In this document: one piece after another, positions 1 to 64,000 of the stretch
Layout of the letters: the number at the start of each line of letters is the position of its first letter
How positions within the stretch are numbered: position 1 is the first letter of the stretch
From: a bacterium
GTDB lineage: Bacteria > Patescibacteriota > Minisyncoccia > Phycocordibacterales > Zambryskibacteraceae
NCBI GenBank assembly: GCA_023266935.1
Contig: JAHFOF010000002.1
Span: 68,623-132,622 of the forward strand
Length of the DNA stretch: 64,000 nt
Direction: 5' to 3'
The notes under the pieces: model-generated
Seen by the model: only the letters and a program-made list of their open reading frames with translations
Database searches by the model: none
What the model was told of the DNA's origin: nothing
Translations under genes and position numbers: made by a program

Positions 1-273
1 TATATCAAGACTAAAATTCATATCCTTCATCCAAAATCCGTGCTTGTCCGCAGAAGGAAAAACAAAAAGCATCGCCTGCCCTTCTTCTAAACCCTTGCGA
101 CCACTCAATCCGAGCGTACGCAGAGCATCTGTATCAGCGATTTGGGCGTTCACTTGTGCATCACCAATAGAAACAGTCGTGGTTTTATATTCATTTTGAC
201 TTTTTGGTTCTGGGAAAATAGCTAAAACAAAAAATAGAACGATAATCGTGATAACAGCTACAAGATATTTCAT
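1..273 (-). CDS. DUF192 (COG1430) family secreted protein, 3' end truncated by window edge
   Basis: Minus-strand translation MKYLVAVITIIVLFFVLA...ADTDALRTLGLSGRKGLEEGQAMLFVF...GFWMKDM matches the DUF192 pattern. The frame is open to base 1. Confidence 0.5.
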   Translation of the reverse strand, partial: MKYLVAVITIIVLFFVLAIFPEPKSQNEYKTTTVSIGDAQVNAQIADTDALRTLGLSGRKGLEEGQAMLFVFPSADKHGFWMKDMNFSLDI

Positions 274-379
274 AAATATATTTTAACACATACCTTCGAT
301 CAAATTTAGACAAACAAAAAATCCCGCGTGAGCGAGATTTTTTGACCTTAGATTTTTCCTTGCGGATAAATCGTGGAAG

Positions 380-664
380 TTACATAGGACGTCGATTGTC
401 TCGAGGAGCACGAGGCTCAAGCGGACGAGCGATGTTCACAGTAAGTTTTCGACCTTCGAAATCCTGACCATTGAACATGTTGATTGCTGCATCTGCTTCT
501 GCTTCGTTACTCATCTCAACGAATCCGAAACCTTTGCTTCGACCAGTCATACGATCAATGATGATCGATGCTGAAGTGACAGCACCTGCTTTCGCAAATG
601 CGTCTCGAAGTGCTGCTTCTGTCGTAGTATAAGGAATACCACCGACGTAGAGCTTTGTTGACAT
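380..664 (-). CDS. RRM-type RNA-binding protein
   Basis: RNP-2 LYVGGIPY and RNP-1 KGFGFVEM motifs; 94 aa; Arg-rich C-terminal tail. Confidence 0.85.
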   Translation of the reverse strand: MSTKLYVGGIPYTTTEAALRDAFAKAGAVTSASIIIDRMTGRSKGFGFVEMSNEAEADAAINMFNGQDFEGRKLTVNIARPLEPRAPRDNRRPM

Positions 665-811
665 TACATTTTCTTGCCGGCCTTTATGCTAAGTATGTAA
701 GCGCCGGACTTTTCTCTAGAAACGAAACATTGCGGTTTGACCCTATGTGCCTCTTCCACGAGAACTTACATGCACCTAACCTTAGCAAAATTAAAGCCAT
801 TTGTCAACCTA

Positions 812-1180
812 CTATTTTTCTTTTAGATCGAGGCACACAGAATTGATGCAGTATCTTTGTCCAGTCTTCGTGGGTCCATCATTGAATACGTGGCCCAGGT
901 GAGCCCCACAATTCGCACATTCAACTTCTGTTCGATGTGTGCCCATAGAATTATCTTCCTTTAGAATGATGTTTTTGGTGTTCGCTGGATTATCAAACGA
1001 TGGCCAACCAGTACCTGAATCAAACTTTGCATCAGAATCAAACAATTCTGCTCCACAAACTTTGCAGACATATATGCCTTCATCTTTTGTATGCACAAAT
1101 TCTCCAGTAAAAGGTGCCTCAGTCCCTTTTTCTCGAATCACGTGATATTCTTCTGGTGTTAGTTCGTTGTCTTTTTTCAT
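812..1180 (-). CDS. msrB: peptide methionine (R)-S-oxide reductase MsrB
   Basis: CxxC...CxxC zinc-site pairs, GWPSF motif, catalytic Cys in RYCINS. Confidence 0.85.
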
Positions 1181-1192
1181 TCAATAATTGTA

Positions 1193-1762
1193 TTACATCT
1201 CGACGTCTGTGCCGAGTGAGCCCCAAAGATGAAGGGAGAAGGCGGTTAATTCCCCTTCATACGGTTTGGCCAACCTTCGCATCGTGCGTTCGGCTGGGCG
1301 AGATTTCAGTTTAAAAACTTTTTGGAAACCTTTCACAATCCCCAAATCTCCTACGGGTAAGATATTTGGACGATTCAAAGCAAAGATGAGAAACATGTCA
1401 GCGGTCCACGGACCGATGCCTTTCACCTTCAACAAATGCTCTTTCACTTCTGCATCATTCATTTTTGAAAAATGTCTAAGATGAATCGTCTCATCCAAAA
1501 ACTTTCGAGCGAGGTCGGTGAGATAAGTTTGTTTTTGAGGAGAAAGTCCGGAGGATTTAAGTTGAAGAGAATTCAAAGTCAGAAAATTTTCGGGCGTCAC
1601 CTTTTTCTTTTCAAACAGAATCAAAAATCTTTTAAGAATCGCGTCTCCTGCCTTTAAAGAAATCTGTTGATAAATAATCGCTCGAGCGAGAGACAAGAAA
1701 GCATTCTTCGTCGGTTCAATTCGTCGAAGTTTCTTTTTGTTTATTTTTATTTTTTTCTGCAT
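1193..1762 (-). CDS. alkA: DNA-3-methyladenine glycosylase II, HhH-GPD family
   Basis: HhH motif LKVKGIGPWTADMFL and a downstream catalytic Asp (VGDLGI). Confidence 0.7.
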   Translation of the reverse strand: MQKKIKINKKKLRRIEPTKNAFLSLARAIIYQQISLKAGDAILKRFLILFEKKKVTPENFLTLNSLQLKSSGLSPQKQTYLTDLARKFLDETIHLRHFSKMNDAEVKEHLLKVKGIGPWTADMFLIFALNRPNILPVGDLGIVKGFQKVFKLKSRPAERTMRRLAKPYEGELTAFSLHLWGSLGTDVEM

Positions 1763-2511
1763 TAAGACTCTGGTTGGAGAGTAATGGATTTGATAACCAC
1801 TGGTTCAACCGGCCTGTCGTTCTGATCCGTTGATACAGCATTAATAGCCATCACCACATCCATACCGGAAACCACTTTTCCAAACACCGTGTGTTTAGTG
1901 TCTAAGAAATTATTTGGAGCAGCATTGAAGAAAAATTGGCTACCGTTTGTGTCTGGTCCAGCATTCGCCATCGCAAGTGTGCCTTGATCATTTTTGTTGT
2001 TCGGACCCAACTCATCTTTAAAGGTATACCCCGGACCACCTGTTCCCCATCGAGCCATTTGTGAATCATCTTTTGAAAGAGGATCTCCACCCTGATTCAT
2101 AAATCCTTTAATCACTCTGTGGAACTTGGTCCCATCATAAAAACCTTCGTTAGCAAGTTTAAGAAAGTTTTCAACAGTATTCGGAGTATCAGGATTAAAG
2201 ACGACAGTAATATCTCCTTTGGTGGTATGAAATATGGCGCTCATGATTTTTATGGTTTTAGTGGTAGTTTGCCCCGAATTGGTCGAGGAAGTGGGTTGGT
2301 TATTAATTGGACCAGAGACTACATTGTTCGATGGTGATGAAATGTTGGGTGCTGGCTGGTTAGAAACTGAGTCGTTTGTGGCGGGAGAAACAAGAAGAGG
2401 TTTGTCTGTATTATAAACATTTGCCGTACCCGTGTCCCCCCTCCCGTAGAACCAATACAAACCACCGAGCACCACCACAACTCCAACAAGCATTAACAAT
2501 ACTCTTTGCAT
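1762..2511 (-). CDS. membrane-anchored cyclophilin-type peptidyl-prolyl isomerase
   Basis: N-terminal TM, Ser/Asn/Thr-rich linker, then cyclophilin core ([33 protein letters not shown]). Confidence 0.85.
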
Positions 2512-2515
2512 CGAA

Positions 2516-3676
2516 CTAGTTTACCACATTCGACATTTTCTTCAGCATCTCTCCGGCTTCGTCGGTGTGGATGACAAAAACTTTTACCTTGCCTCCGTTC
2601 GAAATGTCATCTCCATCTACTGCAGAAATATTTTTCTCATTATTTATATTTAAATCGAGCCAACTCAACTCTTTACAAATTTTTTCTCGGATAATAAAAG
2701 ATCTTTCACCGATGGTACCGGAGAAGACAATCGCCTCTACTCCACCGAGCACCGCAGTATACGCCCCGATATATTTTATAATATGATAAACGAAAGCTTC
2801 TACCGCATCTTTCGCTCCTCCATGACCTTCTTTTTCTGCATCCAAGAGAATTCGCATATCATCTGAAAGTCCGCTGATAGCTAACAATCCACTTTGATTA
2901 TAAAAAATTTCTTCTAATTCGTTCGGAGAATGTTTCCTCGTCAGATTAAGCACCGCGCCTACATCGATGTTCCCCACTCTCGAACTCATGATTAAACCTT
3001 CGAGTGGAGAATAACCCATCGAAGTATCTACGCTCTGACCGTCGAGTAATGCGGTGATACTCGCTCCACTCCCGAGGTGACAGACGATCACCTTGCCTCC
3101 GATTACTTCTTTTAATTTTGGATTAGAAGCAATACTCGAGACGGATAATCCGTGGTATCCGAATCTATACAGATCTTCGTTTTCGACCAAAGCTTTCGGG
3201 ATAGCATAATCTCGAGCCACCTTGAGTAAAGTTGAATGAAAGGCACTGTCCGATACAGCTACTATTTGTATATTCGGGAACAAACTTCGAGTTTTTTCCA
3301 TCTCTTGAATCATCGGTCCAATGTGAACCAAATCGTTCTGGGCTATAGCATTTAATCGTTTTAAAAATTCTTCATCTACTGTTCGATCAACAGCAAAAAA
3401 GACTCCAGGAGCAACGATTCTGAACCCGATATTTTGAATGGGTTTGGCCTCGCTTATTAAAGCTTTCTCTCTGGCTTTTTTTATAAAAGTTTCTAGAGCG
3501 TTTTCAAATATGTCTTGTGTCGTGGATAAAGTCGTTTCGTTTGAATAAGAAAGAGCGAAAGAATCTTTATCTCTTTCAAAATGCGCAGTCAACAATAAAT
3601 TATTTCCTGAATACAAAGAATATTTTTTCGAAGCGCTGCCGATGTTTATGACGAGAATTAATTTTTCCATTGCCAT
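2516..3676 (-). CDS. ackA: acetate kinase
   Basis: [17 protein letters not shown]-terminal ATPase motif, [16 protein letters not shown]; adjacent to phosphoketolase. Confidence 0.75.
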
Positions 3677-5985
3677 GAGGTTATGTATTCTGGATCGTCT
3701 CCATTTGTTTCGATATAATCTCGATGCTCGGCCAACAACTTTTCATATTTATTTTTTATCTCATTCGCTTTGTCTTTGCTTATCACTCCTCTCTCACTCA
3801 TAAGATCAACCGCTTCGATAATGAGGTGAAAACGACTAGTTCTGTTTCTCACTTGCATATCGAATGGAGTGGTCGTCGAACCGTGTTCTAAATATCCATG
3901 GATGTAGAAACGCCCAACTGCACTTTCTTCATCGAACAAAATTTGTTTAATCGTTTCTGGATAACCGTGGAAATTCAAAATCACCGGTTTATCTTCAGTA
4001 AAATATTTTTTAAAATCAGACATGAATCCTTTGGGTTTGGTTTCTTCCCTCCCGCTCGAAGAAAGTTCGACGATGTTCACAAAACGAGTTTTGATTTCCG
4101 GAGCGTCTTCTTTTAAAAGAGAAATCGCAGCCAAACATTCTTTGGTCAGATAATCTCCAGCTGAAGAAAAAATGATGTCTGGATTTTCTTCGCTCGCAAA
4201 GTCCCAAATCATCGCTCCTTTATCAAGCGCTTCCTCAGCTTGTTCGAGAGTGAGCCATTCGGGCATATCGGCCTTACCCGAAACCAAAGCATTGATTTGT
4301 TCCTTGGATTCTAAACATTTCTTCAAAGCGACGAGAGTGCTGTTCCTGTCCACGGGGAAATAAACATGAACGAACGAACCGTGTTTCTGAAGTACCGAAT
4401 CGATGAAACCGGGGTTTTGGTGAGAAAAACCGTTGTGCTCTTGTGCCCAACCGGGGCTCGTTAAAATATAGTTAAGCGAAGCCACGTGTCCTCTCCAAGG
4501 TATCTCTCGAGCAACACGAATAAACTTGGCATATTGGTCTGTCATACTGCTCACTATGGGCATAAAGGCTTCATACGAAGGAAAGATAGCGTGTCGACCG
4601 GTCAAAACATATCCTTGCATCAAACCTTGGAGAGAGTGCTCGGAAAGCATCTCTATCACTCGACCGGTACGAGCCATGTCTTCATCTTGATCCAGGTGTG
4701 GCCAAACGAAGGCTCTAGTTGTGGCTTCGAAAATTGCGTTTAATTTATTTGAATAAGTTTCGTCAGGAGAAAAGATGCGAAAGTTTTTTGAAGGTTCGTT
4801 CATATCCAACACTCGTTTGAGATAATGCCCCGCAGATTTCATACTGCTTGCAAGCGTCGCACCAGGAGACGTCACCGCCCCAGCATCTTCGGTCACTTCG
4901 GGCAAAAACAAATCATGGCAAACCTTTTCTCCGCCGAAACATTGTCTGTTGTTTCCTATTCTCCTGTCTTCTTTAGGAATTAATCCTTTGATTTCTTCTA
5001 CGAAACCTTTTTCTTTATCAAAAAGTTCATTGAATTTATACGAACGTAACCAATCTTCAACCGCTTTCAATTCTTCCGGATCACTCTTCGCATTTGTAGC
5101 TACCACTTGATGTGAAGCGAAGTTGCCTTCGATTTTTTTGCCGTGCAATTCTTTTATCCCACTCTCTCCTTTGAGTGTAGTAAGCACAATCATCGGAAAG
5201 TGGGGAGAAACGGGGTTTGATTTTTTAATCTCCAGAATTTCTTCATAGCAATCTTCGAGCGTTTTAGATAATCGTTCGTGCACTCCTTCACCACCTTCGA
5301 CAAAATGCGGTTTGTATCCGTAGCCAACGAACAAAGAATTTAATTCTTCATCAGACATTCGACCAAAAATAGTTGGACCGGAAATTTTATAACCATTCCT
5401 ATGAAGCACCGGTAGAACCGTCCCATTCGTTTTTGGGTCGATGAATTTATTTATATGCCATGCTGTGGCCAAAGGTCCCGTTTCTGCTTCTCCATCACCG
5501 ATGAGAACAGTAGCAATCAAATTTGGATTATCTAAAACTGCTCCATACGCAGTTGAAAGTGAATAACCAAGCTCTCCCCCTTCGAGTATGGCTCCAGGGG
5601 TACCCGGATTAGTGTGGCTAGGAAATCCATACGGCCAGCTGAAAAGCTTTATCATCTCACTAATACCCTTTTCATTCTGCGTGAGGTTCGGGTAATACTT
5701 TGAAAGAGTACCTTCGAGAAAGAGGTTCGCCTGAAGTCCAGCGAAGCCGTGTCCAGGACCCAATACAAAAATCATGTCCAAATCGTGCTTTATCACCAAC
5801 GCATTCAGATGTGCATAGAGAAGGTTCACCCCTGGACAAGTCCCCCAGTGTCCGAGCAAACGGGGCTTTATATCATCAAATGAGAGTGGCCGTTCGAGTA
5901 GAAAATTATCCTTGAGAAATATCTGCGCAGTGGTCATATAGTTCGCCGCCCGAACATACATTTCAAAGTTTTTGTCTTCAATCAT
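3658..5985 (-). CDS. xfp: xylulose-5-phosphate/fructose-6-phosphate phosphoketolase
   Basis: 775 aa; GHWGTCPG and TPP-enzyme motifs; classic xfp–ackA pair. Confidence 0.9.
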   Translation of the reverse strand: MIEDKNFEMYVRAANYMTTAQIFLKDNFLLERPLSFDDIKPRLLGHWGTCPGVNLLYAHLNALVIKHDLDMIFVLGPGHGFAGLQANLFLEGTLSKYYPNLTQNEKGISEMIKLFSWPYGFPSHTNPGTPGAILEGGELGYSLSTAYGAVLDNPNLIATVLIGDGEAETGPLATAWHINKFIDPKTNGTVLPVLHRNGYKISGPTIFGRMSDEELNSLFVGYGYKPHFVEGGEGVHERLSKTLEDCYEEILEIKKSNPVSPHFPMIVLTTLKGESGIKELHGKKIEGNFASHQVVATNAKSDPEELKAVEDWLRSYKFNELFDKEKGFVEEIKGLIPKEDRRIGNNRQCFGGEKVCHDLFLPEVTEDAGAVTSPGATLASSMKSAGHYLKRVLDMNEPSKNFRIFSPDETYSNKLNAIFEATTRAFVWPHLDQDEDMARTGRVIEMLSEHSLQGLMQGYVLTGRHAIFPSYEAFMPIVSSMTDQYAKFIRVAREIPWRGHVASLNYILTSPGWAQEHNGFSHQNPGFIDSVLQKHGSFVHVYFPVDRNSTLVALKKCLESKEQINALVSGKADMPEWLTLEQAEEALDKGAMIWDFASEENPDIIFSSAGDYLTKECLAAISLLKEDAPEIKTRFVNIVELSSSGREETKPKGFMSDFKKYFTEDKPVILNFHGYPETIKQILFDEESAVGRFYIHGYLEHGSTTTPFDMQVRNRTSRFHLIIEAVDLMSERGVISKDKANEIKNKYEKLLAEHRDYIETNGDDPEYITSWQWKN

Positions 5986-6047
5986 GTATATAGAATACCA
6001 TTATTTGACCCTAACCCCCATACTCCTTTCCACCATTATTAATGGTT

Positions 6048-6443
6048 TTATTTGTTAAACTCCAGGTTCAAACTCACGAGTTTGTGGAGTTCAACTTTGA
6101 ATGAAATAGGTCTAAGCACGTTAGACATGCTGTTTGCACCTTCACCAATCGTATAGTTTCCAGGGACTAAATCTTGAGAAAAATATCCGCCTGCATCAGT
6201 TCTCACTATGATTTCTTTAGTTCCACTTCTTATCACCAAAGCAGTTTGTTGGGGTTGACCACCTATGGTCACTATCCCTTCTACTCCTGTATCCACTCTA
6301 CCCGGTCGAGCGACAATCACTTCGTTTGGTTGTTCTTGGCTGATAATATAGTCCACAACTTTCGGCACCCAAGTTTTCTGTGTGAGCAACAATCCAATAC
6401 CAATAATAATTAGAATAAAAAGAAAAATCCGGATGAACTTCAT
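6048..6443 (-). CDS. membrane-anchored CarboxypepD_reg-like domain protein
   Basis: N-terminal TM followed by GRVDTGVEGIVTIGG...TDAGGYFSQDLVPGNYTI pattern; start placed at the MKFIRIF internal Met. Confidence 0.45.
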   Translation of the reverse strand: MKFIRIFLFILIIIGIGLLLTQKTWVPKVVDYIISQEQPNEVIVARPGRVDTGVEGIVTIGGQPQQTALVIRSGTKEIIVRTDAGGYFSQDLVPGNYTIGEGANSMSNVLRPISFKVELHKLVSLNLEFNK

Positions 6444-6557
6444 TTGTGAAGAATTAATCATTCTTATATTTTATCACCAATGTCAACCATTCGACCATTC
6501 GCACAAATTAAAGATGGTTTTTCAAACTTAGAAAAAACTCCGTAGGTTTCTACGGAG

Positions 6558-7181
6558 TTACCAGCGTTTGCGGGTAGTGATAGCTGGGGTAACAACTTTG
6601 CCCTCCTCGGCCAGTTTCTGTCGATACTGGGCTCGTTTGTGACGAGCAATCTTCACATAGAGCTTCATACCCAGAGGCAGTGGGGTATCCCAGTTGCAAA
6701 CAACGAATTTGCGCGTTGGATGTTGGGTCTTGTTCCCACAATACCAGTATCGACTCTTCAGTACCCGCCCGTGGACAACCATCATGAATTCTCCACATTG
6801 CGGACACTTCGGCCGATAACGCACTCGGATTCGAGCAACTCTCGCTTGATTCAGCAAGTTATCCAAAAAGTTCTTCGTCCGATGAATCGGGTGACTCGAG
6901 TAGAGAATCTTGTCATCCCCTACGATGAGCACCCAACCAGCGTCTTCTTCCCTCGCTTCGCCTTCGTCTCGGAGCCAGGTGGTCCAGACATAAACATCCA
7001 GACCGTTGTCCGAATAGACATAGCCGGCTTCCTTGCCCGACCTCTGGCGTGGAGGTTTGAGACCAAACTTCAGGATATCCCTTCCCACTTCTGCAGAAGA
7101 GACTGGCCGAAAACCAAATCCAGTGAGGCGAGATTCAAATATCTCGAACTCGATGGGGTTCGGCAAGATTTTTTTTGGCAC
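6558..7181 (-). CDS. hypothetical zinc-ribbon protein in a GC-rich segment
   Basis: CPQC...YWYCGNK...VCNW Cys cluster. Visibly GC-richer than its neighbours. No family recognised. Confidence 0.4.
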   Translation of the reverse strand: MPKKILPNPIEFEIFESRLTGFGFRPVSSAEVGRDILKFGLKPPRQRSGKEAGYVYSDNGLDVYVWTTWLRDEGEAREEDAGWVLIVGDDKILYSSHPIHRTKNFLDNLLNQARVARIRVRYRPKCPQCGEFMMVVHGRVLKSRYWYCGNKTQHPTRKFVVCNWDTPLPLGMKLYVKIARHKRAQYRQKLAEEGKVVTPAITTRKRW

Positions 7182-7272
7182 TTAAACCTCCGACGAAAAA
7201 ATGAGGAGCAAGATGTGCGTTCCTAAACCATTTATAACCTTTTAAATAAAAAACCACAAGACTAGCTTGTGG

Positions 7273-7494
7273 TTATAACAAATCAATATACGGACGAACT
7301 TTGATGTAGCACTGGAACCACCATGCGACACCACAGAGAACAGTAACGATGCGAAAGTGATTAGCAAACTCCCGTCCGCCGACGGAGAAAAACAGAAATT
7401 CGAACGCTGTGATGATGATGGCCATCCCACCGAACCCGATGAACACAAGATACGTCTTCGGGCGCTGGATGGAGAGAGATCTAAAGAACCCCAT
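7273..7494 (-). CDS. possible small two-TM membrane protein
   Basis: Internal Met MGFFRSL... in a 116-aa frame, starting just after the upstream gene's stop; hydrophobic. Confidence 0.25.
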   Translation of the reverse strand: MGFFRSLSIQRPKTYLVFIGFGGMAIIITAFEFLFFSVGGREFANHFRIVTVLCGVAWWFQCYIKVRPYIDLL

Positions 7495-7511
7495 GTTGTT
7501 TCCTCCTGAAG

Positions 7512-8045
7512 TCACACGGTGATGGTCTGCTTCCCTCGCCTCTGCCTGATTGTTCTCAAACGACCAAACAGAGAAATCGAAGGAATAACAACAAATGTGA
7601 GGACAGCACCAGCAATCAACCAAACCAAGATGAAAGCGATGACCGCCGGACCAAGAATGAAAGCCAGACCGTGCGTGAACCAGAACGAGAAGTGTCCTCC
7701 ATTGAAATCATAGAAGATATCCTCGAAAAGATCCTGTTCGACCGCTTCTTGGTAATTCCAGTTGCGTTTGATGCCGAAAAGATGTCCATTCGAACTATGC
7801 AGTTGCTGGTTTGCCCATCGAATTCGATGCTTCTGACCACCGGGGAGGTAGCATGGAGCGATCTCCCTAAAGCATTCGAAAGCCAAGGTCCATCGCCCAC
7901 GACTGAGTCGGCCACTCCGCAAAGCATAGCCAACGCTCGTCAGAAAGTACCAACCCATAAAACAAATGATTAGGTACCCGATGGTTGAGAGGATGACGAG
8001 CGAGGTGAAAGCCCAGCTGGGCAGATTGAAAATCTGTTCATGCAT
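7512..8045 (-). CDS. hypothetical membrane protein in the GC-rich segment
   Basis: 177 aa with several TM helices; no recognisable family. Confidence 0.4.
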   Translation of the reverse strand: MHEQIFNLPSWAFTSLVILSTIGYLIICFMGWYFLTSVGYALRSGRLSRGRWTLAFECFREIAPCYLPGGQKHRIRWANQQLHSSNGHLFGIKRNWNYQEAVEQDLFEDIFYDFNGGHFSFWFTHGLAFILGPAVIAFILVWLIAGAVLTFVVIPSISLFGRLRTIRQRRGKQTITV

Positions 8046-8126
8046 CGTGACCTCATGCGTTGTGAGAGAGCGAAAGTCTTAAACCATAAAAGCATCTGAA
8101 GTAAATTTTGTCAAATTTTCCGACTT

Positions 8127-8214
8127 TGGCGGAAGCGGAGAGATTCGAACTCTCGGTGGGTTTCCCCACGCCACGTTTCCAACGTGGTGCACTAGACCAC
8201 TATGCGACGCTTCC
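8127..8214 (-). tRNA. tRNA-Ser (GGA)
   Basis: Reverse complement GGAAGCG...CCACG-TTGGAAA-CGTGG...long variable arm...TTCGAAT...CGCTTCCGCCA. Anticodon GGA; CCA encoded. Confidence 0.85.
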
Positions 8215-8236
8215 CGATATTAATTTTGAAAGCTTT

Positions 8237-8297
8237 CACTAGACCACCCATCGCCTTTGGCGAGGTCCCGCCGTAGGCGGTGATATGCGACGCTTCC
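8237..8297 (-). pseudogene. partial duplicate of the tRNA-Ser 5' end (nt 1-14 and 15-25) interrupted by a 36-nt double-hairpin element
   Basis: cactagaccac (8237-8247) and tatgcgacgcttcc (8284-8297) are identical to tRNA positions 15-25 and 1-14. A 36-nt insert lies between them. Confidence 0.7.
8248..8283 (-). repeat. 36-nt double-hairpin motif, copy C (degenerate, compensatory stem changes)
   Basis: TCACCGCC-tac-GGCGG GACC TCGCC-aaa-GGCGA TGG in tRNA orientation. Hairpin 2 is TCGCC/GGCGA versus CCGCA/TGCGG in the other copies. Confidence 0.6.
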
Positions 8298-8314
8298 AGA
8301 ATACAAATACTATA

Positions 8315-8965
8315 TTATTTGGCGATTTCTGAATACACCACCACTTTATTTCTCCCACTTCTTTTCGCTTTGTATAAACATTTATCCGCACGATCGATGA
8401 TATTTTCAAAGGTTACGCCTTCATCTGTCGAGGCCACTCCTGCAGAAATAGTAACTTTGAATCCATCATCTTCATTAAATGCGAGGCGCTCGATTGCTTT
8501 CCTGATTTCTTCGGCTTTCTTCTTCGCCTGCTTCTCATCTGCTCCGAGGAGAGCGACCACGATTTCTTCCCCACCCCATCTGCATACTACGTCTTCATCT
8601 CGCACGCATTCTTCTATAGTATGAGCGACCACTTTCAACACTTCGTCTCCAGTGAGGTGCCCATGCTTATCATTTATTTTTTTAAAATGATCGATATCGA
8701 AAAAAATAAAACTCATGTTCTTTAATCCAAACCATGCTCGTCTCTGTGAATGTCTTTCACCTTCTATAGAATTAAAGTGATTACGCGCTTCAACATTAAA
8801 AAACGCACGAGTCTTTATATGAGTCAACGAATCATGAATGAGGTCTTGTTGGAGAAGTTTAACCTTGTGCTCCAAATCAACGATGCGTTTCCTCATTTCT
8901 TCTGGAGTCTGAATTTCTTTCATTTTATCTAGATTACCATTTTCCTGAAGACCCGCCACCCCCAC
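8315..8965 (-). CDS. GGDEF-domain diguanylate cyclase
   Basis: GGEEI active-site motif, RADKCLYKAKRSGRN, N-terminal coiled coil. Confidence 0.85.
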   Translation of the reverse strand: MGVAGLQENGNLDKMKEIQTPEEMRKRIVDLEHKVKLLQQDLIHDSLTHIKTRAFFNVEARNHFNSIEGERHSQRRAWFGLKNMSFIFFDIDHFKKINDKHGHLTGDEVLKVVAHTIEECVRDEDVVCRWGGEEIVVALLGADEKQAKKKAEEIRKAIERLAFNEDDGFKVTISAGVASTDEGVTFENIIDRADKCLYKAKRSGRNKVVVYSEIAK

Positions 8966-9794
8966 TCATGCCTCCACCGAACCCTCCGAAACCTCCACCA
9001 AAACCACCACCCCCACCTCTGCCTCCTCCAATCCACCAGGGAGGATTCGTACCGGATAATTTATGTTTCTCGTATTGTTTAGAAACAAGATAATCCAATA
9101 GGAGACCGAAGGGAATAAGCACGATGCCCGCGATTATCCCCACAGTTAAGGAGGAAACAAACACCAAAATAATACTAATGATTCCCCCAAGTACTCCACC
9201 CATCCACCAAGATTTGGATCGACCCAAAATAGAAATCAAATAAATGATGAAAAATGGAATGTAAATCCATAATCTAGAAAACAGCGAAAAGTTCAATGTT
9301 TGAGGAGGAGGAAGTGCACCCCCGTTTAATAAATTTGTGATCTGATCCGCACCGAGTCCTAACCCCAAAGCATAATTCCCTTTCTTAAACTCTGGAGTAA
9401 TAATCTCATTTATGATTCTCGAAGTGGTGATATCTGTGAGCGTCGACTCGAGTCCGTACCCAACTTCCATTCTCATTTCCCTGTCATCTACTGAAACAAG
9501 AATAAGGGCGCCGTTGTTTTTGTCTTTTTTTCCAATTCCCCAATCTGCGAACAATTTGACCGCAAAGTTTTCTATCGTATCTCCATCGAGAGATTTTATA
9601 ATCACTATAGACACTTCGTCTCCTGTAGATTTCTCTAGAGCCGAAAGTTTATTTTCTAGAAACGATTTATCCTGAACAGAAAGTATTTGAGCAAAATCGT
9701 TCACAAACCCTGTTGATTGACCGGGATTCGTATAAGCGAAAGACAGGATAGGAATTAAAAGCAACCCAAAAACTGGCGCTACAAATTTCCGCAT
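8934..9794 (-). CDS. TPM-domain (TLP18.3/Psb32/MOLO-1) protein with TM and Gly-rich tail
   Basis: VNDFAQILS...EKSTGDEVSIVIIKSL...GALILVSVDDREMRMEVGYGLE; C-terminal GGGRGGGGGFGGGFGG tail. Confidence 0.75.
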   Translation of the reverse strand: MRKFVAPVFGLLLIPILSFAYTNPGQSTGFVNDFAQILSVQDKSFLENKLSALEKSTGDEVSIVIIKSLDGDTIENFAVKLFADWGIGKKDKNNGALILVSVDDREMRMEVGYGLESTLTDITTSRIINEIITPEFKKGNYALGLGLGADQITNLLNGGALPPPQTLNFSLFSRLWIYIPFFIIYLISILGRSKSWWMGGVLGGIISIILVFVSSLTVGIIAGIVLIPFGLLLDYLVSKQYEKHKLSGTNPPWWIGGGRGGGGGFGGGFGGFGGGMSGGGGSSGKW

Positions 9795-9800
9795 TTGGGT

Positions 9801-10358
9801 TTATTGGAGATTAACCGTCGGAGCTGTAGCCGAACCAGAAGTGGCTTCAAAGTATGTTCGTTCATGAAAACCAAAGAGTCCAACAAATAGGTTTGTTGGG
9901 AATCTTTTCACCACGAGGTTAAAACTTTTAACCATGTCGTTGTATCTCATGCGTTCTACACTGATTCGGTTTTCTGTTCCTTCGAGCGAAACCATGAGGT
10001 CCTTCACATTGTTTGATGATTGAAGTGCAGGATAATTCTCCATCACAACTAATAATCGTGCGAAAGAAGATTCGACTTGGGTAGCCGCTGCTGCTTTGGT
10101 ATCTGGAGTGGTCGCACCGGCGTATTTAGTACGAGCATCAGCGATATCACCGAAAACTTTTTGCTCTTGAGTCATCATCCCTTTCACTGAATTTACGAGG
10201 CTGGGAATGAGGTCAAAGCGCCTCTGATAATTCGACTCAACTTGCGCCCATTGGGCATCCGCATTTTGGTTTAGAGTGACAAGTTTGTTATACGAAGACC
10301 AAACATACAACACCACGAGTACAGCAACACCTAAAACAATCCATTTTGTTTTACTCAT
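9801..10358 (-). CDS. LemA family protein
   Basis: N-terminal TM; NADAQWAQVESNYQRRFDLIP...ENYP LemA signature; conserved LemA–TPM pairing. Confidence 0.85.
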   Translation of the reverse strand: MSKTKWIVLGVAVLVVLYVWSSYNKLVTLNQNADAQWAQVESNYQRRFDLIPSLVNSVKGMMTQEQKVFGDIADARTKYAGATTPDTKAAAATQVESSFARLLVVMENYPALQSSNNVKDLMVSLEGTENRISVERMRYNDMVKSFNLVVKRFPTNLFVGLFGFHERTYFEATSGSATAPTVNLQ

Positions 10359-10405
10359 ATTTTTAATTATTACTTACCTCGATTATACAGGAATTCGAGA
10401 GAAAA

Positions 10406-12742
10406 CTAGAACTCTTTGAAGGTTGGGTTGAAGTTTAGTTGGATGAGACCTCCTGTTCCTCCACCGTTTGGTGTACCACTACACGAACCAGAATTTGAAT
10501 GACCATCAGTCACATAAGCATCAATAACCTTTTGTCCGATGGTTGAATATTTCATAACGAGAGTACTACCCGTCGGTGCTGGGCCTGTTGGAACATTTGT
10601 CCCAGTCCAAGTGTAGTTGTATGGTCCGCCGTCTCCTCCAGAAGCACTCGCTGTCCAGGTGACATTTTGACCTACGAGAGCTGTGGTCGGAGATGCACTA
10701 CAAGAAACTATGATGCCTGTGTAATTTTGAACGTTCAAAGTAAAGCTGGTCGTTTTACCCAATGGATTTCCGGTAACAGTGATAGTGTATTGACCCGCCA
10801 CTGTAGAAGGATCAACAGTAAGGGTGACAGTCGAGGTACAAGTAGGATTCATCGGTGAACATGTAGAAGCAGAAGTGGAAACTCCCACAGGAGCACCAGA
10901 AACAGTCAGGTTAACAGGTTGAGATGCACCAGAAGTAAGAGTTTCAGTAATACGATTTGTTCCCGATGTTGAGGTTTGTCCTTTCTCTATAGTAGTCGCT
11001 CCAGAATTGGAGAGAGAATAGTTGAAAGACGGATAAACCAGAGTGAAACTTTTCGTCTCTGTTGGAGAAACCACCATGGATGTACTGCCTCCATCAGAAT
11101 TGGTAACTGAAGGATAAGAACCGTTCACTGCACCTGCAGAGATAATGTAAGTTTGTCCATTCTTGGATGGATTGACTGTATAAGATCCATCTGTACCAGA
11201 ACCAGAAATATTTTCTGGACTAATAGTCCAAGAACCTTGAGCGCTATTTGAAGACACGTTGATGATAGCGTGGGATTGAGCCGCCACCACAACCGTCGCA
11301 GCCGAAGCTTGCCCCTGACCATTCGCATTTAAACAAGTCAGAGTGTATGTGTAAGTCTTGGCTGTTGTTAGCACTCCCATTGATTGAGAACCTGAAGCGG
11401 CTTTGGTACCCGACCAATCTCCAGAAGCCGTACAAGATGTTGGATTGTTGGCTACACTCCAATTTATAGTTGGATTGATTGTATCTTTTATTCCACTCGA
11501 AGGATCTGCAGAGATTGTCACCACTGGTGTTGGACCAGAAACCGGCACATCCACAGTGGCAGAGCAATTATATGTTTGGCTATCATCACCGGTACAAGAA
11601 GCAGAATAGTTTGTGGTGCTGTATGGATTTTGAATTTGAGAACCGGATGTGCCCGTCGAACCTCCGAGCCACCAAACTGGACTACACGAAACGATACGAG
11701 AAGAAGAAAGGGCAACGGTAGTATTGCCTCCTGCAGAAACAGTTGTTGGGTTGGCTGTCACAGTACATGATGGACCAGAGGAACCAGCACAGGCAGGAAC
11801 AGGAGCATTTACTGTGACACTCTTTGTATCAGAACTACCTCCCGCCCCAGAACAAGTGATTGAATACAAGGTTGTTCCATTTGGAGTCACACTTTGACTT
11901 CCAGATACTGCTGTAGAATTAGTCCAGGGAGCCGAACATGATGTGGTGTTCTCAGAATTCCAAGTGAGGGTTGTGCCAGTGGAACAAGAATACGGATTGG
12001 CTGAAGCCGAAAGGGTAACAGCTATAGATTTTGGTGAATTAGGTGAACAGGTAATATTAAACGAAGCAGAATCTCCAGGATAAACTATCTGACTTGAAGG
12101 AGAAATAGACACGGTATAACCATTGGCAGTAAATGAAGGAGTATAAGTGGTCCCACTAGAAGATGGATATTCTGTCCATGTTTGAGTTTGTCCTGGGGCC
12201 AAAGGAACTCCATCAGGAGACATCAAACCAGAACCAATCGGGCAGGAATTGTTTACAGCCATAGAAGCCGTGGTTGGAGGAGTGATGACCGGCTGAAGAA
12301 TAGTGACTGGGATAACCCCATAGAGAAAAGCACGGTTTTGATCTGTCCCTTGGTAACTAGTAAACTCTGTTCGAGCATAAAACGTATAATTGCCCGGGGG
12401 CAAGGATATATTGTTTTTAAAGGTTAAACATGCACTGTGACAAAATGGAACTGTTCCACTCCAACCAGAAACTGTTGGCGATGACCCCTTTACCACTACC
12501 ACCCCCTCCCAATCATTGGGGACAGGATCTGTGCCTTCAACATAAAGACTGATTTTTGTCGCAGTAGTGGTCAGTGTGGGTGCTGTTGCAGATGAACCAT
12601 TCATATCTACAACGGTAAAACCTCCTTGCCCATCACTAGCACTAAAATTTGCTGACCAAGCTAAAGCTTTCGATGGAGAAAATGAAAATCCAACTCCAGA
12701 CAACACCAAGGTGACAATAAATAAAGATAAGTATTTTTTCAT
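10406..12742 (-). CDS. large secreted Ser/Thr-rich cell-surface protein (putative adhesin, Ig-like repeats)
   Basis: Signal peptide, 778 aa, extreme S/T/G/N composition, repeated ...GS.S.T.T..C motifs. Confidence 0.6.
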   Translation of the reverse strand: MKKYLSLFIVTLVLSGVGFSFSPSKALAWSANFSASDGQGGFTVVDMNGSSATAPTLTTTATKISLYVEGTDPVPNDWEGVVVVKGSSPTVSGWSGTVPFCHSACLTFKNNISLPPGNYTFYARTEFTSYQGTDQNRAFLYGVIPVTILQPVITPPTTASMAVNNSCPIGSGLMSPDGVPLAPGQTQTWTEYPSSSGTTYTPSFTANGYTVSISPSSQIVYPGDSASFNITCSPNSPKSIAVTLSASANPYSCSTGTTLTWNSENTTSCSAPWTNSTAVSGSQSVTPNGTTLYSITCSGAGGSSDTKSVTVNAPVPACAGSSGPSCTVTANPTTVSAGGNTTVALSSSRIVSCSPVWWLGGSTGTSGSQIQNPYSTTNYSASCTGDDSQTYNCSATVDVPVSGPTPVVTISADPSSGIKDTINPTINWSVANNPTSCTASGDWSGTKAASGSQSMGVLTTAKTYTYTLTCLNANGQGQASAATVVVAAQSHAIINVSSNSAQGSWTISPENISGSGTDGSYTVNPSKNGQTYIISAGAVNGSYPSVTNSDGGSTSMVVSPTETKSFTLVYPSFNYSLSNSGATTIEKGQTSTSGTNRITETLTSGASQPVNLTVSGAPVGVSTSASTCSPMNPTCTSTVTLTVDPSTVAGQYTITVTGNPLGKTTSFTLNVQNYTGIIVSCSASPTTALVGQNVTWTASASGGDGGPYNYTWTGTNVPTGPAPTGSTLVMKYSTIGQKVIDAYVTDGHSNSGSCSGTPNGGGTGGLIQLNFNPTFKEF

Positions 12743-12743
12743 T

Positions 12744-13331
12744 TTATTTGCGGGTTACATAAACTAATTGGATTTTGGTACCGCCCGATTCTGGATTGAT
12801 AATGATGTTCAGTTCTTCTCGATCCTTAATTGCTTGATATCTGATTAATGATGCAGATTTGGATTGACTCACAATCGTAAATCCGTTGGTTGATAAATAT
12901 TTACTGTATGCAGAATAAAGTTCTTCTGTTTGTTTTGAAGACATGTACTGCACAGAATACAAGGTTGCTCCTCTGTCTGGATAAGCGAGAACTTCTGATT
13001 TAGAAATATTTTTCGTTTCCACAGGAATGTCTGTTGGGAATCCAGCTGGAAGTTGTTTGACTCCATCGGTGATTTGGACCTTTTCAGTAGTGAAAGATTT
13101 GTTCGGACGATTTGTGTAGTAGAAATATCCAGCCAACAACCCCAAGATGATCGCCAAAACAATAATGGAAATTAAATACGAATGAGGAGTAGGAACATCA
13201 GATGCCTTCTGAGGAGGTGGTGTTGAAATTGGAGCTTGAGGAGGTGGAGTATAAACAGGGGTGGAAGCCACCGCATTTTGCGGGGTCCCGCCAGAGGCGG
13301 TGATTGGGTTTTGGTTTAAATTTGGAGGCAT
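12744..13331 (-). CDS. hypothetical membrane protein (Pro-rich N-terminus, one TM)
   Basis: 195 aa. The N-terminal codons overlap copy B of the 36-nt motif, so the true start is uncertain. Confidence 0.4.
   Translation of the reverse strand: MPPNLNQNPITASGGTPQNAVASTPVYTPPPQAPISTPPPQKASDVPTPHSYLISIIVLAIILGLLAGYFYYTNRPNKSFTTEKVQITDGVKQLPAGFPTDIPVETKNISKSEVLAYPDRGATLYSVQYMSSKQTEELYSAYSKYLSTNGFTIVSQSKSASLIRYQAIKDREELNIIINPESGGTKIQLVYVTRK
13268..13303 (-). repeat. 36-nt double-hairpin motif, copy B
   Basis: Reverse complement tcaccgcctctggcgggaccccgcaaaatgcggtgg is near-identical to copy A. It lies at the 5' end of gene 12744..13331. Confidence 0.7.
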
Positions 13332-13423
13332 ATAAAATGTTTATGACAAATAATCTATGCGTATAAGTGTAGCATTAAAATACCTAGGTCATATATAGAG
13401 TTATTAACACATAAAGATGGGGA

Positions 13424-13453
13424 TTGTTTAAAACTTGACTTTTTACCCATAAC
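13424..13453 (+). promoter_or_regulatory. sigma70-like promoter for the metzincin gene
   Basis: TTGACT, 18-nt spacer, TATAAT about 30 nt upstream of the start. Confidence 0.5.
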
Positions 13454-13484
13454 TATGGTATAATATTGACAGGTCGGCATAGAT

Positions 13485-14924
13485 GTGCCGAATATGTTCC
13501 TCGTCAACTTCAATTCTGGAGGTCGCATGCGTACCAATCTTTCCCGCCTTGGGCAGGTGGTCGCTCTTGTGACCTCCGTGCTCTTCACTTCGGGCTGTAA
13601 CAAAAAGCCCACCGAACCAATTGTAGTGCCACCTCCCCCGACACCCGAAACGGTGTCTGTGAGTGCGGTGGCTCCTGCGTCTGTAAACCAGACACCGAGC
13701 ACCTTCCCCTTCGCGCCTATCACCATCGTGGTGACGGCATCGAGCACCAAGAAGGATGCCACTGTGACAGTCACTTGCACGGTGGATGGACAGAATGCTC
13801 CGTGTTCGACGAATATCCCTGTTGGCACCCATTCGTGGTGTGGCATCGGGACTTCATCGACCGGCATGACCGCGAGTAATTGCGGATCGTCCGTCGTCAA
13901 CCTGATGCTCGACACGAAGAAAGTAGTCGGCTTCGATGCGAACGGGAACGAATATGTTCCTGCCGGATCGTGGGTCATCTACGGAGAAGGAAATGGCAAG
14001 GATTCGACACAAGTCGGGGTTGATGGCTCATACAGCATCAACACTCGATACGTCGGCATGGGCAATGTCCCCGTGGAATTCCGCGGAGACAATGTCATTC
14101 GACCGTCGTTCGGTCGAACGAGTGCAGAGTTCTTCGCTTCCCCAAGCATTATCATGGGTTCGAAGGTCTCGAACACTCCGGTGTGTGCCACGACTGGTCC
14201 GTCGAAAGCGATTTCGATAGATTTGGAAAAGGCATACACTCCGGCTCCAGGTTCGACTCCAGACAACATCCCCTTCTACTATCGCAAGGTAGTGAATGGA
14301 AGTTGGGCTTACGCTGTGGGTGGATACAAAAGCTGGCCAGTGAAAGAAGCTCTCGACCACACCACGAGTTCGAGCCCAATCACAGCGAGTGATTCGACGA
14401 AGAGTTTCACCAACTTGGATTCTCTGACCAAAGCTTTCTGCACGCAGGTTTTCATTCCTGCAAACGAGAGCGATGTACGAGCCAACGGTGGAGTGCTCCT
14501 CGGAGTACACGCAGATGCTGGATACAGTGGAAATACACCCCAACTTTATCAAGGAGATTATCTTTCTGGTCAAGTTGGTTTCGGGAGCAATAACGGCTTC
14601 AATTTCTTTGTTTTTGCTCCACACGAAAGCATTCACGCTCTTGGATTCGGACACACGTGTAGTTGGGTGAGCATCATGCGCTCCAGCTGTCCGTTTGCCA
14701 CCGAAGACAAGATCATGCCCGAGGACGTCGCATACATCCTCTACATGAAACGGGTACGCGAGCTTGAACGCAAGTACAACACTCGCCTCTCGCTGTCGTG
14801 GATGCATCAGGGCGAACGTCGAGCGAAGTTGCTCACCGAAGAGTCAGTCGTGTTTGTCGGCGCCGATGGTTCGTTCGAGACTGCATCAGTCCCCGGCGGA
14901 GCATACGTCGTCCTCAAACCGTAG
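13485..14924 (+). CDS. metzincin-type zinc metalloprotease lipoprotein
   Basis: Lipobox LFTSGC; HESIHALGFGH (HExxHxxGxxH) followed by a Met-turn SIM. Confidence 0.65.
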   Translation: MPNMFLVNFNSGGRMRTNLSRLGQVVALVTSVLFTSGCNKKPTEPIVVPPPPTPETVSVSAVAPASVNQTPSTFPFAPITIVVTASSTKKDATVTVTCTVDGQNAPCSTNIPVGTHSWCGIGTSSTGMTASNCGSSVVNLMLDTKKVVGFDANGNEYVPAGSWVIYGEGNGKDSTQVGVDGSYSINTRYVGMGNVPVEFRGDNVIRPSFGRTSAEFFASPSIIMGSKVSNTPVCATTGPSKAISIDLEKAYTPAPGSTPDNIPFYYRKVVNGSWAYAVGGYKSWPVKEALDHTTSSSPITASDSTKSFTNLDSLTKAFCTQVFIPANESDVRANGGVLLGVHADAGYSGNTPQLYQGDYLSGQVGFGSNNGFNFFVFAPHESIHALGFGHTCSWVSIMRSSCPFATEDKIMPEDVAYILYMKRVRELERKYNTRLSLSWMHQGERRAKLLTEESVVFVGADGSFETASVPGGAYVVLKP

Positions 14925-14969
14925 GCCAAGGGTCCTGAGAGAAGTCGAAGGAATTGAAGTTATAAGTTT

Positions 14970-15003
14970 GCCCCGTTCCGCTAGCGGAACGGGGCTTTTT
15001 CTT
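14970..15003. terminator. bidirectional rho-independent terminator between convergent genes
   Basis: GCCCCGTTCCGC-ta-GCGGAACGGGGC followed by TTTTT, with an A-rich stretch 5'. Confidence 0.7.
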
Positions 15004-15006
15004 TGT

Positions 15007-15765
15007 TTATAAATTATTATTGTTGATTAATTTCTTTAACTCCAGTTCCAAAGCAGAAAGATGTCCACTACCATAAACAATGAAAACACTTTTCTGTGAT
15101 TCCCAAGCTTTTTTTATTTCCAACAATATAAATTCGTTCCTGATTTTTGTTCGACTAGAGACTATGTTGTTTATTAGTGTGTCACCTCTTCGTGGATCTG
15201 ATATTAAATCGAGGAATTGTTTATCTTCTAGAGATTGTTCACCAAATATTTTTTTATGCTGATTCAAAAACCAAGATCCATCAACTACAAACTTATAAAT
15301 GTCCGAAAACTTTGATTCTCTTTCTGTCGATTTATTAATAGCTTCTTCGAACGTAGATTGTCTAATATGACGAAACCATCCGGCAAGGCTCTGAACAATC
15401 ATAGTATAAGCGACATCATTTGTATCGTATAAGCCACAGAGCAATTCACGTTGTTTCCTATCGTCTGGTTCTGGACGTAGCATCTCTATGTCTGACTGTC
15501 TTGCCAACCATTGTATTCCTCCTCCTTCGCCGTATTGATTAATTGATTCTTCATAAGTTGAGAGAGTTTTTTGTATTCGACCCTCAACAAAAACAATCCT
15601 CTCACCTTTAGAATCATTCAAAAACTCTGTCCAGAGTTTTTGAATTTGTTCAAACTGAGGGTGTTTTGGGTTGTTGGTGTGACTAACACCAAAAAAATAC
15701 AAAACTTGATTGTTTGATGTTGGCCCGAGTTTGAAAGTTAAAATTTCTTTGTGTTCACCTTCCAT
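15007..15765 (-). CDS. TraB/GumN-like family protein
   Basis: N-terminal LYFFGVSHTNN and C-terminal VFIVYGSGHLSALELELKKL resemble TraB/GumN conserved blocks. Confidence 0.45.
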   Translation of the reverse strand: MEGEHKEILTFKLGPTSNNQVLYFFGVSHTNNPKHPQFEQIQKLWTEFLNDSKGERIVFVEGRIQKTLSTYEESINQYGEGGGIQWLARQSDIEMLRPEPDDRKQRELLCGLYDTNDVAYTMIVQSLAGWFRHIRQSTFEEAINKSTERESKFSDIYKFVVDGSWFLNQHKKIFGEQSLEDKQFLDLISDPRRGDTLINNIVSSRTKIRNEFILLEIKKAWESQKSVFIVYGSGHLSALELELKKLINNNNL

Positions 15766-15837
15766 TGATTAGTGGTAATTATATAAAAAAACCGGAACTA
15801 AGCTAATTTTTGATTGTGAGCTTTTTGTTAATTTAAC

Positions 15838-15866
15838 TTGACAAAAAGATTTAATGGGTGTATAAT
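15838..15866 (+). promoter_or_regulatory. sigma70 consensus promoter
   Basis: TTGACA, 17 nt, TATAAT upstream of 15883. Confidence 0.6.
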
Positions 15867-15882
15867 GCGAACAGACTGAAAC

Positions 15883-16275
15883 ATGAACCTATGCCCGGGA
15901 GGGCGTATGAAAACCTTGGTGCGGATGCTGTTCGCCTGCTTCATCGTGGTATTCGCCACAGCCTGTAAGAAGAGCGAGATGGTCTCCATCTACAACGGAT
16001 GCATCGGTTCGTGGATGCGCATCACCGATGGACAAAATCGAATCGTCACGGAGAAGCTCACATTCGGCGCTCGGATTTCGGTCGAGTATCCTCGACCGCC
16101 CGAAGGTAGTTACAACCAAAGAGTGCTGAACGCCGACGGATTTCGACTCGACAACAACGAGCCCCTCGGTGCGACAAGCTACACCTTCTCCCTCTACGGT
16201 GATGCGAACATCACCGGTCCAAGGGAAAACGCTTGGAACATCACCAGCCTTCCCCGTGGGTGTCCGACGAAGTAG
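15883..16275 (+). CDS. hypothetical lipoprotein
   Basis: Signal peptide with lipobox FATAC; GC-richer than its neighbours. Confidence 0.45.
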   Translation: MNLCPGGRMKTLVRMLFACFIVVFATACKKSEMVSIYNGCIGSWMRITDGQNRIVTEKLTFGARISVEYPRPPEGSYNQRVLNADGFRLDNNEPLGATSYTFSLYGDANITGPRENAWNITSLPRGCPTK

Positions 16276-16293
16276 TCGGCGCCAAAGAAAAAC

Positions 16294-16330
16294 AAACGCG
16301 TTACCATCCAGTAGCGCGTTTTTCTTTTTT
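16294..16330 (+). terminator. rho-independent terminator
   Basis: AACGCGTTAC...GTAGCGCGTT hairpin followed by TTTTTCTTTTTTT. Confidence 0.55.
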
Positions 16331-16337
16331 TAGTATA

Positions 16338-16583
16338 ATGGAGAACTGTAAAGCAATGGTTCAAATCCTTCCGTATATCCAAATCATCCTCTCCCTCCTC
16401 CTCATCGGAGGGGTACTTCTCCAACAATCTGAAGCCGGACTCGGTTCAGCTTTTGGAAGTGGTTCAGAGAGTTCGATGCACCATACTCGCCGAGGTTTCG
16501 AGAAGTTTCTTTTTTATTTCACCATCCTCGTCTCGATTCTCTTCGCCGTGACTGCTTTCATGAATCTACTTTTCTCTCGATAG
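16338..16583 (+). CDS. secG: preprotein translocase subunit SecG
   Basis: Two TM helices with a Gly-rich loop GLGSAFGSGS. TATAAT just upstream. Start moved to the internal Met of the 116-aa frame. Confidence 0.65.
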   Translation: MENCKAMVQILPYIQIILSLLLIGGVLLQQSEAGLGSAFGSGSESSMHHTRRGFEKFLFYFTILVSILFAVTAFMNLLFSR

Positions 16584-16596
16584 AATTCACTACTAA

Positions 16597-18336
16597 ATGA
16601 AATATTCAGAACTACGCTCCCTCTTGGTGAAGCGTTTCAACATTCCCAAAGAACGACCAGTCAGGAATGCGATTCGACATTTTACTATTGCCGAGAATGC
16701 CGTCTTTTGGTTTTTTGTTTTTATTTTTGTCTTATCTGGAGTAGCTCTTTTGTGGCAAGTGAACAATGCGTTTCTCGTTTCTGTTCCTCTTCGTGGAGGT
16801 AGTCTGACCGAAGGAGTGGTCGGTACCCCTCGTTTCATCAATCCCGTACTCGCCTTCTCTGATGCGGATAAAAACCTTACTGCCCTCGTTTATTCTGGTC
16901 TCGTTCATAACACTTCAGAAAACCAAACAGAAAACGACCTCGCAGATGATGTTTCTTTGTCTCCAAACGGTTTAACTTATACCGTTCATATTAGATCGAA
17001 CGCGAAGTTTCAAGACCAAACTCTGGTTACCGCAGACGATGTCTTGTTCACCATTCAAAAGATTCAAAACACTAATCTAAAAAGTCCCCTATTCGGAAAT
17101 TGGAGCGGTGTGGCGGTGAACAAAATAGATGATCATACTGTCTCTTTCACTCTAAAGAAACCTTATACTCCATTTATGAATAACCTGACGATCGGAATAC
17201 TACCAAAGCATATTTGGAAAAATGTTTCAGATGAAGAATTTTCTTTTAGTCAGTTCAATGTTCTGCCCGTCGGTTCTGGCCACTACAAAATAAATACTGT
17301 TCAAAGAAACTCTGGTGGTATTCCCGACTATTATGACCTTGTTTCTGCAGACAGTGCATATATAGAACATTTTATCTTTAGATTTTATTCGAATAAACAA
17401 GATTTGTTAGATGCTTATTCTAATGGTGAAGTCGGAAGCATGGGAGGCATCTCTCCAGAAGAAGCCATCGCTTTAAAGAAAAATGGATCGAACATTGTCT
17501 CTGTTCCTCTCACCAGAGTGTTTGGAGTTTTCTTTAACCCCAACCATTCTAAAACACTGCTCGACAAAACGACTCGACAAGCTCTCGACCTTGCCACTCC
17601 ACGAGAACAAATAGTAAAAGATGTTCTCCATGGATACGGGACTCCGATTACTGGGCCACTTCCTCCTGGATTATTTAGTTGGACGAATCCAACGAACATT
17701 TCTTCTTATGAAGACAGGGTGAATCAGGCCAAAACTATTTTGAAAAAAGCTGGATGGACTACAAATACTCAGAGCGGGATGCTTGAAAAAAAGACAAAGG
17801 GTGCTACACTAACTTTGTCGTTTACTATCTCTACCGGTGACACCCCAGAACTCAAAGCCGTGGGCAAAGTATTAGTGGATGCCTACAAGCAAATCGGGGT
17901 TAAAGTAGATTTGCTCGTATTTGAAACGGGTGATCTAAACCAAAATGTCATCAGGCCGAGATCCTTCGACGCACTACTTTTCGGAGAAGTAATAGGTCGA
18001 GATGCAGATGTTTATCCGTTCTGGCACTCTTCAGAAAGGAATGCTCCAGGATTAAACATCGCTCTATATGCGAACAGTAAAGTAGACAAACTGCTCGACA
18101 CAGCGAGAACCACCTCGAACGATTCAACTAGAGAACAAAGCTATAAATCATTTGTTTCAGAAATTAAAAATGATGTCCCAGCAGTGTTCCTATATTCTCC
18201 GAGCTTCTTGTATGTCGTTCCCAAATATGTCAACAATATTTCTCTCGGCGAACTGTCAGCTCCTCAAGACAGATTCCTCGGAGTGAAAGATTGGTATATA
18301 GAGACAAATAAAGTTTGGAAACTATTTGTAAAATAA
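16597..18336 (+). CDS. solute-binding protein family 5 (peptide/nickel-type ABC substrate-binding protein), membrane anchored
   Basis: 579 aa, N-terminal TM, SBP_bac_5 fold (VFLYSPSFLYVVPKYV, etc.). No cognate permeases adjacent. Confidence 0.7.
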   Translation: MKYSELRSLLVKRFNIPKERPVRNAIRHFTIAENAVFWFFVFIFVLSGVALLWQVNNAFLVSVPLRGGSLTEGVVGTPRFINPVLAFSDADKNLTALVYSGLVHNTSENQTENDLADDVSLSPNGLTYTVHIRSNAKFQDQTLVTADDVLFTIQKIQNTNLKSPLFGNWSGVAVNKIDDHTVSFTLKKPYTPFMNNLTIGILPKHIWKNVSDEEFSFSQFNVLPVGSGHYKINTVQRNSGGIPDYYDLVSADSAYIEHFIFRFYSNKQDLLDAYSNGEVGSMGGISPEEAIALKKNGSNIVSVPLTRVFGVFFNPNHSKTLLDKTTRQALDLATPREQIVKDVLHGYGTPITGPLPPGLFSWTNPTNISSYEDRVNQAKTILKKAGWTTNTQSGMLEKKTKGATLTLSFTISTGDTPELKAVGKVLVDAYKQIGVKVDLLVFETGDLNQNVIRPRSFDALLFGEVIGRDADVYPFWHSSERNAPGLNIALYANSKVDKLLDTARTTSNDSTREQSYKSFVSEIKNDVPAVFLYSPSFLYVVPKYVNNISLGELSAPQDRFLGVKDWYIETNKVWKLFVK

Positions 18337-18358
18337 AAAAATAATAAAATGAATCCAA

Positions 18359-18394
18359 TCACCGCCTCTGGCGGGACCCCACAAAATGCGGTGG
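18359..18394 (+). repeat. 36-nt double-hairpin motif, copy A (5' leader of rnj)
   Basis: tcaccgcctctggcgggaccccacaaaatgcggtgg. Inverted orientation relative to copy B, about 5 kb away. Confidence 0.7.
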
Positions 18395-18492
18395 CTCCTG
18401 CTCCTACACGCACACATGCTCCGCGTTCTCCACTCATGTCTCGTTCTCTAAAACAAAGAGGGATGAGAAGGGACAATGATCGCCCGATTCCG

Positions 18493-20202
18493 ATGAAAAA
18501 ACCGCACGACATCATTCCCCCACTGGCTCCAGGTAATATTCGCATTGTGCCCTTAGGAGGAGTCGAGGAAGTTGGACGAAACATGACTGCGATTGAATAT
18601 GGAGGAGACATCATCGTTGTCGATTGTGGGATTCAATTCACCGATGCAGAAACTCCAGGAGTAGATTATATCCTCGCAAATACAAAATACCTTGAAGATC
18701 GAGTAAACATGATTCGAGCACTCGTTATCACTCACGGTCACCTCGACCACATAGGTGCGATTCCTTACCTCATCACTCGCCTCGGCAATCCTCCTATATA
18801 TACACGCGAGTTTGGAGCTTTGATGATTAAAAAAAGGCAAGAAGAATTCCCACATCTTCCTCCATTGAATTTTCGAATTGTAGAAACCGCAGACAAGGCG
18901 TCGATTCCCATTACTCCGAATCTGAAAGTGAGGTTCTTTGGTTTGACCCACTCGATCCCTGATTCAACTGGCATTATTATCGAGACTCCATTCGGAGATA
19001 TCGTGAACACCGGGGATGTGCGTGTAGAAAACGAAGATGGCGTGCCTGTAGAAAAAGAAGTTGAACAATACAAAATGTTTAAAGACAGAAATGTTTTACT
19101 CTTCACCATGGATTCGACTGGTATAGAGAAGCCGGGTTTCTCTCCGTCCGAAGCTCATATCCTTAAAAACATAGACAAAATTGTAGCCGAAGCTCCTGGA
19201 CGAGTAGTCATCGCCACCTTCGCCTCTCAAGTCGAACGCATTATCGAATTCATCAACACAGCCAGGAGATATGGCAAGAAAGTGGTGATAGAAGGTCGAA
19301 GTATGCGAAACAACGTAGACATCATCAAACATCTTAACCTCGTGGATACAAGTGGAGTGATCGGGATCGAAGACATCACCAAATTCCCCGAAAACAAAAT
19401 ATTGATGATAGCCACTGGTGCCCAAGGTGAAGAATTCGCTGCTTTGATGCGAATGTCAAACAACACTCACAAATTTATTAAACTCAACCGCACAGATACT
19501 ATCATCCTTTCCTCATCTGTCATCCCCGGCAATGAACGAGCGATAGCCAAACTAAAAGACAACCTCTTTAGACACGATTCACGTATTATCACTTATCTAG
19601 ATTCTGATGTGCATACAAGTGGACACGGCAAACGTGGAGAACTCGAATGGGTTCATAAACAAATTCCTTATAAATTTTTCATGCCTGTGCACGGACATCA
19701 CTACATGTTAAAGCAACACGCAGAACTCGCTCGCTCTCTCGGCACACCGGCAGAAAACATCATCGTGCCAGACAACGGTTCGATTATTGAAATTCGAGAT
19801 GGAGGTAAAACCTTTATTAAACTCTCAGAAAAAGCTCCAAGCGGAGATGTGGTTGTAGAAGGATTCAATGTTGGAGATGTATCCGAAGTATTGATTCGTG
19901 ATAGGAAAATGCTCGCTGAGGATGGGATGTTCGTCATCATCGCGATGGTCAACACTCAAACAGGCCGATTAAAGAAATCTCCAGACATCATTAGTCGAGG
20001 ATTTATTTATCTCCGAGAATCTCAAGAACTGTTGAACGAAGCTCGACACATCATCAAACGTTCGATTGAATCTACAACTGTAGGTATGAACCCAATCAAT
20101 TTTGATTATGCGAAGAATGCTGTAAACGAAGATATCTCTCGTTGGCTCTTCCAAAAGACTGCCAAGAAACCAATAGTTATCCCCGTCATCTTGAGTGTTT
20201 AA
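18493..20202 (+). CDS. rnj: ribonuclease J
   Basis: Metallo-beta-lactamase HGHLDHIG and beta-CASP domains. Start placed at MKKPHD by alignment to RNase J N-termini (IRIVPLGG...). The ORF track begins at 18349, inside the repeat. Confidence 0.85.
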   Translation: MKKPHDIIPPLAPGNIRIVPLGGVEEVGRNMTAIEYGGDIIVVDCGIQFTDAETPGVDYILANTKYLEDRVNMIRALVITHGHLDHIGAIPYLITRLGNPPIYTREFGALMIKKRQEEFPHLPPLNFRIVETADKASIPITPNLKVRFFGLTHSIPDSTGIIIETPFGDIVNTGDVRVENEDGVPVEKEVEQYKMFKDRNVLLFTMDSTGIEKPGFSPSEAHILKNIDKIVAEAPGRVVIATFASQVERIIEFINTARRYGKKVVIEGRSMRNNVDIIKHLNLVDTSGVIGIEDITKFPENKILMIATGAQGEEFAALMRMSNNTHKFIKLNRTDTIILSSSVIPGNERAIAKLKDNLFRHDSRIITYLDSDVHTSGHGKRGELEWVHKQIPYKFFMPVHGHHYMLKQHAELARSLGTPAENIIVPDNGSIIEIRDGGKTFIKLSEKAPSGDVVVEGFNVGDVSEVLIRDRKMLAEDGMFVIIAMVNTQTGRLKKSPDIISRGFIYLRESQELLNEARHIIKRSIESTTVGMNPINFDYAKNAVNEDISRWLFQKTAKKPIVIPVILSV

Positions 20203-20209
20203 AATGCTA

Positions 20210-20239
20210 TTGACATTTGGTCATTAAGTGTGCTATACT
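20210..20239 (+). promoter_or_regulatory. sigma70-like promoter
   Basis: TTGACA, 18 nt, TATACT. This places the downstream gene start at 20285, not 20228. Confidence 0.5.
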
Positions 20240-20284
20240 AGAAGTAGTCTAAGTTGTACAAACCTTCACCAGTTGGAGCAACAC

Positions 20285-20518
20285 ATGAGCACATCGGAGA
20301 AACCCGAGAAAATGATCCACGGAATCGCTTCACCTGGGAAGTTCCAAGTGGTCACCGAATGGCCACTGGATGACAACGAAGAGTCCATCGAGGGCGAGAA
20401 AAATTCTCTCGAAGAAGCCATCGCTTTCGCTAACGGCTTCGTGGAACAGAACCCTTGCACGAACGTAACCATCTACAACGATCGTGGTATGTGTGTCCAC
20501 ATGGCCGGCACGTTCTAG
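20285..20518 (+). CDS. hypothetical small acidic protein
   Basis: 77-aa frame after the promoter; followed by a terminator. Confidence 0.4.
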   Translation: MSTSEKPEKMIHGIASPGKFQVVTEWPLDDNEESIEGEKNSLEEAIAFANGFVEQNPCTNVTIYNDRGMCVHMAGTF

Positions 20519-20520
20519 TA

Positions 20521-20564
20521 ACCCCGTCGCAAGCAAAAGCCCGCTTGTTCACGGGGCTTTTTGT
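20521..20564 (+). terminator. rho-independent terminator
   Basis: CCCCGT...ACGGGG imperfect hairpin followed by CTTTTTGTTT. Confidence 0.5.
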
Positions 20565-20590
20565 TTATTTTGTTTGGTATAATTATTTAA

Positions 20591-21763
20591 ATGCAAGTTC
20601 GTTCTCATATCAGGAGAAAAAGTAGAAAAATATTTCCGATTTATCTCGCGACACTTTTTGTCTCATTTCACTATGCAGCGGTTATCTATATCGGTTCTTC
20701 AAACCTAGAGAGATTTTTCTCCAAAGACATAGTAAGTCTCTTGTTTATTCTTGGGGCAACGATAAACATTTTCCTATTTGTCCTTACCCCCAAAATTTTA
20801 AAAAAAATGAGCGATCGCACGCTCTTGTTTGCTTTTATTTTGCTTGAGATATTGGCTGTGTTTGGTTTGGCCATCTCTCATTCCCCAACCACAATAGCTT
20901 TTATGTTCTTAATACACGAAAGTGTAGTACCAATGATTTATTATTGTCTTGATTTGTTTCTAGAAGATGCCACTCCGGAAAACGAAACTGGTGAAGTTAG
21001 AGGTATTGATTTAACTGTAGTCAATATAGCCATAGCTTGTGGACCGCTCCTCGTTTCGTTCTTGACTCCAGATGGAGACTTTTCTTTACTCTACTTCGCC
21101 TCTACCCTTCTCCTCGTACCCATGCTTTTTGTGGTCTTTTTCTCATTTAGAAAATTAAAAATTGAACCACCAAAGTTGGGCAAATCTGTTTTTGAATTTA
21201 AATTGTGGCTTAAATCTATCGATATCCGTCGAGTCACTATAGCCAGATTAATTTTGCAAATTTTTTATGCCGTGATGGTGATTTATACTCCGATTTATCT
21301 GCACAACACAATGATGTTCAGCTGGAGTCAGATTGGTTTAATCTTCACCGTGATGCTTCTACCTTTTATTTTATTTGAACTTCCTGCAGAAGAGGTGGCC
21401 GAGCATTGGAGTGGAGAGAAAGAGGTTATGACCGTTGGGTTTTTTATTATGGGCATGTCTCTCTTAATCATGCCATTTTTATCTGCAAACATTTTCTCAT
21501 GGATGATTGTACTTTTTGTTTCTCGCATAGGCGCAAGTTTCGTGGAGGTCACCACCGAAGCCTACTTCTTCAAACGTGTTTGGAAAACAGACACAGGTCT
21601 TATTTCTATATTCAGAATCACTGCTCCGGTCTCGATTGTTCTCGGCTCCATGCTCGGAGTGATTGTTTTATCTCTTTTGCCGTTTAAGGCGATTTTCCTC
21701 GTGTTGTCTATCCTCGTTTTCTTCGGGACTCAAATGAGCGCGATTTTGAAGGAAGTTCGTTAA
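20591..21763 (+). CDS. MFS-like multi-TM transporter
   Basis: 390 aa, about 12 predicted TM helices. Confidence 0.5.
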   Translation: MQVRSHIRRKSRKIFPIYLATLFVSFHYAAVIYIGSSNLERFFSKDIVSLLFILGATINIFLFVLTPKILKKMSDRTLLFAFILLEILAVFGLAISHSPTTIAFMFLIHESVVPMIYYCLDLFLEDATPENETGEVRGIDLTVVNIAIACGPLLVSFLTPDGDFSLLYFASTLLLVPMLFVVFFSFRKLKIEPPKLGKSVFEFKLWLKSIDIRRVTIARLILQIFYAVMVIYTPIYLHNTMMFSWSQIGLIFTVMLLPFILFELPAEEVAEHWSGEKEVMTVGFFIMGMSLLIMPFLSANIFSWMIVLFVSRIGASFVEVTTEAYFFKRVWKTDTGLISIFRITAPVSIVLGSMLGVIVLSLLPFKAIFLVLSILVFFGTQMSAILKEVR

Positions 21764-22355
21764 CTACTTCCCCTGCTTTCCTCTCTATTAAATCTGCTCT
21801 GCGTAAATTCTTTATTTGTTTGTTTGAGATAATCTTTATATGGGGAGATTTGTCCAACATTTCTACTAATTTAAACAAATCTTTTTCTGAGTTTCTCCAA
21901 TCTATTTTGATTTTGGACAAATCGAAGGGTTTAGAATAACTCCTTAAGGTTTTTTCTCCATTGGATAAAAAATATTCGTGAAAATAAGATAGGGCCAGCT
22001 CACGGATGGTTTTATAAATCGGCTCTCTGTATCTTAGAACTGCATGGTTGGTTTTGGATATGGCTCCCCAGTATCCCTGCCTACCGGCAGGCAGGCATCT
22101 TTCTCTAAACAAAGTTACTACATGGTCCACATCTTTATCTTCTGTGGTTTTTAAATCAAGTAAAAGTGGTTTGTATCCTTGTTTTTCTAGAGCCAACGCT
22201 GCGATGAGTGCTCCTTCAAAACAATGCGCCCTATTAATTTTTAAAGCTTTAGTCGGAGACATATATGTCTCACCGTCTTTTTCAAAATTAAAAGGTATTT
22301 GATTTATAAAATCCTGAATCTTCTTTGGCGTATTAAGATTAGAAAGTTTAAACAC
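21708..22355 (-). CDS. hypothetical protein, possibly a Cys-His hydrolase fold; carries palindrome copy 1
   Basis: CFEGALIAALALE...DHVVTLF; contains the in-frame LPAGRQG insertion. Confidence 0.35.
   Translation of the reverse strand: MFKLSNLNTPKKIQDFINQIPFNFEKDGETYMSPTKALKINRAHCFEGALIAALALEKQGYKPLLLDLKTTEDKDVDHVVTLFRERCLPAGRQGYWGAISKTNHAVLRYREPIYKTIRELALSYFHEYFLSNGEKTLRSYSKPFDLSKIKIDWRNSEKDLFKLVEMLDKSPHIKIISNKQIKNLRRADLIERKAGEVVNELPSKSRSFESRRKRG
22076..22095. repeat. 20-bp GC palindrome, copy 1 (one mismatch)
   Basis: cctgcctaccggcaggcagg inside CDS 21708..22355, encoding LPAGRQ. Confidence 0.8.
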
Positions 22356-22971
22356 CTTGGAAAAATGTCATGCGATCTTTTTTGAACCAAACCTCCGCAA
22401 TGCAAAATATACTATAAGTGATGAAGAAAGCTGAAACCACGTCTATGGTGTAGTGCAGATGAGAAAGCAAGACAACAACGGCGAAAGTTAAAGATAAAAT
22501 AATAAAGAAAATTCTCAAATATAAATCTTCCCAAAAAAGTAGGGCCATGAGAAATGGCAGGCCAGTATGACCGGAGAAGAATAAATCAGCTCCAAACATA
22601 AAATAACGCAGAAGACTGGTCGGATCTATAGTTATTTGATTTGGAAATGGAGCCAAATGGGTCAAAGTTAAAAAAACCGAACGAATAAAAACAAACAGAG
22701 CTATAGATTTGAGAACAAAAGGCAATCTCTTTGGATGAAGAACGCAGAGAGCAATAATGACCAAAACCAAAAACCAAGTGCCATAAACAAATATTTGATC
22801 TAAATCATAAACCTGTGTATTAGAGAGGACTATATCCGTGACAGAATTTGAAGCGCGTTCGTTCGCATAAACACCAGCATAAAAGTTCACTAGCAAGCTT
22901 CCAAAAAGTAAAACAAAACCAAAAAAGACTGATGTGAGAAAATCTTTATTTTTAAATGGTGAATTTTTCAT
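22348..22971 (-). CDS. PAP2-superfamily membrane phosphatase/transferase
   Basis: SGHTG and SHLHYTIDV match PAP2 motifs 2 and 3; 6 TM. Confidence 0.6.
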   Translation of the reverse strand: MKNSPFKNKDFLTSVFFGFVLLFGSLLVNFYAGVYANERASNSVTDIVLSNTQVYDLDQIFVYGTWFLVLVIIALCVLHPKRLPFVLKSIALFVFIRSVFLTLTHLAPFPNQITIDPTSLLRYFMFGADLFFSGHTGLPFLMALLFWEDLYLRIFFIILSLTFAVVVLLSHLHYTIDVVSAFFITYSIFCIAEVWFKKDRMTFFQGV

Positions 22972-22980
22972 TCGACATAA

Positions 22981-25143
22981 TTATAGCACCTCTTCGTATA
23001 CCCCCATGAGCTTTTTTGAGAGTGATTCTATGCTTTCCTTTTGGGCTAATTCAAGCGATCCACGACTAAGTTTGTCTCTTAAATTCTTATCTTCTAGTAA
23101 CCTCCCAAGTTTAATCTCAAACTCTTCGTCGTTTTTGGCTTTTAGACAATTTTCTCCATCGATTAACCATCCATTATAGACTGGTATATCTCGCACAAGG
23201 ATAGGTAACCCGACCGCTGCGGCCTCTAGAATAACCATGCCCTGATTCTCTTCGTATGAAGGAAAGATGAATATGTCTAAAGAATTAAAAGCTTCTAAAA
23301 CATCTTTGACATACCCGGTGAATTTTATGTTCGCCGATAAGTCTGTGGGCAAAGATTCTACAAGTGCTCCACTATAAATTTTGCCAAACCATCTGAACTG
23401 ATTAGGAAAAAACTTTTGAGCCAGTTTTAAAAAAGTATCTATACCCTTGCGCGGGATAGCTAGGGCCACCGTCCCCACCACTAACCCATCGAGTTTATAA
23501 TCACTTCGTCCAACTTGTCTCTTCTCTTCGCTTTTATAAAACTTTTTTAAATCTACACCATTAGACTGAACTCTGATCTTATTAGGATTAATTTTATAGT
23601 TGATAATTAATTTTCTAGTATATTCACTGGGGCAAAAAATGATGTCTGCTTGGTTATAGGCATAAGCCAAATATATTTTCATAATCGGCGAAAAGATACT
23701 ACTAAATCTAAACACTCCTCTGATATCTTCCGCAGTCACATGAGCCCAAACAATGATTGGCTTGCTCATCCTTCGAGCTTTCCTCATTAGATACAGTGAT
23801 TTGAGCCATGGAGTGTTGGTTTGAAAAATATCACAACTATCATCCCATTTTTCTGTATAACTAATATTCATATGCTCGAGCATAATTTTCTGATTTTTAT
23901 ATGAAGAAAGTAACCCCGTGCCAATATTCTTGAACAAGGCCCCTTTATTAAAATGTAGAAATTCGAGATACAAACAAACCTTTAACTTTTTCTTCGTTAA
24001 TTCAGTATAAATCTCTGCCAACTCCCTCCCCACCCTTTCGTATGAATACTCTAAAGCCAACCCACGAGAAGCGCGGTTCATATCACTCCACAACTTTTTA
24101 TCTTCTTTTAATTTCAATATATTTTTAGCTAAATCAAAAACATCATCTGCTTTGGACAAAAAACCACTTTCTTTCTTCACAATCTCAGATACACCCTTTT
24201 CTCCCACAGCTACTGTTGGGAGCCCAGCACTCATCGCCTCGAGGATAGTCAAAGGCATGTTTTCACTCTTGGAAGCAGTGATGAAAATGTCAGAGGCTTG
24301 ATAGGCTTCGAGCCACTCTTTACCCCTAATAAAACCTGTAAATCTGGCCTTATTTGAAATCTCTAAATCTTTGGCCAAGGTCTCAAGCCTGTCTCTATCT
24401 GGTCCATCTCCACCGATGAGCAGAGTTGTGTCCGGGCTCTCTTTGTGAACTAAAGAAAATGCTCTGAGCACCACGTCCACACTCTTCTCATAGCTCAATC
24501 GTCCAACATAAACGAGAGAAAAATCAGAAAGACCGAGTTTGTGTTTAAGGATTTTTTTATTTTCAGAAGAAGTTTCTACGAAAAAATCTGTATCTATGGC
24601 GTTCGCAAAAATCTTTGTTGGTTTTTTTAGCCCGTTTTTAATAAGTTCATCGGCCAAAGATTGAGACGGGCATAAAACCAAATCACAAAAATTGTAGTAC
24701 CAAACGGTATACTTCCAACTCAAATTTTTCCCAAATGAGTTGTCGAGAGCCACATACTTTAAATAATGGTCGTAGAAAGTATGGTGAGTACCCACGAGTG
24801 GTACTCTGAGTTTTTTTGAAGCCAACACCGCACTCCAACCAACAGAAAACGGAGTATGAGAATGGATGATGTCTGGTTTAAATTTTCTTAATTTGGCCAA
24901 AACTATTGGATCTAGAGGCATAGCCATCCTTTCTCCAGGATAAAATCCTAAAGGTATGGACGGAGAAAAGATAACTTTAAATTTATTATTCTTTTTTAAT
25001 ATTTTTTTATTCTTCTCACTCATCGCTGTCACGACCAATACTTCATGTCCTTGTTTGGTTAAAAATTCAGCCGAATGATACACTCCATAAGCTACTCCGT
25101 TTATTTGAGGAAACAATGTATCTGTGAAAATGGCTATTTTCAT
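22981..25143 (-). CDS. bifunctional glycosyltransferase with two tandem GT4 domains
   Basis: 720 aa; two GT-B family 4 modules (EAMSAGLPTVA and EAAAVGLPILV motif blocks). Confidence 0.8.
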   Translation of the reverse strand: MKIAIFTDTLFPQINGVAYGVYHSAEFLTKQGHEVLVVTAMSEKNKKILKKNNKFKVIFSPSIPLGFYPGERMAMPLDPIVLAKLRKFKPDIIHSHTPFSVGWSAVLASKKLRVPLVGTHHTFYDHYLKYVALDNSFGKNLSWKYTVWYYNFCDLVLCPSQSLADELIKNGLKKPTKIFANAIDTDFFVETSSENKKILKHKLGLSDFSLVYVGRLSYEKSVDVVLRAFSLVHKESPDTTLLIGGDGPDRDRLETLAKDLEISNKARFTGFIRGKEWLEAYQASDIFITASKSENMPLTILEAMSAGLPTVAVGEKGVSEIVKKESGFLSKADDVFDLAKNILKLKEDKKLWSDMNRASRGLALEYSYERVGRELAEIYTELTKKKLKVCLYLEFLHFNKGALFKNIGTGLLSSYKNQKIMLEHMNISYTEKWDDSCDIFQTNTPWLKSLYLMRKARRMSKPIIVWAHVTAEDIRGVFRFSSIFSPIMKIYLAYAYNQADIIFCPSEYTRKLIINYKINPNKIRVQSNGVDLKKFYKSEEKRQVGRSDYKLDGLVVGTVALAIPRKGIDTFLKLAQKFFPNQFRWFGKIYSGALVESLPTDLSANIKFTGYVKDVLEAFNSLDIFIFPSYEENQGMVILEAAAVGLPILVRDIPVYNGWLIDGENCLKAKNDEEFEIKLGRLLEDKNLRDKLSRGSLELAQKESIESLSKKLMGVYEEVL

Positions 25144-25144
25144 T

Positions 25145-25978
25145 TTAGAGTGAGTTAATCGAACTGTTGATTAAAAATTTTATCACTGCTTCGGCTGTGT
25201 TTTGTTGATAATGTGTGGCTACATAATGACCCTCGCCGATTCGAACTGTCTCTGAATTTTTAATATTTGTTCGCATATCGTTCACTTCTTTATCCGAAAT
25301 AAAATTATCATCCGCGCCGACTACAATAAGGGTTGGACAGTTTATTTTATAAATTGTGGCTCTATAATCCATCTTAAAAACCTCGGAGAGCATCCAGTAA
25401 TTTATTGATATGGGCATAGTGGCCAAGCCAGAGAAAGTACTCCTCCAGTATCCGGCATTTGTCTTGGGATTAAAGTAATAATACTTTTTCCTCGTTTGCC
25501 AAACCATAAACCAGCCAAACAAGTTTGTAATAAATCGAATAACTGGATTTAAAGGACCGAGCCAATGATACAGAAACTGGCTAGCATGATTCGTCGAGAT
25601 GAGTACCAACTTTTCTATTAAGTCAGGATTATTTATGGCCAAATCGATACCGATGTATCCACCATACGAATACCCCACTATAATCGCCTTTTCTAATCCT
25701 TCTTTTTTAATGATTTCTACTACATCATTCTTTAATACACCTATTTTGTATAAATTTCTTTTTCTTGTTTTATCAGATACTCCGTGACCGCGCAGATCTA
25801 TGGTCAAGATGTTAAACCCGGCTGATTTATAAAGGGCCAATGTTTCATCCCAAGTAGTGTGGTTTGAAGAAAGTCCGTGCAAAAAAACTATTGTTGATTT
25901 ATTTGTCTGTGGTGAGTTCGTCGAATCCGTCCAATAATAAATTTTGCCGTTTTGAGTTTCTAAATAATGCTCTGTCAT
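25145..25978 (-). CDS. alpha/beta hydrolase
   Basis: HGLSSN oxyanion region, GYSYGG nucleophile elbow, C-terminal His. Confidence 0.75.
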   Translation of the reverse strand: MTEHYLETQNGKIYYWTDSTNSPQTNKSTIVFLHGLSSNHTTWDETLALYKSAGFNILTIDLRGHGVSDKTRKRNLYKIGVLKNDVVEIIKKEGLEKAIIVGYSYGGYIGIDLAINNPDLIEKLVLISTNHASQFLYHWLGPLNPVIRFITNLFGWFMVWQTRKKYYYFNPKTNAGYWRSTFSGLATMPISINYWMLSEVFKMDYRATIYKINCPTLIVVGADDNFISDKEVNDMRTNIKNSETVRIGEGHYVATHYQQNTAEAVIKFLINSSINSL

Positions 25979-26544
25979 GGCTGTTCTTCTTTTTTATTGT
26001 AAAAATATATCCAAGCGAAGATAGAGAGCACTGCGAGGATAATAAAGACTGATGCTATAACATCCATAATGGATTTAATTCGAGTAATAGCATTTGCAAA
26101 GTAAAACCCAATGATGAGGAGACCGAGGGTTTTAGGCAACGTCCCAACTGTGTTCCAATAAATAAATTTTTTAAAAGGCATTTTCACCAGACCAGCAGCC
26201 ACGAGTAATGCTCCCCCAACTCCATGAGCCAGTTTACCCAAGAGAATTGATTTGCCTGGATGAGTATTTAGAACTTTCTCAAGTCTTTCTACATGACTTT
26301 CTTTTATCCTAAAATATTTACCCCAACGACGAACAAAAGGTTCTCCTCCCCATCGACCTATATAATAGTGCAAAGCATCAGACACGAGGTCTCCAAATAC
26401 TATGACCAAGTAAGCCGGCCACCAAGCCAGATAGCCCAAGGATACCCCCGCACCGGCGATAACTGTGATAATAGGCCCTTCTACGAAGGCCGCAAGAAAA
26501 AGCAACCAATACATAACCCCATTGTATGCTACACTCTGAATCAA
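25975..26544 (-). CDS. DedA/VTT-domain membrane protein
   Basis: LGKLAHGVGGALLVAAGLVKMPFKKF VTT motif. Confidence 0.7.
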   Translation of the reverse strand: MIQSVAYNGVMYWLLFLAAFVEGPIITVIAGAGVSLGYLAWWPAYLVIVFGDLVSDALHYYIGRWGGEPFVRRWGKYFRIKESHVERLEKVLNTHPGKSILLGKLAHGVGGALLVAAGLVKMPFKKFIYWNTVGTLPKTLGLLIIGFYFANAITRIKSIMDVIASVFIILAVLSIFAWIYFYNKKEEQP

Positions 26545-27245
26545 TGAAAGACGTCTACCCCATGAGGATAAATAAATATTTGGCTATGAAAAATCACTCC
26601 ACCAGACGAGGGGCTGATGAGCTAATCAAGAAACATCTAGTTTTAATAAATGGTCGCTTCGCTGTCCTTGGAGATAAGGTAGAGGAAGCGGACACTGTAG
26701 AAGTCAGAGCGAATAAAAAAGCATTAATTTATGAATACTATGCTTATAACAAACCAGTTGGCACAGTCACTCTCGCTCCAACATCAGGGCAAAAAGATAT
26801 TAAGGGTTCAATCAACCTCGCTGGAGTATTCCCCGTTGGACGACTTGATAAGGATTCACACGGATTGATTATCCTCACCAACGACGGACGCATCACCGAC
26901 AGACTTTTAAATCCGAAACACACCCACGAAAAGGAATATGTTGTAACTGTGAAAGAAAAACTGCGTGCAAATTTTAAAAATAAAATAGAACCGGGGGTGC
27001 AGATTGAAAATGAAAAAACTCTCCCATGTAAAGTCCAAATCCTCGGCGAGAAAAAATTTAGTATTGTTTTAGGTGAAGGCAAGAAACATCAAATCCGCAG
27101 GATGTGTTCGGCCTTGTTCGCCGAAGTCGAAGATCTGGAGCGAGTGCGGATTATGAATATTAAACTCGGTAAATTGGGTTCAAATCAATATAAAAAGATC
27201 GAAGGTGAAGAACTGGCTATATTTTTAAAATCTTTGGGGCTATAA
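26526..27245 (+). CDS. rsuA: pseudouridine synthase, RsuA/RluB family with S4 domain
   Basis: N-terminal S4 (RINKYLA...), catalytic GRLDKDSHGLIILTNDG. Confidence 0.85.
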   Translation: MLHSESMKDVYPMRINKYLAMKNHSTRRGADELIKKHLVLINGRFAVLGDKVEEADTVEVRANKKALIYEYYAYNKPVGTVTLAPTSGQKDIKGSINLAGVFPVGRLDKDSHGLIILTNDGRITDRLLNPKHTHEKEYVVTVKEKLRANFKNKIEPGVQIENEKTLPCKVQILGEKKFSIVLGEGKKHQIRRMCSALFAEVEDLERVRIMNIKLGKLGSNQYKKIEGEELAIFLKSLGL

Positions 27246-27247
27246 AT

Positions 27248-27691
27248 TTATCTGCTTAAATCTTTAAAAACTTCACCCGGTCTCATGTATTCATCTGTAA
27301 TTTGAGTAATCTTTAAATCATCACCAATATCAAAATTGTGTGTGGCATCTGTCATCACATCATCCAGGTGAGGACCGCATTCCTCTCGAACTTGAACAGT
27401 AAGCGGAATCATTCTTACCCCATGTTTATGAAAAAGTTGAATACGATGGTTGCCAGCTTCTAGGCGAAATTTTTTGTTTTTTAAACCGACGCGCATTATA
27501 AGTGGTTGATGCAATCCTTCTTCTAAAATATTTTCCCAGAGAGTATCCATATCTACAATCGTGCCGTCCATCAAATCCGCTTCTGGAGAAACGTCTCTCC
27601 CCCAATATTTCCAAACCCAATCGGTCGGAACAAGTTCAACCTTACCTTGTTTATATAAAGGATGCTTTTTCCAAAGTTCTCTGATTTCCAT
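27248..27691 (-). CDS. ParB/sulfiredoxin-like domain protein
   Basis: LEAGNHRIQ motif (ParB-type GxHR); 147 aa. Confidence 0.35.
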   Translation of the reverse strand: MEIRELWKKHPLYKQGKVELVPTDWVWKYWGRDVSPEADLMDGTIVDMDTLWENILEEGLHQPLIMRVGLKNKKFRLEAGNHRIQLFHKHGVRMIPLTVQVREECGPHLDDVMTDATHNFDIGDDLKITQITDEYMRPGEVFKDLSR

Positions 27692-27859
27692 ACAAATTTT
27701 TATTTCGCCTTCTTTGCTTTCTTTTTTTCTTTTTTGGGATGGGTATTTCCTTTGGCCATAAATTTAAAATATTTTAACGTCTTTATTATATCAAAAAATA
27801 TGATACATTGAGTATAGAGATAGCTGAAATACGCTTCAACTATCCGTTCACCTCTGATA

Positions 27860-28067
27860 AGGTCATGCGATGGAACCTGTCTTGGTCAGCCGATCGGAGT
27901 CTCCGAGCAAACCCTCGGGTACTGCCCCCTTTCCCACGCCCCAGAAGGGATCAGCCCCTTCCACCCCAACCGAGACCTCTTTCGAGGCCAAACTCGATTT
28001 CCTGCGCATGGCAGGAGTCGGAGCCTCATAAAGTTTCCCCACAGGAAGCAGCAATGCTTCCTTTTTT
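27860..28067 (+). ncRNA. candidate structured GC-rich non-coding RNA (unidentified family)
   Basis: About 200-nt GC-rich intergenic block with multiple hairpins (CCGAG..CTCGG, TCCTGC..GCAGGA). It ends in a GNRA-capped hairpin GGAAGCA-gcaa-TGCTTCC followed by TTTTTT, immediately before a consensus promoter. Confidence 0.35.
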
Positions 28068-28071
28068 ATGC

Positions 28072-28100
28072 TTGACATTATTATAATAATTTGATATAGT
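28072..28100 (+). promoter_or_regulatory. sigma70 consensus promoter for the pgsA-like gene
   Basis: TTGACA, 17 nt, TATAGT. Confidence 0.6.
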
Positions 28101-28138
28101 GGTGGCAAGTGCTCTTTCACTCATACGAGGACACAGAC

Positions 28139-28645
28139 ATGTCAATCAAGTGGATGCCGAACGCAGTGACAATCCTGCGCTTCGTGCTGTCGATTGTAGT
28201 CCTCTTCTATGCCCTACAAGCAGAGTGGACTACGGCAGCAATCTATTCAGCCATTGCTCTTGCGACCGATCCGTTCGACGGATGGCTTGCGGTCAAGCTC
28301 GATGCTCGGAGCAAGTTCGGGATCATCGCAGACCCAATTGCCGACTTTATGCTCACTGCGATGCAAATCGCTGGAGCAGTCTTCACCGAAGTCATCAATT
28401 GGACTACTGTTGGTGTGCTTTGCTTCTTCTTCCTCGCGACATGGCTCCCGGTCGTGCTCACGACTGGCGGAAGCAAGCTGAACAAGCTCGCACTAGGCAT
28501 TAACCGAACATACTATGTGGGAGTGGCGCTATGGTTCATCGGGCTCTACTTCTACATCGCATTCGGTACGGGTGCCTTGTGGCTCGTAGCCCCCGCCCTC
28601 CCGCTTGTGTGGTGGGGTGCTCGAATCAGCATAAGTCATCACTGA
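28139..28645 (+). CDS. CDP-alcohol phosphatidyltransferase (PgsA-like)
   Basis: DPFDGWLAVKLDARSKFGIIADPIAD = D(x)2DG(x)2AR...G(x)3D(x)3D motif; start at MSIKWMPN. Confidence 0.8.
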   Translation: MSIKWMPNAVTILRFVLSIVVLFYALQAEWTTAAIYSAIALATDPFDGWLAVKLDARSKFGIIADPIADFMLTAMQIAGAVFTEVINWTTVGVLCFFFLATWLPVVLTTGGSKLNKLALGINRTYYVGVALWFIGLYFYIAFGTGALWLVAPALPLVWWGARISISHH

Positions 28646-28658
28646 ACAATTTGTACCA

Positions 28659-28690
28659 AACGCGGAGGTCACTACGACTCCGCGTTTTTC
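28659..28690 (+). terminator. rho-independent terminator
   Basis: ACGCGGAG...CTCCGCGT followed by TTTTC. Confidence 0.6.
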
Positions 28691-28740
28691 ATTTCATATT
28701 CTTGAATAAAGCCCAATTCTGGGCTATTCTGTCCCCATCT

Positions 28741-28809
28741 GCCGGATCGTCTAATGGTAGGACACATCCCTCTGGAGGATGTTATCTTGGTTCGAGTCCA
28801 AGTCCGGCA
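28741..28809 (+). tRNA. tRNA-Gln (CUG)
   Basis: Cloverleaf with anticodon stem CATCC/GGATG and loop CTCTGGA; T-loop GGTTCGAGTCC; no encoded CCA. Confidence 0.65.
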
Positions 28810-28811
28810 AC

Positions 28812-29375
28812 ATGAAATTTATATATATAATAAAAAATTTCTTATTGGGACATGACTTTCAGGTTTCTTTTTGGTCAAGTATTGTTGTATCTGCACTTGT
28901 TGGTTTGGTTGTATATCAGTATACTGACGTTTTTAAATCACCAAATCTTAGTTTTGTAGTAAAACAAAATGGATTTTACAGAAATACCATTCTACTTACT
29001 GCAGATGGAGAAAATTATAAAGCAAGGTTTCAATTTGCAATCAAAAATAATGGGAATAAACCATTAAAATCAGGCGAGGGATACTGGCATTTGTATGTTC
29101 AAACAGATTCTCCGACACAATTTTCTGCACCTGAGGAAGAAAATCATAACAGAGGTATAATTTCTGGTACAATTTATCCAAACTCATTCTTAGATATTAA
29201 TCTTGTATACGAATTAATTATAAAAAAAGAAGATGTTAGGAAAAGAGAAATTCCGTATTTCTTTAGTACTGATTACGGGCAATATCCAAAAACAGCGAAA
29301 CTAGATCCAGAATCAGGTAAGGTATTTTTAAAAGATATGAACTATATTAGATTTGAAATACCAGAATCGAAATAG
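28812..29375 (+). CDS. hypothetical protein (AT-rich islet)
   Basis: Starts 3 nt after the tRNA-Gln end. Very AT-rich. The ORF-track start at 28779 lies inside the tRNA. Confidence 0.45.
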   Translation: MKFIYIIKNFLLGHDFQVSFWSSIVVSALVGLVVYQYTDVFKSPNLSFVVKQNGFYRNTILLTADGENYKARFQFAIKNNGNKPLKSGEGYWHLYVQTDSPTQFSAPEEENHNRGIISGTIYPNSFLDINLVYELIIKKEDVRKREIPYFFSTDYGQYPKTAKLDPESGKVFLKDMNYIRFEIPESK

Positions 29376-29383
29376 TTATTACG

Positions 29384-29725
29384 ATGAAGAACTATACTCT
29401 CCGATTCAAAGCGGTTGATAAGAAGAATTTTGATGAAGTTAAGAATGGTTTGAAAATAGTTGAAACTCGTGCAGCAACTGTAAAATATCAACCGATTGAA
29501 GTTGGAGACACTTTAGTCTTTGTTTGTGGAAAATACAGGCTGAAAAAGAAAATTACTAAAAAAGCTCGTTTTAAAAGTATAAACGCAATGGTAAAAAAGA
29601 TTCCATTTAAGAAAATTATGCCTTCAATCAAATCCGTGGCTGAAATGAAGCACGCATATTCATCATATTCAGGCTATGATGAAAAAATAAAAAAGTTTGG
29701 AATACTGGCTTTTTGGATTAAATGA
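29384..29725 (+). CDS. ASCH/PUA-like domain protein
   Basis: GLKIVETR matches the ASCH GxKxxExR motif; 113 aa. Confidence 0.5.
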   Translation: MKNYTLRFKAVDKKNFDEVKNGLKIVETRAATVKYQPIEVGDTLVFVCGKYRLKKKITKKARFKSINAMVKKIPFKKIMPSIKSVAEMKHAYSSYSGYDEKIKKFGILAFWIK

Positions 29726-30297
29726 AAATTTATTTTATAATTTTTGGACTATTGAATCTTTGCGCTCTGCTTGTTCAGTTTGTTCATTCACCCGATATAG
29801 TCGGATTTTTTAGTTTCTTCACTATCCTCGCGAACGCTTGTGCGACGGGGATACTGCTTTATCTTGGACTAAGCCACAAGAAAACTATCTCTATAAAAAC
29901 TGAAAGTTTTTTCGGAGCCACAACAGCTTATATGGTTCTCGTCGGGTTTGGATATTGGATGTTTCTTAGTAATGTGAAATACCCCATGATGCTTCCATTT
30001 GTGAATATTATGATTCATGCGGTCATGCCCATAGTCGTGATTATCGGCTGGTTCTTATATGAACATCAACACCGCCTTAACTTCAAACGAGCCACCAACT
30101 GGCTGATCTTTCCCTTCGTCTGGTTAATCTACACCTTTGTTCGTGGACCACTCGCTCATTGGTACCCTTATCCATTCTTCGACCCTCGAGGAATAAACGG
30201 ATACTCCGGAGTTTTTGAATACATATTAATCTTTACTCTCGTTCTTTACTTTGTCAGTTTGTTTATTATTTGGATTGGAAACAAAAAACAAAATTAA
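29722..30297 (+). CDS. hypothetical multi-TM membrane protein
   Basis: 191 aa, 5-6 TM; AT-rich. Confidence 0.45.
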   Translation: MKIYFIIFGLLNLCALLVQFVHSPDIVGFFSFFTILANACATGILLYLGLSHKKTISIKTESFFGATTAYMVLVGFGYWMFLSNVKYPMMLPFVNIMIHAVMPIVVIIGWFLYEHQHRLNFKRATNWLIFPFVWLIYTFVRGPLAHWYPYPFFDPRGINGYSGVFEYILIFTLVLYFVSLFIIWIGNKKQN

Positions 30298-30714
30298 CTA
30301 TTTGTTTTGAGCTGGGCGAATTTGGATTGATGATGCGTTCACTGTACCATCAGAGTTGGCTGGCCCAGAAACAGAAACACTTTCGTTTGTAGTAAGGTCA
30401 TCAACCGAACCAGGAACACTTTTTATAATTGGGGTTGAGGAGCCGAAGAAAACAATTCTCGAACTACCATCGGTCAATTTTATGGTTAGACTCTTGTCAT
30501 CTTTAGATAAAATATTACCAGAAACAAATCCCCCACCTACCCGACCAGCAAATCTGGTTCCAGACATTTGTCCATTTGTTCCACGAACCGATGTGGTTGC
30601 CGTTGTTCCAGCTGTTTTTGATCCAATAAAAAAGGCTATTACTGCAAGTACTATCGCTCCGACAATTAATTTTTTGTTCATTTGATTATTCATGATTTTT
30701 ATAATAGCCTGCAA
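30298..30714 (-). CDS. hypothetical secreted protein (last gene of the efflux operon)
   Basis: Signal/TM, Gly/Ser-rich. Confidence 0.4.
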   Translation of the reverse strand: MQAIIKIMNNQMNKKLIVGAIVLAVIAFFIGSKTAGTTATTSVRGTNGQMSGTRFAGRVGGGFVSGNILSKDDKSLTIKLTDGSSRIVFFGSSTPIIKSVPGSVDDLTTNESVSVSGPANSDGTVNASSIQIRPAQNK

Positions 30715-30716
30715 GG

Positions 30717-31925
30717 TTATTCATAACGCAAGGCCTCTATTGGATTTAACCCCGCTGCACGTCGTGCTGGATAATATCCAAAGATTATACCAATAGCTGC
30801 AGAAACCCCAAAAGCCAAGAGAACTGAAGAGAGAGAAATGCTGGTTTCGACAATACCCAGTTTAGTAATGGTGAACGACACTGCCCAACCGAGTATCACC
30901 CCTATGACACCACCAATAAAAGTGAGCATCACTGCCTCGATGAGAAATTGTGTATTTATATCTTTCCTTTTGGCTCCGATGGCTTTTCTCAAACCTATTT
31001 CTCTTGTGCGTTCGGTCACAGTAGTAAGCATCATGTTCATAATCCCTATTCCTCCAACAATAAGAGAGATAGAAGCCACAGCCGCGAGGAACATGGTGAA
31101 AGCTCCAGTCACCTGGTTGAGTGTTCCTAAAATATCGGCTTGAGAGATGATAGAAAAGTCGGCTTCACTCACTCGATGTTTGGTGATAAGAAGATTGGTC
31201 GCTTCATCTTTTATCGTAGCCATCTGATCCTTATCAGCCACAGACACAGCTACAGAAGAAAGATAATCAACCCCCGCGAGAACTTTCTGCATAGTAGAAA
31301 GAGGAACAAAAATCATGTCATCAAGATTCGCAAACCCAGAACCACCCTTGGCTTGTAAAACTCCTACTACTCTGAATATCACATTATTAATTTTTACTGT
31401 TTTCCCCATAGGATCGGTGTCTCCAAACAAATCTGTCGCTGCTGTTTGTCCAAGGATTGCAACTTTATTAAAATTATTTTGACCGGGAGTAATGAAGGAA
31501 CCCTCAGCCAGATTCAAATTTCTCACTACTGCATATTCTGGTAGGGTTCCTATAACCGTAGAGTTTGTGTTATTACCCGTAGAAGAAACTATCTGAAATC
31601 GCCGATCTAGCTCGGGTGCCACTACCGACACTCCTTCTATAGACTTTAAAACATCCACATCTTCATTCTTTAAACTTTGAGCTGCCCCTCGTCCAGACGA
31701 AACGATTCCTCTACCCGGTTGAACTGCACCAGGATAAATAGTTAAAAGATTTGAACCCAATCCTTCTATAGAAGTTTGAATTGCATTTTGAGCTCCTTGA
31801 CCAATAGAAACCATGGCGATCACAGAGCTTATACCTATGACAATACCTAGAACAGTCAAAACCGAACGAACTTTGTTCGCTGAGAGGGCGGTATATGTTT
31901 CTTCAAGGATATCTTTAGTGGTCAT
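30717..31925 (-). CDS. ABC transporter permease, MacB/FtsX-like
   Basis: N-terminal TM, large periplasmic domain, C-terminal FtsX-type 3-TM bundle. Confidence 0.8.
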   Translation of the reverse strand: MTTKDILEETYTALSANKVRSVLTVLGIVIGISSVIAMVSIGQGAQNAIQTSIEGLGSNLLTIYPGAVQPGRGIVSSGRGAAQSLKNEDVDVLKSIEGVSVVAPELDRRFQIVSSTGNNTNSTVIGTLPEYAVVRNLNLAEGSFITPGQNNFNKVAILGQTAATDLFGDTDPMGKTVKINNVIFRVVGVLQAKGGSGFANLDDMIFVPLSTMQKVLAGVDYLSSVAVSVADKDQMATIKDEATNLLITKHRVSEADFSIISQADILGTLNQVTGAFTMFLAAVASISLIVGGIGIMNMMLTTVTERTREIGLRKAIGAKRKDINTQFLIEAVMLTFIGGVIGVILGWAVSFTITKLGIVETSISLSSVLLAFGVSAAIGIIFGYYPARRAAGLNPIEALRYE

Positions 31926-32634
31926 GTTTTGTATGGTGAATTACTCTTTTTTGATGAGATTTTGAATCTTCAACCAATCGTCCATCTCGAATAAAAATTA
32001 TTCTGTCTGCGTGTTCAGCCACCTCATGTTCATGGGTGATAAGGATAATGGTTCGTCCAAAATCCCGATTAAGTTTTTGAAATGTCCCGAGCACAATTTC
32101 TCCAGTCTTTGTATCCAGATTTCCTGTTGGTTCATCGGCGAGAATAAGGGTTGGATTATTTACTAGCGCCCTAGCAATAGCCACACGTTGAATCTGTCCT
32201 CCAGAAAGTTGATTCGAAAGGTGAGAAAAATGTTCTTCTTCTAATCCTGCAGCAATCAAAGATTCTTCGGCTCGTTTTTCCCTCTCATGTTTACTCACAT
32301 CAGCATAGACTAGAGGCAACATCACATTGCGAAGGACTGTGGTTCGGGGCAAGAGATTAAACGACTGAAAAACAAATCCAATTTTATCTCTTCGGATATC
32401 AGCGAGCTCATCATCAGAAAGCTTCGAGACATCTTTATTGTCCAAAAAATATTCCCCTGAAGTTGGTGTGTCGAGGGCACCAAGAATATGCATCAAGGTA
32501 GATTTACCCGAACCAGACGGACCCATAATAGCCACAAACTCTCCGTTGTCTATTTTGAAGTTAACATCCTTGAGTGCTTCAAAGGGTGCGGGACCATTCG
32601 TATAAATTTTGCCTACATTTTTTACTTCAATCAT
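31915..32634 (-). CDS. ABC transporter ATP-binding protein (MacB/LolD type)
   Basis: GPSGSGKST Walker [16 protein letters not shown] signature, ILADEPT Walker B. Confidence 0.9.
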   Translation of the reverse strand: MIEVKNVGKIYTNGPAPFEALKDVNFKIDNGEFVAIMGPSGSGKSTLMHILGALDTPTSGEYFLDNKDVSKLSDDELADIRRDKIGFVFQSFNLLPRTTVLRNVMLPLVYADVSKHEREKRAEESLIAAGLEEEHFSHLSNQLSGGQIQRVAIARALVNNPTLILADEPTGNLDTKTGEIVLGTFQKLNRDFGRTIILITHEHEVAEHADRIIFIRDGRLVEDSKSHQKRVIHHTKHDH

Positions 32635-32642
32635 ATTTATGA

Positions 32643-34364
32643 TTAACGACCTGTTGCTCCAGTCACCCTTACGTTTCCTGTTCCAGTTCCTGTTCTTGCC
32701 CCACCCGTGGTTGCCCCGAAGATACTTGGAGCTTGAGTGGTGGCGGTAGTTGGATTTATGGTTCGAGTGACGACCTGATCTCCTTCTGAAAGACCGGATT
32801 TTATCTCTGTAGAAGTATCATTTGAAGCTCCTATTTCTACTGATTTAGAAGTTGGAGGCACAGCAGAAGGGGTGCCTGTATTCATCGGATTAGAAAGAGG
32901 AGGGTTGAAAACTAACACATACGAACCTTGGTCATCGGTCTTCACCGCACTTGAAGAAACATACAAAACATCAGTCAAAACGTTGGTGATTATTTCTGCG
33001 CTTGTACTCATGCCCGAACGAACCCGAATATCGTTTGTATCAAAAACAATTTTAGCTCCATAGTTCACCACACCTTGGTTTGTTGTGCCGACTAAATCAA
33101 GATCCGAAACTACTCCGGTCAGAGTCAATCCTTCGACGGCATCGAACGTCAAAGTAGCCTTGTCACCAACCTTTACCTTGGCTGCATCAACTTCGTTTAA
33201 AGAAACATCGGCCATTTGTTCTTTGGTAATAATGGTAGCCATAACCGTGCCGTTCGAAGCGCTGTCACCAACCTTAACCGGAATCCTCCCTATCACTCCA
33301 TCGAATGGAGCGACAATCGTGTAATCTGAATAAGTTTTATATTTTATATCAACAGCCAATTGTGCTGATTCAATATCTAAAGGATCAGCTCCACGAATAA
33401 GTTTGGCCAAAACAGCTTGTTTATCTGCAATGTTCCCCGAGGATTGAGATAAATCGCTTTTATCTGAGAGCAAAGAAGCCAAACGTGGATTTATTTTGTC
33501 TGTCCAAGTACTTAGATTCGTACTAGCAGAATCCATGGCACTAATTTGGGAAGCTGTCTGATTTGAGTTTTGATTTTTAATATAATCCAAAGCACCTTTA
33601 GTATCCTTTAATGCTTGGGAAACAGCTTTGGCCATATCATAAGTGTGAGAAACCAAAGCTACGACTGAACTGGAGGCGCTGGTTCGAGAAACGGTTTTAT
33701 ATTCAGAAAGGAGAGAATTGTATTTATCCTTGGCCAGATTAAACGACGTTCCCGCTTGGTCACGATACTGTCTGGCTGTGTCTCCAAAATACAAAACATT
33801 GTTTGAAGAAAGGAAACCACCAAGTCCGCCGAGCATAGAATCTAAGCCAGTGATGACATCGGGCACAACCAGAAACGCGCTCGCCACATCATTTAACCCA
33901 TTATCATACGCTTGGCTGTCTGAATTAATCGCATCCGAAAGAGAATTTTGAGCTTGAATCATGTCTGTCTCATCGGCTGCTTGGGTCAATTTTTCTAAAG
34001 ATATTTGAGATGAACGAAGAGCATTATAAGCATCAGTCGAATCTATACGGGCGATAACCTCACCCTTTTTGACCTCTTGGCCACTCTTCACAACGATGCT
34101 GATAATATCTCCAGAAACTTTGCTTTTTAAATCAACCTGGTCTGAAGAAGAGACCGTTCCTGTGCTTGAGACAGAAGACAGGAGGTTCCCCTTCTCCACC
34201 GTACCCACAACATATTTTATTTCCCCACTTGTGTTCCCTAAACCAGAAATTATTTTATATCCAATAAAAATAATTATGAGGAGAACAACCACGCTGATAA
34301 CCTTGTGGGCTAAAACATATGTCTTTATTTTGGGAAAATTAATTTTGGAAATAAATTTTTTCAT
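32643..34364 (-). CDS. periplasmic adaptor (HlyD/MFP family) with extended Ser/Thr-rich C-terminus
   Basis: N-terminal TM, coiled-coil, beta-barrel blocks (VAPFDGVIGRIPVKVGD). Confidence 0.7.
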   Translation of the reverse strand: MKKFISKINFPKIKTYVLAHKVISVVVLLIIIFIGYKIISGLGNTSGEIKYVVGTVEKGNLLSSVSSTGTVSSSDQVDLKSKVSGDIISIVVKSGQEVKKGEVIARIDSTDAYNALRSSQISLEKLTQAADETDMIQAQNSLSDAINSDSQAYDNGLNDVASAFLVVPDVITGLDSMLGGLGGFLSSNNVLYFGDTARQYRDQAGTSFNLAKDKYNSLLSEYKTVSRTSASSSVVALVSHTYDMAKAVSQALKDTKGALDYIKNQNSNQTASQISAMDSASTNLSTWTDKINPRLASLLSDKSDLSQSSGNIADKQAVLAKLIRGADPLDIESAQLAVDIKYKTYSDYTIVAPFDGVIGRIPVKVGDSASNGTVMATIITKEQMADVSLNEVDAAKVKVGDKATLTFDAVEGLTLTGVVSDLDLVGTTNQGVVNYGAKIVFDTNDIRVRSGMSTSAEIITNVLTDVLYVSSSAVKTDDQGSYVLVFNPPLSNPMNTGTPSAVPPTSKSVEIGASNDTSTEIKSGLSEGDQVVTRTINPTTATTQAPSIFGATTGGARTGTGTGNVRVTGATGR

Positions 34365-34365
34365 T

Positions 34366-34803
34366 TTATTTAATATTAGCGGTTATCTTCTTGTTTAGTT
34401 TATAAAATTGTTCAAACTCTTGGTTGTTCAGAACCTTTAGAATATGAGTCATATCTTGGAAAGCTTTTTTCTTCATCATTTCCATATGTTTTCTGCTCTT
34501 GAGCGAAAGGACGAGGGTTGATTCTCTACGGTCTTTAAGGTTTACTTTTTTCGAAACGTAGTTATTTTTAACCAAAGCTTCGACGAGTTGGGACACCGCG
34601 GGCGAAGACATCCGCAGAATATGAGCGACATCCTTCACTGTGGTCTCCTTGAGGTTACCCACGAGACCAAGCACTGCCCACTGCGAAGGAGTTATTTCTA
34701 GCATGTTTGGACGGAACTTTTTCTTCAAGAAAAGCGCTCGACGTAAAGACTGAAAGTTATTAAAGATTTCCTCTATCCGTTCCTTGCGTTTATTATAAGT
34801 CAT
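34366..34803 (-). CDS. MarR family transcriptional regulator
   Basis: Winged HTH: ITPSQWAVLGLVGN...TVKDVAHILRMSSPAVSQLVEALV. Confidence 0.8.
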   Translation of the reverse strand: MTYNKRKERIEEIFNNFQSLRRALFLKKKFRPNMLEITPSQWAVLGLVGNLKETTVKDVAHILRMSSPAVSQLVEALVKNNYVSKKVNLKDRRESTLVLSLKSRKHMEMMKKKAFQDMTHILKVLNNQEFEQFYKLNKKITANIK

Positions 34804-34861
34804 AATGTGTAAGTATCTTACCTAATTTTAGAATATAAAGCAAACAGGCTTATCAACAAGA

Positions 34862-35797
34862 CTAGACTCTGAGGTATCTGCGGATAGCAAGGAAACTTGA
34901 AACAGCACCGAGGAGGACTCCTGAACCGACGATAATGATAAATATTTGTGGGAAGTGAACAAGGTAATAGCTAAACAAATTCAATCCAATGAAAAAGTTC
35001 TGTGTAGTCTGCCCTAACCAATAAGTAATAGGGAGAAAGAGAATCAGAGTCAGTAAACCTGCGACCAATCCATAGATAACTCCCACAACCACGAACGGCC
35101 CTTGGATATAAGTCGTAGAAGCTCCAACGAGACGCATCACCCCTATCTCTTCTTTAGACATATATATGGTGAGACGAACGGTATTAAAAGAAACGAGTAA
35201 AGAAAGAGCGATGAACGCGAGGGTAATAGCAAACCCGAGAGTGTGGGCCGTGTTGATAATTTTTATTAATTTATCTATGGCTGTTTTGTTCTGATAATAG
35301 TTTATGTGGTCAACGATAGTGAGATTATTCGCACTCAAAATATTTTGGCCTTGGAGATAATCGGCCACAGAACCGTACTGTGAAGGGTCCTTCGCCTTCA
35401 CATTTAAGACGGCACCGAGTGGGTTATCGTTTAACTCCCCCAACGCAGCGAGGATTGATTGGTCATCTGCATGCCTTTGTTTAAAAGCTTCTAAAGATTG
35501 TTCGCGAGAAACATAAGTGACCAAAGAAACTTCGGGCAAAGATTCTAGGGATTTTTTTATGTGCAAAATGTCTGATTCTTGGGCATTTGGGATAAAGGTC
35601 ACATTGATATCAACCTTGCTTCGAAGTTCGGTGAGAGATGTGTTGAGGATAGCACTACCAAACAAAATAAATCCGATGACCACGAGAGTGACCATCATAA
35701 TCAAAACTGAAGCGAGTGAAACCGTGCCGTTTCTCCAAAAATTAAAAAGCCCGGTCCTTGAAACTCGTTTTAATTTTGTTTGAAAATTGGCTTTCAT
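34862..35797 (-). CDS. ftsX: cell division permease FtsX
   Basis: FtsX fold, 4 TM, adjacent to ftsE. Confidence 0.85.
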   Translation of the reverse strand: MKANFQTKLKRVSRTGLFNFWRNGTVSLASVLIMMVTLVVIGFILFGSAILNTSLTELRSKVDINVTFIPNAQESDILHIKKSLESLPEVSLVTYVSREQSLEAFKQRHADDQSILAALGELNDNPLGAVLNVKAKDPSQYGSVADYLQGQNILSANNLTIVDHINYYQNKTAIDKLIKIINTAHTLGFAITLAFIALSLLVSFNTVRLTIYMSKEEIGVMRLVGASTTYIQGPFVVVGVIYGLVAGLLTLILFLPITYWLGQTTQNFFIGLNLFSYYLVHFPQIFIIIVGSGVLLGAVSSFLAIRRYLRV

Positions 35798-35800
35798 GTT

Positions 35801-36481
35801 TTAACTAAAATATTTGCCCTCCTTATCATCTCTAATAATCCTGCCTTTATCCATGGCTATCACTCTCTTGCCCAAGGAGTCTATCACCCCTTTGTTGTGA
35901 GTGGTCAGGATAACTGTTGTGCCCAAATCGTTTATTCTTTTTAAAATTTGCACGATATCATGAGTGTTCACTGGATCAAGGTTCCCCGTTGGTTCATCAG
36001 CGATGATGATGTCTGGGTTGTTCACAATCGCCCGGGCAATAGCCACGCGTTGTTTCTCTCCTCCAGAAAGTTCGTGGGGAAAATTCCAAACCTTGTCTGC
36101 TAATCCGACGAGGTCGAGGACGTGAGGCACATCGGCTTCTATCTCTTCGTCACTTCGACCTGCGGCCTCCATAGTGAAGGCGATGTTTTCATAAACCGTT
36201 CTGTCTGGGAGAAGACGAAAATCTTGAAAAATCATCCCTACTCGTTGACGAAATTTGTTTATATCTTGTTTGTGAAGAGAATGAACATCAATTGATTCAT
36301 AAAAAACCCGACCTTTCGTCGGTTTCTCTTCGGCTAGAAACATTTTAAGTAAAGTGGTCTTGCCTGCACCAGATTGACCGACGATAGAGACAAATTCTTT
36401 TGGTTCTATAGAGAAAGTAACATCCTCGAGAGCAACGGAAGAATCCGGATATACCTTGGAGACTTTATCAAAGAAAATCAT
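35801..36481 (-). CDS. ftsE: cell division ATP-binding protein FtsE
   Basis: [31 protein letters not shown]. Confidence 0.9.
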
Positions 36482-36525
36482 TGTTCAATTTTATCATATT
36501 TTATCTCCCTGAGCCAAGAATTTTA

Positions 36526-36558
36526 TAAGAAAAAGATTCCGCGATACTTTGCGGAATC
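36526..36558 (-). terminator. rho-independent terminator of the GC-rich gene
   Basis: GATTCCGC...GCGGAATC hairpin followed on the minus strand by TTTTTCTT. Confidence 0.55.
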
Positions 36559-36568
36559 TATTAAATCA

Positions 36569-37198
36569 CTAACTTGCGAGAACAACAGACGGGCCGTGGG
36601 CGCTCCACACGCTGCCGAGCCAGCTGCAGCTCCAATCCCACCGACCATCGCGCCAGCACAGGCAGAGGACATACCGGCGGCCATCCGGGCGCCGAAGGAC
36701 AGTTCCATCGAAGTAGATGGAGGTTGTGTTGCCGTTCGTCTTCTCCTTCCACTGCTCGGGGATGAGGTGCTTGTTCTCCCAGAGAGTCTGCAAGACCTTC
36801 GCATCCAGACGGATGTGGCCTGCGTTCTTCAGGCGTTGAAGCTTGTCCTCGCCTTTGACCCACGACTCACTTGACTTGAGCATGTGCTCGAAACGAATGG
36901 ACCCAAGATTGACCTCGAAGAGAGCGATTGAACGCTCATCTTGTTCCGCGATCGACCAACCCGAACCGATGAATTCGACTGGGTTGAATGGGGTGGCGCG
37001 GTCAACGGTGACTCTTTCGTAGCTGACCGGCTTGTCCGGTTTCCACGAATTCACGAACACCGACAGATCACGATGGAACTCATCGGCGTTCTCTACGTCC
37101 TTGTTCAACTTGTTCACAACACGCTGAACTGGAACGAGTCGTTCCTGTGGAACACCAACAAGTGCCCGAACGATTCCTGCTAGCTTGTCCTGTGCCAT
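36569..37198 (-). CDS. hypothetical protein encoded in a GC-rich, foreign-looking cassette
   Basis: 209 aa. The locus is markedly GC-richer than its flanks, with overlapping spurious ORFs in other frames. No family recognised. Confidence 0.4.
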   Translation of the reverse strand: MAQDKLAGIVRALVGVPQERLVPVQRVVNKLNKDVENADEFHRDLSVFVNSWKPDKPVSYERVTVDRATPFNPVEFIGSGWSIAEQDERSIALFEVNLGSIRFEHMLKSSESWVKGEDKLQRLKNAGHIRLDAKVLQTLWENKHLIPEQWKEKTNGNTTSIYFDGTVLRRPDGRRYVLCLCWRDGRWDWSCSWLGSVWSAHGPSVVLAS

Positions 37199-37340
37199 AA
37201 GAATTTCTCCTTAGACTGGGAGCCAGGTTGCTAGAGGACGACGGAATGTCGCCATAACAAGGTACTTCTACTTCTTCTTTAATCATACACCTTTTGAGGA
37301 AAAAGTCAAGGAGATTATAAGGACATCAAAACAGCTTTAT

Positions 37341-38243
37341 TTATAGCTCTTTTTCAGCCTCTATAAATTCATCCAAATCACCATTTAGGACTTTTTCTAT
37401 TTGAGAAGTTTCAACGTTGGTTCGGTGGTCTTTGACCATTTTGTATGGATGCAGAACGTACGAACGGATTTGGTTTCCCCATTCAATCTGCGTTGTTTTA
37501 GAAATATACATCCCCTTTTCTTTCGCCTTCCTCTCTTCGTCTCGAAGTTTATAAAGTTTGGCCGAAAGCATCATGAGAGCTTTCTCTTTATTCTGCGCTT
37601 GACTGCGTTCTGTCTCTACATGCACGGCGAGGTTCGTGGGGATGTGGACCACACGCACGGCTGTCTCTCGTTTGTTCACATTTTGTCCACCCGGACCAGA
37701 TGATTTAGAAGTCTCAACTCGAATTTCTTCTGGAGGAATCTTTAGTTCATCTGGTGTTTCAAATTCGGGTATCACTTCAACCATAGAGAAAGATGTGTGT
37801 CGCAAATCCTTGGCACTAAATGGAGAGATACGCACGAGTCGATGCACGCCGGATTCATTCTTCAATGTCCCGTATGGACCTTTTGCCTCCTGCCTGCCGG
37901 CAGGCAGGTCAATCTCAATCGTGATGTTTCTGTATCCACCATGGTCATTCGTATTTTTGTGCAGAGTTTTAAAACTCCAACCTTTCTTCTCTATATATTT
38001 CATATACATTTCTAAAAGTATCCTAGAGAAATCTTCAGCGTCATCTCCACCAGCTCCAGAAAATATAGTCATCACTGCACTGCCCTTGTCATACTTTCCT
38101 CCTCCTTCCTTTTCATCTTTTAAATTTTGAATTTCTCGAATAATCGCTTGGGCCTTATCTTTGTCCAACCAAAAATCCGCCGAGCTCATCTCCGCTTCTA
38201 GTTCCTGAATTTTCTTATCTATTTCATTATTTGAAATTGTCAT
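37341..38243 (-). CDS. prfB: peptide chain release factor 2 (short N-terminal domain, no frameshift site)
   Basis: SPF tripeptide motif, GGQ motif (SGPGGQNVNK), HRLVRISPF. 300 aa. Contains palindrome copy 2, encoding DLPAGRQEA. Confidence 0.8.
   Translation of the reverse strand: MTISNNEIDKKIQELEAEMSSADFWLDKDKAQAIIREIQNLKDEKEGGGKYDKGSAVMTIFSGAGGDDAEDFSRILLEMYMKYIEKKGWSFKTLHKNTNDHGGYRNITIEIDLPAGRQEAKGPYGTLKNESGVHRLVRISPFSAKDLRHTSFSMVEVIPEFETPDELKIPPEEIRVETSKSSGPGGQNVNKRETAVRVVHIPTNLAVHVETERSQAQNKEKALMMLSAKLYKLRDEERKAKEKGMYISKTTQIEWGNQIRSYVLHPYKMVKDHRTNVETSQIEKVLNGDLDEFIEAEKEL
37889..37908. repeat. 20-bp GC palindrome, copy 2 (perfect)
   Basis: cctgcctgccggcaggcagg inside prfB. Confidence 0.85.
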
Positions 38244-39123
38244 GCTGTTTTTTCTTCAATATTGTTATTTTATCTTCATGAACACCATTTGTTCCAATAA
38301 ATGATTTTTCTTCTATCTCAAATAATCCCAAATCTCTAACTCGTTTTGTTGTTTCAGGTCTTGATGCTGGAGGTACAGTGCCTTCACTGTATATTGTGGG
38401 TGAATAAGAATAGTAAAACAACAATCCATCAGGAGTCATAGTTTTATATAATACCTTAAGTAAATCTAACATATCGGCCGTTCTTTCATCTTTTCTGCCA
38501 ACAAAATAATTAAATACATTAGACATATTAATTACATCATAATTTTCTGTTAGAAAACTTGGGGCAATATCTATTATGTTTCCAACAATATATTGTGGCC
38601 CAACATCAAGGAGAATGCGTCTCATTTTTAAGTAAGAGTCTTCATTTATCAAATATGCATTTATATCTGATATGTTAGGTTTAAGAAAAGCTCGATCCCT
38701 GAAATACTCTGATTTTACAATATTACCTCCTGTCGCTTCCCCATAAATCTTATCGAAAAAAGTTTTTGTATTATCCTGCAAACTATTTCTAAATTTTAAA
38801 TATGTATTATGATCTAAATTTCCATTTGCATGAGTATCACCAAAAAACCCTAAAAATACCCCGTAATCCAAATTTTTTATTGCTTGAATCTTTAAATCCA
38901 CAAAAAATGGCGATCTGGTATTTATATCAAAACCCGTAACACTTTCTGCTCCATAAAAATATGCATTTAATATCTGATCTCCTGAACCAATTATTGTCAA
39001 AACTTTCTTGTTTTTAAGATCTAAAAGAGAATAGTAACTACTGACCATCTCAGTGGCATACACATATATTCTTGATTCTGGAGTCATAGACCCCGATTCT
39101 TTTTTTGTAATGTCTATTTTCAT
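38227..39123 (-). CDS. hypothetical protein, possible Rossmann-fold methyltransferase-like
   Basis: VLTIIGSGDQ...FDIN resembles SAM-MTase motif I; weak. Confidence 0.3.
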   Translation of the reverse strand: MKIDITKKESGSMTPESRIYVYATEMVSSYYSLLDLKNKKVLTIIGSGDQILNAYFYGAESVTGFDINTRSPFFVDLKIQAIKNLDYGVFLGFFGDTHANGNLDHNTYLKFRNSLQDNTKTFFDKIYGEATGGNIVKSEYFRDRAFLKPNISDINAYLINEDSYLKMRRILLDVGPQYIVGNIIDIAPSFLTENYDVINMSNVFNYFVGRKDERTADMLDLLKVLYKTMTPDGLLFYYSYSPTIYSEGTVPPASRPETTKRVRDLGLFEIEEKSFIGTNGVHEDKITILKKKQHDNFK

Positions 39124-39127
39124 GCGG

Positions 39128-39200
39128 AGCCAAAGGCCAGGATCGAACTGGCGACCTACCCCTTACGAAGGGGTTGCTCTACCAACTGAGCTACTTTGGC
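39128..39200 (-). tRNA. tRNA-Thr (CGU)
   Basis: GCCAAAGTAGCTCAGTTGGTAGAGC...CCCC-TTCGTAA-GGGG...TTCGATCC. Confidence 0.8.
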
Positions 39201-39224
39201 ATTAAGTAATCATACCAAATACGG

Positions 39225-39297
39225 AGCCAACAATCGGGATCGAACCGATGACCTCTTCCTTACCATGGAAGTGCTCTACCAGCTGAGCTATGTTGGC
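39225..39297 (-). tRNA. tRNA-Thr (GGU)
   Basis: GCCAACATAGCTCAGCTGGTAGAGC...CTTCC-ATGGTAA-GGAAG...TTCGATCC. Confidence 0.8.
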
Positions 39298-39505
39298 ACG
39301 AATAAACGTCTCCGAATAATAATACATCAAATAAGCTTTATCAATTAAGCTTTAATTAGAGATCTAAGTGTTGCGGGTATCCGATTTGCACGGATGCCTA
39401 CAGGTTATGAGCCTGTCGAGGTACTGCTCCTCCAACCCGCTATTCTTCATATTATACGTCTTTATATTCCCAAAAGCAAGATTTAATATTATAGTGTTGT
39501 TTATT

Positions 39506-39577
39506 GCCGGTGTAGTTCAATGGTTAGAACGAAGGACTCATAAGCCTTAGACGGTGGTTCGATTCCACCCATCGGCA
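39506..39577 (+). tRNA. tRNA-Met/Ile2 (CAU), elongator-type
   Basis: GCCGGTGTAGTTCAATGGTTAGAAC...loop CTCATAA...GGTTCGATTCC; lacks the initiator GGG/CCC pairs. Confidence 0.7.
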
Positions 39578-39629
39578 CAAATTGATAAAGAACCAAAAAT
39601 CTGCTACTTTGTATCGGTAAGAAACATTT

Positions 39630-39690
39630 GCGGCTGTACCCGCCCGAACGTGCCGAAGCACCTTCGGTACGGGCGGGGCTCAACGGTAGA
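39630..39690 (+). pseudogene. partial duplicate of the tRNA-Asp 5' end (nt 1-9 and 10-22) interrupted by a 39-nt GC-rich hairpin
   Basis: GCGGCTGTA + CCCGCCCGAACGTGCCGAAGCACCTTCGGTACGGGCGGG + GCTCAACGGTAGA. The flanks are identical to the intact tRNA-Asp at 39926. Confidence 0.7.
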
Positions 39691-39695
39691 TCAAT

Positions 39696-39935
39696 ATGCA
39701 CATTGTATACGTTTTACAAGACGAAAAGGGTAAGTTTTACAAAGGACTTACAAATAACCTTGCAAGACGTTTCAGTGAACATAAAAGAGGAGAAACAATT
39801 ACAACTTCAAAAATGAGTGGGTTGAAAATTGTTTATACTGAAGAATATGACTCCTTCGAAAAAGCCCGAGCAAGAGAAGTGTACCTAAAAACTGCTGCGG
39901 GACGAAGGTTTCTGAAAAATAAATTGCGGCTGTAG
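39696..39935 (+). CDS. small GIY-YIG nuclease-domain protein (UPF0213/YhbQ-like)
   Basis: IVYVLQDEKGKFYKGLTNNLARRFSEHKRG GIY-YIG motif; 79 aa. The stop codon lies inside the first 10 nt of tRNA-Asp. Confidence 0.75.
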   Translation: MHIVYVLQDEKGKFYKGLTNNLARRFSEHKRGETITTSKMSGLKIVYTEEYDSFEKARAREVYLKTAAGRRFLKNKLRL

Positions 39936-40000
39936 CTCAACGGTAGAGCACTCCCCTGTCACGGGAGAGGCCGTGGGGTCAGCACCCATCAGCCGCGCCA
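39926..40000 (+). tRNA. tRNA-Asp (GUC)
   Basis: GCGGCTGTAGCTCAACGGTAGAGC...CTCCC-CTGTCAC-GGGAG...CAGCCGCGCCA with encoded CCA; unusual T-loop GTCAGCA. Confidence 0.75.
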
Positions 40001-40004
40001 AACC

Positions 40005-40170
40005 AAAAAGTCCAGATTTATTCTGGTCTTTTTTATACCTTTGCCGAGCTGAAGAAATGTTTAAATGACATTTCGTTGGGTGCTGAGGGCGCAGGCCGAC
40101 GGGCCGAGCCGGGGTCGCGCAAATCCCGACCACGGGATTATGTGTGATCAGACCACCCATCATCCGCGCA
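40005..40170 (+). repeat. 166-nt direct repeat R1 (cassette-junction element ending in a tRNA-Asp 3'-like core)
   Basis: About 97% identical to 40846..41012. Internal hairpins GAAATGT..ACATTTC and AATCCCG..CGGGATT. 3' end CCACCCATCATCCGCGCA. Confidence 0.85.
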
Positions 40171-40244
40171 TCTGAAAAGACCCTTAGAAATACGGGTCTT
40201 TTTCTGTAGAGAAATGAGACGTTAGAAATGATACACTCAATTAT

Positions 40245-40814
40245 ATGGAAAAAGTACCAGGACAATATGAAACCGAAGGTTTTATACCATTTGAACAATC
40301 CCTTCAAATGGCTCGAAAACTCATGGAAGATCATGAAGACGAATTGATAAATATCCGCGCTGCACTTCCCGAAGAAGATCGAGAGGCAATTAGATTTAAT
40401 GGAAGTTCCATTGAACACCACTTGAATAAGTTTCCTAAAGAAACACTAAAAAGATTTTGGGGACATGGAATTTTCAGAGGCGACGCAGAAAAAAATCTTG
40501 CGGCGCTGATTAATGTTATCCAAAATAAAAGTATAAAAGGTTCTATTGCCACCCTTGTTGATAGTGGTTATTATGATGCCGCAAAGGATGGCGATTTTTT
40601 AGTTCTTTCACACGCAGACACCACGCTCGCTGTGTTGAATGAAAACGGCAAACCTATCTTTAATGAAATCGGTTTAGTTATTAACGCTGGAGCCTATGTG
40701 GTAAATGCGAAGCTTTATCCAATAATTGATGATTTGAAGGTTCTTTTTCCTGATGCAAATATTCTCATGGCAAATGAAGTTCCTGAGTATGTGAATAGTG
40801 AAACTGGAGTTTAG
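40245..40814 (+). CDS. hypothetical protein (cassette 1 cargo)
   Basis: 189 aa, soluble, no family recognised. Confidence 0.45.
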   Translation: MEKVPGQYETEGFIPFEQSLQMARKLMEDHEDELINIRAALPEEDREAIRFNGSSIEHHLNKFPKETLKRFWGHGIFRGDAEKNLAALINVIQNKSIKGSIATLVDSGYYDAAKDGDFLVLSHADTTLAVLNENGKPIFNEIGLVINAGAYVVNAKLYPIIDDLKVLFPDANILMANEVPEYVNSETGV

Positions 40815-40845
40815 TTCTCACTTCATACACTAGCCCGCGCTAGGT

Positions 40846-41012
40846 TAAAAAAGTCCAGATTTATTCTGGTTTTTTTATACCTTTGCCGAGCTGAAGAAAT
40901 GTCTAAACGACATTTCGTTGGGTGCTGAGGGCGCAGGCCGACGGGCCGAGCCGGGGTCGCGCAAATCCCGACCACGGGATTATGTGTGATCAGACCACCC
41001 ATCAGCCGCGCA
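40846..41012 (+). repeat. 166-nt direct repeat R2
   Basis: Second copy; 3' end CCACCCATCAGCCGCGCA is almost identical to the tRNA-Asp 3' end. It is preceded by the 21-nt junction cttcatacactagcccgcgct, which recurs at 41723..41743. Confidence 0.85.
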
Positions 41013-41033
41013 AAACTTGGTATAATTCAAAGA

Positions 41034-41735
41034 ATGATACCTCTGAAGTTTGTTTATCTCGTCGGTCTTGTTCCCATAGGAATTGCATGGCTCGTTCTTT
41101 ATTTTCAGCGCAGTGATTTAAGAAAGGAAATGCTCTGGATGAGTTCTCTGATGGCATTCGGAAGCTTTGTCACTTCGTATTACTTTTGGACAAAAGATTG
41201 GTGGAGGCCGTTAACGATAACTGGTACTAGAGTTGGTATTGAGGATATTCTGCTCGGGTTTGCTATTGGTGGAATTGAGGCGGTTATATATGAGGTGGTA
41301 TTTAAAAAGAAATATTATAAAAGAAAACTTCATCCTCATAATTTTTTGTTGCCGCTTCTGCTCTTAATCCAGCTTATTACTTTTTTATTCTGGGGTGTAG
41401 GGCTAACATCTTTTTGGTCCTGTGTATTGTCCTTAATTTTGGTTTCTACGGGTGTATTTATTATAAGAAGAGATTTGTTAATGAACGGAATCTTATCTGG
41501 AATACTAACTATGTTAATTGCCATGTTAGATTACTACTTCATCATGCTCATTTCTCCCCAATGGATAGATCACACTTATCTTTCATCTTTAAGTGGCGTT
41601 AGAATAACGGGAATACCAATAGAAGAACTAATATTCTGGTTTTTGGCTGGATTGCTGTTTGGCCCTTTATATGAATACTGGCAGGGTAAAAGATTGGTTG
41701 GCATTAAGAAATCCAGTTCCAACTTCATACACTAG
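41034..41735 (+). CDS. multi-TM membrane protein with two lycopene-cyclase-domain-like repeats (tentative); cassette 2 cargo
   Basis: Repeated ...GIEDIL... and ...GIPIEELIFWFLAG... blocks resembling the PxEE motif of CrtYcd-type domains. Start moved past the repeat. Confidence 0.35.
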   Translation: MIPLKFVYLVGLVPIGIAWLVLYFQRSDLRKEMLWMSSLMAFGSFVTSYYFWTKDWWRPLTITGTRVGIEDILLGFAIGGIEAVIYEVVFKKKYYKRKLHPHNFLLPLLLLIQLITFLFWGVGLTSFWSCVLSLILVSTGVFIIRRDLLMNGILSGILTMLIAMLDYYFIMLISPQWIDHTYLSSLSGVRITGIPIEELIFWFLAGLLFGPLYEYWQGKRLVGIKKSSSNFIH

Positions 41736-42158
41736 CCCGCGCTTCCATAATTTAAAACAGAAAAGCCCCACGCAGGTAAGCTATGAGGCTTCTCTGCTTG
41801 GGGCTCAAACCGATCGACCAACTGATGCAACTTCGAGCTTCCAGGTGTGTTTCTTGTCTGGAACGAACATATGACTCACGTGTGCACCTCCAGCAAGAGC
41901 AACCGTCCGAACAAGCCAGCCACCAGGAACCTTCAAGCGATGCGAGAAGGACCTGGAATCCTGGAAGTTTTGGACATCGTCCATCACTTGAATCCTTTCC
42001 CACATAGAGGCTCCTTTTGTCTGAAGTTGTAGTTGAGAACTGACTTTTTATATGATATCACACAATTATTATATAGTCAAGCGTATTGCTAAATCTTTAA
42101 CCTAATTCCAACCTCATACACCCTCGGCCATAGTCTATAGACGAGGCTGACCCGCGCA

Positions 42159-42851
42159 TTAAATAACCTTAAACTCTTTAAACACTGCCTCGTATTGGGC
42201 GATGGTTCCTTTTGCCTCGCGGTCATTCAACTGAAAACTTGCACCATCATGAGCAATGCGATTTCTGATCTTATGAGCATCCCAAGCAGATTGGAGGGAA
42301 AGGAAATCACTTGGTTCAACCGACTGCAGTTTGTCCCCTATTGAACCTTCGTGGTGTCCTGATGCAGTGAGAAGTTCGTCGAGCATGATATCTGCTTCGA
42401 GTATCGCCTGTCTCCAATCTGATTCGTTCGTTGAATTAATAAGTCTTTGGATATTTTCCCACCTTAAATTCTTTACTTCCAATTCAGCTTCACCTGATAA
42501 TGTTTCTGGTTTGCCAAATGTGGTTTCTTCTGTCTTCTCAATCTCCTTTAATTTTTTAGAATTATAATAAATCCCTACAAGACAGAGAACCCCCACAACC
42601 ACCGACAAGATTTTTATAATCGGCCATAGGTAAGTCAAAAAATAATCCACCACCGCAGACCAAATCATAGAAAACGTGTCACCAGTATAAAAAGCTAGAA
42701 GTTGTTGGATACGAGAAATAACCAGCCAGATAAAAAACACCATGAGGACTAGAACCAAAACCTCTATCATTCTATCTGGGCCAACTGCTTTCTTTTTGTC
42801 TTTATCCATAAAATTCTTTGCTAGCTTTGAAAATATTATCCTCTCGACCAA
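42159..42851 (-). CDS. hypothetical membrane protein
   Basis: 3-4 TM N-terminal region plus a soluble C-terminal domain. Confidence 0.4.
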   Translation of the reverse strand: MVERIIFSKLAKNFMDKDKKKAVGPDRMIEVLVLVLMVFFIWLVISRIQQLLAFYTGDTFSMIWSAVVDYFLTYLWPIIKILSVVVGVLCLVGIYYNSKKLKEIEKTEETTFGKPETLSGEAELEVKNLRWENIQRLINSTNESDWRQAILEADIMLDELLTASGHHEGSIGDKLQSVEPSDFLSLQSAWDAHKIRNRIAHDGASFQLNDREAKGTIAQYEAVFKEFKVI

Positions 42852-44199
42852 GATCTCCTATTAATTCTATACCCAAAGGCAAATCGTTTTCCTTTCCGAA
42901 AGGGAGAGTAATACACGGACACCCCGTCACATTCGCAGGCACGGTAAAAATATCTTCAAGATACATATCAAGCGGAGACGACCTCTCTCCAAATTTAAAG
43001 GCACTAGACGGAGTAGTTGGGAGCAAAATCAAATCCACTTTTTTAAACGCTTCCCTAAATTCTTTTCTAATCAAACTCCGAACATTTTCAGCCGTCCCAT
43101 AATACGCATCATAGTATCCAGAAGAAAGCACATATGTGCCGAGAATAATTCTTCGACGAACCTCTTTACCAAATCCAACTCCGCGAGTTTTAAAATAATC
43201 ATCTATCCCATTTTCTCCTCCCACTCGAAGTCCATATTTCACTCCATCAAACCGGGCCATGTTTGAAGAAATTTCTGCTGGCACGATAACATAATAAACA
43301 GCCAATGAGTATTCTATAGTCGGAAATTCGAGGTCTATGACCTTGTATCCGAGAGATTCAAATCTTTTTATAGCTTCCTCCACATTCTTCTTTGTATTTT
43401 CACTGGCTTTGTTTATAAACATCCTCGGCACTCCGATGGTTTTATCAAAATTCTTTTGTTTGGGATAAATTTCTTCGGTGATGGTTGTGCTGTCTAGTGA
43501 ATCAGGGCCTCTTAAAACTTCATATATTAATTCAGCATCTTCAACAGTCTTAGAAAATGGACCAATCTGGTCAAATGAAGAAGTCATGGCCATAAGTCCC
43601 GAACGAGAAATTCGCCCATATGTGGGCTTGAACCCCACCAAACCACAGAATGAGGCAGGTTGTCTGATAGAACCCCCCGTATCTGAACCTAGGGCTCCGA
43701 GGACCATTCCTCCAGCCACAGCGGCTGCCGAACCACCAGAAGAACCCCCAGAAACACGAGTTTGATCCAGTGGATTTTTGGTAGGACCGAAGGCGCTGTT
43801 TTCTGTAGAAGAACCCATCGCAAATTCATCACAATTCGTTCTTCCAAAAATAATTGCTCCAGCTTCTTGAAGTTTATTCACTGCTGTAGAATTCGTCGGA
43901 GAAACAAAATTTTCAAGAATTTTTGAACTCGCGCTCGCATGTTCTCCGGCGACAGTGATGTTGTCTTTCAGGGCGATTGGGATACCGAGGAGAGGTAAAT
44001 CAATTCCCTCTTTGATTTTCTTGTCTGCTTCATCTGCTTGATCCAAAACATTTTTAAAAATTTCTAGGAAGGCATGAATGTTTCCATCCTTATCCTTAAC
44101 TGCATCAATACAAGCTTGAGTTAATTCTCTAGATGAAAACTTTTTGGCTTTCAGAGCTTCTCTGGCCGACTGAATAGTAAGTGTTGAAAGGTCAATCAT
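42802..44199 (-). CDS. gatA: Glu-tRNA(Gln)/Asp-tRNA(Asn) amidotransferase subunit A
   Basis: Amidase signature GGSSGGSAAAVA, Ser-cisSer-Lys triad context. Confidence 0.9.
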   Translation of the reverse strand: MIDLSTLTIQSAREALKAKKFSSRELTQACIDAVKDKDGNIHAFLEIFKNVLDQADEADKKIKEGIDLPLLGIPIALKDNITVAGEHASASSKILENFVSPTNSTAVNKLQEAGAIIFGRTNCDEFAMGSSTENSAFGPTKNPLDQTRVSGGSSGGSAAAVAGGMVLGALGSDTGGSIRQPASFCGLVGFKPTYGRISRSGLMAMTSSFDQIGPFSKTVEDAELIYEVLRGPDSLDSTTITEEIYPKQKNFDKTIGVPRMFINKASENTKKNVEEAIKRFESLGYKVIDLEFPTIEYSLAVYYVIVPAEISSNMARFDGVKYGLRVGGENGIDDYFKTRGVGFGKEVRRRIILGTYVLSSGYYDAYYGTAENVRSLIRKEFREAFKKVDLILLPTTPSSAFKFGERSSPLDMYLEDIFTVPANVTGCPCITLPFGKENDLPLGIELIGDLGREDNIFKASKEFYG

Positions 44200-44486
44200 A
44201 GAATTTTCTTCACTTTTATATAATCACCTTCTCGAGCTGGAGCATTTTCCAAAATTTTTTCTGTATGAATACCAGAATCATGAGCGTTTTCATCTGCACG
44301 CAAAACGTTTTTTAAAGCATAATCTTCTGAATTTTTATCTTTCAGACTTTCTAACTTTGAGACTTGTTTAATTTCCCCAACATAGCCTAAAATGGCTTCG
44401 AATTCGGTCGAAAGTTCCTCCGCTTCTGCATCAGAGATTTCTATGCGCGCCAGCTTGGCCAATTTAAGCACTTCTGCCTTATTCAT
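44196..44486 (-). CDS. gatC: amidotransferase subunit C
   Basis: 96 aa; MNKAEVLKLAKLARIEISDAEAEE; translationally coupled to gatA. Confidence 0.8.
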   Translation of the reverse strand: MNKAEVLKLAKLARIEISDAEAEELSTEFEAILGYVGEIKQVSKLESLKDKNSEDYALKNVLRADENAHDSGIHTEKILENAPAREGDYIKVKKIL

Positions 44487-44490
44487 ATGG

Positions 44491-46984
<2,494 letters not shown>

Positions 46985-46985
46985 T

Positions 46986-47510
46986 TTAGTGCCAATTTAA
47001 AATATTCTCTCTAATCTGAAATTGTCTAGACAAAAGGCCTTGACTCCAACTCATTCTAACCGTAACTGAAATTTCATTGGCATTTATTTGCTCGAGTTGG
47101 ATTTCTCTTCTGAACGGTGTGTTGGCCCACGAGGCTGTATATCCATAAAAACCCGTCCCACTATCCTCTTTCAAGATCGCACAACTTCCGAAGTCTCCTG
47201 AACAAGCGAGGACCTGATTATTAACTGCATCAATAGTACAAGTTTTACCAAAATAGCATGGGTCATTGGAAGTAGAAGCAAATCCGGTCAACCAATTTTG
47301 CTTTTTTAGACCGTTTTCATCTCGCATATTTCTGATTTGTTCTACTCCTTCACCGGCCAAATAGAAAGCGATAATCTGATCCCTAGAAAGAGTAGACAGA
47401 GAAATACCACTTTGAGCTGCACTGAAAGCAGCCGTAATGATAGTAATAAGAATAGTAATAGCTACTAAAGTTTCAATTAAAGTAAAGCCGTTGTGCAGGG
47501 ATTTTTTCAT
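46986..47510 (-). CDS. type IV minor pilin/pseudopilin
   Basis: NGFTLIETLVAITILI class III signal peptide. Confidence 0.75.
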   Translation of the reverse strand: MKKSLHNGFTLIETLVAITILITIITAAFSAAQSGISLSTLSRDQIIAFYLAGEGVEQIRNMRDENGLKKQNWLTGFASTSNDPCYFGKTCTIDAVNNQVLACSGDFGSCAILKEDSGTGFYGYTASWANTPFRREIQLEQINANEISVTVRMSWSQGLLSRQFQIRENILNWH

Positions 47511-47511
47511 A

Positions 47512-48096
47512 CTAGTTGTCTATTAATCTTTGGGAGGCCATGGATTCCAAGGTAAAACTCGTTCGGGTATTAGATTTGGTTCCAGCATCTCCACTAATCT
47601 TGATCAAAGCCTTCGGTTGTAGTGTGTCAGCTGGATAAGAATTCGCCCCGATAACATAAAATGTGAGGCTACTGATATTTATTTCTGGTGCAGTGACTGC
47701 CACATAAGTATTTCCTCCGTCCACTGATTTTTCCATAGATGAACCGTTTAATCTATATACAGTTTGCACTCCTTCACTCGACAGGAAACTAATGAAAGAA
47801 TCTCCAAGTGAACAATTTTGAGGAAGAGACAAAGAACCAGTAGAACCACAATGGTAGTTTCTACCAAAACGAATTTCTCTGGTCATCGTTTCCACAGCAA
47901 AGTTTAGATTATCCATCACAGTCTTCGCTGATTCGGCTTTTTTATTCGCATCAAAGATTCCCAGAAGCGCGCCCATACTAATCATCATCACCACCATAAA
48001 AACCGTGAGGGAAGTCATCATTTCAATAAGAGTAAATCCCTGCCTGCCGGCAGGCAGGCTTTTTTCATTCTTTGGTTTTAAAAATTTTATTTTCAT
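47512..48096 (-). CDS. type IV minor pilin/pseudopilin; carries palindrome copy 3 in the leader
   Basis: QGFTLIEMMTSLTVFMVV; LPAGRQ immediately before the cleavage Gly. Confidence 0.7.
   Translation of the reverse strand: MKIKFLKPKNEKSLPAGRQGFTLIEMMTSLTVFMVVMMISMGALLGIFDANKKAESAKTVMDNLNFAVETMTREIRFGRNYHCGSTGSLSLPQNCSLGDSFISFLSSEGVQTVYRLNGSSMEKSVDGGNTYVAVTAPEINISSLTFYVIGANSYPADTLQPKALIKISGDAGTKSNTRTSFTLESMASQRLIDN
48039..48058. repeat. 20-bp GC palindrome, copy 3 (perfect)
   Basis: cctgcctgccggcaggcagg in the prepilin leader-coding region. Confidence 0.85.
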
Positions 48097-48737
48097 TTAA
48101 CTGATATTTGTCCAGTGGTATAAACCGTCACCGAATGCGTAGCCGCTACGGATAAAAGATCTATCTCTGCTCCCAATACACCAAACGCATTAATGATACC
48201 CCCACCAGCATTAAAAAAAACCATCGTAGCTGAAGTGCTCGGACGAAGAAAGGTAATATCAACACGCTTTACCGTACAATCTTTAGTACCGTTGCTATAC
48301 AAAAGACAAAGTTGATTAATGGTATTCCCGTATGAAGTATTTATTTTCTCTAAACATTCAGAAGAACCTCCAACTGGACAATCCCAAGTCCCATCATAAT
48401 ATCCATTCTTTGAAACTCCTCGATCAGCGAAGAAAAGATAAGAACTATTTGAACCTGTCTCAGAAATATTAAAATCAACCCCATAAGCACTAGTGAAATC
48501 TCCTGAACCCGTTTGCAATTCCTTCACACTCACCCCATATATCTGAGCTTGGCGAATAGAAAGGCTGATGTCGTTAGCCAAATTAGCAATGGAAATACTT
48601 TCTGAATAAGAAGACTGATTAAATAAAACAATAGAAGTAATTACCAGCATAATACCAATAGACATCATCAATTCAATAAGAGTAAAGCCCGTTCGACGGA
48701 GAATCAAAGACTTTTTATTTAAATAAAGAGAGGACAT
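48093..48737 (-). CDS. type IV minor pilin/pseudopilin
   Basis: TGFTLIELMMSIGIMLVI. Confidence 0.75.
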   Translation of the reverse strand: MSSLYLNKKSLILRRTGFTLIELMMSIGIMLVITSIVLFNQSSYSESISIANLANDISLSIRQAQIYGVSVKELQTGSGDFTSAYGVDFNISETGSNSSYLFFADRGVSKNGYYDGTWDCPVGGSSECLEKINTSYGNTINQLCLLYSNGTKDCTVKRVDITFLRPSTSATMVFFNAGGGIINAFGVLGAEIDLLSVAATHSVTVYTTGQISVK

Positions 48738-49464
48738 GAAATAAATCGAGATTTAAAATGAGACTTAGCCATGCGCCCACAATTAAAAACGGTGCAAACG
48801 GTATCTCGCTCTTCATTGTAAGCTTTTTTACCCCTTTGAACAAAGGACTAAACGCCCAGACAATAAACATATAACCCAAACTAACTACACTTCCAATCAC
48901 GAATGCCAACACTAGGGTTGAGAAAGCATTCGGAGCTCCTAAAAGCACTCCGATGGATAACGCGAGCTTCGCATCACCCAGCCCCATGGCTCGACCTCTA
49001 GAAATTAACCAGATTAAACCGAAAAAACCAAACAAGATGGGCCCAGCAAGCCAATCAAGTGTCGTAGAATTTCCAAGCGAGAATCTATAAATCAAAGCGA
49101 TAATCAAAGCTGAATAAGACAAGGCATCAGGGATAACTTTGTGTCGAGCGTCATAAATGGTGATGACCACATAAATACAAAAAACAATTAAAGCGAGATA
49201 ACTGGAGATAGAAATAAAAAGAAATGCGGTCCACAATTCAACCAGTGGATACTGCCAAGAAATTTTGGTTTTGCATCCACTACATTTGCCATTCAAACCA
49301 ATAAAACTAATCACGGGGATTAATTCCCACCAACGAAGTTGTTTATGGCAAGCAACACAAAAAGACCTGCCCCCAATAGTCACGCCCGAATTCCATCTAA
49401 GACCTAGCACATTAAGAAAACTCCCAACGATAAGTCCGAAAACAAAGAGAAATAATATAATCAC
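48715..49464 (-). CDS. pilD: prepilin peptidase (A24 family)
   Basis: N-terminal Cys-x-x-C pairs, GLGDAKL catalytic Asp region, 8 TM. Confidence 0.85.
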   Translation of the reverse strand: MIILFLFVFGLIVGSFLNVLGLRWNSGVTIGGRSFCVACHKQLRWWELIPVISFIGLNGKCSGCKTKISWQYPLVELWTAFLFISISSYLALIVFCIYVVITIYDARHKVIPDALSYSALIIALIYRFSLGNSTTLDWLAGPILFGFFGLIWLISRGRAMGLGDAKLALSIGVLLGAPNAFSTLVLAFVIGSVVSLGYMFIVWAFSPLFKGVKKLTMKSEIPFAPFLIVGAWLSLILNLDLFHVLSLFK

Positions 49465-49478
49465 GAATTAATTATAGC

Positions 49479-49505
49479 AAAAAAGCCCCGATTCGGGGCT
49501 TTTTT
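49479..49505. terminator. bidirectional rho-independent terminator after pilA
   Basis: AAAAAA-GCCCCGATTCGGGGC-TTTTTT. Confidence 0.7.
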
Positions 49506-49521
49506 GAAAACCAAATTGATT

Positions 49522-49956
49522 TTAGTTTTGAAGACAAGGAGTCGCATCCGATGCAGGAGCATCAGCTACTTTTCTTGAGGCACCAAGAGAGTCAACACAC
49601 CAATGTCCTCCTTCAAATGGAAGGTTTCCAGACATCTTGAACGCAGTCGCTGTTGAATGACAAACGAGAGTTACTCCCGTTGGATAGTTAGTAGCCAAAG
49701 TGTACTGGTACATACCAGAAGTGACATCTGCAAACATACCTGTTGCACAGTCATTAGCTACACTGTAGCCACCATTGTTCCCATAATAAATTTCAGCTGA
49801 TCCACGAGCTGAAGAAAGTTGAGCCTTAACCTTTGAGTCATTTCCCTTACCACGAGCAGAGTTAAGCGATGCAAGAACCACTGACGAAAGAACTCCGATA
49901 ATAGCGATAACCACAAGGAGTTCGATGAGGGTAAAACCTTTTTTGTTTGATAACAT
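49522..49956 (-). CDS. pilA: type IV major pilin
   Basis: KGFTLIELLVVIAIIGVLSSVVLASL; 144 aa; own terminator; C-terminal Cys pair. Confidence 0.85.
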   Translation of the reverse strand: MLSNKKGFTLIELLVVIAIIGVLSSVVLASLNSARGKGNDSKVKAQLSSARGSAEIYYGNNGGYSVANDCATGMFADVTSGMYQYTLATNYPTGVTLVCHSTATAFKMSGNLPFEGGHWCVDSLGASRKVADAPASDATPCLQN

Positions 49957-50032
49957 GATTATTTTAATTTTTACTTAACTCGTAAATTATATACCCAAAC
50001 TGCCTATAGACCCTAATATCTGTGGATAACAG

Positions 50033-51235
50033 CTAAGCTGCGTTGGCGATGTTGTAGATAGGGATAAGCACCGAAGCGAGGAGTGTACCAACCCCAAGCC
50101 CCAAAAGGACAATCATCACAGGTTCGATCAAACCGACGAGGGTATCAACAGCATTTATAACTTCTCGTTCATAAAAGTGGGCCATGGTTTTCAAAATACT
50201 ACCAAGCTCCCCCGTTTCTTCTCCCACTCTAATCATTTGAACCAACAATCCTGGAATTTCTGGATATTCGGCGAGAGATTGAGAAAATGAGCTTCCGCTT
50301 TTAACTGCCACCACACTGTTATCCAGTATTTCTTTGTAAACATCGTTACCGACCACCGAAGCGGTCACTTCAATCGCCCGAACCATAGGGATACCAGAGA
50401 GAACCATCGTGTTCATATTGCCAGAAATAATAGAGAGATAAAGTTTTCTATAAAGATCTCCGATATAAGGGATACTCAATTTTAATCGAGCAAAGGCTTT
50501 CTTGCCCTCTGGGGTTCGCAGGAAACGAACCATAAAGAAAACAACCACTACCAAACCGATCAAAATAAATATCCCATAATTTACAAAAAGATTTGAGATG
50601 GCAAAAACTATGGCCGTATAAAACGGCACCGGTTGACCAGAGTCAAGAAGAATAATACTAATTTTAGGAATGATTACCGTAAACATCAATATCATCACCG
50701 CAAAAAACACTCCGATAACGAAAGAAGGATAAATAAGGGCATTCTTGGCTTTGGAAACAACTTCATAAGTACGATCAAGGTGATCCGCGAGGTAAGCAAA
50801 GGTTTCATTTAATTTTCCTGTTTCTTCACCGGCTTTGACCATGTTCACATAAAAATCAGAGAAAATATCTGGATGTTTGGCCAGAGCTTTTGAGATCGAA
50901 CTTCCTGCTTGTAAATCATCAGCTACTTCTGTGAGGGCTCGACGAAGAAATTGGTTTTCTATTTCACTCGAAAGGAGTGAAAAAATTTTCAACGCCGAAA
51001 CCTGAGCATTGAAAAGAGTGGACATCTGCCTCGAGAGGACGACGATATCTTTGTTCGAAACTTTCGCACCAATAGAAAAATTAGTCATCCATGATTCCTT
51101 CTCGGCCGGATCTATTTCGGTAATAATCAGTCCGCGTTTTTGGAGCGAATCAACAGCCACCTCCATGGAGACAGCTTCGATGGTGCCCTCTTTCTTGGCA
51201 CCATTGTTTTCTAGGGCTTTGTATATATAAAGCAT
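50033..51235 (-). CDS. pilC: type IV pilus assembly platform protein PilC (GspF family)
   Basis: 400 aa; duplicated T2SSF domains; 3 TM. Confidence 0.85.
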   Translation of the reverse strand: MLYIYKALENNGAKKEGTIEAVSMEVAVDSLQKRGLIITEIDPAEKESWMTNFSIGAKVSNKDIVVLSRQMSTLFNAQVSALKIFSLLSSEIENQFLRRALTEVADDLQAGSSISKALAKHPDIFSDFYVNMVKAGEETGKLNETFAYLADHLDRTYEVVSKAKNALIYPSFVIGVFFAVMILMFTVIIPKISIILLDSGQPVPFYTAIVFAISNLFVNYGIFILIGLVVVVFFMVRFLRTPEGKKAFARLKLSIPYIGDLYRKLYLSIISGNMNTMVLSGIPMVRAIEVTASVVGNDVYKEILDNSVVAVKSGSSFSQSLAEYPEIPGLLVQMIRVGEETGELGSILKTMAHFYEREVINAVDTLVGLIEPVMIVLLGLGVGTLLASVLIPIYNIANAA

Positions 51236-51241
51236 AAAATA

Positions 51242-52303
51242 TTAAATCATTCGTTCCAAAGTTTTTGGATTATTTGAAAATAGAATCGCATTTTCTGCAG
51301 TAATCTCTCCTGCCCGAACGAGGGTAGCGAGAGAACGATTCAAATCTATCATCCCTTCTGCTGAACTGGTTTCTATGACCGAATCAATCTCGTGAGTTCT
51401 CTTTTCTCTGATGAGATTCCCCACCGCATTATTGTTGATGAGAAGTTCATAGGCAGGAATCAATCCTCCAGAAATTCTCGGGATGAGTCGCTGAGAAAAG
51501 ATTCCTAATAGTGAAGTAGAGAGTTGAATGCGTATCTGATCTTGTTGGTCTGCGGGGAATGAATCTATAATACGATTCACAGTTTGAGAAGCAGTATTGG
51601 TGTGGAGGGTAGAAAGGATAAGGTGCCCAGTTTCAGCTGCAGTTACCGCTGTGGCTATAGTATCTGGTTCTCGCATTTCTCCGATCATCACCACATCGGC
51701 ATCTTGTCTGAACACTCCCCAAAGTGCAGTGTGGAAATCCGGAGTATCTGTCTTCACTTCTCGTTGATCAATCAAAGATTTCTTCGGTTCAAAAATATAT
51801 TCGATTGGATCTTCGATGGTCACAACGTGTTCGAGGCGTTGTTGGTTTATGGCCTCAACCATTGTCGCGAGAGTGGTAGATTTCCCCTGCCCCGCTGGAC
51901 CCACTACTAGGAAAAACCCTTGTTGACGCATTGCGAATGATTCTAGAATCGGAGGAAGATTAAGTTCAGCGAAAGTTTTTATGCTTTGAGGAACTAAACG
52001 CAGAGCAATGGAGATTTTGCCGAGTTCGGTAAAGGCGTTGCCACGAAAACGATCTTTGACTTTGTGGCTATAAGCAAAGTTGACTTCTTTTTTCTCTTTT
52101 AATTCTTTTAAATTTTCTGGAGTCAAGAGAATGGAGAGGAATCCTTCCATATCTTCCTTCGAAGGAGAAGGAATCTTTAAAAGAGGAATAAGAAACCCAG
52201 CTACTCTAATAACCGCTGGACGACCTTCAGAAAGGTGCAGGTCAGAAGCTCCTTCTTTGTCTACTATATCGACGAGTGCATTTAAAATATCTTGAACTGC
52301 CAT
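51242..52303 (-). CDS. pilT: twitching-motility retraction ATPase PilT
   Basis: GPAGQGKSTT Walker A, Asp/His boxes, 353 aa (PilT size). Confidence 0.85.
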   Translation of the reverse strand: MAVQDILNALVDIVDKEGASDLHLSEGRPAVIRVAGFLIPLLKIPSPSKEDMEGFLSILLTPENLKELKEKKEVNFAYSHKVKDRFRGNAFTELGKISIALRLVPQSIKTFAELNLPPILESFAMRQQGFFLVVGPAGQGKSTTLATMVEAINQQRLEHVVTIEDPIEYIFEPKKSLIDQREVKTDTPDFHTALWGVFRQDADVVMIGEMREPDTIATAVTAAETGHLILSTLHTNTASQTVNRIIDSFPADQQDQIRIQLSTSLLGIFSQRLIPRISGGLIPAYELLINNNAVGNLIREKRTHEIDSVIETSSAEGMIDLNRSLATLVRAGEITAENAILFSNNPKTLERMI

Positions 52304-52318
52304 AAATTAATGTATCTA

Positions 52319-54037
52319 TTATAGCGTATTTACTTCTTCAATAGGAATAATCCTGTTGAAAGCTTTGATAATAGCGTCTTCTTTCATCGTCAACATACCT
52401 CTCGAACGAGCCACTTTAAGCAGAGCTTGTTCTGTAGGATCTTTGAGGATAACGGCTTCAACTTCCTTGTCCATCGCGAGCACTTCCATCACCGCCACAC
52501 GACCGATGGTACCATTTGGGAATTCTTTGGTCGGCTGAATTTGGTAAACTTCTTTTCCAAATTCAATTTTCTTTTTAAACTCATCGGGTAAATCAGCAAA
52601 ATTTTTCTCGAGCATGAGTTTCAAACTATCAACCACTGGGACAGGTTTACCTCCATCCTTTGGAAGAGTTCGAACCAAACGTTGAGCGATGGCCAAGATA
52701 AGAGTTGGGGCAATCAAGAATGGATCGACGCCCATGTCTATTAAACGAGGGATAACTCCCAATGCATTGTTGGTGTGAATAGTAGAAAGGACAAGGTGAC
52801 CGGTAAGAGCGGCTTGAACAGCGAGTTGGGCTGTTTCTTTGTCTCTAATCTCCCCAACCATGATGATGTCCGGATCTTGTCTAAGGGTGGTACGAAGACC
52901 TGTGGCAAAGGTATAGTCTATCTCTGGCTGAACTTGAGATTGAGAAACCCCTTTCATGTTGTATTCGATTGGGTCTTCAAGAGAAAGAACGTTTTTGTGA
53001 TCTTTATCTACTTCATTCAACATCGAATATAGAGTGGTAGATTTCCCTGAACCAGTTGGCCCCGAAATCAAAATTAATCCGAAAGGTCTTTTGATAGCTG
53101 AACGAATGAGAGAAAGATTTAGTTCTGAAAGGCCAATATCGTCCAAAGATTTCACTCCCTTGGCTTGATCCAAAATACGCATCACCACCTTTTCTCCATA
53201 GTATGTTGGGAAAGTAGAAACACGAAAATCTATTCTTCGATCATCAATTTTGGTTGAGAATCTTCCGTCCTGAGGTTTGCGTTTCTCGTCCAAACGCATG
53301 TTCGACATAATTTTTATACGAGCGACTACCGCCGAATGCACTTTGGTCGGAAGCACTATCGAAGTATTTAAAACACCATCTACACGGAAACGGACTCTGA
53401 TGTCATCTAACATCGGTTCGATGTGTATGTCCGAAGCGTTACCATCCGAAGCATAAGAAAGGATAGTGGCGACAATTTTTGTTACTGGAGCATCTTCAAC
53501 AATTTTTTGTTCGAGCTTCACACTGCCATCATCGGTTTTTTCCTTGGCTATAATGTTGTCTTTTTCTGAAAGCTCTGTTTCCAAATCAGAAAGGGCCTTG
53601 CTCACTTCTCCAGAAATACCTTTATAAGATTCTATAATTCTGTTGAAATCTTCTTCGGTGATAAGAAAAAGTTTATAAGGTAGTCCAATCCTCGAAGAAA
53701 TAAAATTCAACGCATCTTTGGCTTCTATATCATTTGGATCCACGATGCCCACTTCGAGCACTCCATCTTTTACTTGAATAGGTATGACTTTATAGTGTCT
53801 GGCGGATTCTTCTGGGATATATTGAAGGATTTTGCCTGGAATGGCTGTGCCTTTTAAATCTTTGGTGGGAATATCCAAACTAGAACCCTTGCTCTCTAAA
53901 ATAGCTTCTGGGGAAATTCCTCTAGAAACCAAAACTTGTTCAAGAGAAAGGCCAGAGCTTTCGGCTTCGGCGATAATATTTTTCGCATCAGCCGGTTTGA
54001 GGACTTTTTTCTCTACTAGAGTATCGAGGATGCTCAT
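52319..54037 (-). CDS. pilB: type IV pilus assembly ATPase PilB (GspE family)
   Basis: GPTGSGKSTTLYSML, N-terminal GSPII domains, 572 aa. Confidence 0.9.
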   Translation of the reverse strand: MSILDTLVEKKVLKPADAKNIIAEAESSGLSLEQVLVSRGISPEAILESKGSSLDIPTKDLKGTAIPGKILQYIPEESARHYKVIPIQVKDGVLEVGIVDPNDIEAKDALNFISSRIGLPYKLFLITEEDFNRIIESYKGISGEVSKALSDLETELSEKDNIIAKEKTDDGSVKLEQKIVEDAPVTKIVATILSYASDGNASDIHIEPMLDDIRVRFRVDGVLNTSIVLPTKVHSAVVARIKIMSNMRLDEKRKPQDGRFSTKIDDRRIDFRVSTFPTYYGEKVVMRILDQAKGVKSLDDIGLSELNLSLIRSAIKRPFGLILISGPTGSGKSTTLYSMLNEVDKDHKNVLSLEDPIEYNMKGVSQSQVQPEIDYTFATGLRTTLRQDPDIIMVGEIRDKETAQLAVQAALTGHLVLSTIHTNNALGVIPRLIDMGVDPFLIAPTLILAIAQRLVRTLPKDGGKPVPVVDSLKLMLEKNFADLPDEFKKKIEFGKEVYQIQPTKEFPNGTIGRVAVMEVLAMDKEVEAVILKDPTEQALLKVARSRGMLTMKEDAIIKAFNRIIPIEEVNTL

Positions 54038-54044
54038 AGTTTGT

Positions 54045-54335
54045 TTATTGGCCTATGATATCAAATGGATTTTGTCTGCCTGTGGGCTGTGTTGGTATAG
54101 CCGCGCTAAAATCCATGAGACCTCTGTATATTTGAGAGCTGAACAGACTCTGGTCGAGGGTGGCTGATTGTAAACTTTTATATAAAGCCACGACATCGTT
54201 GCCCACTCCCTCTGTGGCCAGACCTTGATTAATCGTTGTTTGAGTTGGTTTAAGGAAAAAATTGTAAGCCAGAATCGCGATGATAAAAATCACAATCGCG
54301 ATGATCAAACCTTTATTATTTTGGATAGCTTTCAT
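54045..54335 (-). CDS. small single-TM protein in the pilus operon (PilP-like?)
   Basis: 96 aa; TM; position between pilO and pilB. Confidence 0.35.
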   Translation of the reverse strand: MKAIQNNKGLIIAIVIFIIAILAYNFFLKPTQTTINQGLATEGVGNDVVALYKSLQSATLDQSLFSSQIYRGLMDFSAAIPTQPTGRQNPFDIIGQ

Positions 54336-54336
54336 A

Positions 54337-54879
54337 TTATTTTAACCAATAGGTCTTTATAGTAATTTGATATTCATAAAATCCATTGAGAGTTGATTGG
54401 AACGAAACAGCTTGGATATCTGTGATGCGGAGACTGCGTTCTATATCAGACATAAACTTGCGAAAATTTGGGTAAGTCGAAACAAAACTAAAAACAAAAG
54501 ATATAGAATCGTATGTTTTTGTAGAAGCTCCAACTACTATGGTCGAAGAGTTGTTCACATTTTCTTTAACCGTCTGAATACTTTTGAGCGAGATGCCATA
54601 TTTGCTGGCAATAGAATCAAGATTCATAGCCAAGCTGACCGTATCAACGTTGTCTGGGAGAACTTTAGAAAGATCGTCGATTCGTTGTTTGGGAATGTTT
54701 TGGTATTTGACTAAAAGTTCGTCGCGCTTGGCTTCGAGAGCAGAAACATTTTCTAGGATGTTTTGGTATTGAGTTTGAGAGTCTTTGAGTGCGCCGATTT
54801 TGTTGTATTGAGGCAAGATAAAAACATAAAGCAGTCCGGCAGAGATGAGTATTAGGATAAATGCAGTGGAGCCTTTCAT
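54337..54879 (-). CDS. pilO: PilO-like pilus assembly protein
   Basis: TM, coiled coil, then ferredoxin-like domain; conserved order after pilN. Confidence 0.55.
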   Translation of the reverse strand: MKGSTAFILILISAGLLYVFILPQYNKIGALKDSQTQYQNILENVSALEAKRDELLVKYQNIPKQRIDDLSKVLPDNVDTVSLAMNLDSIASKYGISLKSIQTVKENVNNSSTIVVGASTKTYDSISFVFSFVSTYPNFRKFMSDIERSLRITDIQAVSFQSTLNGFYEYQITIKTYWLK

Positions 54880-54880
54880 A

Positions 54881-55576
54881 TCATTGTTTTTTAGTTGAAG
54901 TAGCTGTTGAAGTTGAAACGATAGGGGTAGAAACGATAGAAGTTGAAGTCGAAGTTGAAACCACTGGAACCATTATCGCTGGGGTGCTCTCTAAGGATTT
55001 TTTATAGGACACTATGGACGGATCGAGTGTAGCAAAGAAGGCGAAGGTGACATTGCCTTTGTCATCCAAAATGAGGTTAGAGAAAAGTGGTGATTTGATG
55101 TATTTTGTTTTGTTAAAGATTTCTGCTTGGAGGGCGAGGGCCGAGTAACCACGAGCTTGACCTTCCATGATGAGAGAGAGTCCGTCTTTGGTTGTCGCAT
55201 ATTTGAAACTCGTCCAACGCAAAGATTTTAAAGTTGAACTTTCGAGGAAATCAAAGAACGGAGAAAGGATGGTGTGTTTGGATATTAATTCTTGGGTAGA
55301 GATAATGCGTGAATTTAAACGAGAAATTTGGTTTATGACATCTGGGTCAAGCGAAGCTCGAGCGGTAGTGAGGTCGCTCCCCATCTTCGCGATGTTTGAG
55401 GAGAGATAAAGGTTATAACCAAAGACAGCCAGAGCAGTCACTATGGCCAAAATGAAAATAACCGTAGCTAAAAAGCCGAAAAATCCTCGGCCTTTTTTCT
55501 TTTCGGCAAGACTGGCTACGCCCGAGGTCGTCACTGGGCCTTTAGGTATAAATGATGATTGAAATTTCGGATCCAT
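54881..55576 (-). CDS. pilN: PilN-like pilus assembly protein
   Basis: Cytoplasmic N-terminus, single TM, periplasmic domain, Ser/Thr tail. Confidence 0.55.
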   Translation of the reverse strand: MDPKFQSSFIPKGPVTTSGVASLAEKKKGRGFFGFLATVIFILAIVTALAVFGYNLYLSSNIAKMGSDLTTARASLDPDVINQISRLNSRIISTQELISKHTILSPFFDFLESSTLKSLRWTSFKYATTKDGLSLIMEGQARGYSALALQAEIFNKTKYIKSPLFSNLILDDKGNVTFAFFATLDPSIVSYKKSLESTPAIMVPVVSTSTSTSIVSTPIVSTSTATSTKKQ

Positions 55577-55656
55577 TAGGATTTCTCCTTATAATTATAT
55601 GCCAAGCCTGCAAATAAAACGAGGCGAGATGTGTTTATAACTCAAAGGTATCAAAC

Positions 55657-56769
55657 TTACTCTGATTCTTGGAGTTCCCTCAAAGCGATGCCGATAGCCA
55701 CAGCGAATTCAGGACCCGTTTCGTTCAAAACTTTCTCAAGGAATGCGGGAGTAGCTACTTTGCCGAACGGATTTCCAGCTACAGTCTCAGTATTAAAATT
55801 ATTTTTAGCCAAATCTGAGAGACCTTTCAGCGCCGCTCCCCCACCGACGAGGATAACTTTAGAAACTGTTTTATTAAATTTCTTTTCGAACGAAAGTAAG
55901 GCTCTGTTCGCTTCAGCGAAAATATAATCAAGGGTAAGCACGATCACATCGGTAAATTTTTGGTCTGTTCCTACGAGGCCCACAGACCTTTTCATCGTTT
56001 CGGCTTTATCCAAAGGGAGAGTGAGAGATTTAGAGAGGGTTTGGGTGATGTCTTGTGAACCGCGGTTCACCGTGTGCGAGGCTTTGATCACTCCCCTTTC
56101 AACAATATAAAGTTTGGTCGAAGCTGCACCGAAATCCATAATCATCACCGGAGCAAGGGCTTCGTCGAGTACAGCTCGCATCGTGCTGAATATTTCTATC
56201 TCAAAAAAGCTTGCATCGAGTCCTGCTCCGGTCACCACAGAGTTGTATCGAGCGATAGTGTCTTTATGGATGGCCACGATCATCACATCAATCTTGGGTA
56301 AAGTGGTTTGGGGTTGTTCGCCTTCTGGTTTGTCTTCCATCTTTACTTCTGTTTTGGGGATGACCGACCAATCGAGCATCACTTCAGAAATTGGTACGGG
56401 AATATATTTGCGAGCTTCGAGCGGAACCATGGTCTCGAGTTGTTTAGATGAAACTTGAGGAATCTCTATTACTGATAAGAGGGACGAAGCGAAAGGAATA
56501 GAAATCCCACATTTTTTGGTGGTGATGTTCACTTCTTTCTCTTTCATCAAATCTTTTAGAGCCGTGGCAATTTTGTCTGGGGGTAAAACGGTCGCTTGGC
56601 CAACAGTCGCTCCGGCGTATGGGCCCAGAGCCAATTCACCATAAGTTTCGAGGACGGCTTGACCGTTCTTTCTTTTTAACTGAACTATTTTTATGGCCGA
56701 AGAACCGATGTCTATGCCGAGGACAGAACCTTCTTCTTTCTTGGTAAAAAGATTAGAGAAAAATGACAT
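55657..56769 (-). CDS. pilM: type IV pilus assembly ATPase-like protein PilM
   Basis: Actin/FtsA-like fold (GIDIGSSAIKIV, MDFGAASTK). Confidence 0.8.
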   Translation of the reverse strand: MSFFSNLFTKKEEGSVLGIDIGSSAIKIVQLKRKNGQAVLETYGELALGPYAGATVGQATVLPPDKIATALKDLMKEKEVNITTKKCGISIPFASSLLSVIEIPQVSSKQLETMVPLEARKYIPVPISEVMLDWSVIPKTEVKMEDKPEGEQPQTTLPKIDVMIVAIHKDTIARYNSVVTGAGLDASFFEIEIFSTMRAVLDEALAPVMIMDFGAASTKLYIVERGVIKASHTVNRGSQDITQTLSKSLTLPLDKAETMKRSVGLVGTDQKFTDVIVLTLDYIFAEANRALLSFEKKFNKTVSKVILVGGGAALKGLSDLAKNNFNTETVAGNPFGKVATPAFLEKVLNETGPEFAVAIGIALRELQESE

Positions 56770-56789
56770 AATAGAATTATAACATTTCT

Positions 56790-57449
56790 ATGAACCTAAA
56801 AACATTCGGCGCGTATTGTTTGGATTTTATTTTTCCTAAAAGTGATACGATTTTCGAACTCGAATCGATGCCCATCGGTGAACTTTTGAAGAAACTGCCC
56901 CCGGCTCGAGAAATAGAAGATGAACGATTGGTCGTGTTGTTTGATTATAAAGACGAGAATGTTCGTTCGATGATTTGGGAGTTGAAATATAAAGGTAACA
57001 GAAAAATCGGCAGTCGGTTCGCTGAGATTCTCCTAGATATCCTTCGACACGAACTGGCTGAACGAGCCCTGTTTGAAAAATTTATTAATCCAATATTGAT
57101 CCCCATGCCCATCTCAAACCAACGCAGGAGAGAACGCGGGTGGAATCAGACAGAAATACTTTGTGAAGAAATGCTGAAACTTGAACCAGAAAACTTATTC
57201 ACTTATACACCTTCGTTACTTATTAAACTTGTCCATACTGACAGTCAGGCGCGCACTCATGCGACCAAACGCGAAAGATTGGAAAATTTAAATAATTCTA
57301 TGTCCGTGTGTGAGTCAGAAAAAATTCGTGGTCGATGTATTATCCTGTTGGATGATGTCACCACATCTGGTTCAACTTTCAAAGAAGCGAATCGTGCTTT
57401 AAAAGAAGTTGGAGCAAAAAAGATTTTATTCGTCGCCTTGGCGCATTAG
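56790..57449 (+). CDS. comFC: ComF family phosphoribosyltransferase-domain protein
   Basis: C-terminal PRTase motif ILLDDVTTSGST. Confidence 0.75.
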   Translation: MNLKTFGAYCLDFIFPKSDTIFELESMPIGELLKKLPPAREIEDERLVVLFDYKDENVRSMIWELKYKGNRKIGSRFAEILLDILRHELAERALFEKFINPILIPMPISNQRRRERGWNQTEILCEEMLKLEPENLFTYTPSLLIKLVHTDSQARTHATKRERLENLNNSMSVCESEKIRGRCIILLDDVTTSGSTFKEANRALKEVGAKKILFVALAH

Positions 57450-57484
57450 AAAAAAGGTCAAAAATGTGTTAATTTCATAGGATT

Positions 57485-57573
57485 GGAGACGTGTCAGAGT
57501 GGTCTAACGTACCTCTTTGCTAAAGAGGCAAGCCTCTTAAAGGGCTTCGAGGGTTCGAATCCCTCCGTCTCCG
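57485..57573 (+). tRNA. tRNA-Ser (GCU)
   Basis: GGAGACGTGTCAGAGTGGTCTAACG...CCTCT-TTGCTAA-AGAGG, long variable arm, GGTTCGAATCC. Confidence 0.85.
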
Positions 57574-57585
57574 CATTAAAACTAT

Positions 57586-58491
57586 ATGGATAAAGATAAA
57601 TTTGTAATATATTTTACTGGTGGCACAATGCGGGGAGTATTCGGAGTAGGAGTTGCCAAAGCATTTGAAAATAATAATCTTTATCCAAAAATAAGTGTTG
57701 TTTATGGCGCATCTGCTGGAGTGATGACCGGGGCATATTTTCTCGCAAAACAAACTGAGTTAGGGGCGTCTATCTACTGGGAAGATTTAAGAAAAAAATT
57801 TATATCCCGCAAAGATTTTTTCATTGGCGTGTGGCAACGTTTTCAAGACGAATTTATCAAGACTGTCCCACAAGATGAGTTGCATGACGCCCTAAATATT
57901 GAATATTTAATGAAGGTTGTAAAAGATGAAAAAAGTCTTGATACTCAAAAAATAATTTCACAGGAGATACCTTTAAATGTAAAACTTTTTGATTTAGATA
58001 CTCACGACATAAAATATATTGATGCACGTCGCCCCGATATTTTAGAAATACTCAGGGCCGGTGTTAATGCATTTCCTTATGTTCATGAAATTTCTATGAT
58101 TGACAACAAGAAATATATTGATGCCGCTATTATCGATATTGTCGGCTTTGATTACTTGAGACAAAAGCACCCTACCGAAAAAATAATTATTGTCATGAAC
58201 GGACAAATTGATAGGAAATTTCGTTATAGAGCTAAAAATATTCTTGAAGGGAAGTTTATGCAGTGGATGTTTGATGACCCCGCACTTTATAATTTATATG
58301 CTACTGCAGAAGATAAATTGGCAAAAGATATAGAAAAAATAAAATGTGATTCTAATTCTTTACTTATTACTCAAGACAAAGATGTTTTAGTTCGGTCACG
58401 AACAACAGATGCCAAATTACTTTTAGAGATGTATAATTTAGGTATTAAAGCAGGAAATCGAGCATTACAGAGTTCTTTTATGAACTCTTAA
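57586..58491 (+). CDS. patatin-like phospholipase
   Basis: GGTMRG oxyanion motif, GASAG nucleophile, downstream DGA-type Asp. Confidence 0.75.
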   Translation: MDKDKFVIYFTGGTMRGVFGVGVAKAFENNNLYPKISVVYGASAGVMTGAYFLAKQTELGASIYWEDLRKKFISRKDFFIGVWQRFQDEFIKTVPQDELHDALNIEYLMKVVKDEKSLDTQKIISQEIPLNVKLFDLDTHDIKYIDARRPDILEILRAGVNAFPYVHEISMIDNKKYIDAAIIDIVGFDYLRQKHPTEKIIIVMNGQIDRKFRYRAKNILEGKFMQWMFDDPALYNLYATAEDKLAKDIEKIKCDSNSLLITQDKDVLVRSRTTDAKLLLEMYNLGIKAGNRALQSSFMNS

Positions 58492-58580
58492 TGTCGCCAA
58501 AGAAAAACCTGAAATCGTCCATTCTCCTGCGCCTTAATTCATGGAAAGTGTTAGAATACAAAAATAGCTTTTAACACACC

Positions 58581-58997
58581 ATGCAGAACAATACATACAA
58601 CTGGTACAGCACTTTAATCAAGCCCACTTGGGCACCGCCCTCTTGGCTCTTTGGCCCAGTATGGTCGGTGCTTTATACCATCATCGCGGTGACCTATGGA
58701 GCGGTATTTTATAAAGCGTATACAGGGAAACTTTCATGGGTCGTCGCTCTGCCATTTGTCCTCAACCTCATCTTCAACTTCTCCTTCACCTATTTTCAAT
58801 TCGGGCTCAAAAACAACCTCCTCGCCTCCATCGACATCCTCCTCGTCCTCGGCACCCTCATCTGGGCGTTTACCCGAATTCACTTATTGGGAAGTGAAGG
58901 CGGGCTCCTGTGGATTATTTACGCCAACATCCCTTATCTCCTCTGGGTCTCTTTCGCAACGGTGTTGCAACTGACGATAACGTATTTGAATAAATAA
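58581..58997 (+). CDS. tspO: TspO/MBR tryptophan-rich sensory protein
   Basis: YSTLIKPTWAPPSWLFGPVWSVLY signature, 5 TM. Confidence 0.85.
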   Translation: MQNNTYNWYSTLIKPTWAPPSWLFGPVWSVLYTIIAVTYGAVFYKAYTGKLSWVVALPFVLNLIFNFSFTYFQFGLKNNLLASIDILLVLGTLIWAFTRIHLLGSEGGLLWIIYANIPYLLWVSFATVLQLTITYLNK

Positions 58998-59001
58998 ATT
59001 T

Positions 59002-59814
59002 ATGGCAAAACCCTATTATAAAAAAGATAATTTTAAACTATACCAAGCTGATTGTTTGGATATTCTAAAAGAAATACCAGAAAATTCTGTTGATATGGTC
59101 TTTGCTGATCCTCCATATTTACTTTCAAACGGAGGTTTTACCGTACACGCTGGAAAAATGGTAAGTGTAAATAAGGGAGAATGGGACAAAAGCAACGGTT
59201 TAAAAAAGGATTTTGAGTTTCATCTCGAGTGGATTCGAGCAGTTAGACGTGTTCTTAAACCCTCCGGCACACTTTGGATTAGTGGAACATACCATTCAAT
59301 CTATCAATGTGGTTTTGCACTTCAAGTTGCTGGATTCCACGTGCTCAATGATATTGCGTGGTTTAAACCAAATGCATCACCGAATTTAAGTTGTCGTTTT
59401 TTTACCGCAAGCCACGAAACCCTTGTTTGGGCGAGAAAAGACAAAAAAGCAAAACATATTTTCAATTACGATTTAATGAAAAATGGTACTTGGCCAGAAG
59501 ACGCATTGAAAAAGCCGGGGCTCCAAATGCGCTCGGTTTGGTCAATGGGAACACCAAAACCAATTGAAAAGAAATTTGGAAAGCATCCAACCCAAAAACC
59601 AGAAGATTTGCTAAAACGGGTTGTTCTTGCTAGTACTAATAAAGGGGATATCGTGCTGGATCCATTTACAGGTAGTTCTACCACTGGGATTGCTGCACAT
59701 TTATTCGGTAGAAAATTTATTGGTATTGATTTAGATAAGAAATTTTTAGATGTTTCAATAAAAAGATTTGAAGAATTAGATAAAAATATTAGAAATAAAA
59801 GAGCAAAAATATGA
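59002..59814 (+). CDS. DNA methyltransferase, beta class (N6-adenine or N4-cytosine)
   Basis: FADPPY (motif IV) precedes DPFTGSSTTG (motif I). Confidence 0.85.
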   Translation: MAKPYYKKDNFKLYQADCLDILKEIPENSVDMVFADPPYLLSNGGFTVHAGKMVSVNKGEWDKSNGLKKDFEFHLEWIRAVRRVLKPSGTLWISGTYHSIYQCGFALQVAGFHVLNDIAWFKPNASPNLSCRFFTASHETLVWARKDKKAKHIFNYDLMKNGTWPEDALKKPGLQMRSVWSMGTPKPIEKKFGKHPTQKPEDLLKRVVLASTNKGDIVLDPFTGSSTTGIAAHLFGRKFIGIDLDKKFLDVSIKRFEELDKNIRNKRAKI

Positions 59815-60332
59815 TAGAAAAAGGTAAAGGAGGAGGGAACACCATAACGGGTTTGAATTTTGAAAAGGAAACGGATATCCTGTCACTTCTTAAAAATCAA
59901 AAAGGATACAAAATAAAAGAAAATATTATTTTTTATGACGGAAAAGAAGTCGCAAGGAGCTATAAAAAGAATGGTTTGTATAAATTCTTAGAATCAAAAA
60001 AAGTAGATTATAAAAAAATAATTTCAAAAAAATTACTTCCAGATGAAGCTTTATATGTAATCGTGAACAACACTCTATTTGTTATTGAAGTTAAATTTCA
60101 AAAAGTCGCAGGCTCTGTTGATGAAAAGCTTCAAACATGCGATTTTAAAAGAAAACAATATGCCAAACTTATGGCCCCGCTCAATATTGAAGTTGAATAC
60201 ATTTATATATTAAGCGAATGGTTTAATCATCCAACATATAAAGATGTACGGGATTATATAATTTCAGTTGGATGTCAGTATTATTTTAAATATCTACCGC
60301 TTCAGAAGTTGGGATTACCCATTCCAAAATAA
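59811..60332 (+). CDS. putative type II restriction endonuclease (PD-(D/E)xK)
   Basis: PDEALYVIVNNTLFVIEVKFQK; translationally coupled 3' of the MTase; very AT-rich. Confidence 0.5.
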   Translation: MIEKGKGGGNTITGLNFEKETDILSLLKNQKGYKIKENIIFYDGKEVARSYKKNGLYKFLESKKVDYKKIISKKLLPDEALYVIVNNTLFVIEVKFQKVAGSVDEKLQTCDFKRKQYAKLMAPLNIEVEYIYILSEWFNHPTYKDVRDYIISVGCQYYFKYLPLQKLGLPIPK

Positions 60333-60336
60333 TAAA

Positions 60337-60540
60337 ATGTTAAGGCAAGGAGTTAAATCATCGGATCTGCTATCAGTAGGTTACCATTCTGGTACTTTGG
60401 AAATAGAGTTTAAAAATAATTCAATATATCAATATTTAGATGTTCCAGAATATATATATCATGAATTAGTAAACTCAGATTCTAAGGGGAAATATTTCAA
60501 TCAGAATATCAGAAATATTTTTAGATGTATGAAAATATGA
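60337..60540 (+). CDS. stand-alone KTSC-domain protein
   Basis: GTLEIEFKNNSIYQYLDVPEYIYHELVNSDSKGKYFNQNIR matches the KTSC consensus. Confidence 0.6.
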   Translation: MLRQGVKSSDLLSVGYHSGTLEIEFKNNSIYQYLDVPEYIYHELVNSDSKGKYFNQNIRNIFRCMKI

Positions 60541-62693
60541 AGCAAGTAAATATTAATCTAGAAAATTGTTATGGAATAACAAAATTAAAAAAGGATTTTG
60601 ATTTTTTAAATGGAAACGTTTATGCCATTTATTCTCCAAATGGAACGATGAAGACTTCATTTGCTAATACTTTTAAAGATATAAGTAAAGTTTTATTAAC
60701 TACGGATAGGGTGTTTCGTAGACCAAATGTGCGTGATATAAAAAAAGAGAACAATGTTGATCTTTCTCCAGAAGAAATTTTCGTAATCGAACCATATAAC
60801 GAATACTTCGTTTCGTCTAGAATTTCCACTCTTCTTGTAAATAAGAGATTAAAAAACGATTATGAAAATATTTATATAAAGATTGATGAAGCAAAAGAAA
60901 AATTATTTAAGAAAATATCTAAAATGTCTGGTCTGAAATCTTCGTTAGAGGAAGAAATTTCTATTTCTTTTACCGGGGAAGAGGGTAATTTTTTCGATGT
61001 TTTAGAAACTATTAAACCCTATGTGGCAGATTTATCTGAACCAGTATATTCTCAAGTATCTTATAAGGAAATTTTTAACGAAAAAGTTTTAAATTTTTTG
61101 AACATGGAAAATGTCAAAGAAAATATTTCTAGTTATATAACAAAATACAATGAATTAATTGAATCATCTACCTATTTCAAAAAAGGTGTTTTTAATCATA
61201 ATAACGCATCTGCAGTTTCAAAAAATTTAAAGGATAATGGTTTTTTTGAAGCGGAACATTTCATTTCGTTACATGGTCAAAGCGAAGATCAAAGAGTTAA
61301 TAACAAAGAAGAATTCGATAGGATTATAGAACAAGAGAAAAATATTATTTTAAACAATACAGAATTATTAGCTTCCTTTGAAAACATAGATAAAATTCTT
61401 ACTAAAAATGAAGAGTTACGTAGTTTCAGAGAATTTTTAACAAATAATACGGGTATTATTCTAGAACTACTTGAAATTGAAGAACTTAAGAAAAAAATAT
61501 GGTTATCATATTTTAAAACTCACAAAGATTTATATATAAATCTGATTACAGAATATGAAGAAGCTAAAGAAAATTTAAAAAATATAATTGCTCAAGCAAA
61601 ATTGGAAATAACTCGATGGAGAAAGGTGGTTGATATTTTTAACAAAAGATTTTTTGTACCATTTAAGTTAGAAATAGCAAACCAAGAGGACGTTATCTTA
61701 AAGCAAGTGGCTCCATTTATATCATTTGTTTTTAAGGATTTTATTTCTGAGACTCCAATTGAACAAGCCGAGTTAGTTACGATATTAAGTACTGGAGAAA
61801 AGCATGCTTTATATATACTTAACGTAATTTTTGAATTTGAAGGGAGAATTGAAACGGGACAAGAAACACTTTTTATTGTGGATGATATCGCTGATTCTTT
61901 TGATTATAAAAACAAGTATGCAATCATAGAATATTTAAAAGAAATTTCTAATATTAATATATTTAATCAGATTATTCTAACTCACAATTTTGATTTCTTT
62001 AGAACTATACAGAGTAGGCTTAATCTATCTCGAGATACAAAAGTTTTAATGGTTGAAAAAACTCTCAGCGGCGTGAATCTAGTCAAAGCAGAATATTTCA
62101 ACCCTTTTAATTACTGGATGGATCATTTGAACGAGGATAAAAAATTTATAGCATCTATAGCTTTTTCAAGAAATATTATTAATTATATAGTTGGAGAGGA
62201 TGATCAGGACTATCTTAAACTGACGTCTCTTCTACATATAAAATCAGATACAGATTCAATAACCAAAATAGATGTAGAAAGTATATATAAAAAATTTTTT
62301 CCAAAACAATCAAACTTAAATCTATTGAAACCAAACGATAAAATTATAGATTTGATATTTTCATTGGCTGAAGTTTGTTTATTAGATCCAGAAGGAATAA
62401 ATCTTGAAAATAAAATAATTCTTTCTATTGCAATAAGACTCAAGGCCGAAAAGTTCATGCTAAGCAAACTAACAGATAAGAATTATGCAAATAAAAATCA
62501 AACTAGAGAATTTTTTGATAGATATAATGTAGAGTTTGGGAATACAGAACTAGAGAAAGTTAAAATTCTAGAGAGAGTTAATTTGATAACTCCTGAAAAT
62601 ATACACCTGAATTCTTTTATGTACGAGCCAATTCTAGACATATCAGATGTTCATCTCAAGGAATTGTATAATGATGTTAAGGTGATGCAATGA
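60525..62693 (+). CDS. PrrC/RloC-like (AAA_13-type) ABC ATPase with coiled-coil insert and C-terminal effector-like domain; degenerate Walker A
   Basis: N-terminal VNINLEN...NVYAIYSPNGTMKTSF (PrrC-like IYGxNGSGKTT with GK changed to MK). Coiled-coil middle, ABC signature LSTGEK, Walker B LFIVDD, H-loop ILTHN, about 250-aa C-terminal domain with R-x3-E. Confidence 0.5.
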   Translation: MYENMKQVNINLENCYGITKLKKDFDFLNGNVYAIYSPNGTMKTSFANTFKDISKVLLTTDRVFRRPNVRDIKKENNVDLSPEEIFVIEPYNEYFVSSRISTLLVNKRLKNDYENIYIKIDEAKEKLFKKISKMSGLKSSLEEEISISFTGEEGNFFDVLETIKPYVADLSEPVYSQVSYKEIFNEKVLNFLNMENVKENISSYITKYNELIESSTYFKKGVFNHNNASAVSKNLKDNGFFEAEHFISLHGQSEDQRVNNKEEFDRIIEQEKNIILNNTELLASFENIDKILTKNEELRSFREFLTNNTGIILELLEIEELKKKIWLSYFKTHKDLYINLITEYEEAKENLKNIIAQAKLEITRWRKVVDIFNKRFFVPFKLEIANQEDVILKQVAPFISFVFKDFISETPIEQAELVTILSTGEKHALYILNVIFEFEGRIETGQETLFIVDDIADSFDYKNKYAIIEYLKEISNINIFNQIILTHNFDFFRTIQSRLNLSRDTKVLMVEKTLSGVNLVKAEYFNPFNYWMDHLNEDKKFIASIAFSRNIINYIVGEDDQDYLKLTSLLHIKSDTDSITKIDVESIYKKFFPKQSNLNLLKPNDKIIDLIFSLAEVCLLDPEGINLENKIILSIAIRLKAEKFMLSKLTDKNYANKNQTREFFDRYNVEFGNTELEKVKILERVNLITPENIHLNSFMYEPILDISDVHLKELYNDVKVMQ

Positions 62694-62760
62694 TCCTACT
62701 TATATGAATCAAATCAAACTCGGTTTATACAAACATACAAAGGAAATAAAATAAAAAATT

Positions 62761-63099
62761 ATGCGCGTTTGGGACATTCATCCAAAACATTTGTGTAGGA
62801 AACATCTACTCGCCGAACATCGCGAGCTTCATGGGTTGTGGAACATTCTGACCAAACACAAGGCGAAGGGTGGATATTCAAGGCATCCGGAGACCTTGCG
62901 CTGGGTGGGCAAAGAGCGCGCACTCTACGAGAGGCACGAGGCCTTGGTGAAGGAGTTCATGAAGCGGGGATACAAGCACCACACTCCACTGGATAAACGG
63001 CTGGCCAAGGGTGTGGGTGGTCAGAAAGTTTTCATAAACACCGTAGCCGAGCAAAGAATAATTTTAAGAGCCAAGCCGTGCGAGTGTTTTATGGATTGA
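62761..63099 (+). CDS. pyrimidine-dimer DNA glycosylase (T4 endonuclease V-like, Pyr_excise) family protein
   Basis: MRVWDIHP...LLAEHRELHGLW resembles the T4 endoV N-terminus (LMAEYRELPRV); GC-rich relative to its neighbours. Confidence 0.5.
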   Translation: MRVWDIHPKHLCRKHLLAEHRELHGLWNILTKHKAKGGYSRHPETLRWVGKERALYERHEALVKEFMKRGYKHHTPLDKRLAKGVGGQKVFINTVAEQRIILRAKPCECFMD

Positions 63100-63123
63100 A
63101 CCGTAGTCGGTGAGTAAAAAATT

Positions 63124-63624
63124 ATGCAAAATAATATGATTAAAAAAATAGTATTGGCAGGTGGTTGTTTTTGGGGACTGGAGGATTTAATCAGAAAACA
63201 ACCCGGAGTGGTGAACACTACGACCGGCTACACCGGCGGAGCGGTCATTAACCCAACATACGAGAACCATGAGGGTCATGCAGAAGCAGTAGAAATAGAA
63301 TACGACCCGCTCGAAACCTCCCATAAAAAATTGTTGGATTTTTTCTTTCAGATTCATAACCCCACGACCTTGAATCAGCAGGGTAATGACCGAGGCACTT
63401 CCTATCGTTCAGCTATTTTTTATGGGAGCAATGAAGAAAAGAAGGAAGCCGAGGATTTTATTGTGCTGGTAAATGAATCCAAACGCTGGAAGGACCCTGT
63501 GGTGACCACACTCGAACCACTAGGAAAGTTTTACCCCGCAGAGGAATATCATCAAGATTATTTACAGAAAAACCCCGGCGGATATACGTGCCACGCCATA
63601 TATTTTGACAGCTATCTAAAATAA
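63124..63624 (+). CDS. msrA: peptide methionine (S)-S-oxide reductase MsrA
   Basis: GGCFWG active site. Confidence 0.9.
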
Positions 63625-63650
63625 TCTTCACAACTTCGTCGTCAGCTTAA

Positions 63651-63902
63651 TCATCTCCCCCACCTCCACTTCGGCTTCTCGCCTTTCAAATAACAAATAA
63701 TAATTAATGGGATGGAGAGAATAATAAAATAAAATCCAAAGTTGATAAGAAAATCGCTCCCAGAATGAGACCAAACATTAAAATACATCCCAACCTTTAA
63801 TAGAGCGAGAACATACAGCAAGATTATAACCCAGCCTTGCCAGGAAACCGGGTACCACCCCCAACCATACATCTTCGCCCTAAACCAAAGTTTGTTTTTC
63901 AT
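63651..63902 (-). CDS. small membrane protein
   Basis: 83 aa, 2 TM. Confidence 0.35.
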   Translation of the reverse strand: MKNKLWFRAKMYGWGWYPVSWQGWVIILLYVLALLKVGMYFNVWSHSGSDFLINFGFYFIILSIPLIIICYLKGEKPKWRWGR

Positions 63903-64000
63903 AGATTAATCATACCAAATAGAAAAGTGTAGAATGGGTATATGAATTTAAATGACAATCTCTCTAGTGCCTTTAGGATTTTGCCGACCCAAGAGAAAGC

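Follow-up and report, generated by a model that had tools for sequence, protein, structure and literature searches.

A hairpin-split duplicate of the tRNA-Ser 5′ end in a Patescibacteria genome: a probable relic of a tRNA-invading GIY-YIG nuclease cassette

Introduction

Homing-endonuclease genes (HEGs) pass through a cycle of invasion, degeneration, and loss, for which PMC6279837 cites Goddard and Burt. Allomyces atp6 is reportedly a case of a partial target-gene duplicate by an endonuclease ORF. Transfer RNA genes are classical integration sites; integration by an integrase leaves a duplicated 3′ tRNA part at the distal end of the island. In Rickettsia, short palindromic elements are tolerated in frame inside coding genes. 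Patescibacteria are ultra-small bacteria with tiny genomes and mostly single-copy tRNA genes. Here, we describe a hairpin-split duplicate of the 5′ end of a serine tRNA gene in the window, the whole 64,000-nucleotide stretch of Patescibacteria DNA that was analyzed, and compare it with cassettes in which a small GIY-YIG nuclease gene is enclosed between a tRNA fragment and an intact tRNA gene.

In fungal mitochondria, partial C-terminal duplicates of atp6 or cob flank free-standing endonuclease ORFs of the GIY-YIG or LAGLIDADG type (PMC6279837). These systems resemble the cassettes described here in that the endonuclease ORF adjoins an essential gene, a partial duplicate of which lies on the other side of the ORF, while one copy is intact; the ORFs later degenerate, as they do here. 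In contrast to the fungal HEGs, the target is a bacterial tRNA gene instead of a protein gene, and the nuclease is a bare SLX1/UPF0213-type domain of approximately 80 residues. Furthermore, the displaced copy in the cassettes is always split by a GC-rich palindrome, and both 5′ and 3′ mirror forms exist.

The mobility of Allomyces mitochondrial double-hairpin elements (DHEs) is cited in PMC3787672. DHEs, yeast GC clusters, and Rickettsia palindromic elements share with the hairpins described here a small size, a high GC content, a fold of one or two hairpins, and residence in AT-rich genomes, where they are dispersed, polymorphic in their insertion, and tolerated in frame within coding genes. 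Unlike DHEs and GC clusters, the hairpins described here are bacterial, strongly favor the D-loop in pseudo-copies of tRNAs, and go together with a nuclease clade, and no likeness of sequence is expected.

SegB of phage T4 is a GIY-YIG homing endonuclease encoded in a tRNA cluster, and it promotes the inheritance of its own tRNA region (PMC2330249). The embedding of a GIY-YIG nuclease gene among tRNA genes is common to both systems; SegB, however, is full-length with a DNA-binding part and is located between intact tRNA genes, and no hairpin-split partial tRNA copies are described for SegB. Insertion sequences in the rRNA genes of CPR bacteria carry GIY-YIG ORFs and are neither group I nor group II introns (PMC11270868). 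These insertions occur in the same phylum and encode the same nuclease superfamily, but can dispense with the target duplication that the tRNA cassettes contain; PMC11270868 makes no mention of tRNA. The tRNA genes of Patescibacteria also contain group I introns at position 35/36 (PMC13011429), which are likewise mobile insertions in tRNA genes of this phylum. A group I intron is a self-splicing ribozyme located in the anticodon loop, and only one copy of the gene is involved. The cassettes, in contrast, contain no ribozyme detectable with Rfam, the gene is duplicated instead of spliced, and the insert is placed in the D-loop of the truncated copy.

In the limited full-text collection that we searched, no account was found of minimal GIY-YIG genes flanked by tRNA duplicates that are split by hairpins; the matches were confined to the position-35/36 introns, the rRNA insertions, T4 SegB, and the mitochondrial cases. 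The serine locus of the window is most likely a decayed member of this architecture.

Results and discussion

Organization of the tRNA-Ser(GGA) locus

The window has a GC content of 40.7% and contains eight tRNA genes. The intact tRNA-Ser(GGA) gene (8127–8214, minus strand) was identified using ARAGORN and Rfam (tRNA family, 56.2 bits); it is 88 nt long and includes an encoded CCA end. A first-pass annotation of the window had reported that nucleotides 1–14 and 15–25 of this tRNA are duplicated exactly 22 nt upstream of the intact gene, and that a 36-nt double-hairpin insert splits the duplicate in the D-loop. Our analysis confirms both observations and their coordinates, which refer to the minus strand; the annotation had left the strand unstated. 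The copy of nucleotides 1–14, GGAAGCGTCGCATA (8284–8297), is separated by the GC-rich insert, TCACCGCCTACGGCGGGACCTCGCCAAAGGCGATGG (8248–8283), from the copy of nucleotides 15–25, GTGGTCTAGTG (8237–8247). Both copies were recovered by a repeat search and a k-mer scan. The insert contains the stems CCGCC/GGCGG and TCGCC/GGCGA, and is predicted to fold into two hairpins with an energy of −17.1 kcal/mol (z = −2.95). A spacer of 22 nt, AAAGCTTTCAAAATTAATATCG (8215–8236), delimited by reading the sequence, connects the fragment to the intact gene, whose nucleotides 1–25 constitute the rebuilt 5′ part. On its other side, the fragment is bordered by a 17-nt native upstream flank, TATAGTATTTGTATTCT (8298–8314), with a −10-like TAGTAT motif at 8312–8307. 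The flank abuts the stop codon (8317–8315) of a gene encoding a GGDEF diguanylate cyclase (8965–8315; Pfam E = 2.3e-41). All these features are located on the minus strand, in the order GGDEF stop codon, flank, nucleotides 1–14, insert, nucleotides 15–25, spacer, and tRNA-Ser(GGA). The extra sequence in front of the tRNA amounts to 83 nt, of which 61 nt belong to the split fragment and 22 nt to the spacer.

When the 150 nt upstream were shuffled 5000 times, a colinear 25-nt chain of this kind never appeared; by a rough analytic estimate, the expectation is ~1e-11. Nucleotides 14 and 15 of the tRNA are contiguous across the insert, and therefore there is no target-site duplication. A contig assembled independently in Logan (run SRR14366756), which may derive from the same source sample, is identical across the entire region, which argues against an artifact of a single assembler.

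A consensus scan detected no consensus promoter at the locus, and the TAGTAT motif is a putative promoter element. The hairpins could be taken for an intrinsic terminator of the GGDEF gene; we rejected this interpretation, since the hairpins precede GGGTGGTC and a consensus scan found no terminator-like site in 8050–8450. An intron in the tRNA gene, of group I or with a bulge-helix-bulge motif, was rejected as well, because the interrupted copy stops at nucleotide 25 and matches no Rfam intron. At both gathering and permissive thresholds, Rfam contained no family matching the fragment, the hairpin, or the repeats of the tRNA-Asp locus described below.

Relatives contain empty sites

Syntenic loci of relatives were reached through homologs of the GGDEF protein. 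Six of them (L201–L206) encode a GGDEF protein that is 79% identical, retain the LemA-TPM-GGDEF gene order, and have a tRNA-Ser(GGA) gene without the fragment; in L201 the tRNA begins 18 nt past the GGDEF stop codon. In L207 and L208, with 65% identity of the GGDEF protein, one or two extra genes are followed by a near-identical tRNA without the fragment. The same arrangement of one or two extra genes is found in L209 (GGDEF 79% identical), where the fragment-free tRNA is identical in 87 of 88 positions. A covariance model of the hairpin had no match in L201, L207, or L209, the three representatives searched. The 83 nt is an insertion polymorphism. The presence/absence polymorphism that the first-pass annotation had named as a test is thereby found, and its counter-proposal of an ordinary tRNA-Ser leader conserved in all relatives is contradicted by three syntenic sets with a near-identical tRNA and no insert.

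The empty alleles lack the whole 83 nt and not merely the 36-nt hairpin insert, and an empty and a filled site differing by the hairpin alone were not found among the loci compared. In L201 and L207 the TAGTAT motif precedes the first nucleotide of the tRNA by 9–11 nt; in the window it precedes the fragment by 9 nt. The conserved flank bearing this motif is thus located in front of the fragment in the window, and not in front of the intact tRNA-Ser gene. Because the flank that precedes the tRNA in relatives stands before the fragment in the window, the fragment appears to be the displaced native 5′ end. The absence from the relatives could in principle result from a precise loss instead of a gain.

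A sister cassette at tRNA-Asp and a twin at another tRNA-Ser(GGA)

The window contains an intact cassette at tRNA-Asp (39630–40000, plus strand). It is composed of a copy of tRNA-Asp nucleotides 1–9 (39630–39638), a 39-nt hairpin, a copy of nucleotides 10–22 (39678–39690), an ORF encoding a 79-residue GIY-YIG protein (39696–39935; Pfam GIY-YIG E = 2.8e-12), and the intact tRNA-Asp gene (39926–40000), all on the plus strand. The hairpin has a predicted folding energy of −26.8 kcal/mol (z = −3.9). The ORF fills the gap between the fragment and the tRNA, and its stop codon is located within the intact tRNA-Asp. The first-pass annotation had correctly recognized 39630–39690 as a second hairpin-interrupted 5′ duplicate in the 64 kb, with the insert after nucleotide 9. 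Its reading of hairpin-split tRNA duplicates holds in that the serine feature is genuine, polymorphic, and one of two in the window; the link to the GIY-YIG gene was missed, and a link to the adjoining GC-rich segment is unsupported. An exact look-up of the Asp-linked GIY-YIG protein returned no record, and tblastn searches of the window with three GIY-YIG queries matched the Asp-linked gene only.

No endonuclease ORF lies between the fragment and the tRNA of the serine locus, where only the spacer is present. An ORF-bearing twin of this locus was found at a non-syntenic tRNA-Ser(GGA) next to a truB-like gene in L071, a contig of a metagenome-assembled genome (MAG) labeled Saccharibacteria. 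It consists of GGAGGCGTCGCATA, the TCGCC/GGCGA hairpin variant that is also present in the window, GCGGTTCAGC, AAAAAAAATATG, a GIY-YIG ORF ending in GGAGAGGCTTTAAAAAAATTAATAGAG, and tRNA-Ser(GGA). The 14-nt fragment of L071 matches that of the window in 13 of 14 positions, nucleotides 15–24 follow the hairpin, and over 55 nt spanning fragment and hairpin L071 and the window share 89% identity. The ORF encodes an SLX1/UPF0213-like protein of approximately 80 residues and is frameshifted.

The alignment of the tRNAs of L071 and the window reaches 13 nt into the window spacer. The spacer matches the last bases of the L071 ORF in 16 of 21 positions with one 2-nt gap, and both abut the first nucleotide of the tRNA. 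The spacer is AT-rich and only 22 nt long, and the match to L071, although positional, is short. When the spacer was compared with the tails of 77 ORFs, the highest-scoring tails belonged to Ser-linked ORFs and shared its codon register, ...AFK(K)LI.... Of 500 shuffles, 5 reached the mean score of the ten best matches (p ~0.01) and 32 the best single score (p ~0.06); this comparison is modest on its own but consistent. The spacer can be read as the remaining 3′ end of a GIY-YIG ORF that has otherwise been deleted. Given the match of the spacer to the end of the L071 ORF, the serine locus of the window is most likely an ORF-deleted relic.

The tRNA-Ser(GGA) gene is occupied in two unrelated contexts, beside the GGDEF gene in the window and beside the truB-like gene in L071. 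The empty state of L201, the ORF-bearing but frameshifted state of L071, and the ORF-less state of the window look like stages of the invasion, degeneration, and loss of HEGs.

The fragment-hairpin-ORF-tRNA architecture is general

In three further loci (L073, L063, and L103), a serine-type fragment with a hairpin is followed within a few bases by a GIY-YIG ORF of approximately 80 codons, which ends 7–10 nt before tRNA-Ser. The associated ORFs encode only the catalytic GIY-YIG domain of approximately 80 residues. A profile of the ORF family matches the UPF0213 structures 1zg2 and 1ywl with E ~1e-11 and, more weakly, SLX1 chains with E-values of 4e-4 to 4e-3; NCBIfam yielded no informative family. 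The family corresponds to the minimal stand-alone Slx1-like GIY-YIG domain discussed in PMC1564403.

A metagenome scan with an alignment of four tRNA-linked GIY-YIG ORFs as the query gave 80 loci. In 34 of them, a tRNA on the same strand begins 2–190 nt, mostly 2–16 nt, past the stop codon of the ORF. A copy of the tRNA 5′ end, defined as a colinear exact match of at least 14 nt, lies directly upstream of the ORF in 22 of 29 non-redundant loci; a permutation with mismatched tRNAs, which served as the control of the census, gave 1.3 of the 29 loci on average and 5 at most. The copies start at nucleotide 1 and end between nucleotides 14 and 40, often reaching or running past the anticodon. In all 22 loci, a GC-rich hairpin or palindrome interrupts the 5′ copy or directly follows nucleotide 14. 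It is always placed after nucleotides 8–23, corresponding to the D-arm or D-loop, and its GC content ranges from 0.58 to 0.87, with the exception of long Met-type inserts. The opposite side of the tRNA often carries tRNA fragments too.

A mirror class, in which the tRNA is followed by the ORF and a hairpin-split 3′ pseudo-copy, accounts for 18 of 28 loci, compared with 2.2 expected. In its 3′ copies, the palindromes occupy the D-loop or T-loop, or take the place of the anticodon arm. Nuclease clade, tRNA identity, and palindrome type covary: the Arg clade occurs with CCTGCCTGCCGGCAGGCAGG, the Pro clade with TGGCGCCnnGGCGCCA, and the Ser clade, which includes one Gln and two Tyr loci, with the CCGCC double hairpin. 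The fragment-hairpin-ORF-tRNA architecture is general. Further members of the GIY-YIG family are located inside 16S and 23S rRNA genes, where they are bracketed by inverted repeats, in agreement with the report of GIY-YIG ORFs within non-intron rRNA insertions of CPR bacteria (PMC11270868).

The double hairpin belongs to a dispersed family

Two further copies of the double hairpin were identified in the window, each in frame at the 5′ end of an ORF: one at 13266–13304 on the minus strand, in an ORF encoding 195 residues, and one at 18358–18396 on the plus strand, in an RNase J-like ORF. Three copies in 64 kb, found by searching for GC-rich islands and for the sequence pattern, compare with 0.01 expected. 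A covariance model built from copies of the family recovered no additional copy in the window; it scores the copy of the serine locus at 61.9 bits, and the 39-nt match has a GC content of 67%, compared with 41% for the window.

A 21-nt core pattern was used for a scan of one genome per species. Most of its 119 matches are chance occurrences in coding regions of high-GC genomes, and the whole double hairpin is present in about 20 low-GC MAGs of Patescibacteria. The core pattern makes helix 1 invariant by construction, and only the covariation of helix 2 is informative. Among 19 copies, helix 2 displays the compensatory changes CCGCA/TGCGG, CCGCC/GGCGG, TCGCC/GGCGA, and GCGCC/GGCGC; 97.9% of the cells are paired, and the observed covariation score was reached by 0 of 500 shuffles. 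The hairpin is a structured, dispersed family that is GC-rich within an AT-rich genome.

In nine MAG loci, the hairpin lies within a 5′ pseudo-fragment of a tRNA, upstream of the intact tRNA on the same strand. It is usually placed after nucleotide 14 (Ser, Cys, and Asn) and is inverted once (Glu), and some of the pseudo-fragment loci contain additional hairpins after nucleotide 9 or 12. In the remaining loci, as in the two other copies of the window, the hairpin is located in frame inside ORFs, which are mostly long (up to 967 residues). These coding-region copies are always read in the frame ITAxGGTPxxAV. A model search of unselected loci found both orientations of the hairpin relative to the tRNA, and the idea of a fixed orientation was dropped on these grounds.

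Proposed origin of the locus and role of the palindrome

The 61-nt feature and the 22-nt spacer are probably the relic of a tRNA-invading GIY-YIG cassette. We propose that a gene for a minimal SLX1/UPF0213-type GIY-YIG nuclease of approximately 80 residues entered the 5′ half of tRNA-Ser(GGA). The insertion is viable owing to a second copy of nucleotides 1–25 at the far end of the cassette, which rebuilds an intact gene, while the displaced native nucleotides 1–25 remain joined to the native upstream flank. The displaced copy is split after A14 by the 36-nt double-hairpin module, the companion of such cassettes wherever the fragment is recognizable. A later deletion of approximately 220 nt may have removed nearly the whole ORF and left its last ~20 nt as the spacer. 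The tRNA would now be transcribed from the old promoter through a self-folding leader of about 83 nt, presumably removed by RNase P. The predicted minimum-energy fold shows a self-paired leader, with GGAAGC joined to GCUUUC of the spacer in addition to the two hairpins, and an independently formed cloverleaf.

The cassettes may spread by homing-like recombination, with the tRNA-derived segments serving as homology arms in any genome that contains the respective tRNA. Such arms would explain the specificity for a tRNA type in the absence of a DNA-binding domain. Classical sequence-specific homing is doubtful for a GIY-YIG domain of 80 residues that has no DNA-binding domain. The intact tRNA copy at the locus would also be a target of a nuclease directed by tRNA sequence, which speaks against the cassette origin.

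The cassette origin of the serine feature is well supported; the role of the hairpin we can only infer. The palindrome is always present, is conserved in structure, and is co-inherited with the nuclease clade, and therefore we regard it as a part of the cassette and not as a late neutral insertion. Its occurrence in both orientations relative to the tRNA points to a role at the level of DNA rather than RNA. The palindrome may break up the direct repeat, recombination of which would otherwise delete the ORF, and the decoy strand. It is also possible that it forms a cruciform that is the substrate of the SLX1-like structure-specific nuclease.

We further speculate, although we consider it rather doubtful, that the GC-rich palindromes and the minimal SLX1-like GIY-YIG nucleases constitute an unrecognized class of bacterial mobile elements. 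The nuclease of such elements would act on cruciforms and not on long specific sites, pieces of tRNA and rRNA would serve as portable homology arms, tRNA genes would be colonized throughout Patescibacteria, and the hairpin-split pseudo-tRNA would be a functional end of the element and not debris. If true, this would provide a function for the long-unassigned UPF0213/YhbQ family.

These findings suggest that many tRNA genes of Patescibacteria harbor a selfish nuclease cassette whose survival depends on restoring the interrupted gene, and they illustrate how an essential, unsplittable RNA gene can still be colonized. Minimal bacterial SLX1-like GIY-YIG proteins are tied to specific palindromic DNA modules, which makes their substrate directly testable. 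For genome annotation, 5′ or 3′ pseudo-fragments of tRNAs and GC-rich hairpins next to tRNA genes should be read as probable footprints of mobile elements and not as regulatory leaders, and likewise the 12-codon ITAxGGTPxxAV inserts in proteins should not be read as protein motifs.

Alternative explanations and the GC-rich segment

The serine locus could have arisen in two unrelated steps, the tRNA 5′ end first being duplicated locally in tandem and an autonomous MITE- or REP-like double hairpin inserting later, at a site that never contained a GIY-YIG gene. The double hairpin is also found away from tRNAs and GIY-YIG genes, and could be an independent mobile element that separately entered the fragment. 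Its dispersal, with three copies in the 64 kb and others in long ORFs of other Patescibacteria, its two orientations relative to tRNAs, and the common occurrence of loci with a fragment and a hairpin but no ORF (L093, L048, L031, L114, and L082) are in line with such a history. However, in L071 an ORF accompanies the same fragment and the same hairpin variant, and the window spacer matches the end of that ORF. A hairpin in 22 of 22 recognizable ORF-adjacent pseudo-fragments would not be expected from independent later insertions. In addition, the hairpin type tracks the nuclease clade. We therefore consider the two-event history unlikely. Alternatively, the host might maintain the feature as a cis-acting leader of tRNA-Ser, in which the decoy 5′ strand and the hairpins regulate processing or expression. 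The exact copy in 25 of 25 positions, the stable fold predicted for the leader alone, and the recurrence of the design upstream of many tRNAs could be explained in this manner. The leader is nevertheless missing from all syntenic relatives despite their near-identical tRNA, is elsewhere tied to a selfish-looking ORF, exists as a 3′ mirror form, and matches no Rfam family, which makes host maintenance quite improbable.

An artifact of assembly or a chimera is practically negligible as an explanation: short repeats beside hairpins can confuse assemblers, but the sequence is identical in the independent Logan assembly, and the same architecture occurs in dozens of unrelated assemblies. It is very improbable that the feature is the attachment-site scar of an island inserted by an integrase at the tRNA and linked to the GC-rich segment at 6550–8050. 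The first-pass annotation had placed the locus at the edge of this segment, which it called foreign-looking. In addition to the general use of tRNA genes as integration sites, this idea draws on the composition of the segment (49–52% GC compared with 41% in the window), on a gene content unlike that of L201, and on one ORF with a weak match to Zn_ribbon_recom (E = 5e-4), which is below the Pfam threshold. The duplicated part, however, is the 5′ part of the tRNA, located 22 nt away and on the opposite side from the segment, which adjoins the tRNA 3′ side. Positions 5900–8126 contain no tRNA-derived repeat longer than 9 nt, and Pfam identified no integrase gene. Apart from the sub-threshold Zn_ribbon_recom match, the ORFs of the segment belong to no significant Pfam or PHROGs family; PHROGs had no match for its three ORFs, for a 189-residue ORF, or for the GIY-YIG ORF. 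The GC-rich segment is simply a region that differs between relatives.

GIY-YIG cassettes at tRNA genes

The sister cassette at tRNA-Asp (39630-40000) is intact, and is composed of a copy of tRNA nucleotides 1-9, a 39-nt hairpin, a copy of nucleotides 10-22, and a GIY-YIG ORF. The 79-aa ORF begins 5 nt beyond the copy of nucleotides 10-22, and its TAG stop codon is formed by nucleotides 8-10 of the tRNA. A related hairpin, with the end ...CGGTACGGGG, follows nucleotide 9 of a tRNA-Asn fragment at L031, a locus from outside the window, where the GC-rich double hairpin is also present, after nucleotide 14. The tRNA-Asp (39926-40000) has the unusual T-loop GTCAGCA in place of the usual TTCRAAT, which would put a G at both standard positions 54 and 58, and still scores 59 bits against the Rfam tRNA model.

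Cassettes with a mirrored architecture, in which the intact tRNA is followed by the GIY-YIG ORF and then by a tRNA pseudo-copy, were found at other, metagenomic, loci (L122, L128, L151, L153, L163, L166, L171, L173, L180, L181, L183, L184, L192, and L198). The pseudo-copies comprise the 3' part of the tRNA or almost its full length, and carry palindromes in the D-loop and T-loop, or a similar-sized hairpin in place of the anticodon arm, as in a tRNA-Pro pseudo-copy (TGGCGCCTTGGCGCCA).

The Ser-linked GIY-YIG ORFs of L071 (~110-130, minus strand), the ORF-bearing twin of the window tRNA-Ser locus, and of L103, where the ORF lies upstream of tRNA-Ser, are each disrupted by a one-base frameshift. 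Both frameshifts are located in an A/T run immediately 5' of the codons for the conserved C-terminal KxGGEAFKKLI, and could reflect programmed frameshifting, an error of sequencing, or decay of the gene.

Some GIY-YIG ORFs of this family are located elsewhere, either within genes for 16S or 23S rRNA or in different contexts (L140, L154, L158, L160, and L175; also L144-L150, L147, L182, L161, and L177). These ORFs are flanked by GC-rich inverted repeats of 12-20 nt, whose pairing would put the ORF into the loop of a long stem, a layout similar to that of an intervening sequence.

tRNA-derived fragments on both sides of tRNA genes

At several loci, the intact tRNA is flanked on both sides by tRNA-derived fragments or whole extra copies (L141, 422-464 and 881-923; L153 and L181, upstream side). 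Therefore, nested or repeated invasions of tRNA loci seem common, and the other side of a tRNA is not a valid control for a fragment census.

Two direct repeats of ~168 nt (40003-40170 and 40845-41011), about 97% identical, enclose a 189-aa ORF (40245-40814), for which searches of Pfam and PHROGs returned no family. Both repeats start with a terminator-like hairpin, contain a GC-rich structured stretch (-45 kcal/mol, 99 nt), and end in the 3' end of tRNA-Asp, nucleotides 58-66 in one and 58-73 in the other. These ends look like 3' pseudo-fragments, which would place relics on both sides of the Asp gene.

Double hairpins within coding genes

Two double hairpins of the window, 43/45 nt identical to each other, lie within ORFs, at residues ~3-12 of a 195-aa membrane protein (13266-13304, minus strand) and of an RNase J-like protein (18358-18396, plus strand). 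In other genomes (L002, L018, L040, L096, L104, L105, and L068), copies are found in linkers or in terminal parts of ORFs of 437-967 aa. All of these copies are in frame and translate as ITAxGGTPxxAV. The in-ORF double hairpins are reminiscent of Rickettsia palindromic elements, and suggest a mobile insert of 12-13 codons that proteins tolerate.

Region adjoining tRNA-Ser

The segment 6550-8050, on the 3' side of tRNA-Ser, is GC-richer (0.49-0.52 versus 0.41) and encodes ORFs of 207, 68-73, and 177 aa, without family matches except a below-threshold recombinase zinc-ribbon. No att repeat is recognisable in the segment. The insert-free syntenic relative L201 carries other genes at this place, one for an N6/N4 methyltransferase and two for products of 106 and 56 aa. 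The segment is a variable region adjoining tRNA-Ser.

Follow-up and report, generated by a model that had tools for sequence, protein, structure and literature searches.

A GC-rich sequence of 36 bp, designated el36, occurs three times in the window, the 64,000-nucleotide stretch of DNA analysed here, and is probably a selfish, non-autonomous double-hairpin mini-element of Patescibacteria, linked to tRNA-targeting GIY-YIG nuclease cassettes and presumably moved by an enzyme that it does not itself encode. The unit reads TCACCGCC-NNN-GGCGGGACC-CCGCN-NNN-NGCGGTGG, and DNA folding gave a double hairpin of 36 nt. The three copies lie where the first-pass annotation of the window had placed them (Table 1), and the covariance-model check that it proposed, run on the window with filters off, recovered these copies (A, B and C) and no others. 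In shuffles of the window, 0.00 full-motif matches and 0.02 matches to the hairpin-1 core were expected by chance. The window copies are solitary and 5 kb apart, and do not form a CRISPR-type array of repeats with unique spacers of like size.

Table 1. Copies of el36 in the window and features of the tRNA-Ser(GGA) locus.
Feature	Position	Strand	Description
el36 copy A	18359..18394	+	Exact 36-nt in-frame insertion at codon 4 of RNase J (ORF 18349..20202)
el36 copy B	13268..13303	-	Exact 36-nt in-frame insertion at codon 10 of membrane-protein gene 12744..13331 (-)
el36 copy C, TCGCC...GGCGATGG subfamily	8248..8283	-	Between nt 14 and 15 (D-loop) of the duplicated tRNA-Ser 5' fragment
Duplicate of tRNA-Ser(GGA) nt 1-14, GGAAGCGTCGCATA	8284..8297	-	Directly 5' of copy C; compared with the intact tRNA
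Duplicate of tRNA-Ser(GGA) nt 15-25, GTGGTCTAGTG	8237..8247	-	Directly 3' of copy C
What is left (3' end) of a GIY-YIG ORF since deleted, AAAGCTTTCAAAATTAATATCG (...EAFKKLI...)	8215..8236	-	From alignment to ORF 3' ends
Intact tRNA-Ser(GGA), anchor of the former cassette	8127..8214	-	

Copies A and B are identical at 35 of 36 positions, as had been reported, and are young sister insertions, each in a disordered N-terminal tail, that of RNase J for A and that of a membrane protein for B. They do not both read CCGCA, as the 5' arm of hairpin 2 in copy A is CCACA; this synonymous G>A change (CCG>CCA) leaves an A.C mismatch and has broken the second hairpin of copy A. The similarity between A and B reaches 54 nt at 89%, extending beyond the 36 nt because the two target sites are alike (AAYCCAA/CTYC).

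The motif had been described as always lying immediately 5' of a gene, with copy A ~100 nt before the likely rnj start and the annotated starts of both genes taken as probable artefacts. These placements did not hold, and A and B lie within conserved coding sequence. Copy A begins 10 nt past the conserved RNase J start codon and encodes (I)TASGGTPQNAV(A). Removal of the 36 nt leaves MNP-T-PAPTRTH, in agreement with orthologues (for example P0007 and P0008), and the N-terminus MNPT...RSPLMTRSLRQKGMRRD is conserved among the orthologues. All 119 orthologues compared (79-93% identity) keep the N-terminal extension but lack the el36 insert, and with it the peptide ITASGGTPQNAV, at this site. Copy B begins 28 nt past the conserved start codon of its gene, the homologues of which share an MPPN.../MNPN... 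start and a Pro-rich N-terminal region; TASGGTP was found in none of them. As both N-termini are conserved, A and B are in-frame insertions that would be translated, and not leader elements, and they would have no function for their host genes. Nothing was found to tie the motif to RNase J, and in this window it is not to be taken for a regulatory element of RNase J.

Copy C, described as preceding tRNA-Ser, falls within a duplicate, 25 nt long, of the 5' end of this adjacent tRNA gene. After removal of the 36 nt, 25/25 positions of the fragment are those of the intact tRNA-Ser, and the comparison revealed no target-site duplication. The copy C subtype occupies the same position in four GIY-YIG/tRNA-Ser(GGA) cassettes from elsewhere (L136, L188, L201 and L228). 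The spacer next to copy C can be aligned to the 3' ends of the ORFs at L189, L136 and L201, which continue into the tRNA and finish as ...GGVA (stop). The gene order at L256 also matches that of the copy C locus, namely a GGDEF gene, the fragment with its hairpin, the GIY-YIG gene and tRNA-Ser(GGA), with the ORF intact. Copy C is the relic of a GIY-YIG nuclease cassette that was linked to tRNA-Ser(GGA) and from which the ORF was deleted. As with free-standing GIY-YIG homing endonuclease genes, the catalytic domain is encoded beside the target gene in such cassettes, and in the window only the 3' remnant of the ORF is left. No intact cognate (clade-1) GIY-YIG gene was found in the 64-kb window, though A and B look recent.

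The element is widespread among ultra-small bacteria of the Patescibacteria. More than 100 copies of el36 were recovered from public data, and a metagenome scan gave at least 120 loci. Genuine copies are present in genomes of Paceibacterota, Saccharibacteria, Kerfeldbacteria and Nomurabacteria, and copies of named source are nearly all from Patescibacteria (CPR), the exception being one 1.5-kb contig binned as Endomicrobiia. None of the matches listed was in a viral contig. The stems do not vary, even where the search pattern imposed no base, while the loops are free, and the element has 7-nt inverted termini (CACCGCC/GGCGGTG). The compensatory changes seen in copy C proved genuine at the family level, where pair 25-29 covaries (CG 32, UA 30, AU 16) and pair 21-33 is CG in 75 copies, UA in 4 and UG in 3, U-A at the latter marking the subfamily that travels with the four tRNA-Ser(GGA) cassettes named above. 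A nested alternative fold showed no covariation, and departures from pairing were more often T.G (8) than A.C or C.A (3). That el36 acts at the nucleotide level, with a double hairpin and covariation, is supported.

Such covariation, together with the T.G wobble intermediates, a sense-strand bias and the location of el36 in the expected 5' UTR of GIY-YIG cassettes, is what would be seen if el36 were a cis-regulatory or processing RNA element of 5' leaders, for example in RNase J autoregulation, the function preferred in the first-pass annotation. That function is nevertheless highly improbable, and for A and B it is largely refuted by their position in coding sequence. The motif is missing from every RNase J orthologue compared, the second hairpin of copy A is broken by a synonymous change, copies in ORFs lie anywhere along the proteins and often near the C-terminus, and the sequence of the stems is conserved beyond what pairing alone requires. 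Apart from the tRNA itself, Rfam gave no match at the gathering score, and matches to the copy C region up to E = 10 were at chance level, with none on the motif.

Among 100 unique copies, 41 (A and B included) are within clear long ORFs. As 36 nt is 12 codons, insertion of el36 never shifts the frame. The sense orientation relative to the host gene noted for the window copies holds family-wide, with 35 sense and 6 antisense copies in ORFs; by frame, 32 are in sense phase 1, 4 in antisense phase 1 and 5 in other frames. The frame shared by the 32 reads ITAxGGTPxxAVA, and the copies would therefore be translated. The host genes include essential ones (S9, SecA and BipA), and the S9 and BipA proteins both exceed the Pfam profile by 12 residues. 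This strong frame bias would also be produced by a conserved peptide module, ITAxGGTPxxAVA, in which case nucleotide identity would reflect coding similarity only. That explanation can scarcely be entertained and is refuted by the base-pair covariation and by many non-coding copies, located in tRNA fragments, in the loops of terminators and in intergenic repeats. In the stems even third codon positions do not change, while the loops, each of codon size, differ freely between copies, the tRNA-fragment subtypes contain an in-frame TAA, antisense copies occur, and the orthologues of RNase J and gene B are without the peptide. The choice posed earlier, between coding similarity and an RNA or DNA element, was a false one, as el36 is an element at the DNA level whose sequence is at the same time read as peptide.

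The element lands at loop-like or tolerant sites: the D-loop sequence of tRNA genes, terminator or hairpin loops (L142, L153 and L171), other el36 copies (L155 and L129) and coding regions. The target signal is weak: 60% of copies have A at -1, C or G is favoured at +1, and G hardly occurs at -3. No target duplication was seen in three comparisons of empty and filled sites (the tRNA-Ser fragment, RNase J and gene B); hence el36 is not a classical MITE, which combines terminal inverted repeats with such a duplication. The alternative of a mobile mini-element, also raised in the first-pass annotation, was the right one.

The only gene found consistently beside el36 repeats encodes a GIY-YIG nuclease (Pfam PF01541, E = 4e-17). 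In the cassettes, the promoter side of a tRNA is followed by a 5' fragment of the tRNA split by the hairpin element, the ORF for a stand-alone nuclease of ~80 aa with its stop codon often inside the tRNA, and the intact tRNA. Twelve el36-adjacent GIY-YIG ORFs were identified; these ORFs abut or overlap intact tRNAs, and an intact tRNA follows each one where the contig reaches. The proteins, of 79-85 aa, consist of the bare catalytic domain, without a separate DNA-binding domain for long-site specificity, and the nearest structures are the stand-alone UPF0213 proteins 1ZG2 and 1YWL. In an independent sample of clade-1 loci picked by protein alone (L244, L247, L248, L249, L204, L255 and L256), a hairpin element lies within a tRNA fragment, ~60 nt or less upstream of the start codon, at 7/7. 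In a second GIY-YIG clade, which includes 39696..39935 of the window, a fragment of tRNA-Asp contains another palindrome, CCCGCCCG(A/T)AC... (5/5). Synteny is conserved (tRNA-Met/GIY/tRNA-Asp and GGDEF/GIY/tRNA-Ser), and within a clade the cassette contexts partly reflect vertical inheritance. The pairing of el36 with small tRNA-linked GIY-YIG genes was not found described in the literature.

The constancy of the hairpin, in all cassettes of both clades and with a hairpin family specific to each clade, argues against mobilisation of el36 by an unlinked enzyme, such as an HUH transposase (of IS200/IS605 type or RAYT-like) that works on hairpins of the top strand, with the tRNA fragments by GIY-YIG genes serving as neutral safe havens that offer a favoured D-loop target. 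Such an enzyme would account for two subterminal hairpins, strand asymmetry, the lack of target duplication, insertions into hairpin loops and D-loops that suggest single-stranded DNA targets, and several unrelated palindrome families side by side in these genomes. No further copy was found in 10-kb flanks of four clade-1 loci, and the covariance model detected no other copy in 138 kb from the independent clade-1 loci and close relatives of the window. Nor was a transposase noticed incidentally beside any copy. Mobilisation by an unlinked enzyme is unlikely.

Alternatively, the hairpin may be functional in the cassette only, either giving self-immunity, by disruption of the target that the nuclease has in the duplicated tRNA fragment, or forming a 5'-UTR structure that stabilises or limits the mRNA, and solitary copies like A and B would be rare by-products of repair or recombination. 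The hairpin is always in the fragment at a position that varies (between nt 6 and 7, 9 and 10, 14 and 15, or 21 and 22, or at 33-35), reversed and single-hairpin variants occur as if any strong hairpin suffices, and the ORF stop codon is often inside the tRNA. However, ~40% of unique copies are in ORFs and always of 36 nt, and are therefore too many and too exact for sporadic repair products; some copies are nested in others, and the stem sequence is kept across CPR classes. A function confined to the cassette is quite unlikely.

The GIY-YIG/tRNA cassette is the regular home of el36. For el36 as a selfish mini-element, a trans-acting protein would recognise the invariant stems and linkers by their sequence and on one strand. 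This would most probably be the UPF0213/structure-specific nuclease of the cassette itself working with host repair, and solitary copies like A and B would have been moved in trans as by-products, by analogy with REP/RAYT. Against this count the strand transfer, which a GIY-YIG hydrolase of 79 aa cannot accomplish alone, the weak target signal, the missing clade-1 gene in the window and the partly vertical inheritance of cassette contexts. The 8:1 sense-strand bias and the T.G excess would fit an RNA-level role or mechanism too, and the constant cassette hairpin could serve the cassette (target-site disruption or 5' UTR structure) rather than be a transposition substrate. A bolder reading, tentative and more doubtful than not, is that small stand-alone GIY-YIG nucleases of Patescibacteria and their GC-rich, clade-specific palindromes form an unrecognised class of mobile system, in which the cassette would home into tRNA genes and rebuild the tRNA from its own 5' copy, the cognate hairpin would be the recognition and cleavage substrate of the nuclease, and solitary 36-nt units mobilised in trans would write 12-residue peptides into essential proteins.

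If el36 is the mini-element proposed, recurring peculiarities in the annotation of CPR genomes would be explained: segments of 12 residues that are identical in unrelated proteins, pseudo-tRNA fragments, and contigs that break at small GIY-YIG genes. A 36-bp element would have reached ribosomal protein S9, SecA, BipA and RNase J, and hairpin repeats would be tied to a nuclease family with no earlier link to repeat mobility. This would open a testable route to the role of UPF0213-type GIY-YIG proteins, which are widespread and uncharacterised, and would bear on the tolerance of selfish DNA in streamlined genomes with almost no intergenic space.

Rickettsia palindromic elements are selfish palindromes inserted in frame in unrelated and even essential genes, with the extra peptide translated (PMC10969869). 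Like them, el36 is palindromic, enters protein genes in frame and would be read through as peptide. Those elements are ~100-150 bp and reviewed from Rickettsia (PMC10969869), whereas el36, nearly confined to Patescibacteria, has a constant length of 12 codons and, at 36 bp, is shorter than any in-frame mobile element found described, the Rickettsia elements being the closest in-frame case. A link to a nuclease gene or tRNA fragments is not known for the Rickettsia elements; el36 has both. In mitochondria, GC clusters, double-hairpin elements and repetitive hairpin elements are GC-rich repeats of AT-richer compact genomes, found in intergenic regions, rRNA and occasionally protein genes, with mobility suspected and the mechanism unknown (PMC2800124, PMC4478555). 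They are organellar and unrelated in sequence to el36, and no cassette of tRNA fragment and nuclease has been described for them. Tolerance of insertions in structural RNA genes is a trait particular to CPR; in rRNA genes most insertions lie at the top or the base of a stem-loop, some are non-intron and encode GIY-YIG proteins, and many are short and uncharacterised (PMC11270868). That work, on rRNA genes, reported no 36-nt element, tRNA-fragment cassettes or in-frame protein insertions.

The phage T4 GIY-YIG gene segB lies by tRNA genes, and its nuclease is reported to drive duplication or amplification of adjacent tRNA sequence (PMC13096335, PMC2988022). Placement beside tRNA is common to free-standing GIY-YIG homing endonuclease genes in tRNA clusters and to the el36 cassettes, and insertions of homing endonuclease genes that duplicate part of their target gene are comparable too. 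Seg proteins recognise long sites and possess DNA-binding domains, whereas the CPR proteins are chromosomally encoded bare catalytic domains of ~80 aa, and their genes are always accompanied by a GC-rich palindrome.

IS200/IS605 elements and hairpin MITEs (PATEs) make no target duplication, have hairpins at both ends and are strand-specific. The lack of duplication, end hairpins and strand-specific behaviour are shared by el36, but IS200/IS605-type elements are much longer and insert 3' of a defined 4-5-nt target, in contrast to the weak signal of el36. REP/BIME sequences are imperfect palindromes of ~35 nt in many copies, with the cognate enzyme gene flanked by its own repeats; specific repeat clades pair with enzyme clades, and the enzyme, RAYT, is an HUH tyrosine transposase. 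REPs are extragenic and have a GTAG-type head. As a short imperfect palindrome in more than 100 copies el36 resembles them, but it enters ORFs, its head is TCAC, and the linked gene encodes a GIY-YIG hydrolase instead of a RAYT. If the bolder reading is true, el36 and its nuclease would be the GIY-YIG counterpart of the REP/RAYT partnership.

The first-pass annotation had listed three copies of el36, the 36-nt double-hairpin motif, in the window, and all three positions were confirmed. The full 36-mer with up to 3 mismatches matched copies A and B (shuffle expectation 0.00), and the hairpin-1 core CACCGCC-NNN-GGCGGGAC matched copies A, B and C (expectation 0.02), while a covariance model run with filters off found no fourth copy in the 64 kb. 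The GC content of el36 is 67-69%, and that of the window about 42%. The reported 36-nt match between A and B was also recovered, though CCGCA had been assigned to both and copy A has CCACA, a synonymous CCG>CCA change that leaves an A.C mismatch in its hairpin 2. The 15-mer TGCGGTGGCTCCTGC, which spans the 3' end of copy A and its flank, recurs exactly at 13664-13678, where it reads SAVAPAS in ORF 13485..14924 (about 0.04 matches expected by chance); the covariance model did not recognise this site as a fourth, decayed copy.

Positions of el36 copies and of cassette features in the window, and settings of el36 in other loci
Feature	Location	Strand	Detail
el36 copy A	18359-18394	+	inside RNase J coding sequence
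el36 copy B	13268-13303	-	inside gene B coding sequence
el36 copy C	8248-8283	-	inside duplicated tRNA-Ser(GGA) 5' fragment
Second-clade cassette, complete	39630-40000		tRNA-Asp fragment, palindrome, ORF, intact tRNA-Asp
tRNA-Asp 5' fragment halves	39630-39638 and 39678-39689		GCGGCTGTA and GCTCAACGGTAG either side of palindrome
39-nt palindrome	39639-39677		CCCGCCCGAAC...GGGCGGG
Second-clade GIY-YIG ORF	39696..39935		stop TAG = tRNA nt 8-10
Intact tRNA-Asp	39926-40000		abutted by GIY-YIG ORF
el36 protein hosts			ribosomal protein S9, SecA, TypA/BipA, type IV coupling proteins
Nested el36 copies	L155, L129
el36 in hairpin or terminator loops	L142, L153, L171
el36 in intergenic composite repeat	L137		isc operon
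el36 copies beyond the seeds	690 kb of metagenome loci		about 15
el36 flank signal			A at -1 (60%), C or G at +1

Copies A and B had been described as lying 5' of genes, A in the rnj leader, with the annotated starts as probable artefacts. However, both are within coding sequence. The N-terminal extension MNPT...RSPLMTRSLRQKGMRRD...KKPHDIIPPL is shared by nearly all of the 119 RNase J proteins nearest in sequence (79-93% identity), and ITASGGTPQNAV was found in none of them. Removal of exactly 18359-18394 from the RNase J ORF (18349..20202) converts MNP-ITASGGTPQNAVA-PAPTRTH to MNP-T-PAPTRTH, as in the homologues P0007 and P0008, and the empty site was seen at the DNA level in loci L241-L243. 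For the membrane-protein gene holding copy B (gene B, 12744..13331, minus strand), 451 relatives were found; in those that cover the N-terminus, an MPPN.../MNPN... start precedes a stretch rich in Pro, Asn and Gln, after which come a transmembrane helix and a conserved C-terminal domain. The inserted peptide was absent from all ten relatives inspected, and gene B without the 36 nt reads MPPNLNQNP-T-STPVY. Each insertion interrupts an ACT codon, and the two targets are alike (AAYCCAA|CTYC); the A/B similarity therefore extends beyond the element, to 54 nt. As the insertions lie within N-termini conserved among relatives of both proteins, the annotated starts are genuine and the leader reading fails. 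Copies A and B entered these genes recently and in frame and have no connection with the function of RNase J, and the readings as RNA regulator or peptide module are, for this window, effectively refuted. In L241, a relative, LemA leads almost directly to the SBP_bac_5/RNase J genes with a single 127-aa ORF between; compared with this locus the window (~10400-15800) has about 6 kb extra, which holds gene B, ORF 13485..14924 and a gene for a surface-type protein of 778 aa, and copy B is therefore in a variable region.

When genomes were scanned with the hairpin-1 core alone, chance matches in high-GC genomes dominated, and 8 genuine full-length double hairpins were present among the 120 loci listed. 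The sources were Paceibacterota, Nomurabacteria, one unclassified MAG, Saccharibacteria and Kerfeldbacteria (each two contigs from one MAG), and a 1.5-kb contig binned as Endomicrobiia. A metagenome scan, in which four base pairs were left unspecified to let pairing be tested, gave at least 120 loci; about 110 of the matches listed were genuine, many of them from groundwater (Hainich, Rifle). Viral contigs gave no match. The consensus is TCACCGCC-NNN-GGCGGGACC-CCGCN-NNN-NGCGGTGG.

A comparison of 82 distinct sequences shows stems that are essentially invariant, including at the unspecified positions, and loops free of constraint. Covariation is seen at the pair that closes loop 2 (CG 32, UA 30, AU 16, UG 2, other 2), and pair 21-33 is CG in 75, UA in 4 and UG in 3. 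The compensatory change noticed in copy C is thus real, as judged by covariation at the family level, and its T-A version marks a subfamily common to L136, L188, L201 and L228. The RNA minimum-free-energy structure of copy B is a nested single hairpin, but this fold shows no covariation and its pair 8-29 is mismatched in 48 of the 82 sequences; with DNA parameters, the double hairpin forms on either strand. Rfam returned only tRNAs and noise for the whole window at gathering thresholds and for the copy C region up to E = 10. A CRISPR repeat or intrinsic terminator was rejected given the lack of arrays and T-runs, as was an attC-like or DGR-related site, no integron or retroelement genes having been noticed at the copies in an unsystematic look.

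Of 41 copies in unambiguous long ORFs, many of them close to protein termini, 32 are in the sense phase ITAxGGTPxxAVA, 4 in the equivalent antisense phase (TTAxGGVPxxAV) and 5 in other frames. This phase bias suggests that ORF copies are translated and filtered by selection at the peptide level. The peptide does not explain the 8:1 bias of sense over antisense, which points to a strand-specific mechanism or an RNA-level constraint; the departures from pairing (T.G 8 versus A.C/C.A 3) lean weakly the same way. Several contigs contain a composite intergenic repeat of about 100 nt, tcccgccac...gggcggga followed by el36 and cgcaatcaaggcggtga (L137 2800-3800, L143 ~11530-11760), and the two inverted copies in L137 flank iscU/nifU genes.

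Copy C has a different setting. On the minus strand, the locus reads GGAAGCGTCGCATA-[36 nt]-GTGGTCTAGTG, followed by 22 nt and an intact tRNA-Ser(GGA) beginning GGAAGCGTCGCATAGTGGTCTAGTG. Hence, el36 is inserted exactly and without target duplication, separating nt 14 from nt 15 in a duplicate of the tRNA 5' end. The same arrangement recurs among the metagenome matches with tRNA-Ser (GGA, CGA, GCT), tRNA-Val and tRNA-Asp, where the fragment is followed either by a short spacer and the tRNA or by an ORF of 62-87 aa and, where the contig reaches, the intact tRNA. The ORF encodes a GIY-YIG nuclease (Pfam PF01541, E = 4e-17). The 22-nt spacer of copy C aligns with the 3' end of these ORFs (...EAFKKLI...), and the intact cassette in L256 has a GGDEF gene as neighbour, as in the window; the alignment and the common neighbour identify copy C as the relic of a cassette from which the nuclease ORF was deleted. 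In L141 (475-586), two tandem units of tRNA fragment plus el36 precede one tRNA-Val, a sign of repeated cassette activity.

The last codons and stop of the GIY-YIG ORF are often within the tRNA, as ...GGVA-TAG in L131, L189, L201, L228, L244, L255 and L256 and as KLRL-TAG at 39924-39935 of the window. In a co-transcript, cleavage by RNase P would therefore separate the ORF from its stop codon, which may put a built-in brake on expression of the nuclease.

To avoid ascertainment bias, nuclease homologues were chosen by protein alone and their loci then fetched. All seven loci sampled from clade-1, the nucleases paired with el36 (L244/245/246, L247, L248, L249/250, L255, L256 and the independently found L204), have the cassette layout, with a tRNA 5' fragment, nearly always of the same tRNA as downstream, that is interrupted or ended by a GC-rich hairpin element within about 60 nt of the start codon. 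It takes the form of el36 itself, of a variant 35 nt long, of a reversed one whose loops have 4 nt, or of a lone hairpin. The covariance model found no further el36 in 138 kb comprising the clade-1 loci and close relatives of the window. A regular expression for the GIY-YIG motif had no match in the window; tblastn detected a divergent gene of the second clade within a complete cassette. All four second-clade homologues sampled (L251-L254) show this layout at tRNA-Asp, with a palindrome of the same family placed at nt 9|10 or 21|22. Thus, each of the two nuclease clades has its own palindrome. The nucleases are bare catalytic domains, and the nearest structures are the stand-alone UPF0213 proteins 1ZG2 and 1YWL.

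Further signs of repeated cassette activity are two palindromes in one tRNA-Asp fragment (L252, ~500-590) and a second GIY-YIG gene just 3' of tRNA-Asp (L253, 1038-1292). A 142-nt direct repeat (40029-40170 and 40871-41012, 98% identical) that includes duplicates of the 3' end of tRNA-Asp lies on both sides of one ORF, 40245..40814; this looks like a small element integrated at that tRNA end. A second palindromic insertion family, CCTGCCTGCCGGCAGGCAGG, has one copy at 37889-37908 within the release factor 2 gene (37341..38243, minus strand), where it encodes LPAGRQ in frame, and another at 48039-48058, just ahead of the prepilin motif GFTLIEMM in a gene of pilin-like type (47512..48096, minus strand); elsewhere it occurs in L190 (in a tRNA fragment adjoining el36), L121 (SecA) and L137.

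Taken together, the copies show el36 to be a mobile double hairpin of 36 bp whose insertions are exact. Its invariant stems would be a protein recognition site, the candidate partner being the GIY-YIG nuclease of the cassette together with host repair, and solitary copies would be mobilised in trans. There are two main rivals. An unlinked HUH-type transposase may move el36, the cassettes being safe havens. Alternatively, the hairpin may serve the cassette only, through target-site immunity or as 5'-UTR structure. We rate el36 and the cassette as selfish palindromic repeats plus a homing-type nuclease cassette, and consider a distinct mobile system a rather doubtful proposition.

REP/RAYT is the closest known case of a repeat paired with an enzyme, and IS200/IS605-type hairpin elements are the closest for lack of target duplication. 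For in-frame insertion, the closest are the Rickettsia palindromic elements (PMC10969869). The GC clusters and hairpin elements of mitochondria (PMC2800124, PMC4478555) are also among the closest, as are homing genes of the GIY-YIG type that stand free within clusters of tRNA genes, T4 SegB being an example (PMC2988022, PMC13096335), and the insertion sequences known from CPR rRNA genes (PMC11270868), a subset of which code for GIY-YIG proteins. No published description of the el36 sequence or of the tRNA-fragment/GIY-YIG cassette was found by full-text literature searches. Among these six systems, none unites a double hairpin of 36 bp with in-frame spread and with a cassette of tRNA fragment plus GIY-YIG gene.

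Follow-up and report, generated by a model that had tools for sequence, protein, structure and literature searches.

The window, by which we mean the whole 64,000-nt stretch of Parcubacteria DNA that was analysed, has a GC content of 40.7% and contains two exact copies of the palindrome CCTGCCTGCCGGCAGGCAGG and a third copy with one mismatch, CCTGCCTACCGGCAGGCAGG (Table 1). These three positions had been picked out by a sequence-only reading of the same DNA, and both their coordinates and their translation were confirmed; the palindrome itself, described as 65% GC, is in fact 80% GC (16/20). The 20-mer is a perfect, loop-less palindrome without orientation, and as DNA it forms a hairpin with a stability of -8 kcal/mol. 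All three copies lie within minus-strand ORFs, in a common frame that gives Leu-Pro-Ala-Gly-Arg-Gln (LPAGRQ). A fourth copy, likewise translated as LPAGRQ, is found in the same genome upstream of the window, in the gene for a transketolase C-terminal subunit (L239, 8661-8680), so that this genome has four copies in about 74 kb, or about one per 18 kb; the density in related loci is about one per 115 kb, and no GC-rich hairpin recurs more often than the 20-mer in 917 kb of Parcubacteria loci. We found no match to the 20-mer or to the peptide LPAGRQ in the literature searched, and nothing relevant there on palindromic in-frame insertions, or on GIY-YIG genes together with tRNAs, in candidate-phyla bacteria.

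Table 1. Palindrome copies, their host genes and neighbouring features in the window
Feature	Position	Strand	Remarks
Conserved Parcubacteria hypothetical protein (host gene 1)	21708..22355	-	Contains copy 1
Palindrome copy 1, one mismatch (CCTGCCTACCGGCAGGCAGG)	22076..22095	.	Inside ORF 21708-22355
Putative compensating +1 base	22096..22106	-	Coding AGAGAAAGATG; AAACAAGATG in orthologue L243
prfB, RF2, 300 aa (host gene 2)	37341..38243	-	TIGR00020 prfB; SPF and GGQ motifs
Stretch downstream of insert on coding strand	37873..37888	-	AGGCAAAAGGTCCATA; AGGAAAAAGTGTTTAT in empty allele
Palindrome copy 2, exact	37889..37908	.	Inside RF2 gene; reads LPAGRQ
Relic 5' fragment of tRNA-Asp	39630..39690	+	GCGGCTGTA ... 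GCTCAACGGTAGA
Small stand-alone GIY-YIG nuclease gene, 79 aa, UPF0213/YhbQ-like	39696..39935	+	Pfam PF01541, E=2.8e-12
Intact tRNA-Asp	39926..40000	+	First 22 nt duplicated in relic upstream of GIY-YIG gene
Prepilin-type protein (host gene 3)	47512..48096	-	PF07963; minor pilin
Palindrome copy 3, exact	48039..48058	.	10 nt after ancestral start codon of minor-pilin gene
Ancestral pilin ATG, now out of frame	48066..48068	-	From comparison with orthologue L244
Replacement pilin start codon	48094..48096	-	Overlaps stop codon of upstream pilin gene (ATGA)

In RF2, where the translation around copy 2 reads ...EIDLPAGRQEAKGPYG..., the insert falls between two beta-strands, immediately before the SPF loop. 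This placement was made from the alignment to solved RF2 structures, in which the insert is a 7-residue gap, because the AlphaFold model (pLDDT 59.6) was too poor to position it with confidence. The closest RF2 homologue (P0002/L201, 85% identity) has no such segment and reads GAG ATT GAA GGA AAA AGT GTT TAT, and 81 of the best 120 homologues are without any insert. Downstream of copy 2 the coding strand is one base longer than the empty allele, with the residues GKSV changed to AKGP, and comparison with this diverged orthologue suggests that the extra base is a compensating +1. The insert-bearing RF2 protein is recorded identically by NCBI, Logan and ENA, and an orthologous 20-mer carrying one mutation is present in RF2 from an unrelated farmland metagenome (L203). 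Elsewhere RF2 has been hit independently: that of L159 carries the 20-mer while that of its sister L160 is empty, L169 has two copies, and L132 has one at a different site. RF2 of L122 holds an inserted hairpin of the CCCGCC/GGCGGG type. The tip of the RF2 hairpin is occupied by several different quasi-palindromes, varying by lineage. RF2 is a hot spot: hairpins of several families appear and disappear there between genes that are nearly identical.

The ORF that holds copy 1 (translation ...LFRERCLPAGRQGYWGA...) encodes a protein with no Pfam and no NCBIfam match, which one source names transglutaminase-like. Here ...LFK-QD-GYWGA has become ...LFR-ERCLPAGRQ-GYWGA, a net gain of seven residues, and the single mismatch of this copy is synonymous (GGC to GGT on the coding strand). 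The insert is absent from 118 of the 120 best homologues, and at the corresponding site of the orthologue L243 the conserved GATG^GATA is unbroken. Relative to L243, which is 76% identical and not the direct ancestor, one further base appears to have been gained beside the insert, and this would put the gene back in frame.

The third host gene belongs to a type IV pilus cluster, with PilD, PilC, PilT, PilB, PilM and others at 48.7-56.8 kb. Its product begins MKIKFLKPKNEKSLPAGRQG|FTLIE, with a leader of 20 aa compared with 4 aa (MKKG) in the closest orthologues, which are without the insert and begin MKKG|FTLIE. Deleting exactly the 20-mer restores ATG AAA AAA GGA TTT ACT, or MKKGFT, as in orthologue L244, and the gene is kept open despite the 20-bp frameshift by the start codon further upstream.

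Comparison with orthologues thus bears out an insertion in all three genes, each of which has orthologues without the LPAGRQ segment, and supports the view that the palindrome is a dispersed element that was inserted, as opposed to an ancestral protein sequence. The unit is exactly 20 bp, both in the two genes for which the junctions could be read against an orthologue (L244 for the pilin, L243 for the hypothetical gene) and in comparisons of relic with intact tRNAs in four other genomes (L037, L106, L118 and L235). In none of these two genes and four relics is there a target-site duplication, which the sequence-only reading had proposed to look for and which, with terminal inverted repeats, characterises MITEs. 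A one-base duplication was also considered, since the flanking bases match at all four copies of this genome, and was rejected because they do not match in other genomes. Copies nested one 20-mer within another occur in L018 and L042.

A 20-bp unit shifts the reading frame, and so being in frame is the state after rescue and not a property of the element. On this point the earlier description of a palindrome inserted in frame has to be revised: every coding copy shows a rescue, and the rescue differs by copy, being an upstream ATG in the pilin and, for the internal copies, apparently one extra base in the adjoining A-run that together with the 20 bp gives the net seven residues. Where the palindrome falls within a long ORF of a low-GC genome, LPAGRQ is the prevailing frame, with about 15 cases against three. 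The earlier suggestion that the insert is tolerated because LPAGRQ is encoded on both strands does not explain that tolerance; the other two frames are also open and yet rare inside long ORFs, which points instead to selection after insertion. Many copies elsewhere are non-coding, and among mutated copies the balance of synonymous and non-synonymous changes is mixed, with few cases. No pair of near-identical genomes was found that differs by the 20-mer alone; such a presence/absence pair exists for another palindrome only (L121 and L240, 99.4% identical). With the closest empty RF2 at 85% identity, recent movement of the 20-mer is therefore something that we infer and have not seen.

The most striking fact, and one missed by the sequence-only reading, is that the identical 20-mer is spread over many phyla. 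Among the genome matches listed it occurs in more than 120 species or stretches, from Patescibacteria, Omnitrophota, Bacteroidota (cultured isolates included), Planctomycetota and others, and it is present in 35 stretches of viral contigs. Carriers include the curated WWE3 genome MEWB01000001, Winogradskyella echinorum and Flagellimonas. The same sequence in different phyla implies either horizontal spread of an agent or a host mechanism that they share. We compared the surroundings of the copies with random positions in the same loci, and found enrichment near tRNA genes (16 of 167 copies within 400 nt of a tRNA, compared with 5.1 +/- 2.0), at hairpin tips (inverted repeats of 7 nt or more on either side of 14 of 171 copies, compared with 3.75 +/- 1.95) and between short direct repeats (at least 7 nt at 19 of 171 copies, compared with 5.3 +/- 2.2). 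Insertion into working tRNAs was considered and rejected, removal of the 20-mer giving a tRNA recognisable by ARAGORN in L030 only; the tRNA contexts are relic 5' fragments upstream of intact tRNAs. A tRNA-Met on a viral contig (L228) has the palindrome in its variable region.

One module of this kind lies between host genes 2 and 3. The tRNA-Asp relic is interrupted by a 39-nt GC-rich hairpin (39639-39677, arms CCCGCCCG/CGGGCGGG) and is followed by the GIY-YIG gene, whose product has the UPF0213 proteins 1ywl and 1zg2 as its closest solved structures, and by the intact tRNA. The same arrangement of relic, hairpin, GIY-YIG gene and tRNA is found in L126, L147, L155, L162 and L199, and in an unbiased set of Parcubacteria all cassettes with a recognisable relic carry a GC hairpin there. 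The window's hairpin differs from the 20-mer, as do those next to GIY-YIG genes in related Parcubacteria loci, but the module is of the same type as those that carry the 20-mer in other genomes: an exact 20-mer lies at most 60 nt upstream of the start of a homologous GIY-YIG gene, within a relic tRNA fragment, in L037, L106, L118 and L235, and a variant is similarly placed upstream in L077. From the density of GIY-YIG genes we estimate that chance would produce fewer than 0.2 such adjacencies. Most Bacteroidota and other 20-mer loci have no GIY-YIG gene within 8 kb.

We think it probable that the palindrome is a mobile element of very small size that is not autonomous and is copied as an exact 20-bp unit without target duplication or orientation; in its behaviour it ranks among the smallest known elements of mobile DNA. 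Insertion would take place into single-stranded or hairpin-extruded DNA, such as replication forks, tRNA-like DNA and slippage-prone repeats, with a structure-specific enzyme acting in trans as the catalyst. Where genes are densely packed, copies would land mostly in coding sequence, and because 20 bp shifts the frame only those copies that are immediately rescued would survive, whether through a +1 base in the neighbouring A-run, through another start codon or perhaps through transient slippage on the A-run. Survivors would further be confined to leader peptides and to surface turns that tolerate them, and of the three open frames it may be Leu-Pro-Ala-Gly-Arg-Gln that persists as a turn-friendly and cysteine-free peptide. 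On this reading LPAGRQ would be a by-product and not a function.

The enzyme is a more tentative matter. UPF0213/Slx1-type GIY-YIG nucleases are structure-specific enzymes, and cassettes with a GC hairpin, often the 20-mer, just upstream of the start of the nuclease gene may parallel RAYT genes flanked by REPs. We therefore put forward a UPF0213-type GIY-YIG nuclease as the most plausible mobilising enzyme, a candidate whose chances we rate as modest at best; strand transfer is not known among GIY-YIG nucleases. More doubtful is the broader proposal that UPF0213/YhbQ GIY-YIG proteins of tRNA-targeting cassettes are the autonomous partners of a family of GC-rich hairpins of 20-40 bp, the 20-mer included, which they would paste into hairpin-forming or single-stranded DNA in many phyla. 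If it were true, the system would be a GIY-YIG counterpart of RAYT/REP, a widespread family of orphan nucleases would gain a function, and surface loops of essential proteins would be seen to be reshaped in streamlined candidate-phyla genomes. The earlier idea that the nearby GIY-YIG gene propagates the palindrome gains some unexpected support, in the form of an association, from four loci of other genomes; the hairpin next to the gene in the window is a different one.

A related possibility, homing-type or nicking-type propagation as the sequence-only reading had offered in the alternative, would make the palindrome a site that the tRNA-linked GIY-YIG cassette recognises or cleaves, or else the end of that cassette, the dispersed copies being by-products of a nuclease cutting structured DNA and of the subsequent repair. 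The exact 20-mer at four loci and the variant at a fifth, directly upstream of GIY-YIG in relic tRNA, would fit such a history, as would the GC hairpin in every recognisable relic cassette of the unbiased Parcubacteria set, the insertion of a cassette-type CCCGCC/GGCGGG hairpin into RF2 of L122 and the general preference of such nucleases for structured DNA. Homing, however, requires homology at the flanks, of which there is none among the dispersed copies. Where in the relic the hairpin lies also varies (nt 9, 14, 21, 22 and 31), which means that it is not a fixed cassette end, and the hairpin beside the window's GIY-YIG gene is not the dispersed sequence. The relics may also be no more than a rare kind of neutral DNA, prone to hairpins, in which insertions are tolerated. 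We regard this explanation as unlikely, if well short of far-fetched.

It is improbable that the 20-mer is instead a selected DNA or RNA signal (a pair of DNA uptake sequences, a site bound by a protein, a terminator or a hairpin for RNase III) that persists in genes only where the protein tolerates it. The stable hairpin and the T-run that follows copy 3 on the plus strand would suit a signal, genes for a type IV pilus and ComF-like competence genes are present in the window, and the uptake sequences of other bacteria do show a reading-frame bias in genes. Uptake signals are lineage-specific, whereas this sequence is identical in many phyla; its density is low both here and in related loci; and it arrives as a frame-breaking 20-bp insertion instead of through point mutation. 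It is not obvious what a nested copy, or one in a dead tRNA relic, would signal, and a terminator or structured RNA is further disfavoured by the location of this genome's four copies, each of which is within an ORF, no Rfam family overlapping any of them. A restriction or methylation role for the GCCGGC core, raised by the sequence-only reading, is without support, as GCCGGC occurs six times in the window against 4.4 expected and is not over-represented.

We give still less weight to a local and convergent origin, by replication slippage or template switching that builds hairpins in place. Insertion sites do adjoin homopolymer runs and repeats, and different lineages do have different quasi-palindromes at the RF2 hairpin tip. 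Local template switching should not produce one identical 20-mer at unrelated sites and in different phyla. By our own estimate, at even base composition, chance would yield less than one copy of this 20-mer in 596 Gb, set against the more than 120 found, and the empty sites have no local template. Within the window, too, the palindrome is far more frequent than expected, with no match in any of 100 dinucleotide-preserving shuffles even when three mismatches were allowed. Two other candidates were set aside: a GC-rich palindrome at 14970-14995 separates convergent genes and is an ordinary terminator, and CACCGCCNNNGGCGGGAC, present three times in the window, is probably not a mini-insertion, two of its copies encoding part of a shared N-terminal peptide. 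Finally, that LPAGRQ is an ancestral or functional protein motif whose DNA identity is secondary, or else an assembly artefact, is scarcely credible despite its recurrence in four proteins of this genome, being refuted by the alignments with orthologues that lack it and further opposed by the unrelated nature and different compartments of the host proteins, by the many non-coding copies elsewhere, and, for the artefact, by the agreement of NCBI, Logan and ENA, by the mutated copy from the farmland metagenome and by frame-restoring changes that would not accompany one.

If the 20-mer is the small mobile element that we favour, then at 20 bp it lies at the very bottom of the size range of DNA that behaves as mobile, and the material is clean, with an exact unit, no duplication, clear filled and empty sites and a candidate enzyme that is open to test. 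RF2, transketolase and the pilin offer a natural series of frameshift and rescue. The inserts add loops of the LPAGRQ type to conserved proteins of candidate-phyla bacteria, so that some of the 'lineage-specific insertions' in their protein alignments may be such inserts, and gene callers can be misled by them into shifted starts and apparent frameshifts.

Several known systems share features with the 20-mer. HIP1 (GCGATCGC) and DNA uptake sequences are likewise short, GC-rich palindromic words that are over-represented, also inside genes, but they are 8-12 nt long and lineage-specific and arise by point mutation with biased conversion or uptake (PMC5861425, PMC4390886). The 20-mer differs as an inserted 20-bp block, found in many phyla and, in this genome, at about one per 18 kb, where uptake sequences are confined to a lineage at about one per kb. 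REPs and REPINs, which form REPtrons with their RAYT genes, are imperfect palindromes specific to a species or genus (PMC3116915, PMC3733652). They resemble the 20-mer in being palindromes of 20-40 bp with many copies, occasionally intragenic, and possibly in the pairing of a nuclease gene with a flanking repeat that it may mobilise. No conserved GTAG or CGTC tag was found among 172 copies, where tetranucleotides at offsets of at most 4 nt never exceeded 9 of 344 sides, GTAG and CGTC each lying within 3 nt of six copies. Pfam revealed no RAYT/HUH Y1 transposase in the 50 of 74 window ORFs scanned, and the neighbouring enzyme here belongs to the GIY-YIG nucleases and not to the tyrosine HUH transposases.

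Rickettsia palindromic elements, to which the palindrome had been likened, are 100-150 bp long, restricted to Rickettsia and in frame as inserted (Ogata et al. 2000, as summarised in PMC3733652). The analogy holds for the outcome, palindromic selfish DNA translated at tolerant surface positions of functional genes in a small genome. It fails for the mode of entry, since an insertion of only 20 bp throws the gene out of frame and a further change has to rescue it, and the 20-mer has Parcubacteria and many other phyla as hosts, which places it outside this class. The mobile G+C clusters of yeast mitochondria are similar in that short, GC-rich palindromes spread through an AT-rich, gene-dense genome. 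These clusters are optional between strains and often nested, and can be in frame in var1; they are reportedly 30-60 bp long and duplicate a short target, and thus differ from the 20-mer in size and in target duplication, as well as in being organellar and of unrelated sequence.

Among known systems, our best reading is that the 20-mer comes closest to the small dispersed repeats (SDRs) of Nostoc and related cyanobacteria, which are said to be 21-27 nt long, non-coding and dispersed, and for which no transposase is known. Like them, the 20-mer is very small, dispersed, non-coding, and present or absent between relatives, with empty orthologous sites; it is nested, and it often lies in arrays of short tandem repeats of about 7 nt, such tandem words flanking it in L050, L058, L101, L204, L225 and L227. 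It differs from SDRs in its sequence, a perfect palindrome with no loop, in being identical across many phyla where SDRs belong to one cyanobacterial group, and in having copies that are translated inside essential genes and others that are linked to tRNA relics and GIY-YIG cassettes.

The palindrome CCTGCCTGCCGGCAGGCAGG occurs three times in the window, twice exactly and, at 22076-22095, with one mismatch, confirming the repeat reported by the sequence-only reading; when the window was shuffled 100 times with dinucleotide counts preserved, no match arose, even at up to three mismatches. Its GC content is 80%, rather than the 65% first claimed, against 40.7% for the window. All three minus-strand host ORFs read it in the identical frame, as Leu-Pro-Ala-Gly-Arg-Gln (LPAGRQ). 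A fourth copy in the same genome, within the context ...FYESEN-LPAGRQ-DHKVTIIATG..., shares a synonymous GGC to GGT change with copy 1. The hexamer GCCGGC, earlier proposed as a recognition or restriction site, was not over-represented in the window when counted alone.

Copies of the 20-mer, their host ORFs and the GIY-YIG cassette (window positions, except for copy 4)
Feature	Position	Strand	Remarks
Copy 1	22076-22095		one mismatch
Copy 1 host ORF	21708-22355	minus	conserved hypothetical protein
Copy 2	37889-37908		exact
Copy 2 host ORF	37341-38243	minus	release factor 2 (RF2); SPF and GGQ motifs; prfB is best NCBIfam hit
Copy 3	48039-48058		exact
Copy 3 host ORF	47512-48096	minus	prepilin-type protein; in type IV pilus cluster
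Copy 4	8661-8680 of L239		about 7 kb outside window start; transketolase C-terminal subunit gene
tRNA-Asp relic	39630-39690		first 22 nt, split by 39-nt GC hairpin; upstream of GIY-YIG gene
GIY-YIG gene	39696-39935		stand-alone, 79 aa; PF01541
Intact tRNA-Asp	39926-40000		downstream of GIY-YIG gene

Going by the names of its closest RF2 relatives, the host belongs to the Parcubacteria (Zambryskibacteria/Minisyncoccota-like). Orthologous sites are mostly empty. At the place of copy 2, 81 of the 120 best RF2 homologues have no insert (...EIE-GK-NVYG...) and the closest, P0002 (85% identity), is empty; in alignments with solved RF2 structures the insert faces a 7-residue gap, located upstream of the SPF loop and flanked by a beta-strand on either side, the AlphaFold model of the window protein being of too low quality to add much on its placement. 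For the hypothetical protein, 118 of the 120 best homologues have ...LFK-QD-GYWGA where the window has ...LFR-ERCLPAGRQ-GYWGA, and some relatives carry a PPAGG-type insert at this turn. The nearest pilin orthologues (73-78% identity) start MKKG/FTLIEMM, the window protein MKIKFLKPKNEKSLPAGRQG/FTLIEMM. The prfB and pilin alignments bear out the earlier suggestion of insertion, and the window copies are insertions, not ancestral sequence. The window RF2 gene is a single ORF at its locus, without a frameshift site; RF2 proteins of this lineage have about 292-300 residues, with an N-terminal domain shortened relative to the approximately 365-residue RF2 of solved structures.

The element inserts as a unit of exactly 20 bp and duplicates no target sequence. 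When those 20 bases, and no others, are removed from the pilin gene, it reads ATG AAA AAA GGA TTT ACT, as its L244 orthologue does at its start; the element thus landed 10 nt past the ancestral ATG (48068-48066), causing a frameshift, and the gene now uses an ATG further upstream (48096-48094), which shares bases with the preceding gene's stop codon. The L243 orthologue of the hypothetical gene has a conserved GATG^GATA, which the 20-mer interrupts in the window, and one additional A, four bases upstream of the insert, restores the frame. The RF2 pairs window/L201 (the locus encoding P0002) and L159/L160 fit 20 bp plus one added base in the adjoining A/G run, and such a 20 bp plus one base accounts for the residue differences next to the inserts (GKSV vs AKGP; QD vs ERC). 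When a tRNA relic is compared with its intact neighbour, in four loci, the insert is exactly 20 nt, and in L018 and L042 one copy is nested close to the centre of another, giving 40 nt in total. Alignments with L244 and L243 revealed no target-site duplication at the pilin and hypothetical-gene insertions. The sequence-only reading had taken the insertions to be in frame, but a 20-bp unit shifts the frame, and the rescue came from the upstream ATG and the extra A. Within genes, the 20-mer would be retained only where a further change restores the frame and the loop tolerates the insert.

The tip of the RF2 beta-hairpin is an insertion hot spot, and the RF2 genes of more distant Parcubacteria have been struck independently. 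L159 has an independent copy two residues away, its close sister L160 being empty; L169 has two copies, and L132 one at a different site. In L203 the copy is orthologous and bears a single mutation. Some relatives have different GC-rich palindromes or quasi-palindromes at the tip, encoding PAFAKASAG, PTSHKASQG, PASRRATQD, HPSTSSGS and NPPTGG. RF2 genes with and without an insert are interspersed at 94-100% protein identity, and between L121 and L240 (99.4% DNA identity) TCCGCCAACTGGCGG replaces ATC. Among the close relatives L121, L122, L123, L126, L129, L153 and L240-L242, the GC-rich hairpin inserts seen at this tip are of at least five kinds, with DNA identity between filled and empty genes as high as 99.4%; where NVYGT is usual, the insert-bearing alleles have in common a palindrome, GGTCCC-TAC-GGGACC, encoding GPYGT.

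Of the GC-rich hairpins in 917 kb of Parcubacteria loci, the 20-mer recurs most often. When one genome per species was scanned, exact copies turned up in at least 120 stretches, well above the estimated chance expectation of less than one copy in the collection at even base composition, and viral contigs had it in 35 stretches. Hosts among the matches listed are Patescibacteria, Omnitrophota, Planctomycetota, Nitrospirota-like, delta- and gamma-proteobacterial MAGs, and Bacteroidota, the last including cultured isolates of Winogradskyella, Flagellimonas, Longitalea and Flavivirga. The flanks of dispersed copies are unrelated to one another. This is a palindromic insertion element common to many phyla, a more general finding than that first noticed. 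In one viral contig (L237, 3911-4142) a relative of the palindrome, CCATGCCTACCGGCAGGCAGG, is repeated perfectly in tandem, 11 times at intervals of 21 nt, up to the contig end. On a 29.5-kb viral contig with six copies (L224/L231/L232), and in L031, some copies lie within a longer repeat, CCCGTAG-[20-mer]-GGGCGGCACAATCTAGCCC, and are there part of a larger REP-like unit with a GTAG tag.

In genomes other than the gene-dense ones of candidate phyla, most copies lie between genes. Compared with random positions in the same loci, copies lie more often within 400 nt of a tRNA gene (16 of 167; random 5.1 +/- 2.0), and more often have flanking inverted repeats of at least 7 nt, as the tip of a larger hairpin (14 of 171; random 3.75 +/- 1.95), or direct repeats of at least 7 nt, often tandem 7-8-nt words (19 of 171; random 5.3 +/- 2.2). 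In long ORFs of low-GC genomes the LPAGRQ frame is strongly dominant (about 15 cases vs 3) although the palindrome is open in all three frames, and we read this bias as selection after insertion; both other frames encode cysteine, and the Pro-Ala-Gly centre of LPAGRQ suits a turn. An ARAGORN-predicted tRNA-Met on a viral contig (L228, 2239-2330) has a variable region containing the exact 20-mer; no other apparently complete tRNA with the palindrome was seen.

The window's GIY-YIG gene, whose closest solved relatives are the UPF0213 proteins 1ywl and 1zg2, belongs to a module of relic 5' tRNA piece, GC hairpin, homologous GIY-YIG gene and intact tRNA that recurs in L126, L147, L155, L162 and L199 with hairpins of CCCGCC/GGCGGG type. 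The unit at 39630-40000 looks like a prolific selfish cassette tied to tRNA genes. Homologues occur about once per 57 kb of Parcubacteria DNA and, in related loci, are tRNA-adjacent in 14 of 25 cases. The proposal that such a protein propagates the 20-mer draws on four loci, L037 (WWE3), L106, L118 and L235, in which the hairpin upstream of the gene is the exact 20-mer (a variant in L077), on the 4 or 5 of 167 copies that precede such a gene by no more than 60 nt, where the GIY-YIG gene density leads to an estimate of fewer than 0.2 by chance, and on an architecture resembling RAYT genes flanked by REPs. However, the window's own cassette has a different hairpin, without the 20-mer, the hairpin interrupts the tRNA relic at varying positions, and these relics may simply be rare neutral, hairpin-prone DNA; the small UPF0213-type GIY-YIG protein is thus no more than a candidate partner of the 20-mer, with a rather low probability.

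Other repeats were seen in the window. A GC-rich 142-nt direct repeat with tRNA-like ends (40029-40170 and 40871-41012; 98% identical) flanks an ORF of unknown function (40245-40814) and had no Rfam match even at E<=1. CACCGCCNNNGGCGGGAC occurs at 8265-8282, 13285-13302 and 18360-18377, where none is expected by chance; two copies fall in the N-terminal peptide NPITASGGTPQNAV common to otherwise different ORFs at 12744-13331 (minus) and 18349-20202 (plus), and the third is intergenic, adjoining tRNA-Ser. A 26-bp perfect GC-rich palindrome (14970-14995) is followed by a T-run between convergent ORFs and was set aside as an ordinary bidirectional terminator, unrelated to the 20-mer.

In its outcome in proteins, the 20-mer resembles the GC clusters of yeast mitochondria. 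Rickettsia RPEs and intragenic REPs, described in PMC3733652 as palindromic DNA within proteins, resemble it likewise, and that paper and PMC3116915 cite the SDR work of Elhai et al. 2008. The RPE analogy drawn earlier holds for this outcome but fails on size; membership of the REPs fails on the REP tag, and of the MITEs because target duplication is absent. None of the papers in the collection searched mentions the 20-mer sequence or the LPAGRQ peptide. The 20-mer is a 20-bp, orientation-less palindromic insertion element, common to many phyla and inserted as an exact unit. Its closest known kind is the SDRs of cyanobacteria, reportedly termed 'very small mobile repeated elements' by Elhai and colleagues in 2008: both are alike in size, occur nested and embedded in short tandem repeats, and have no known transposase.
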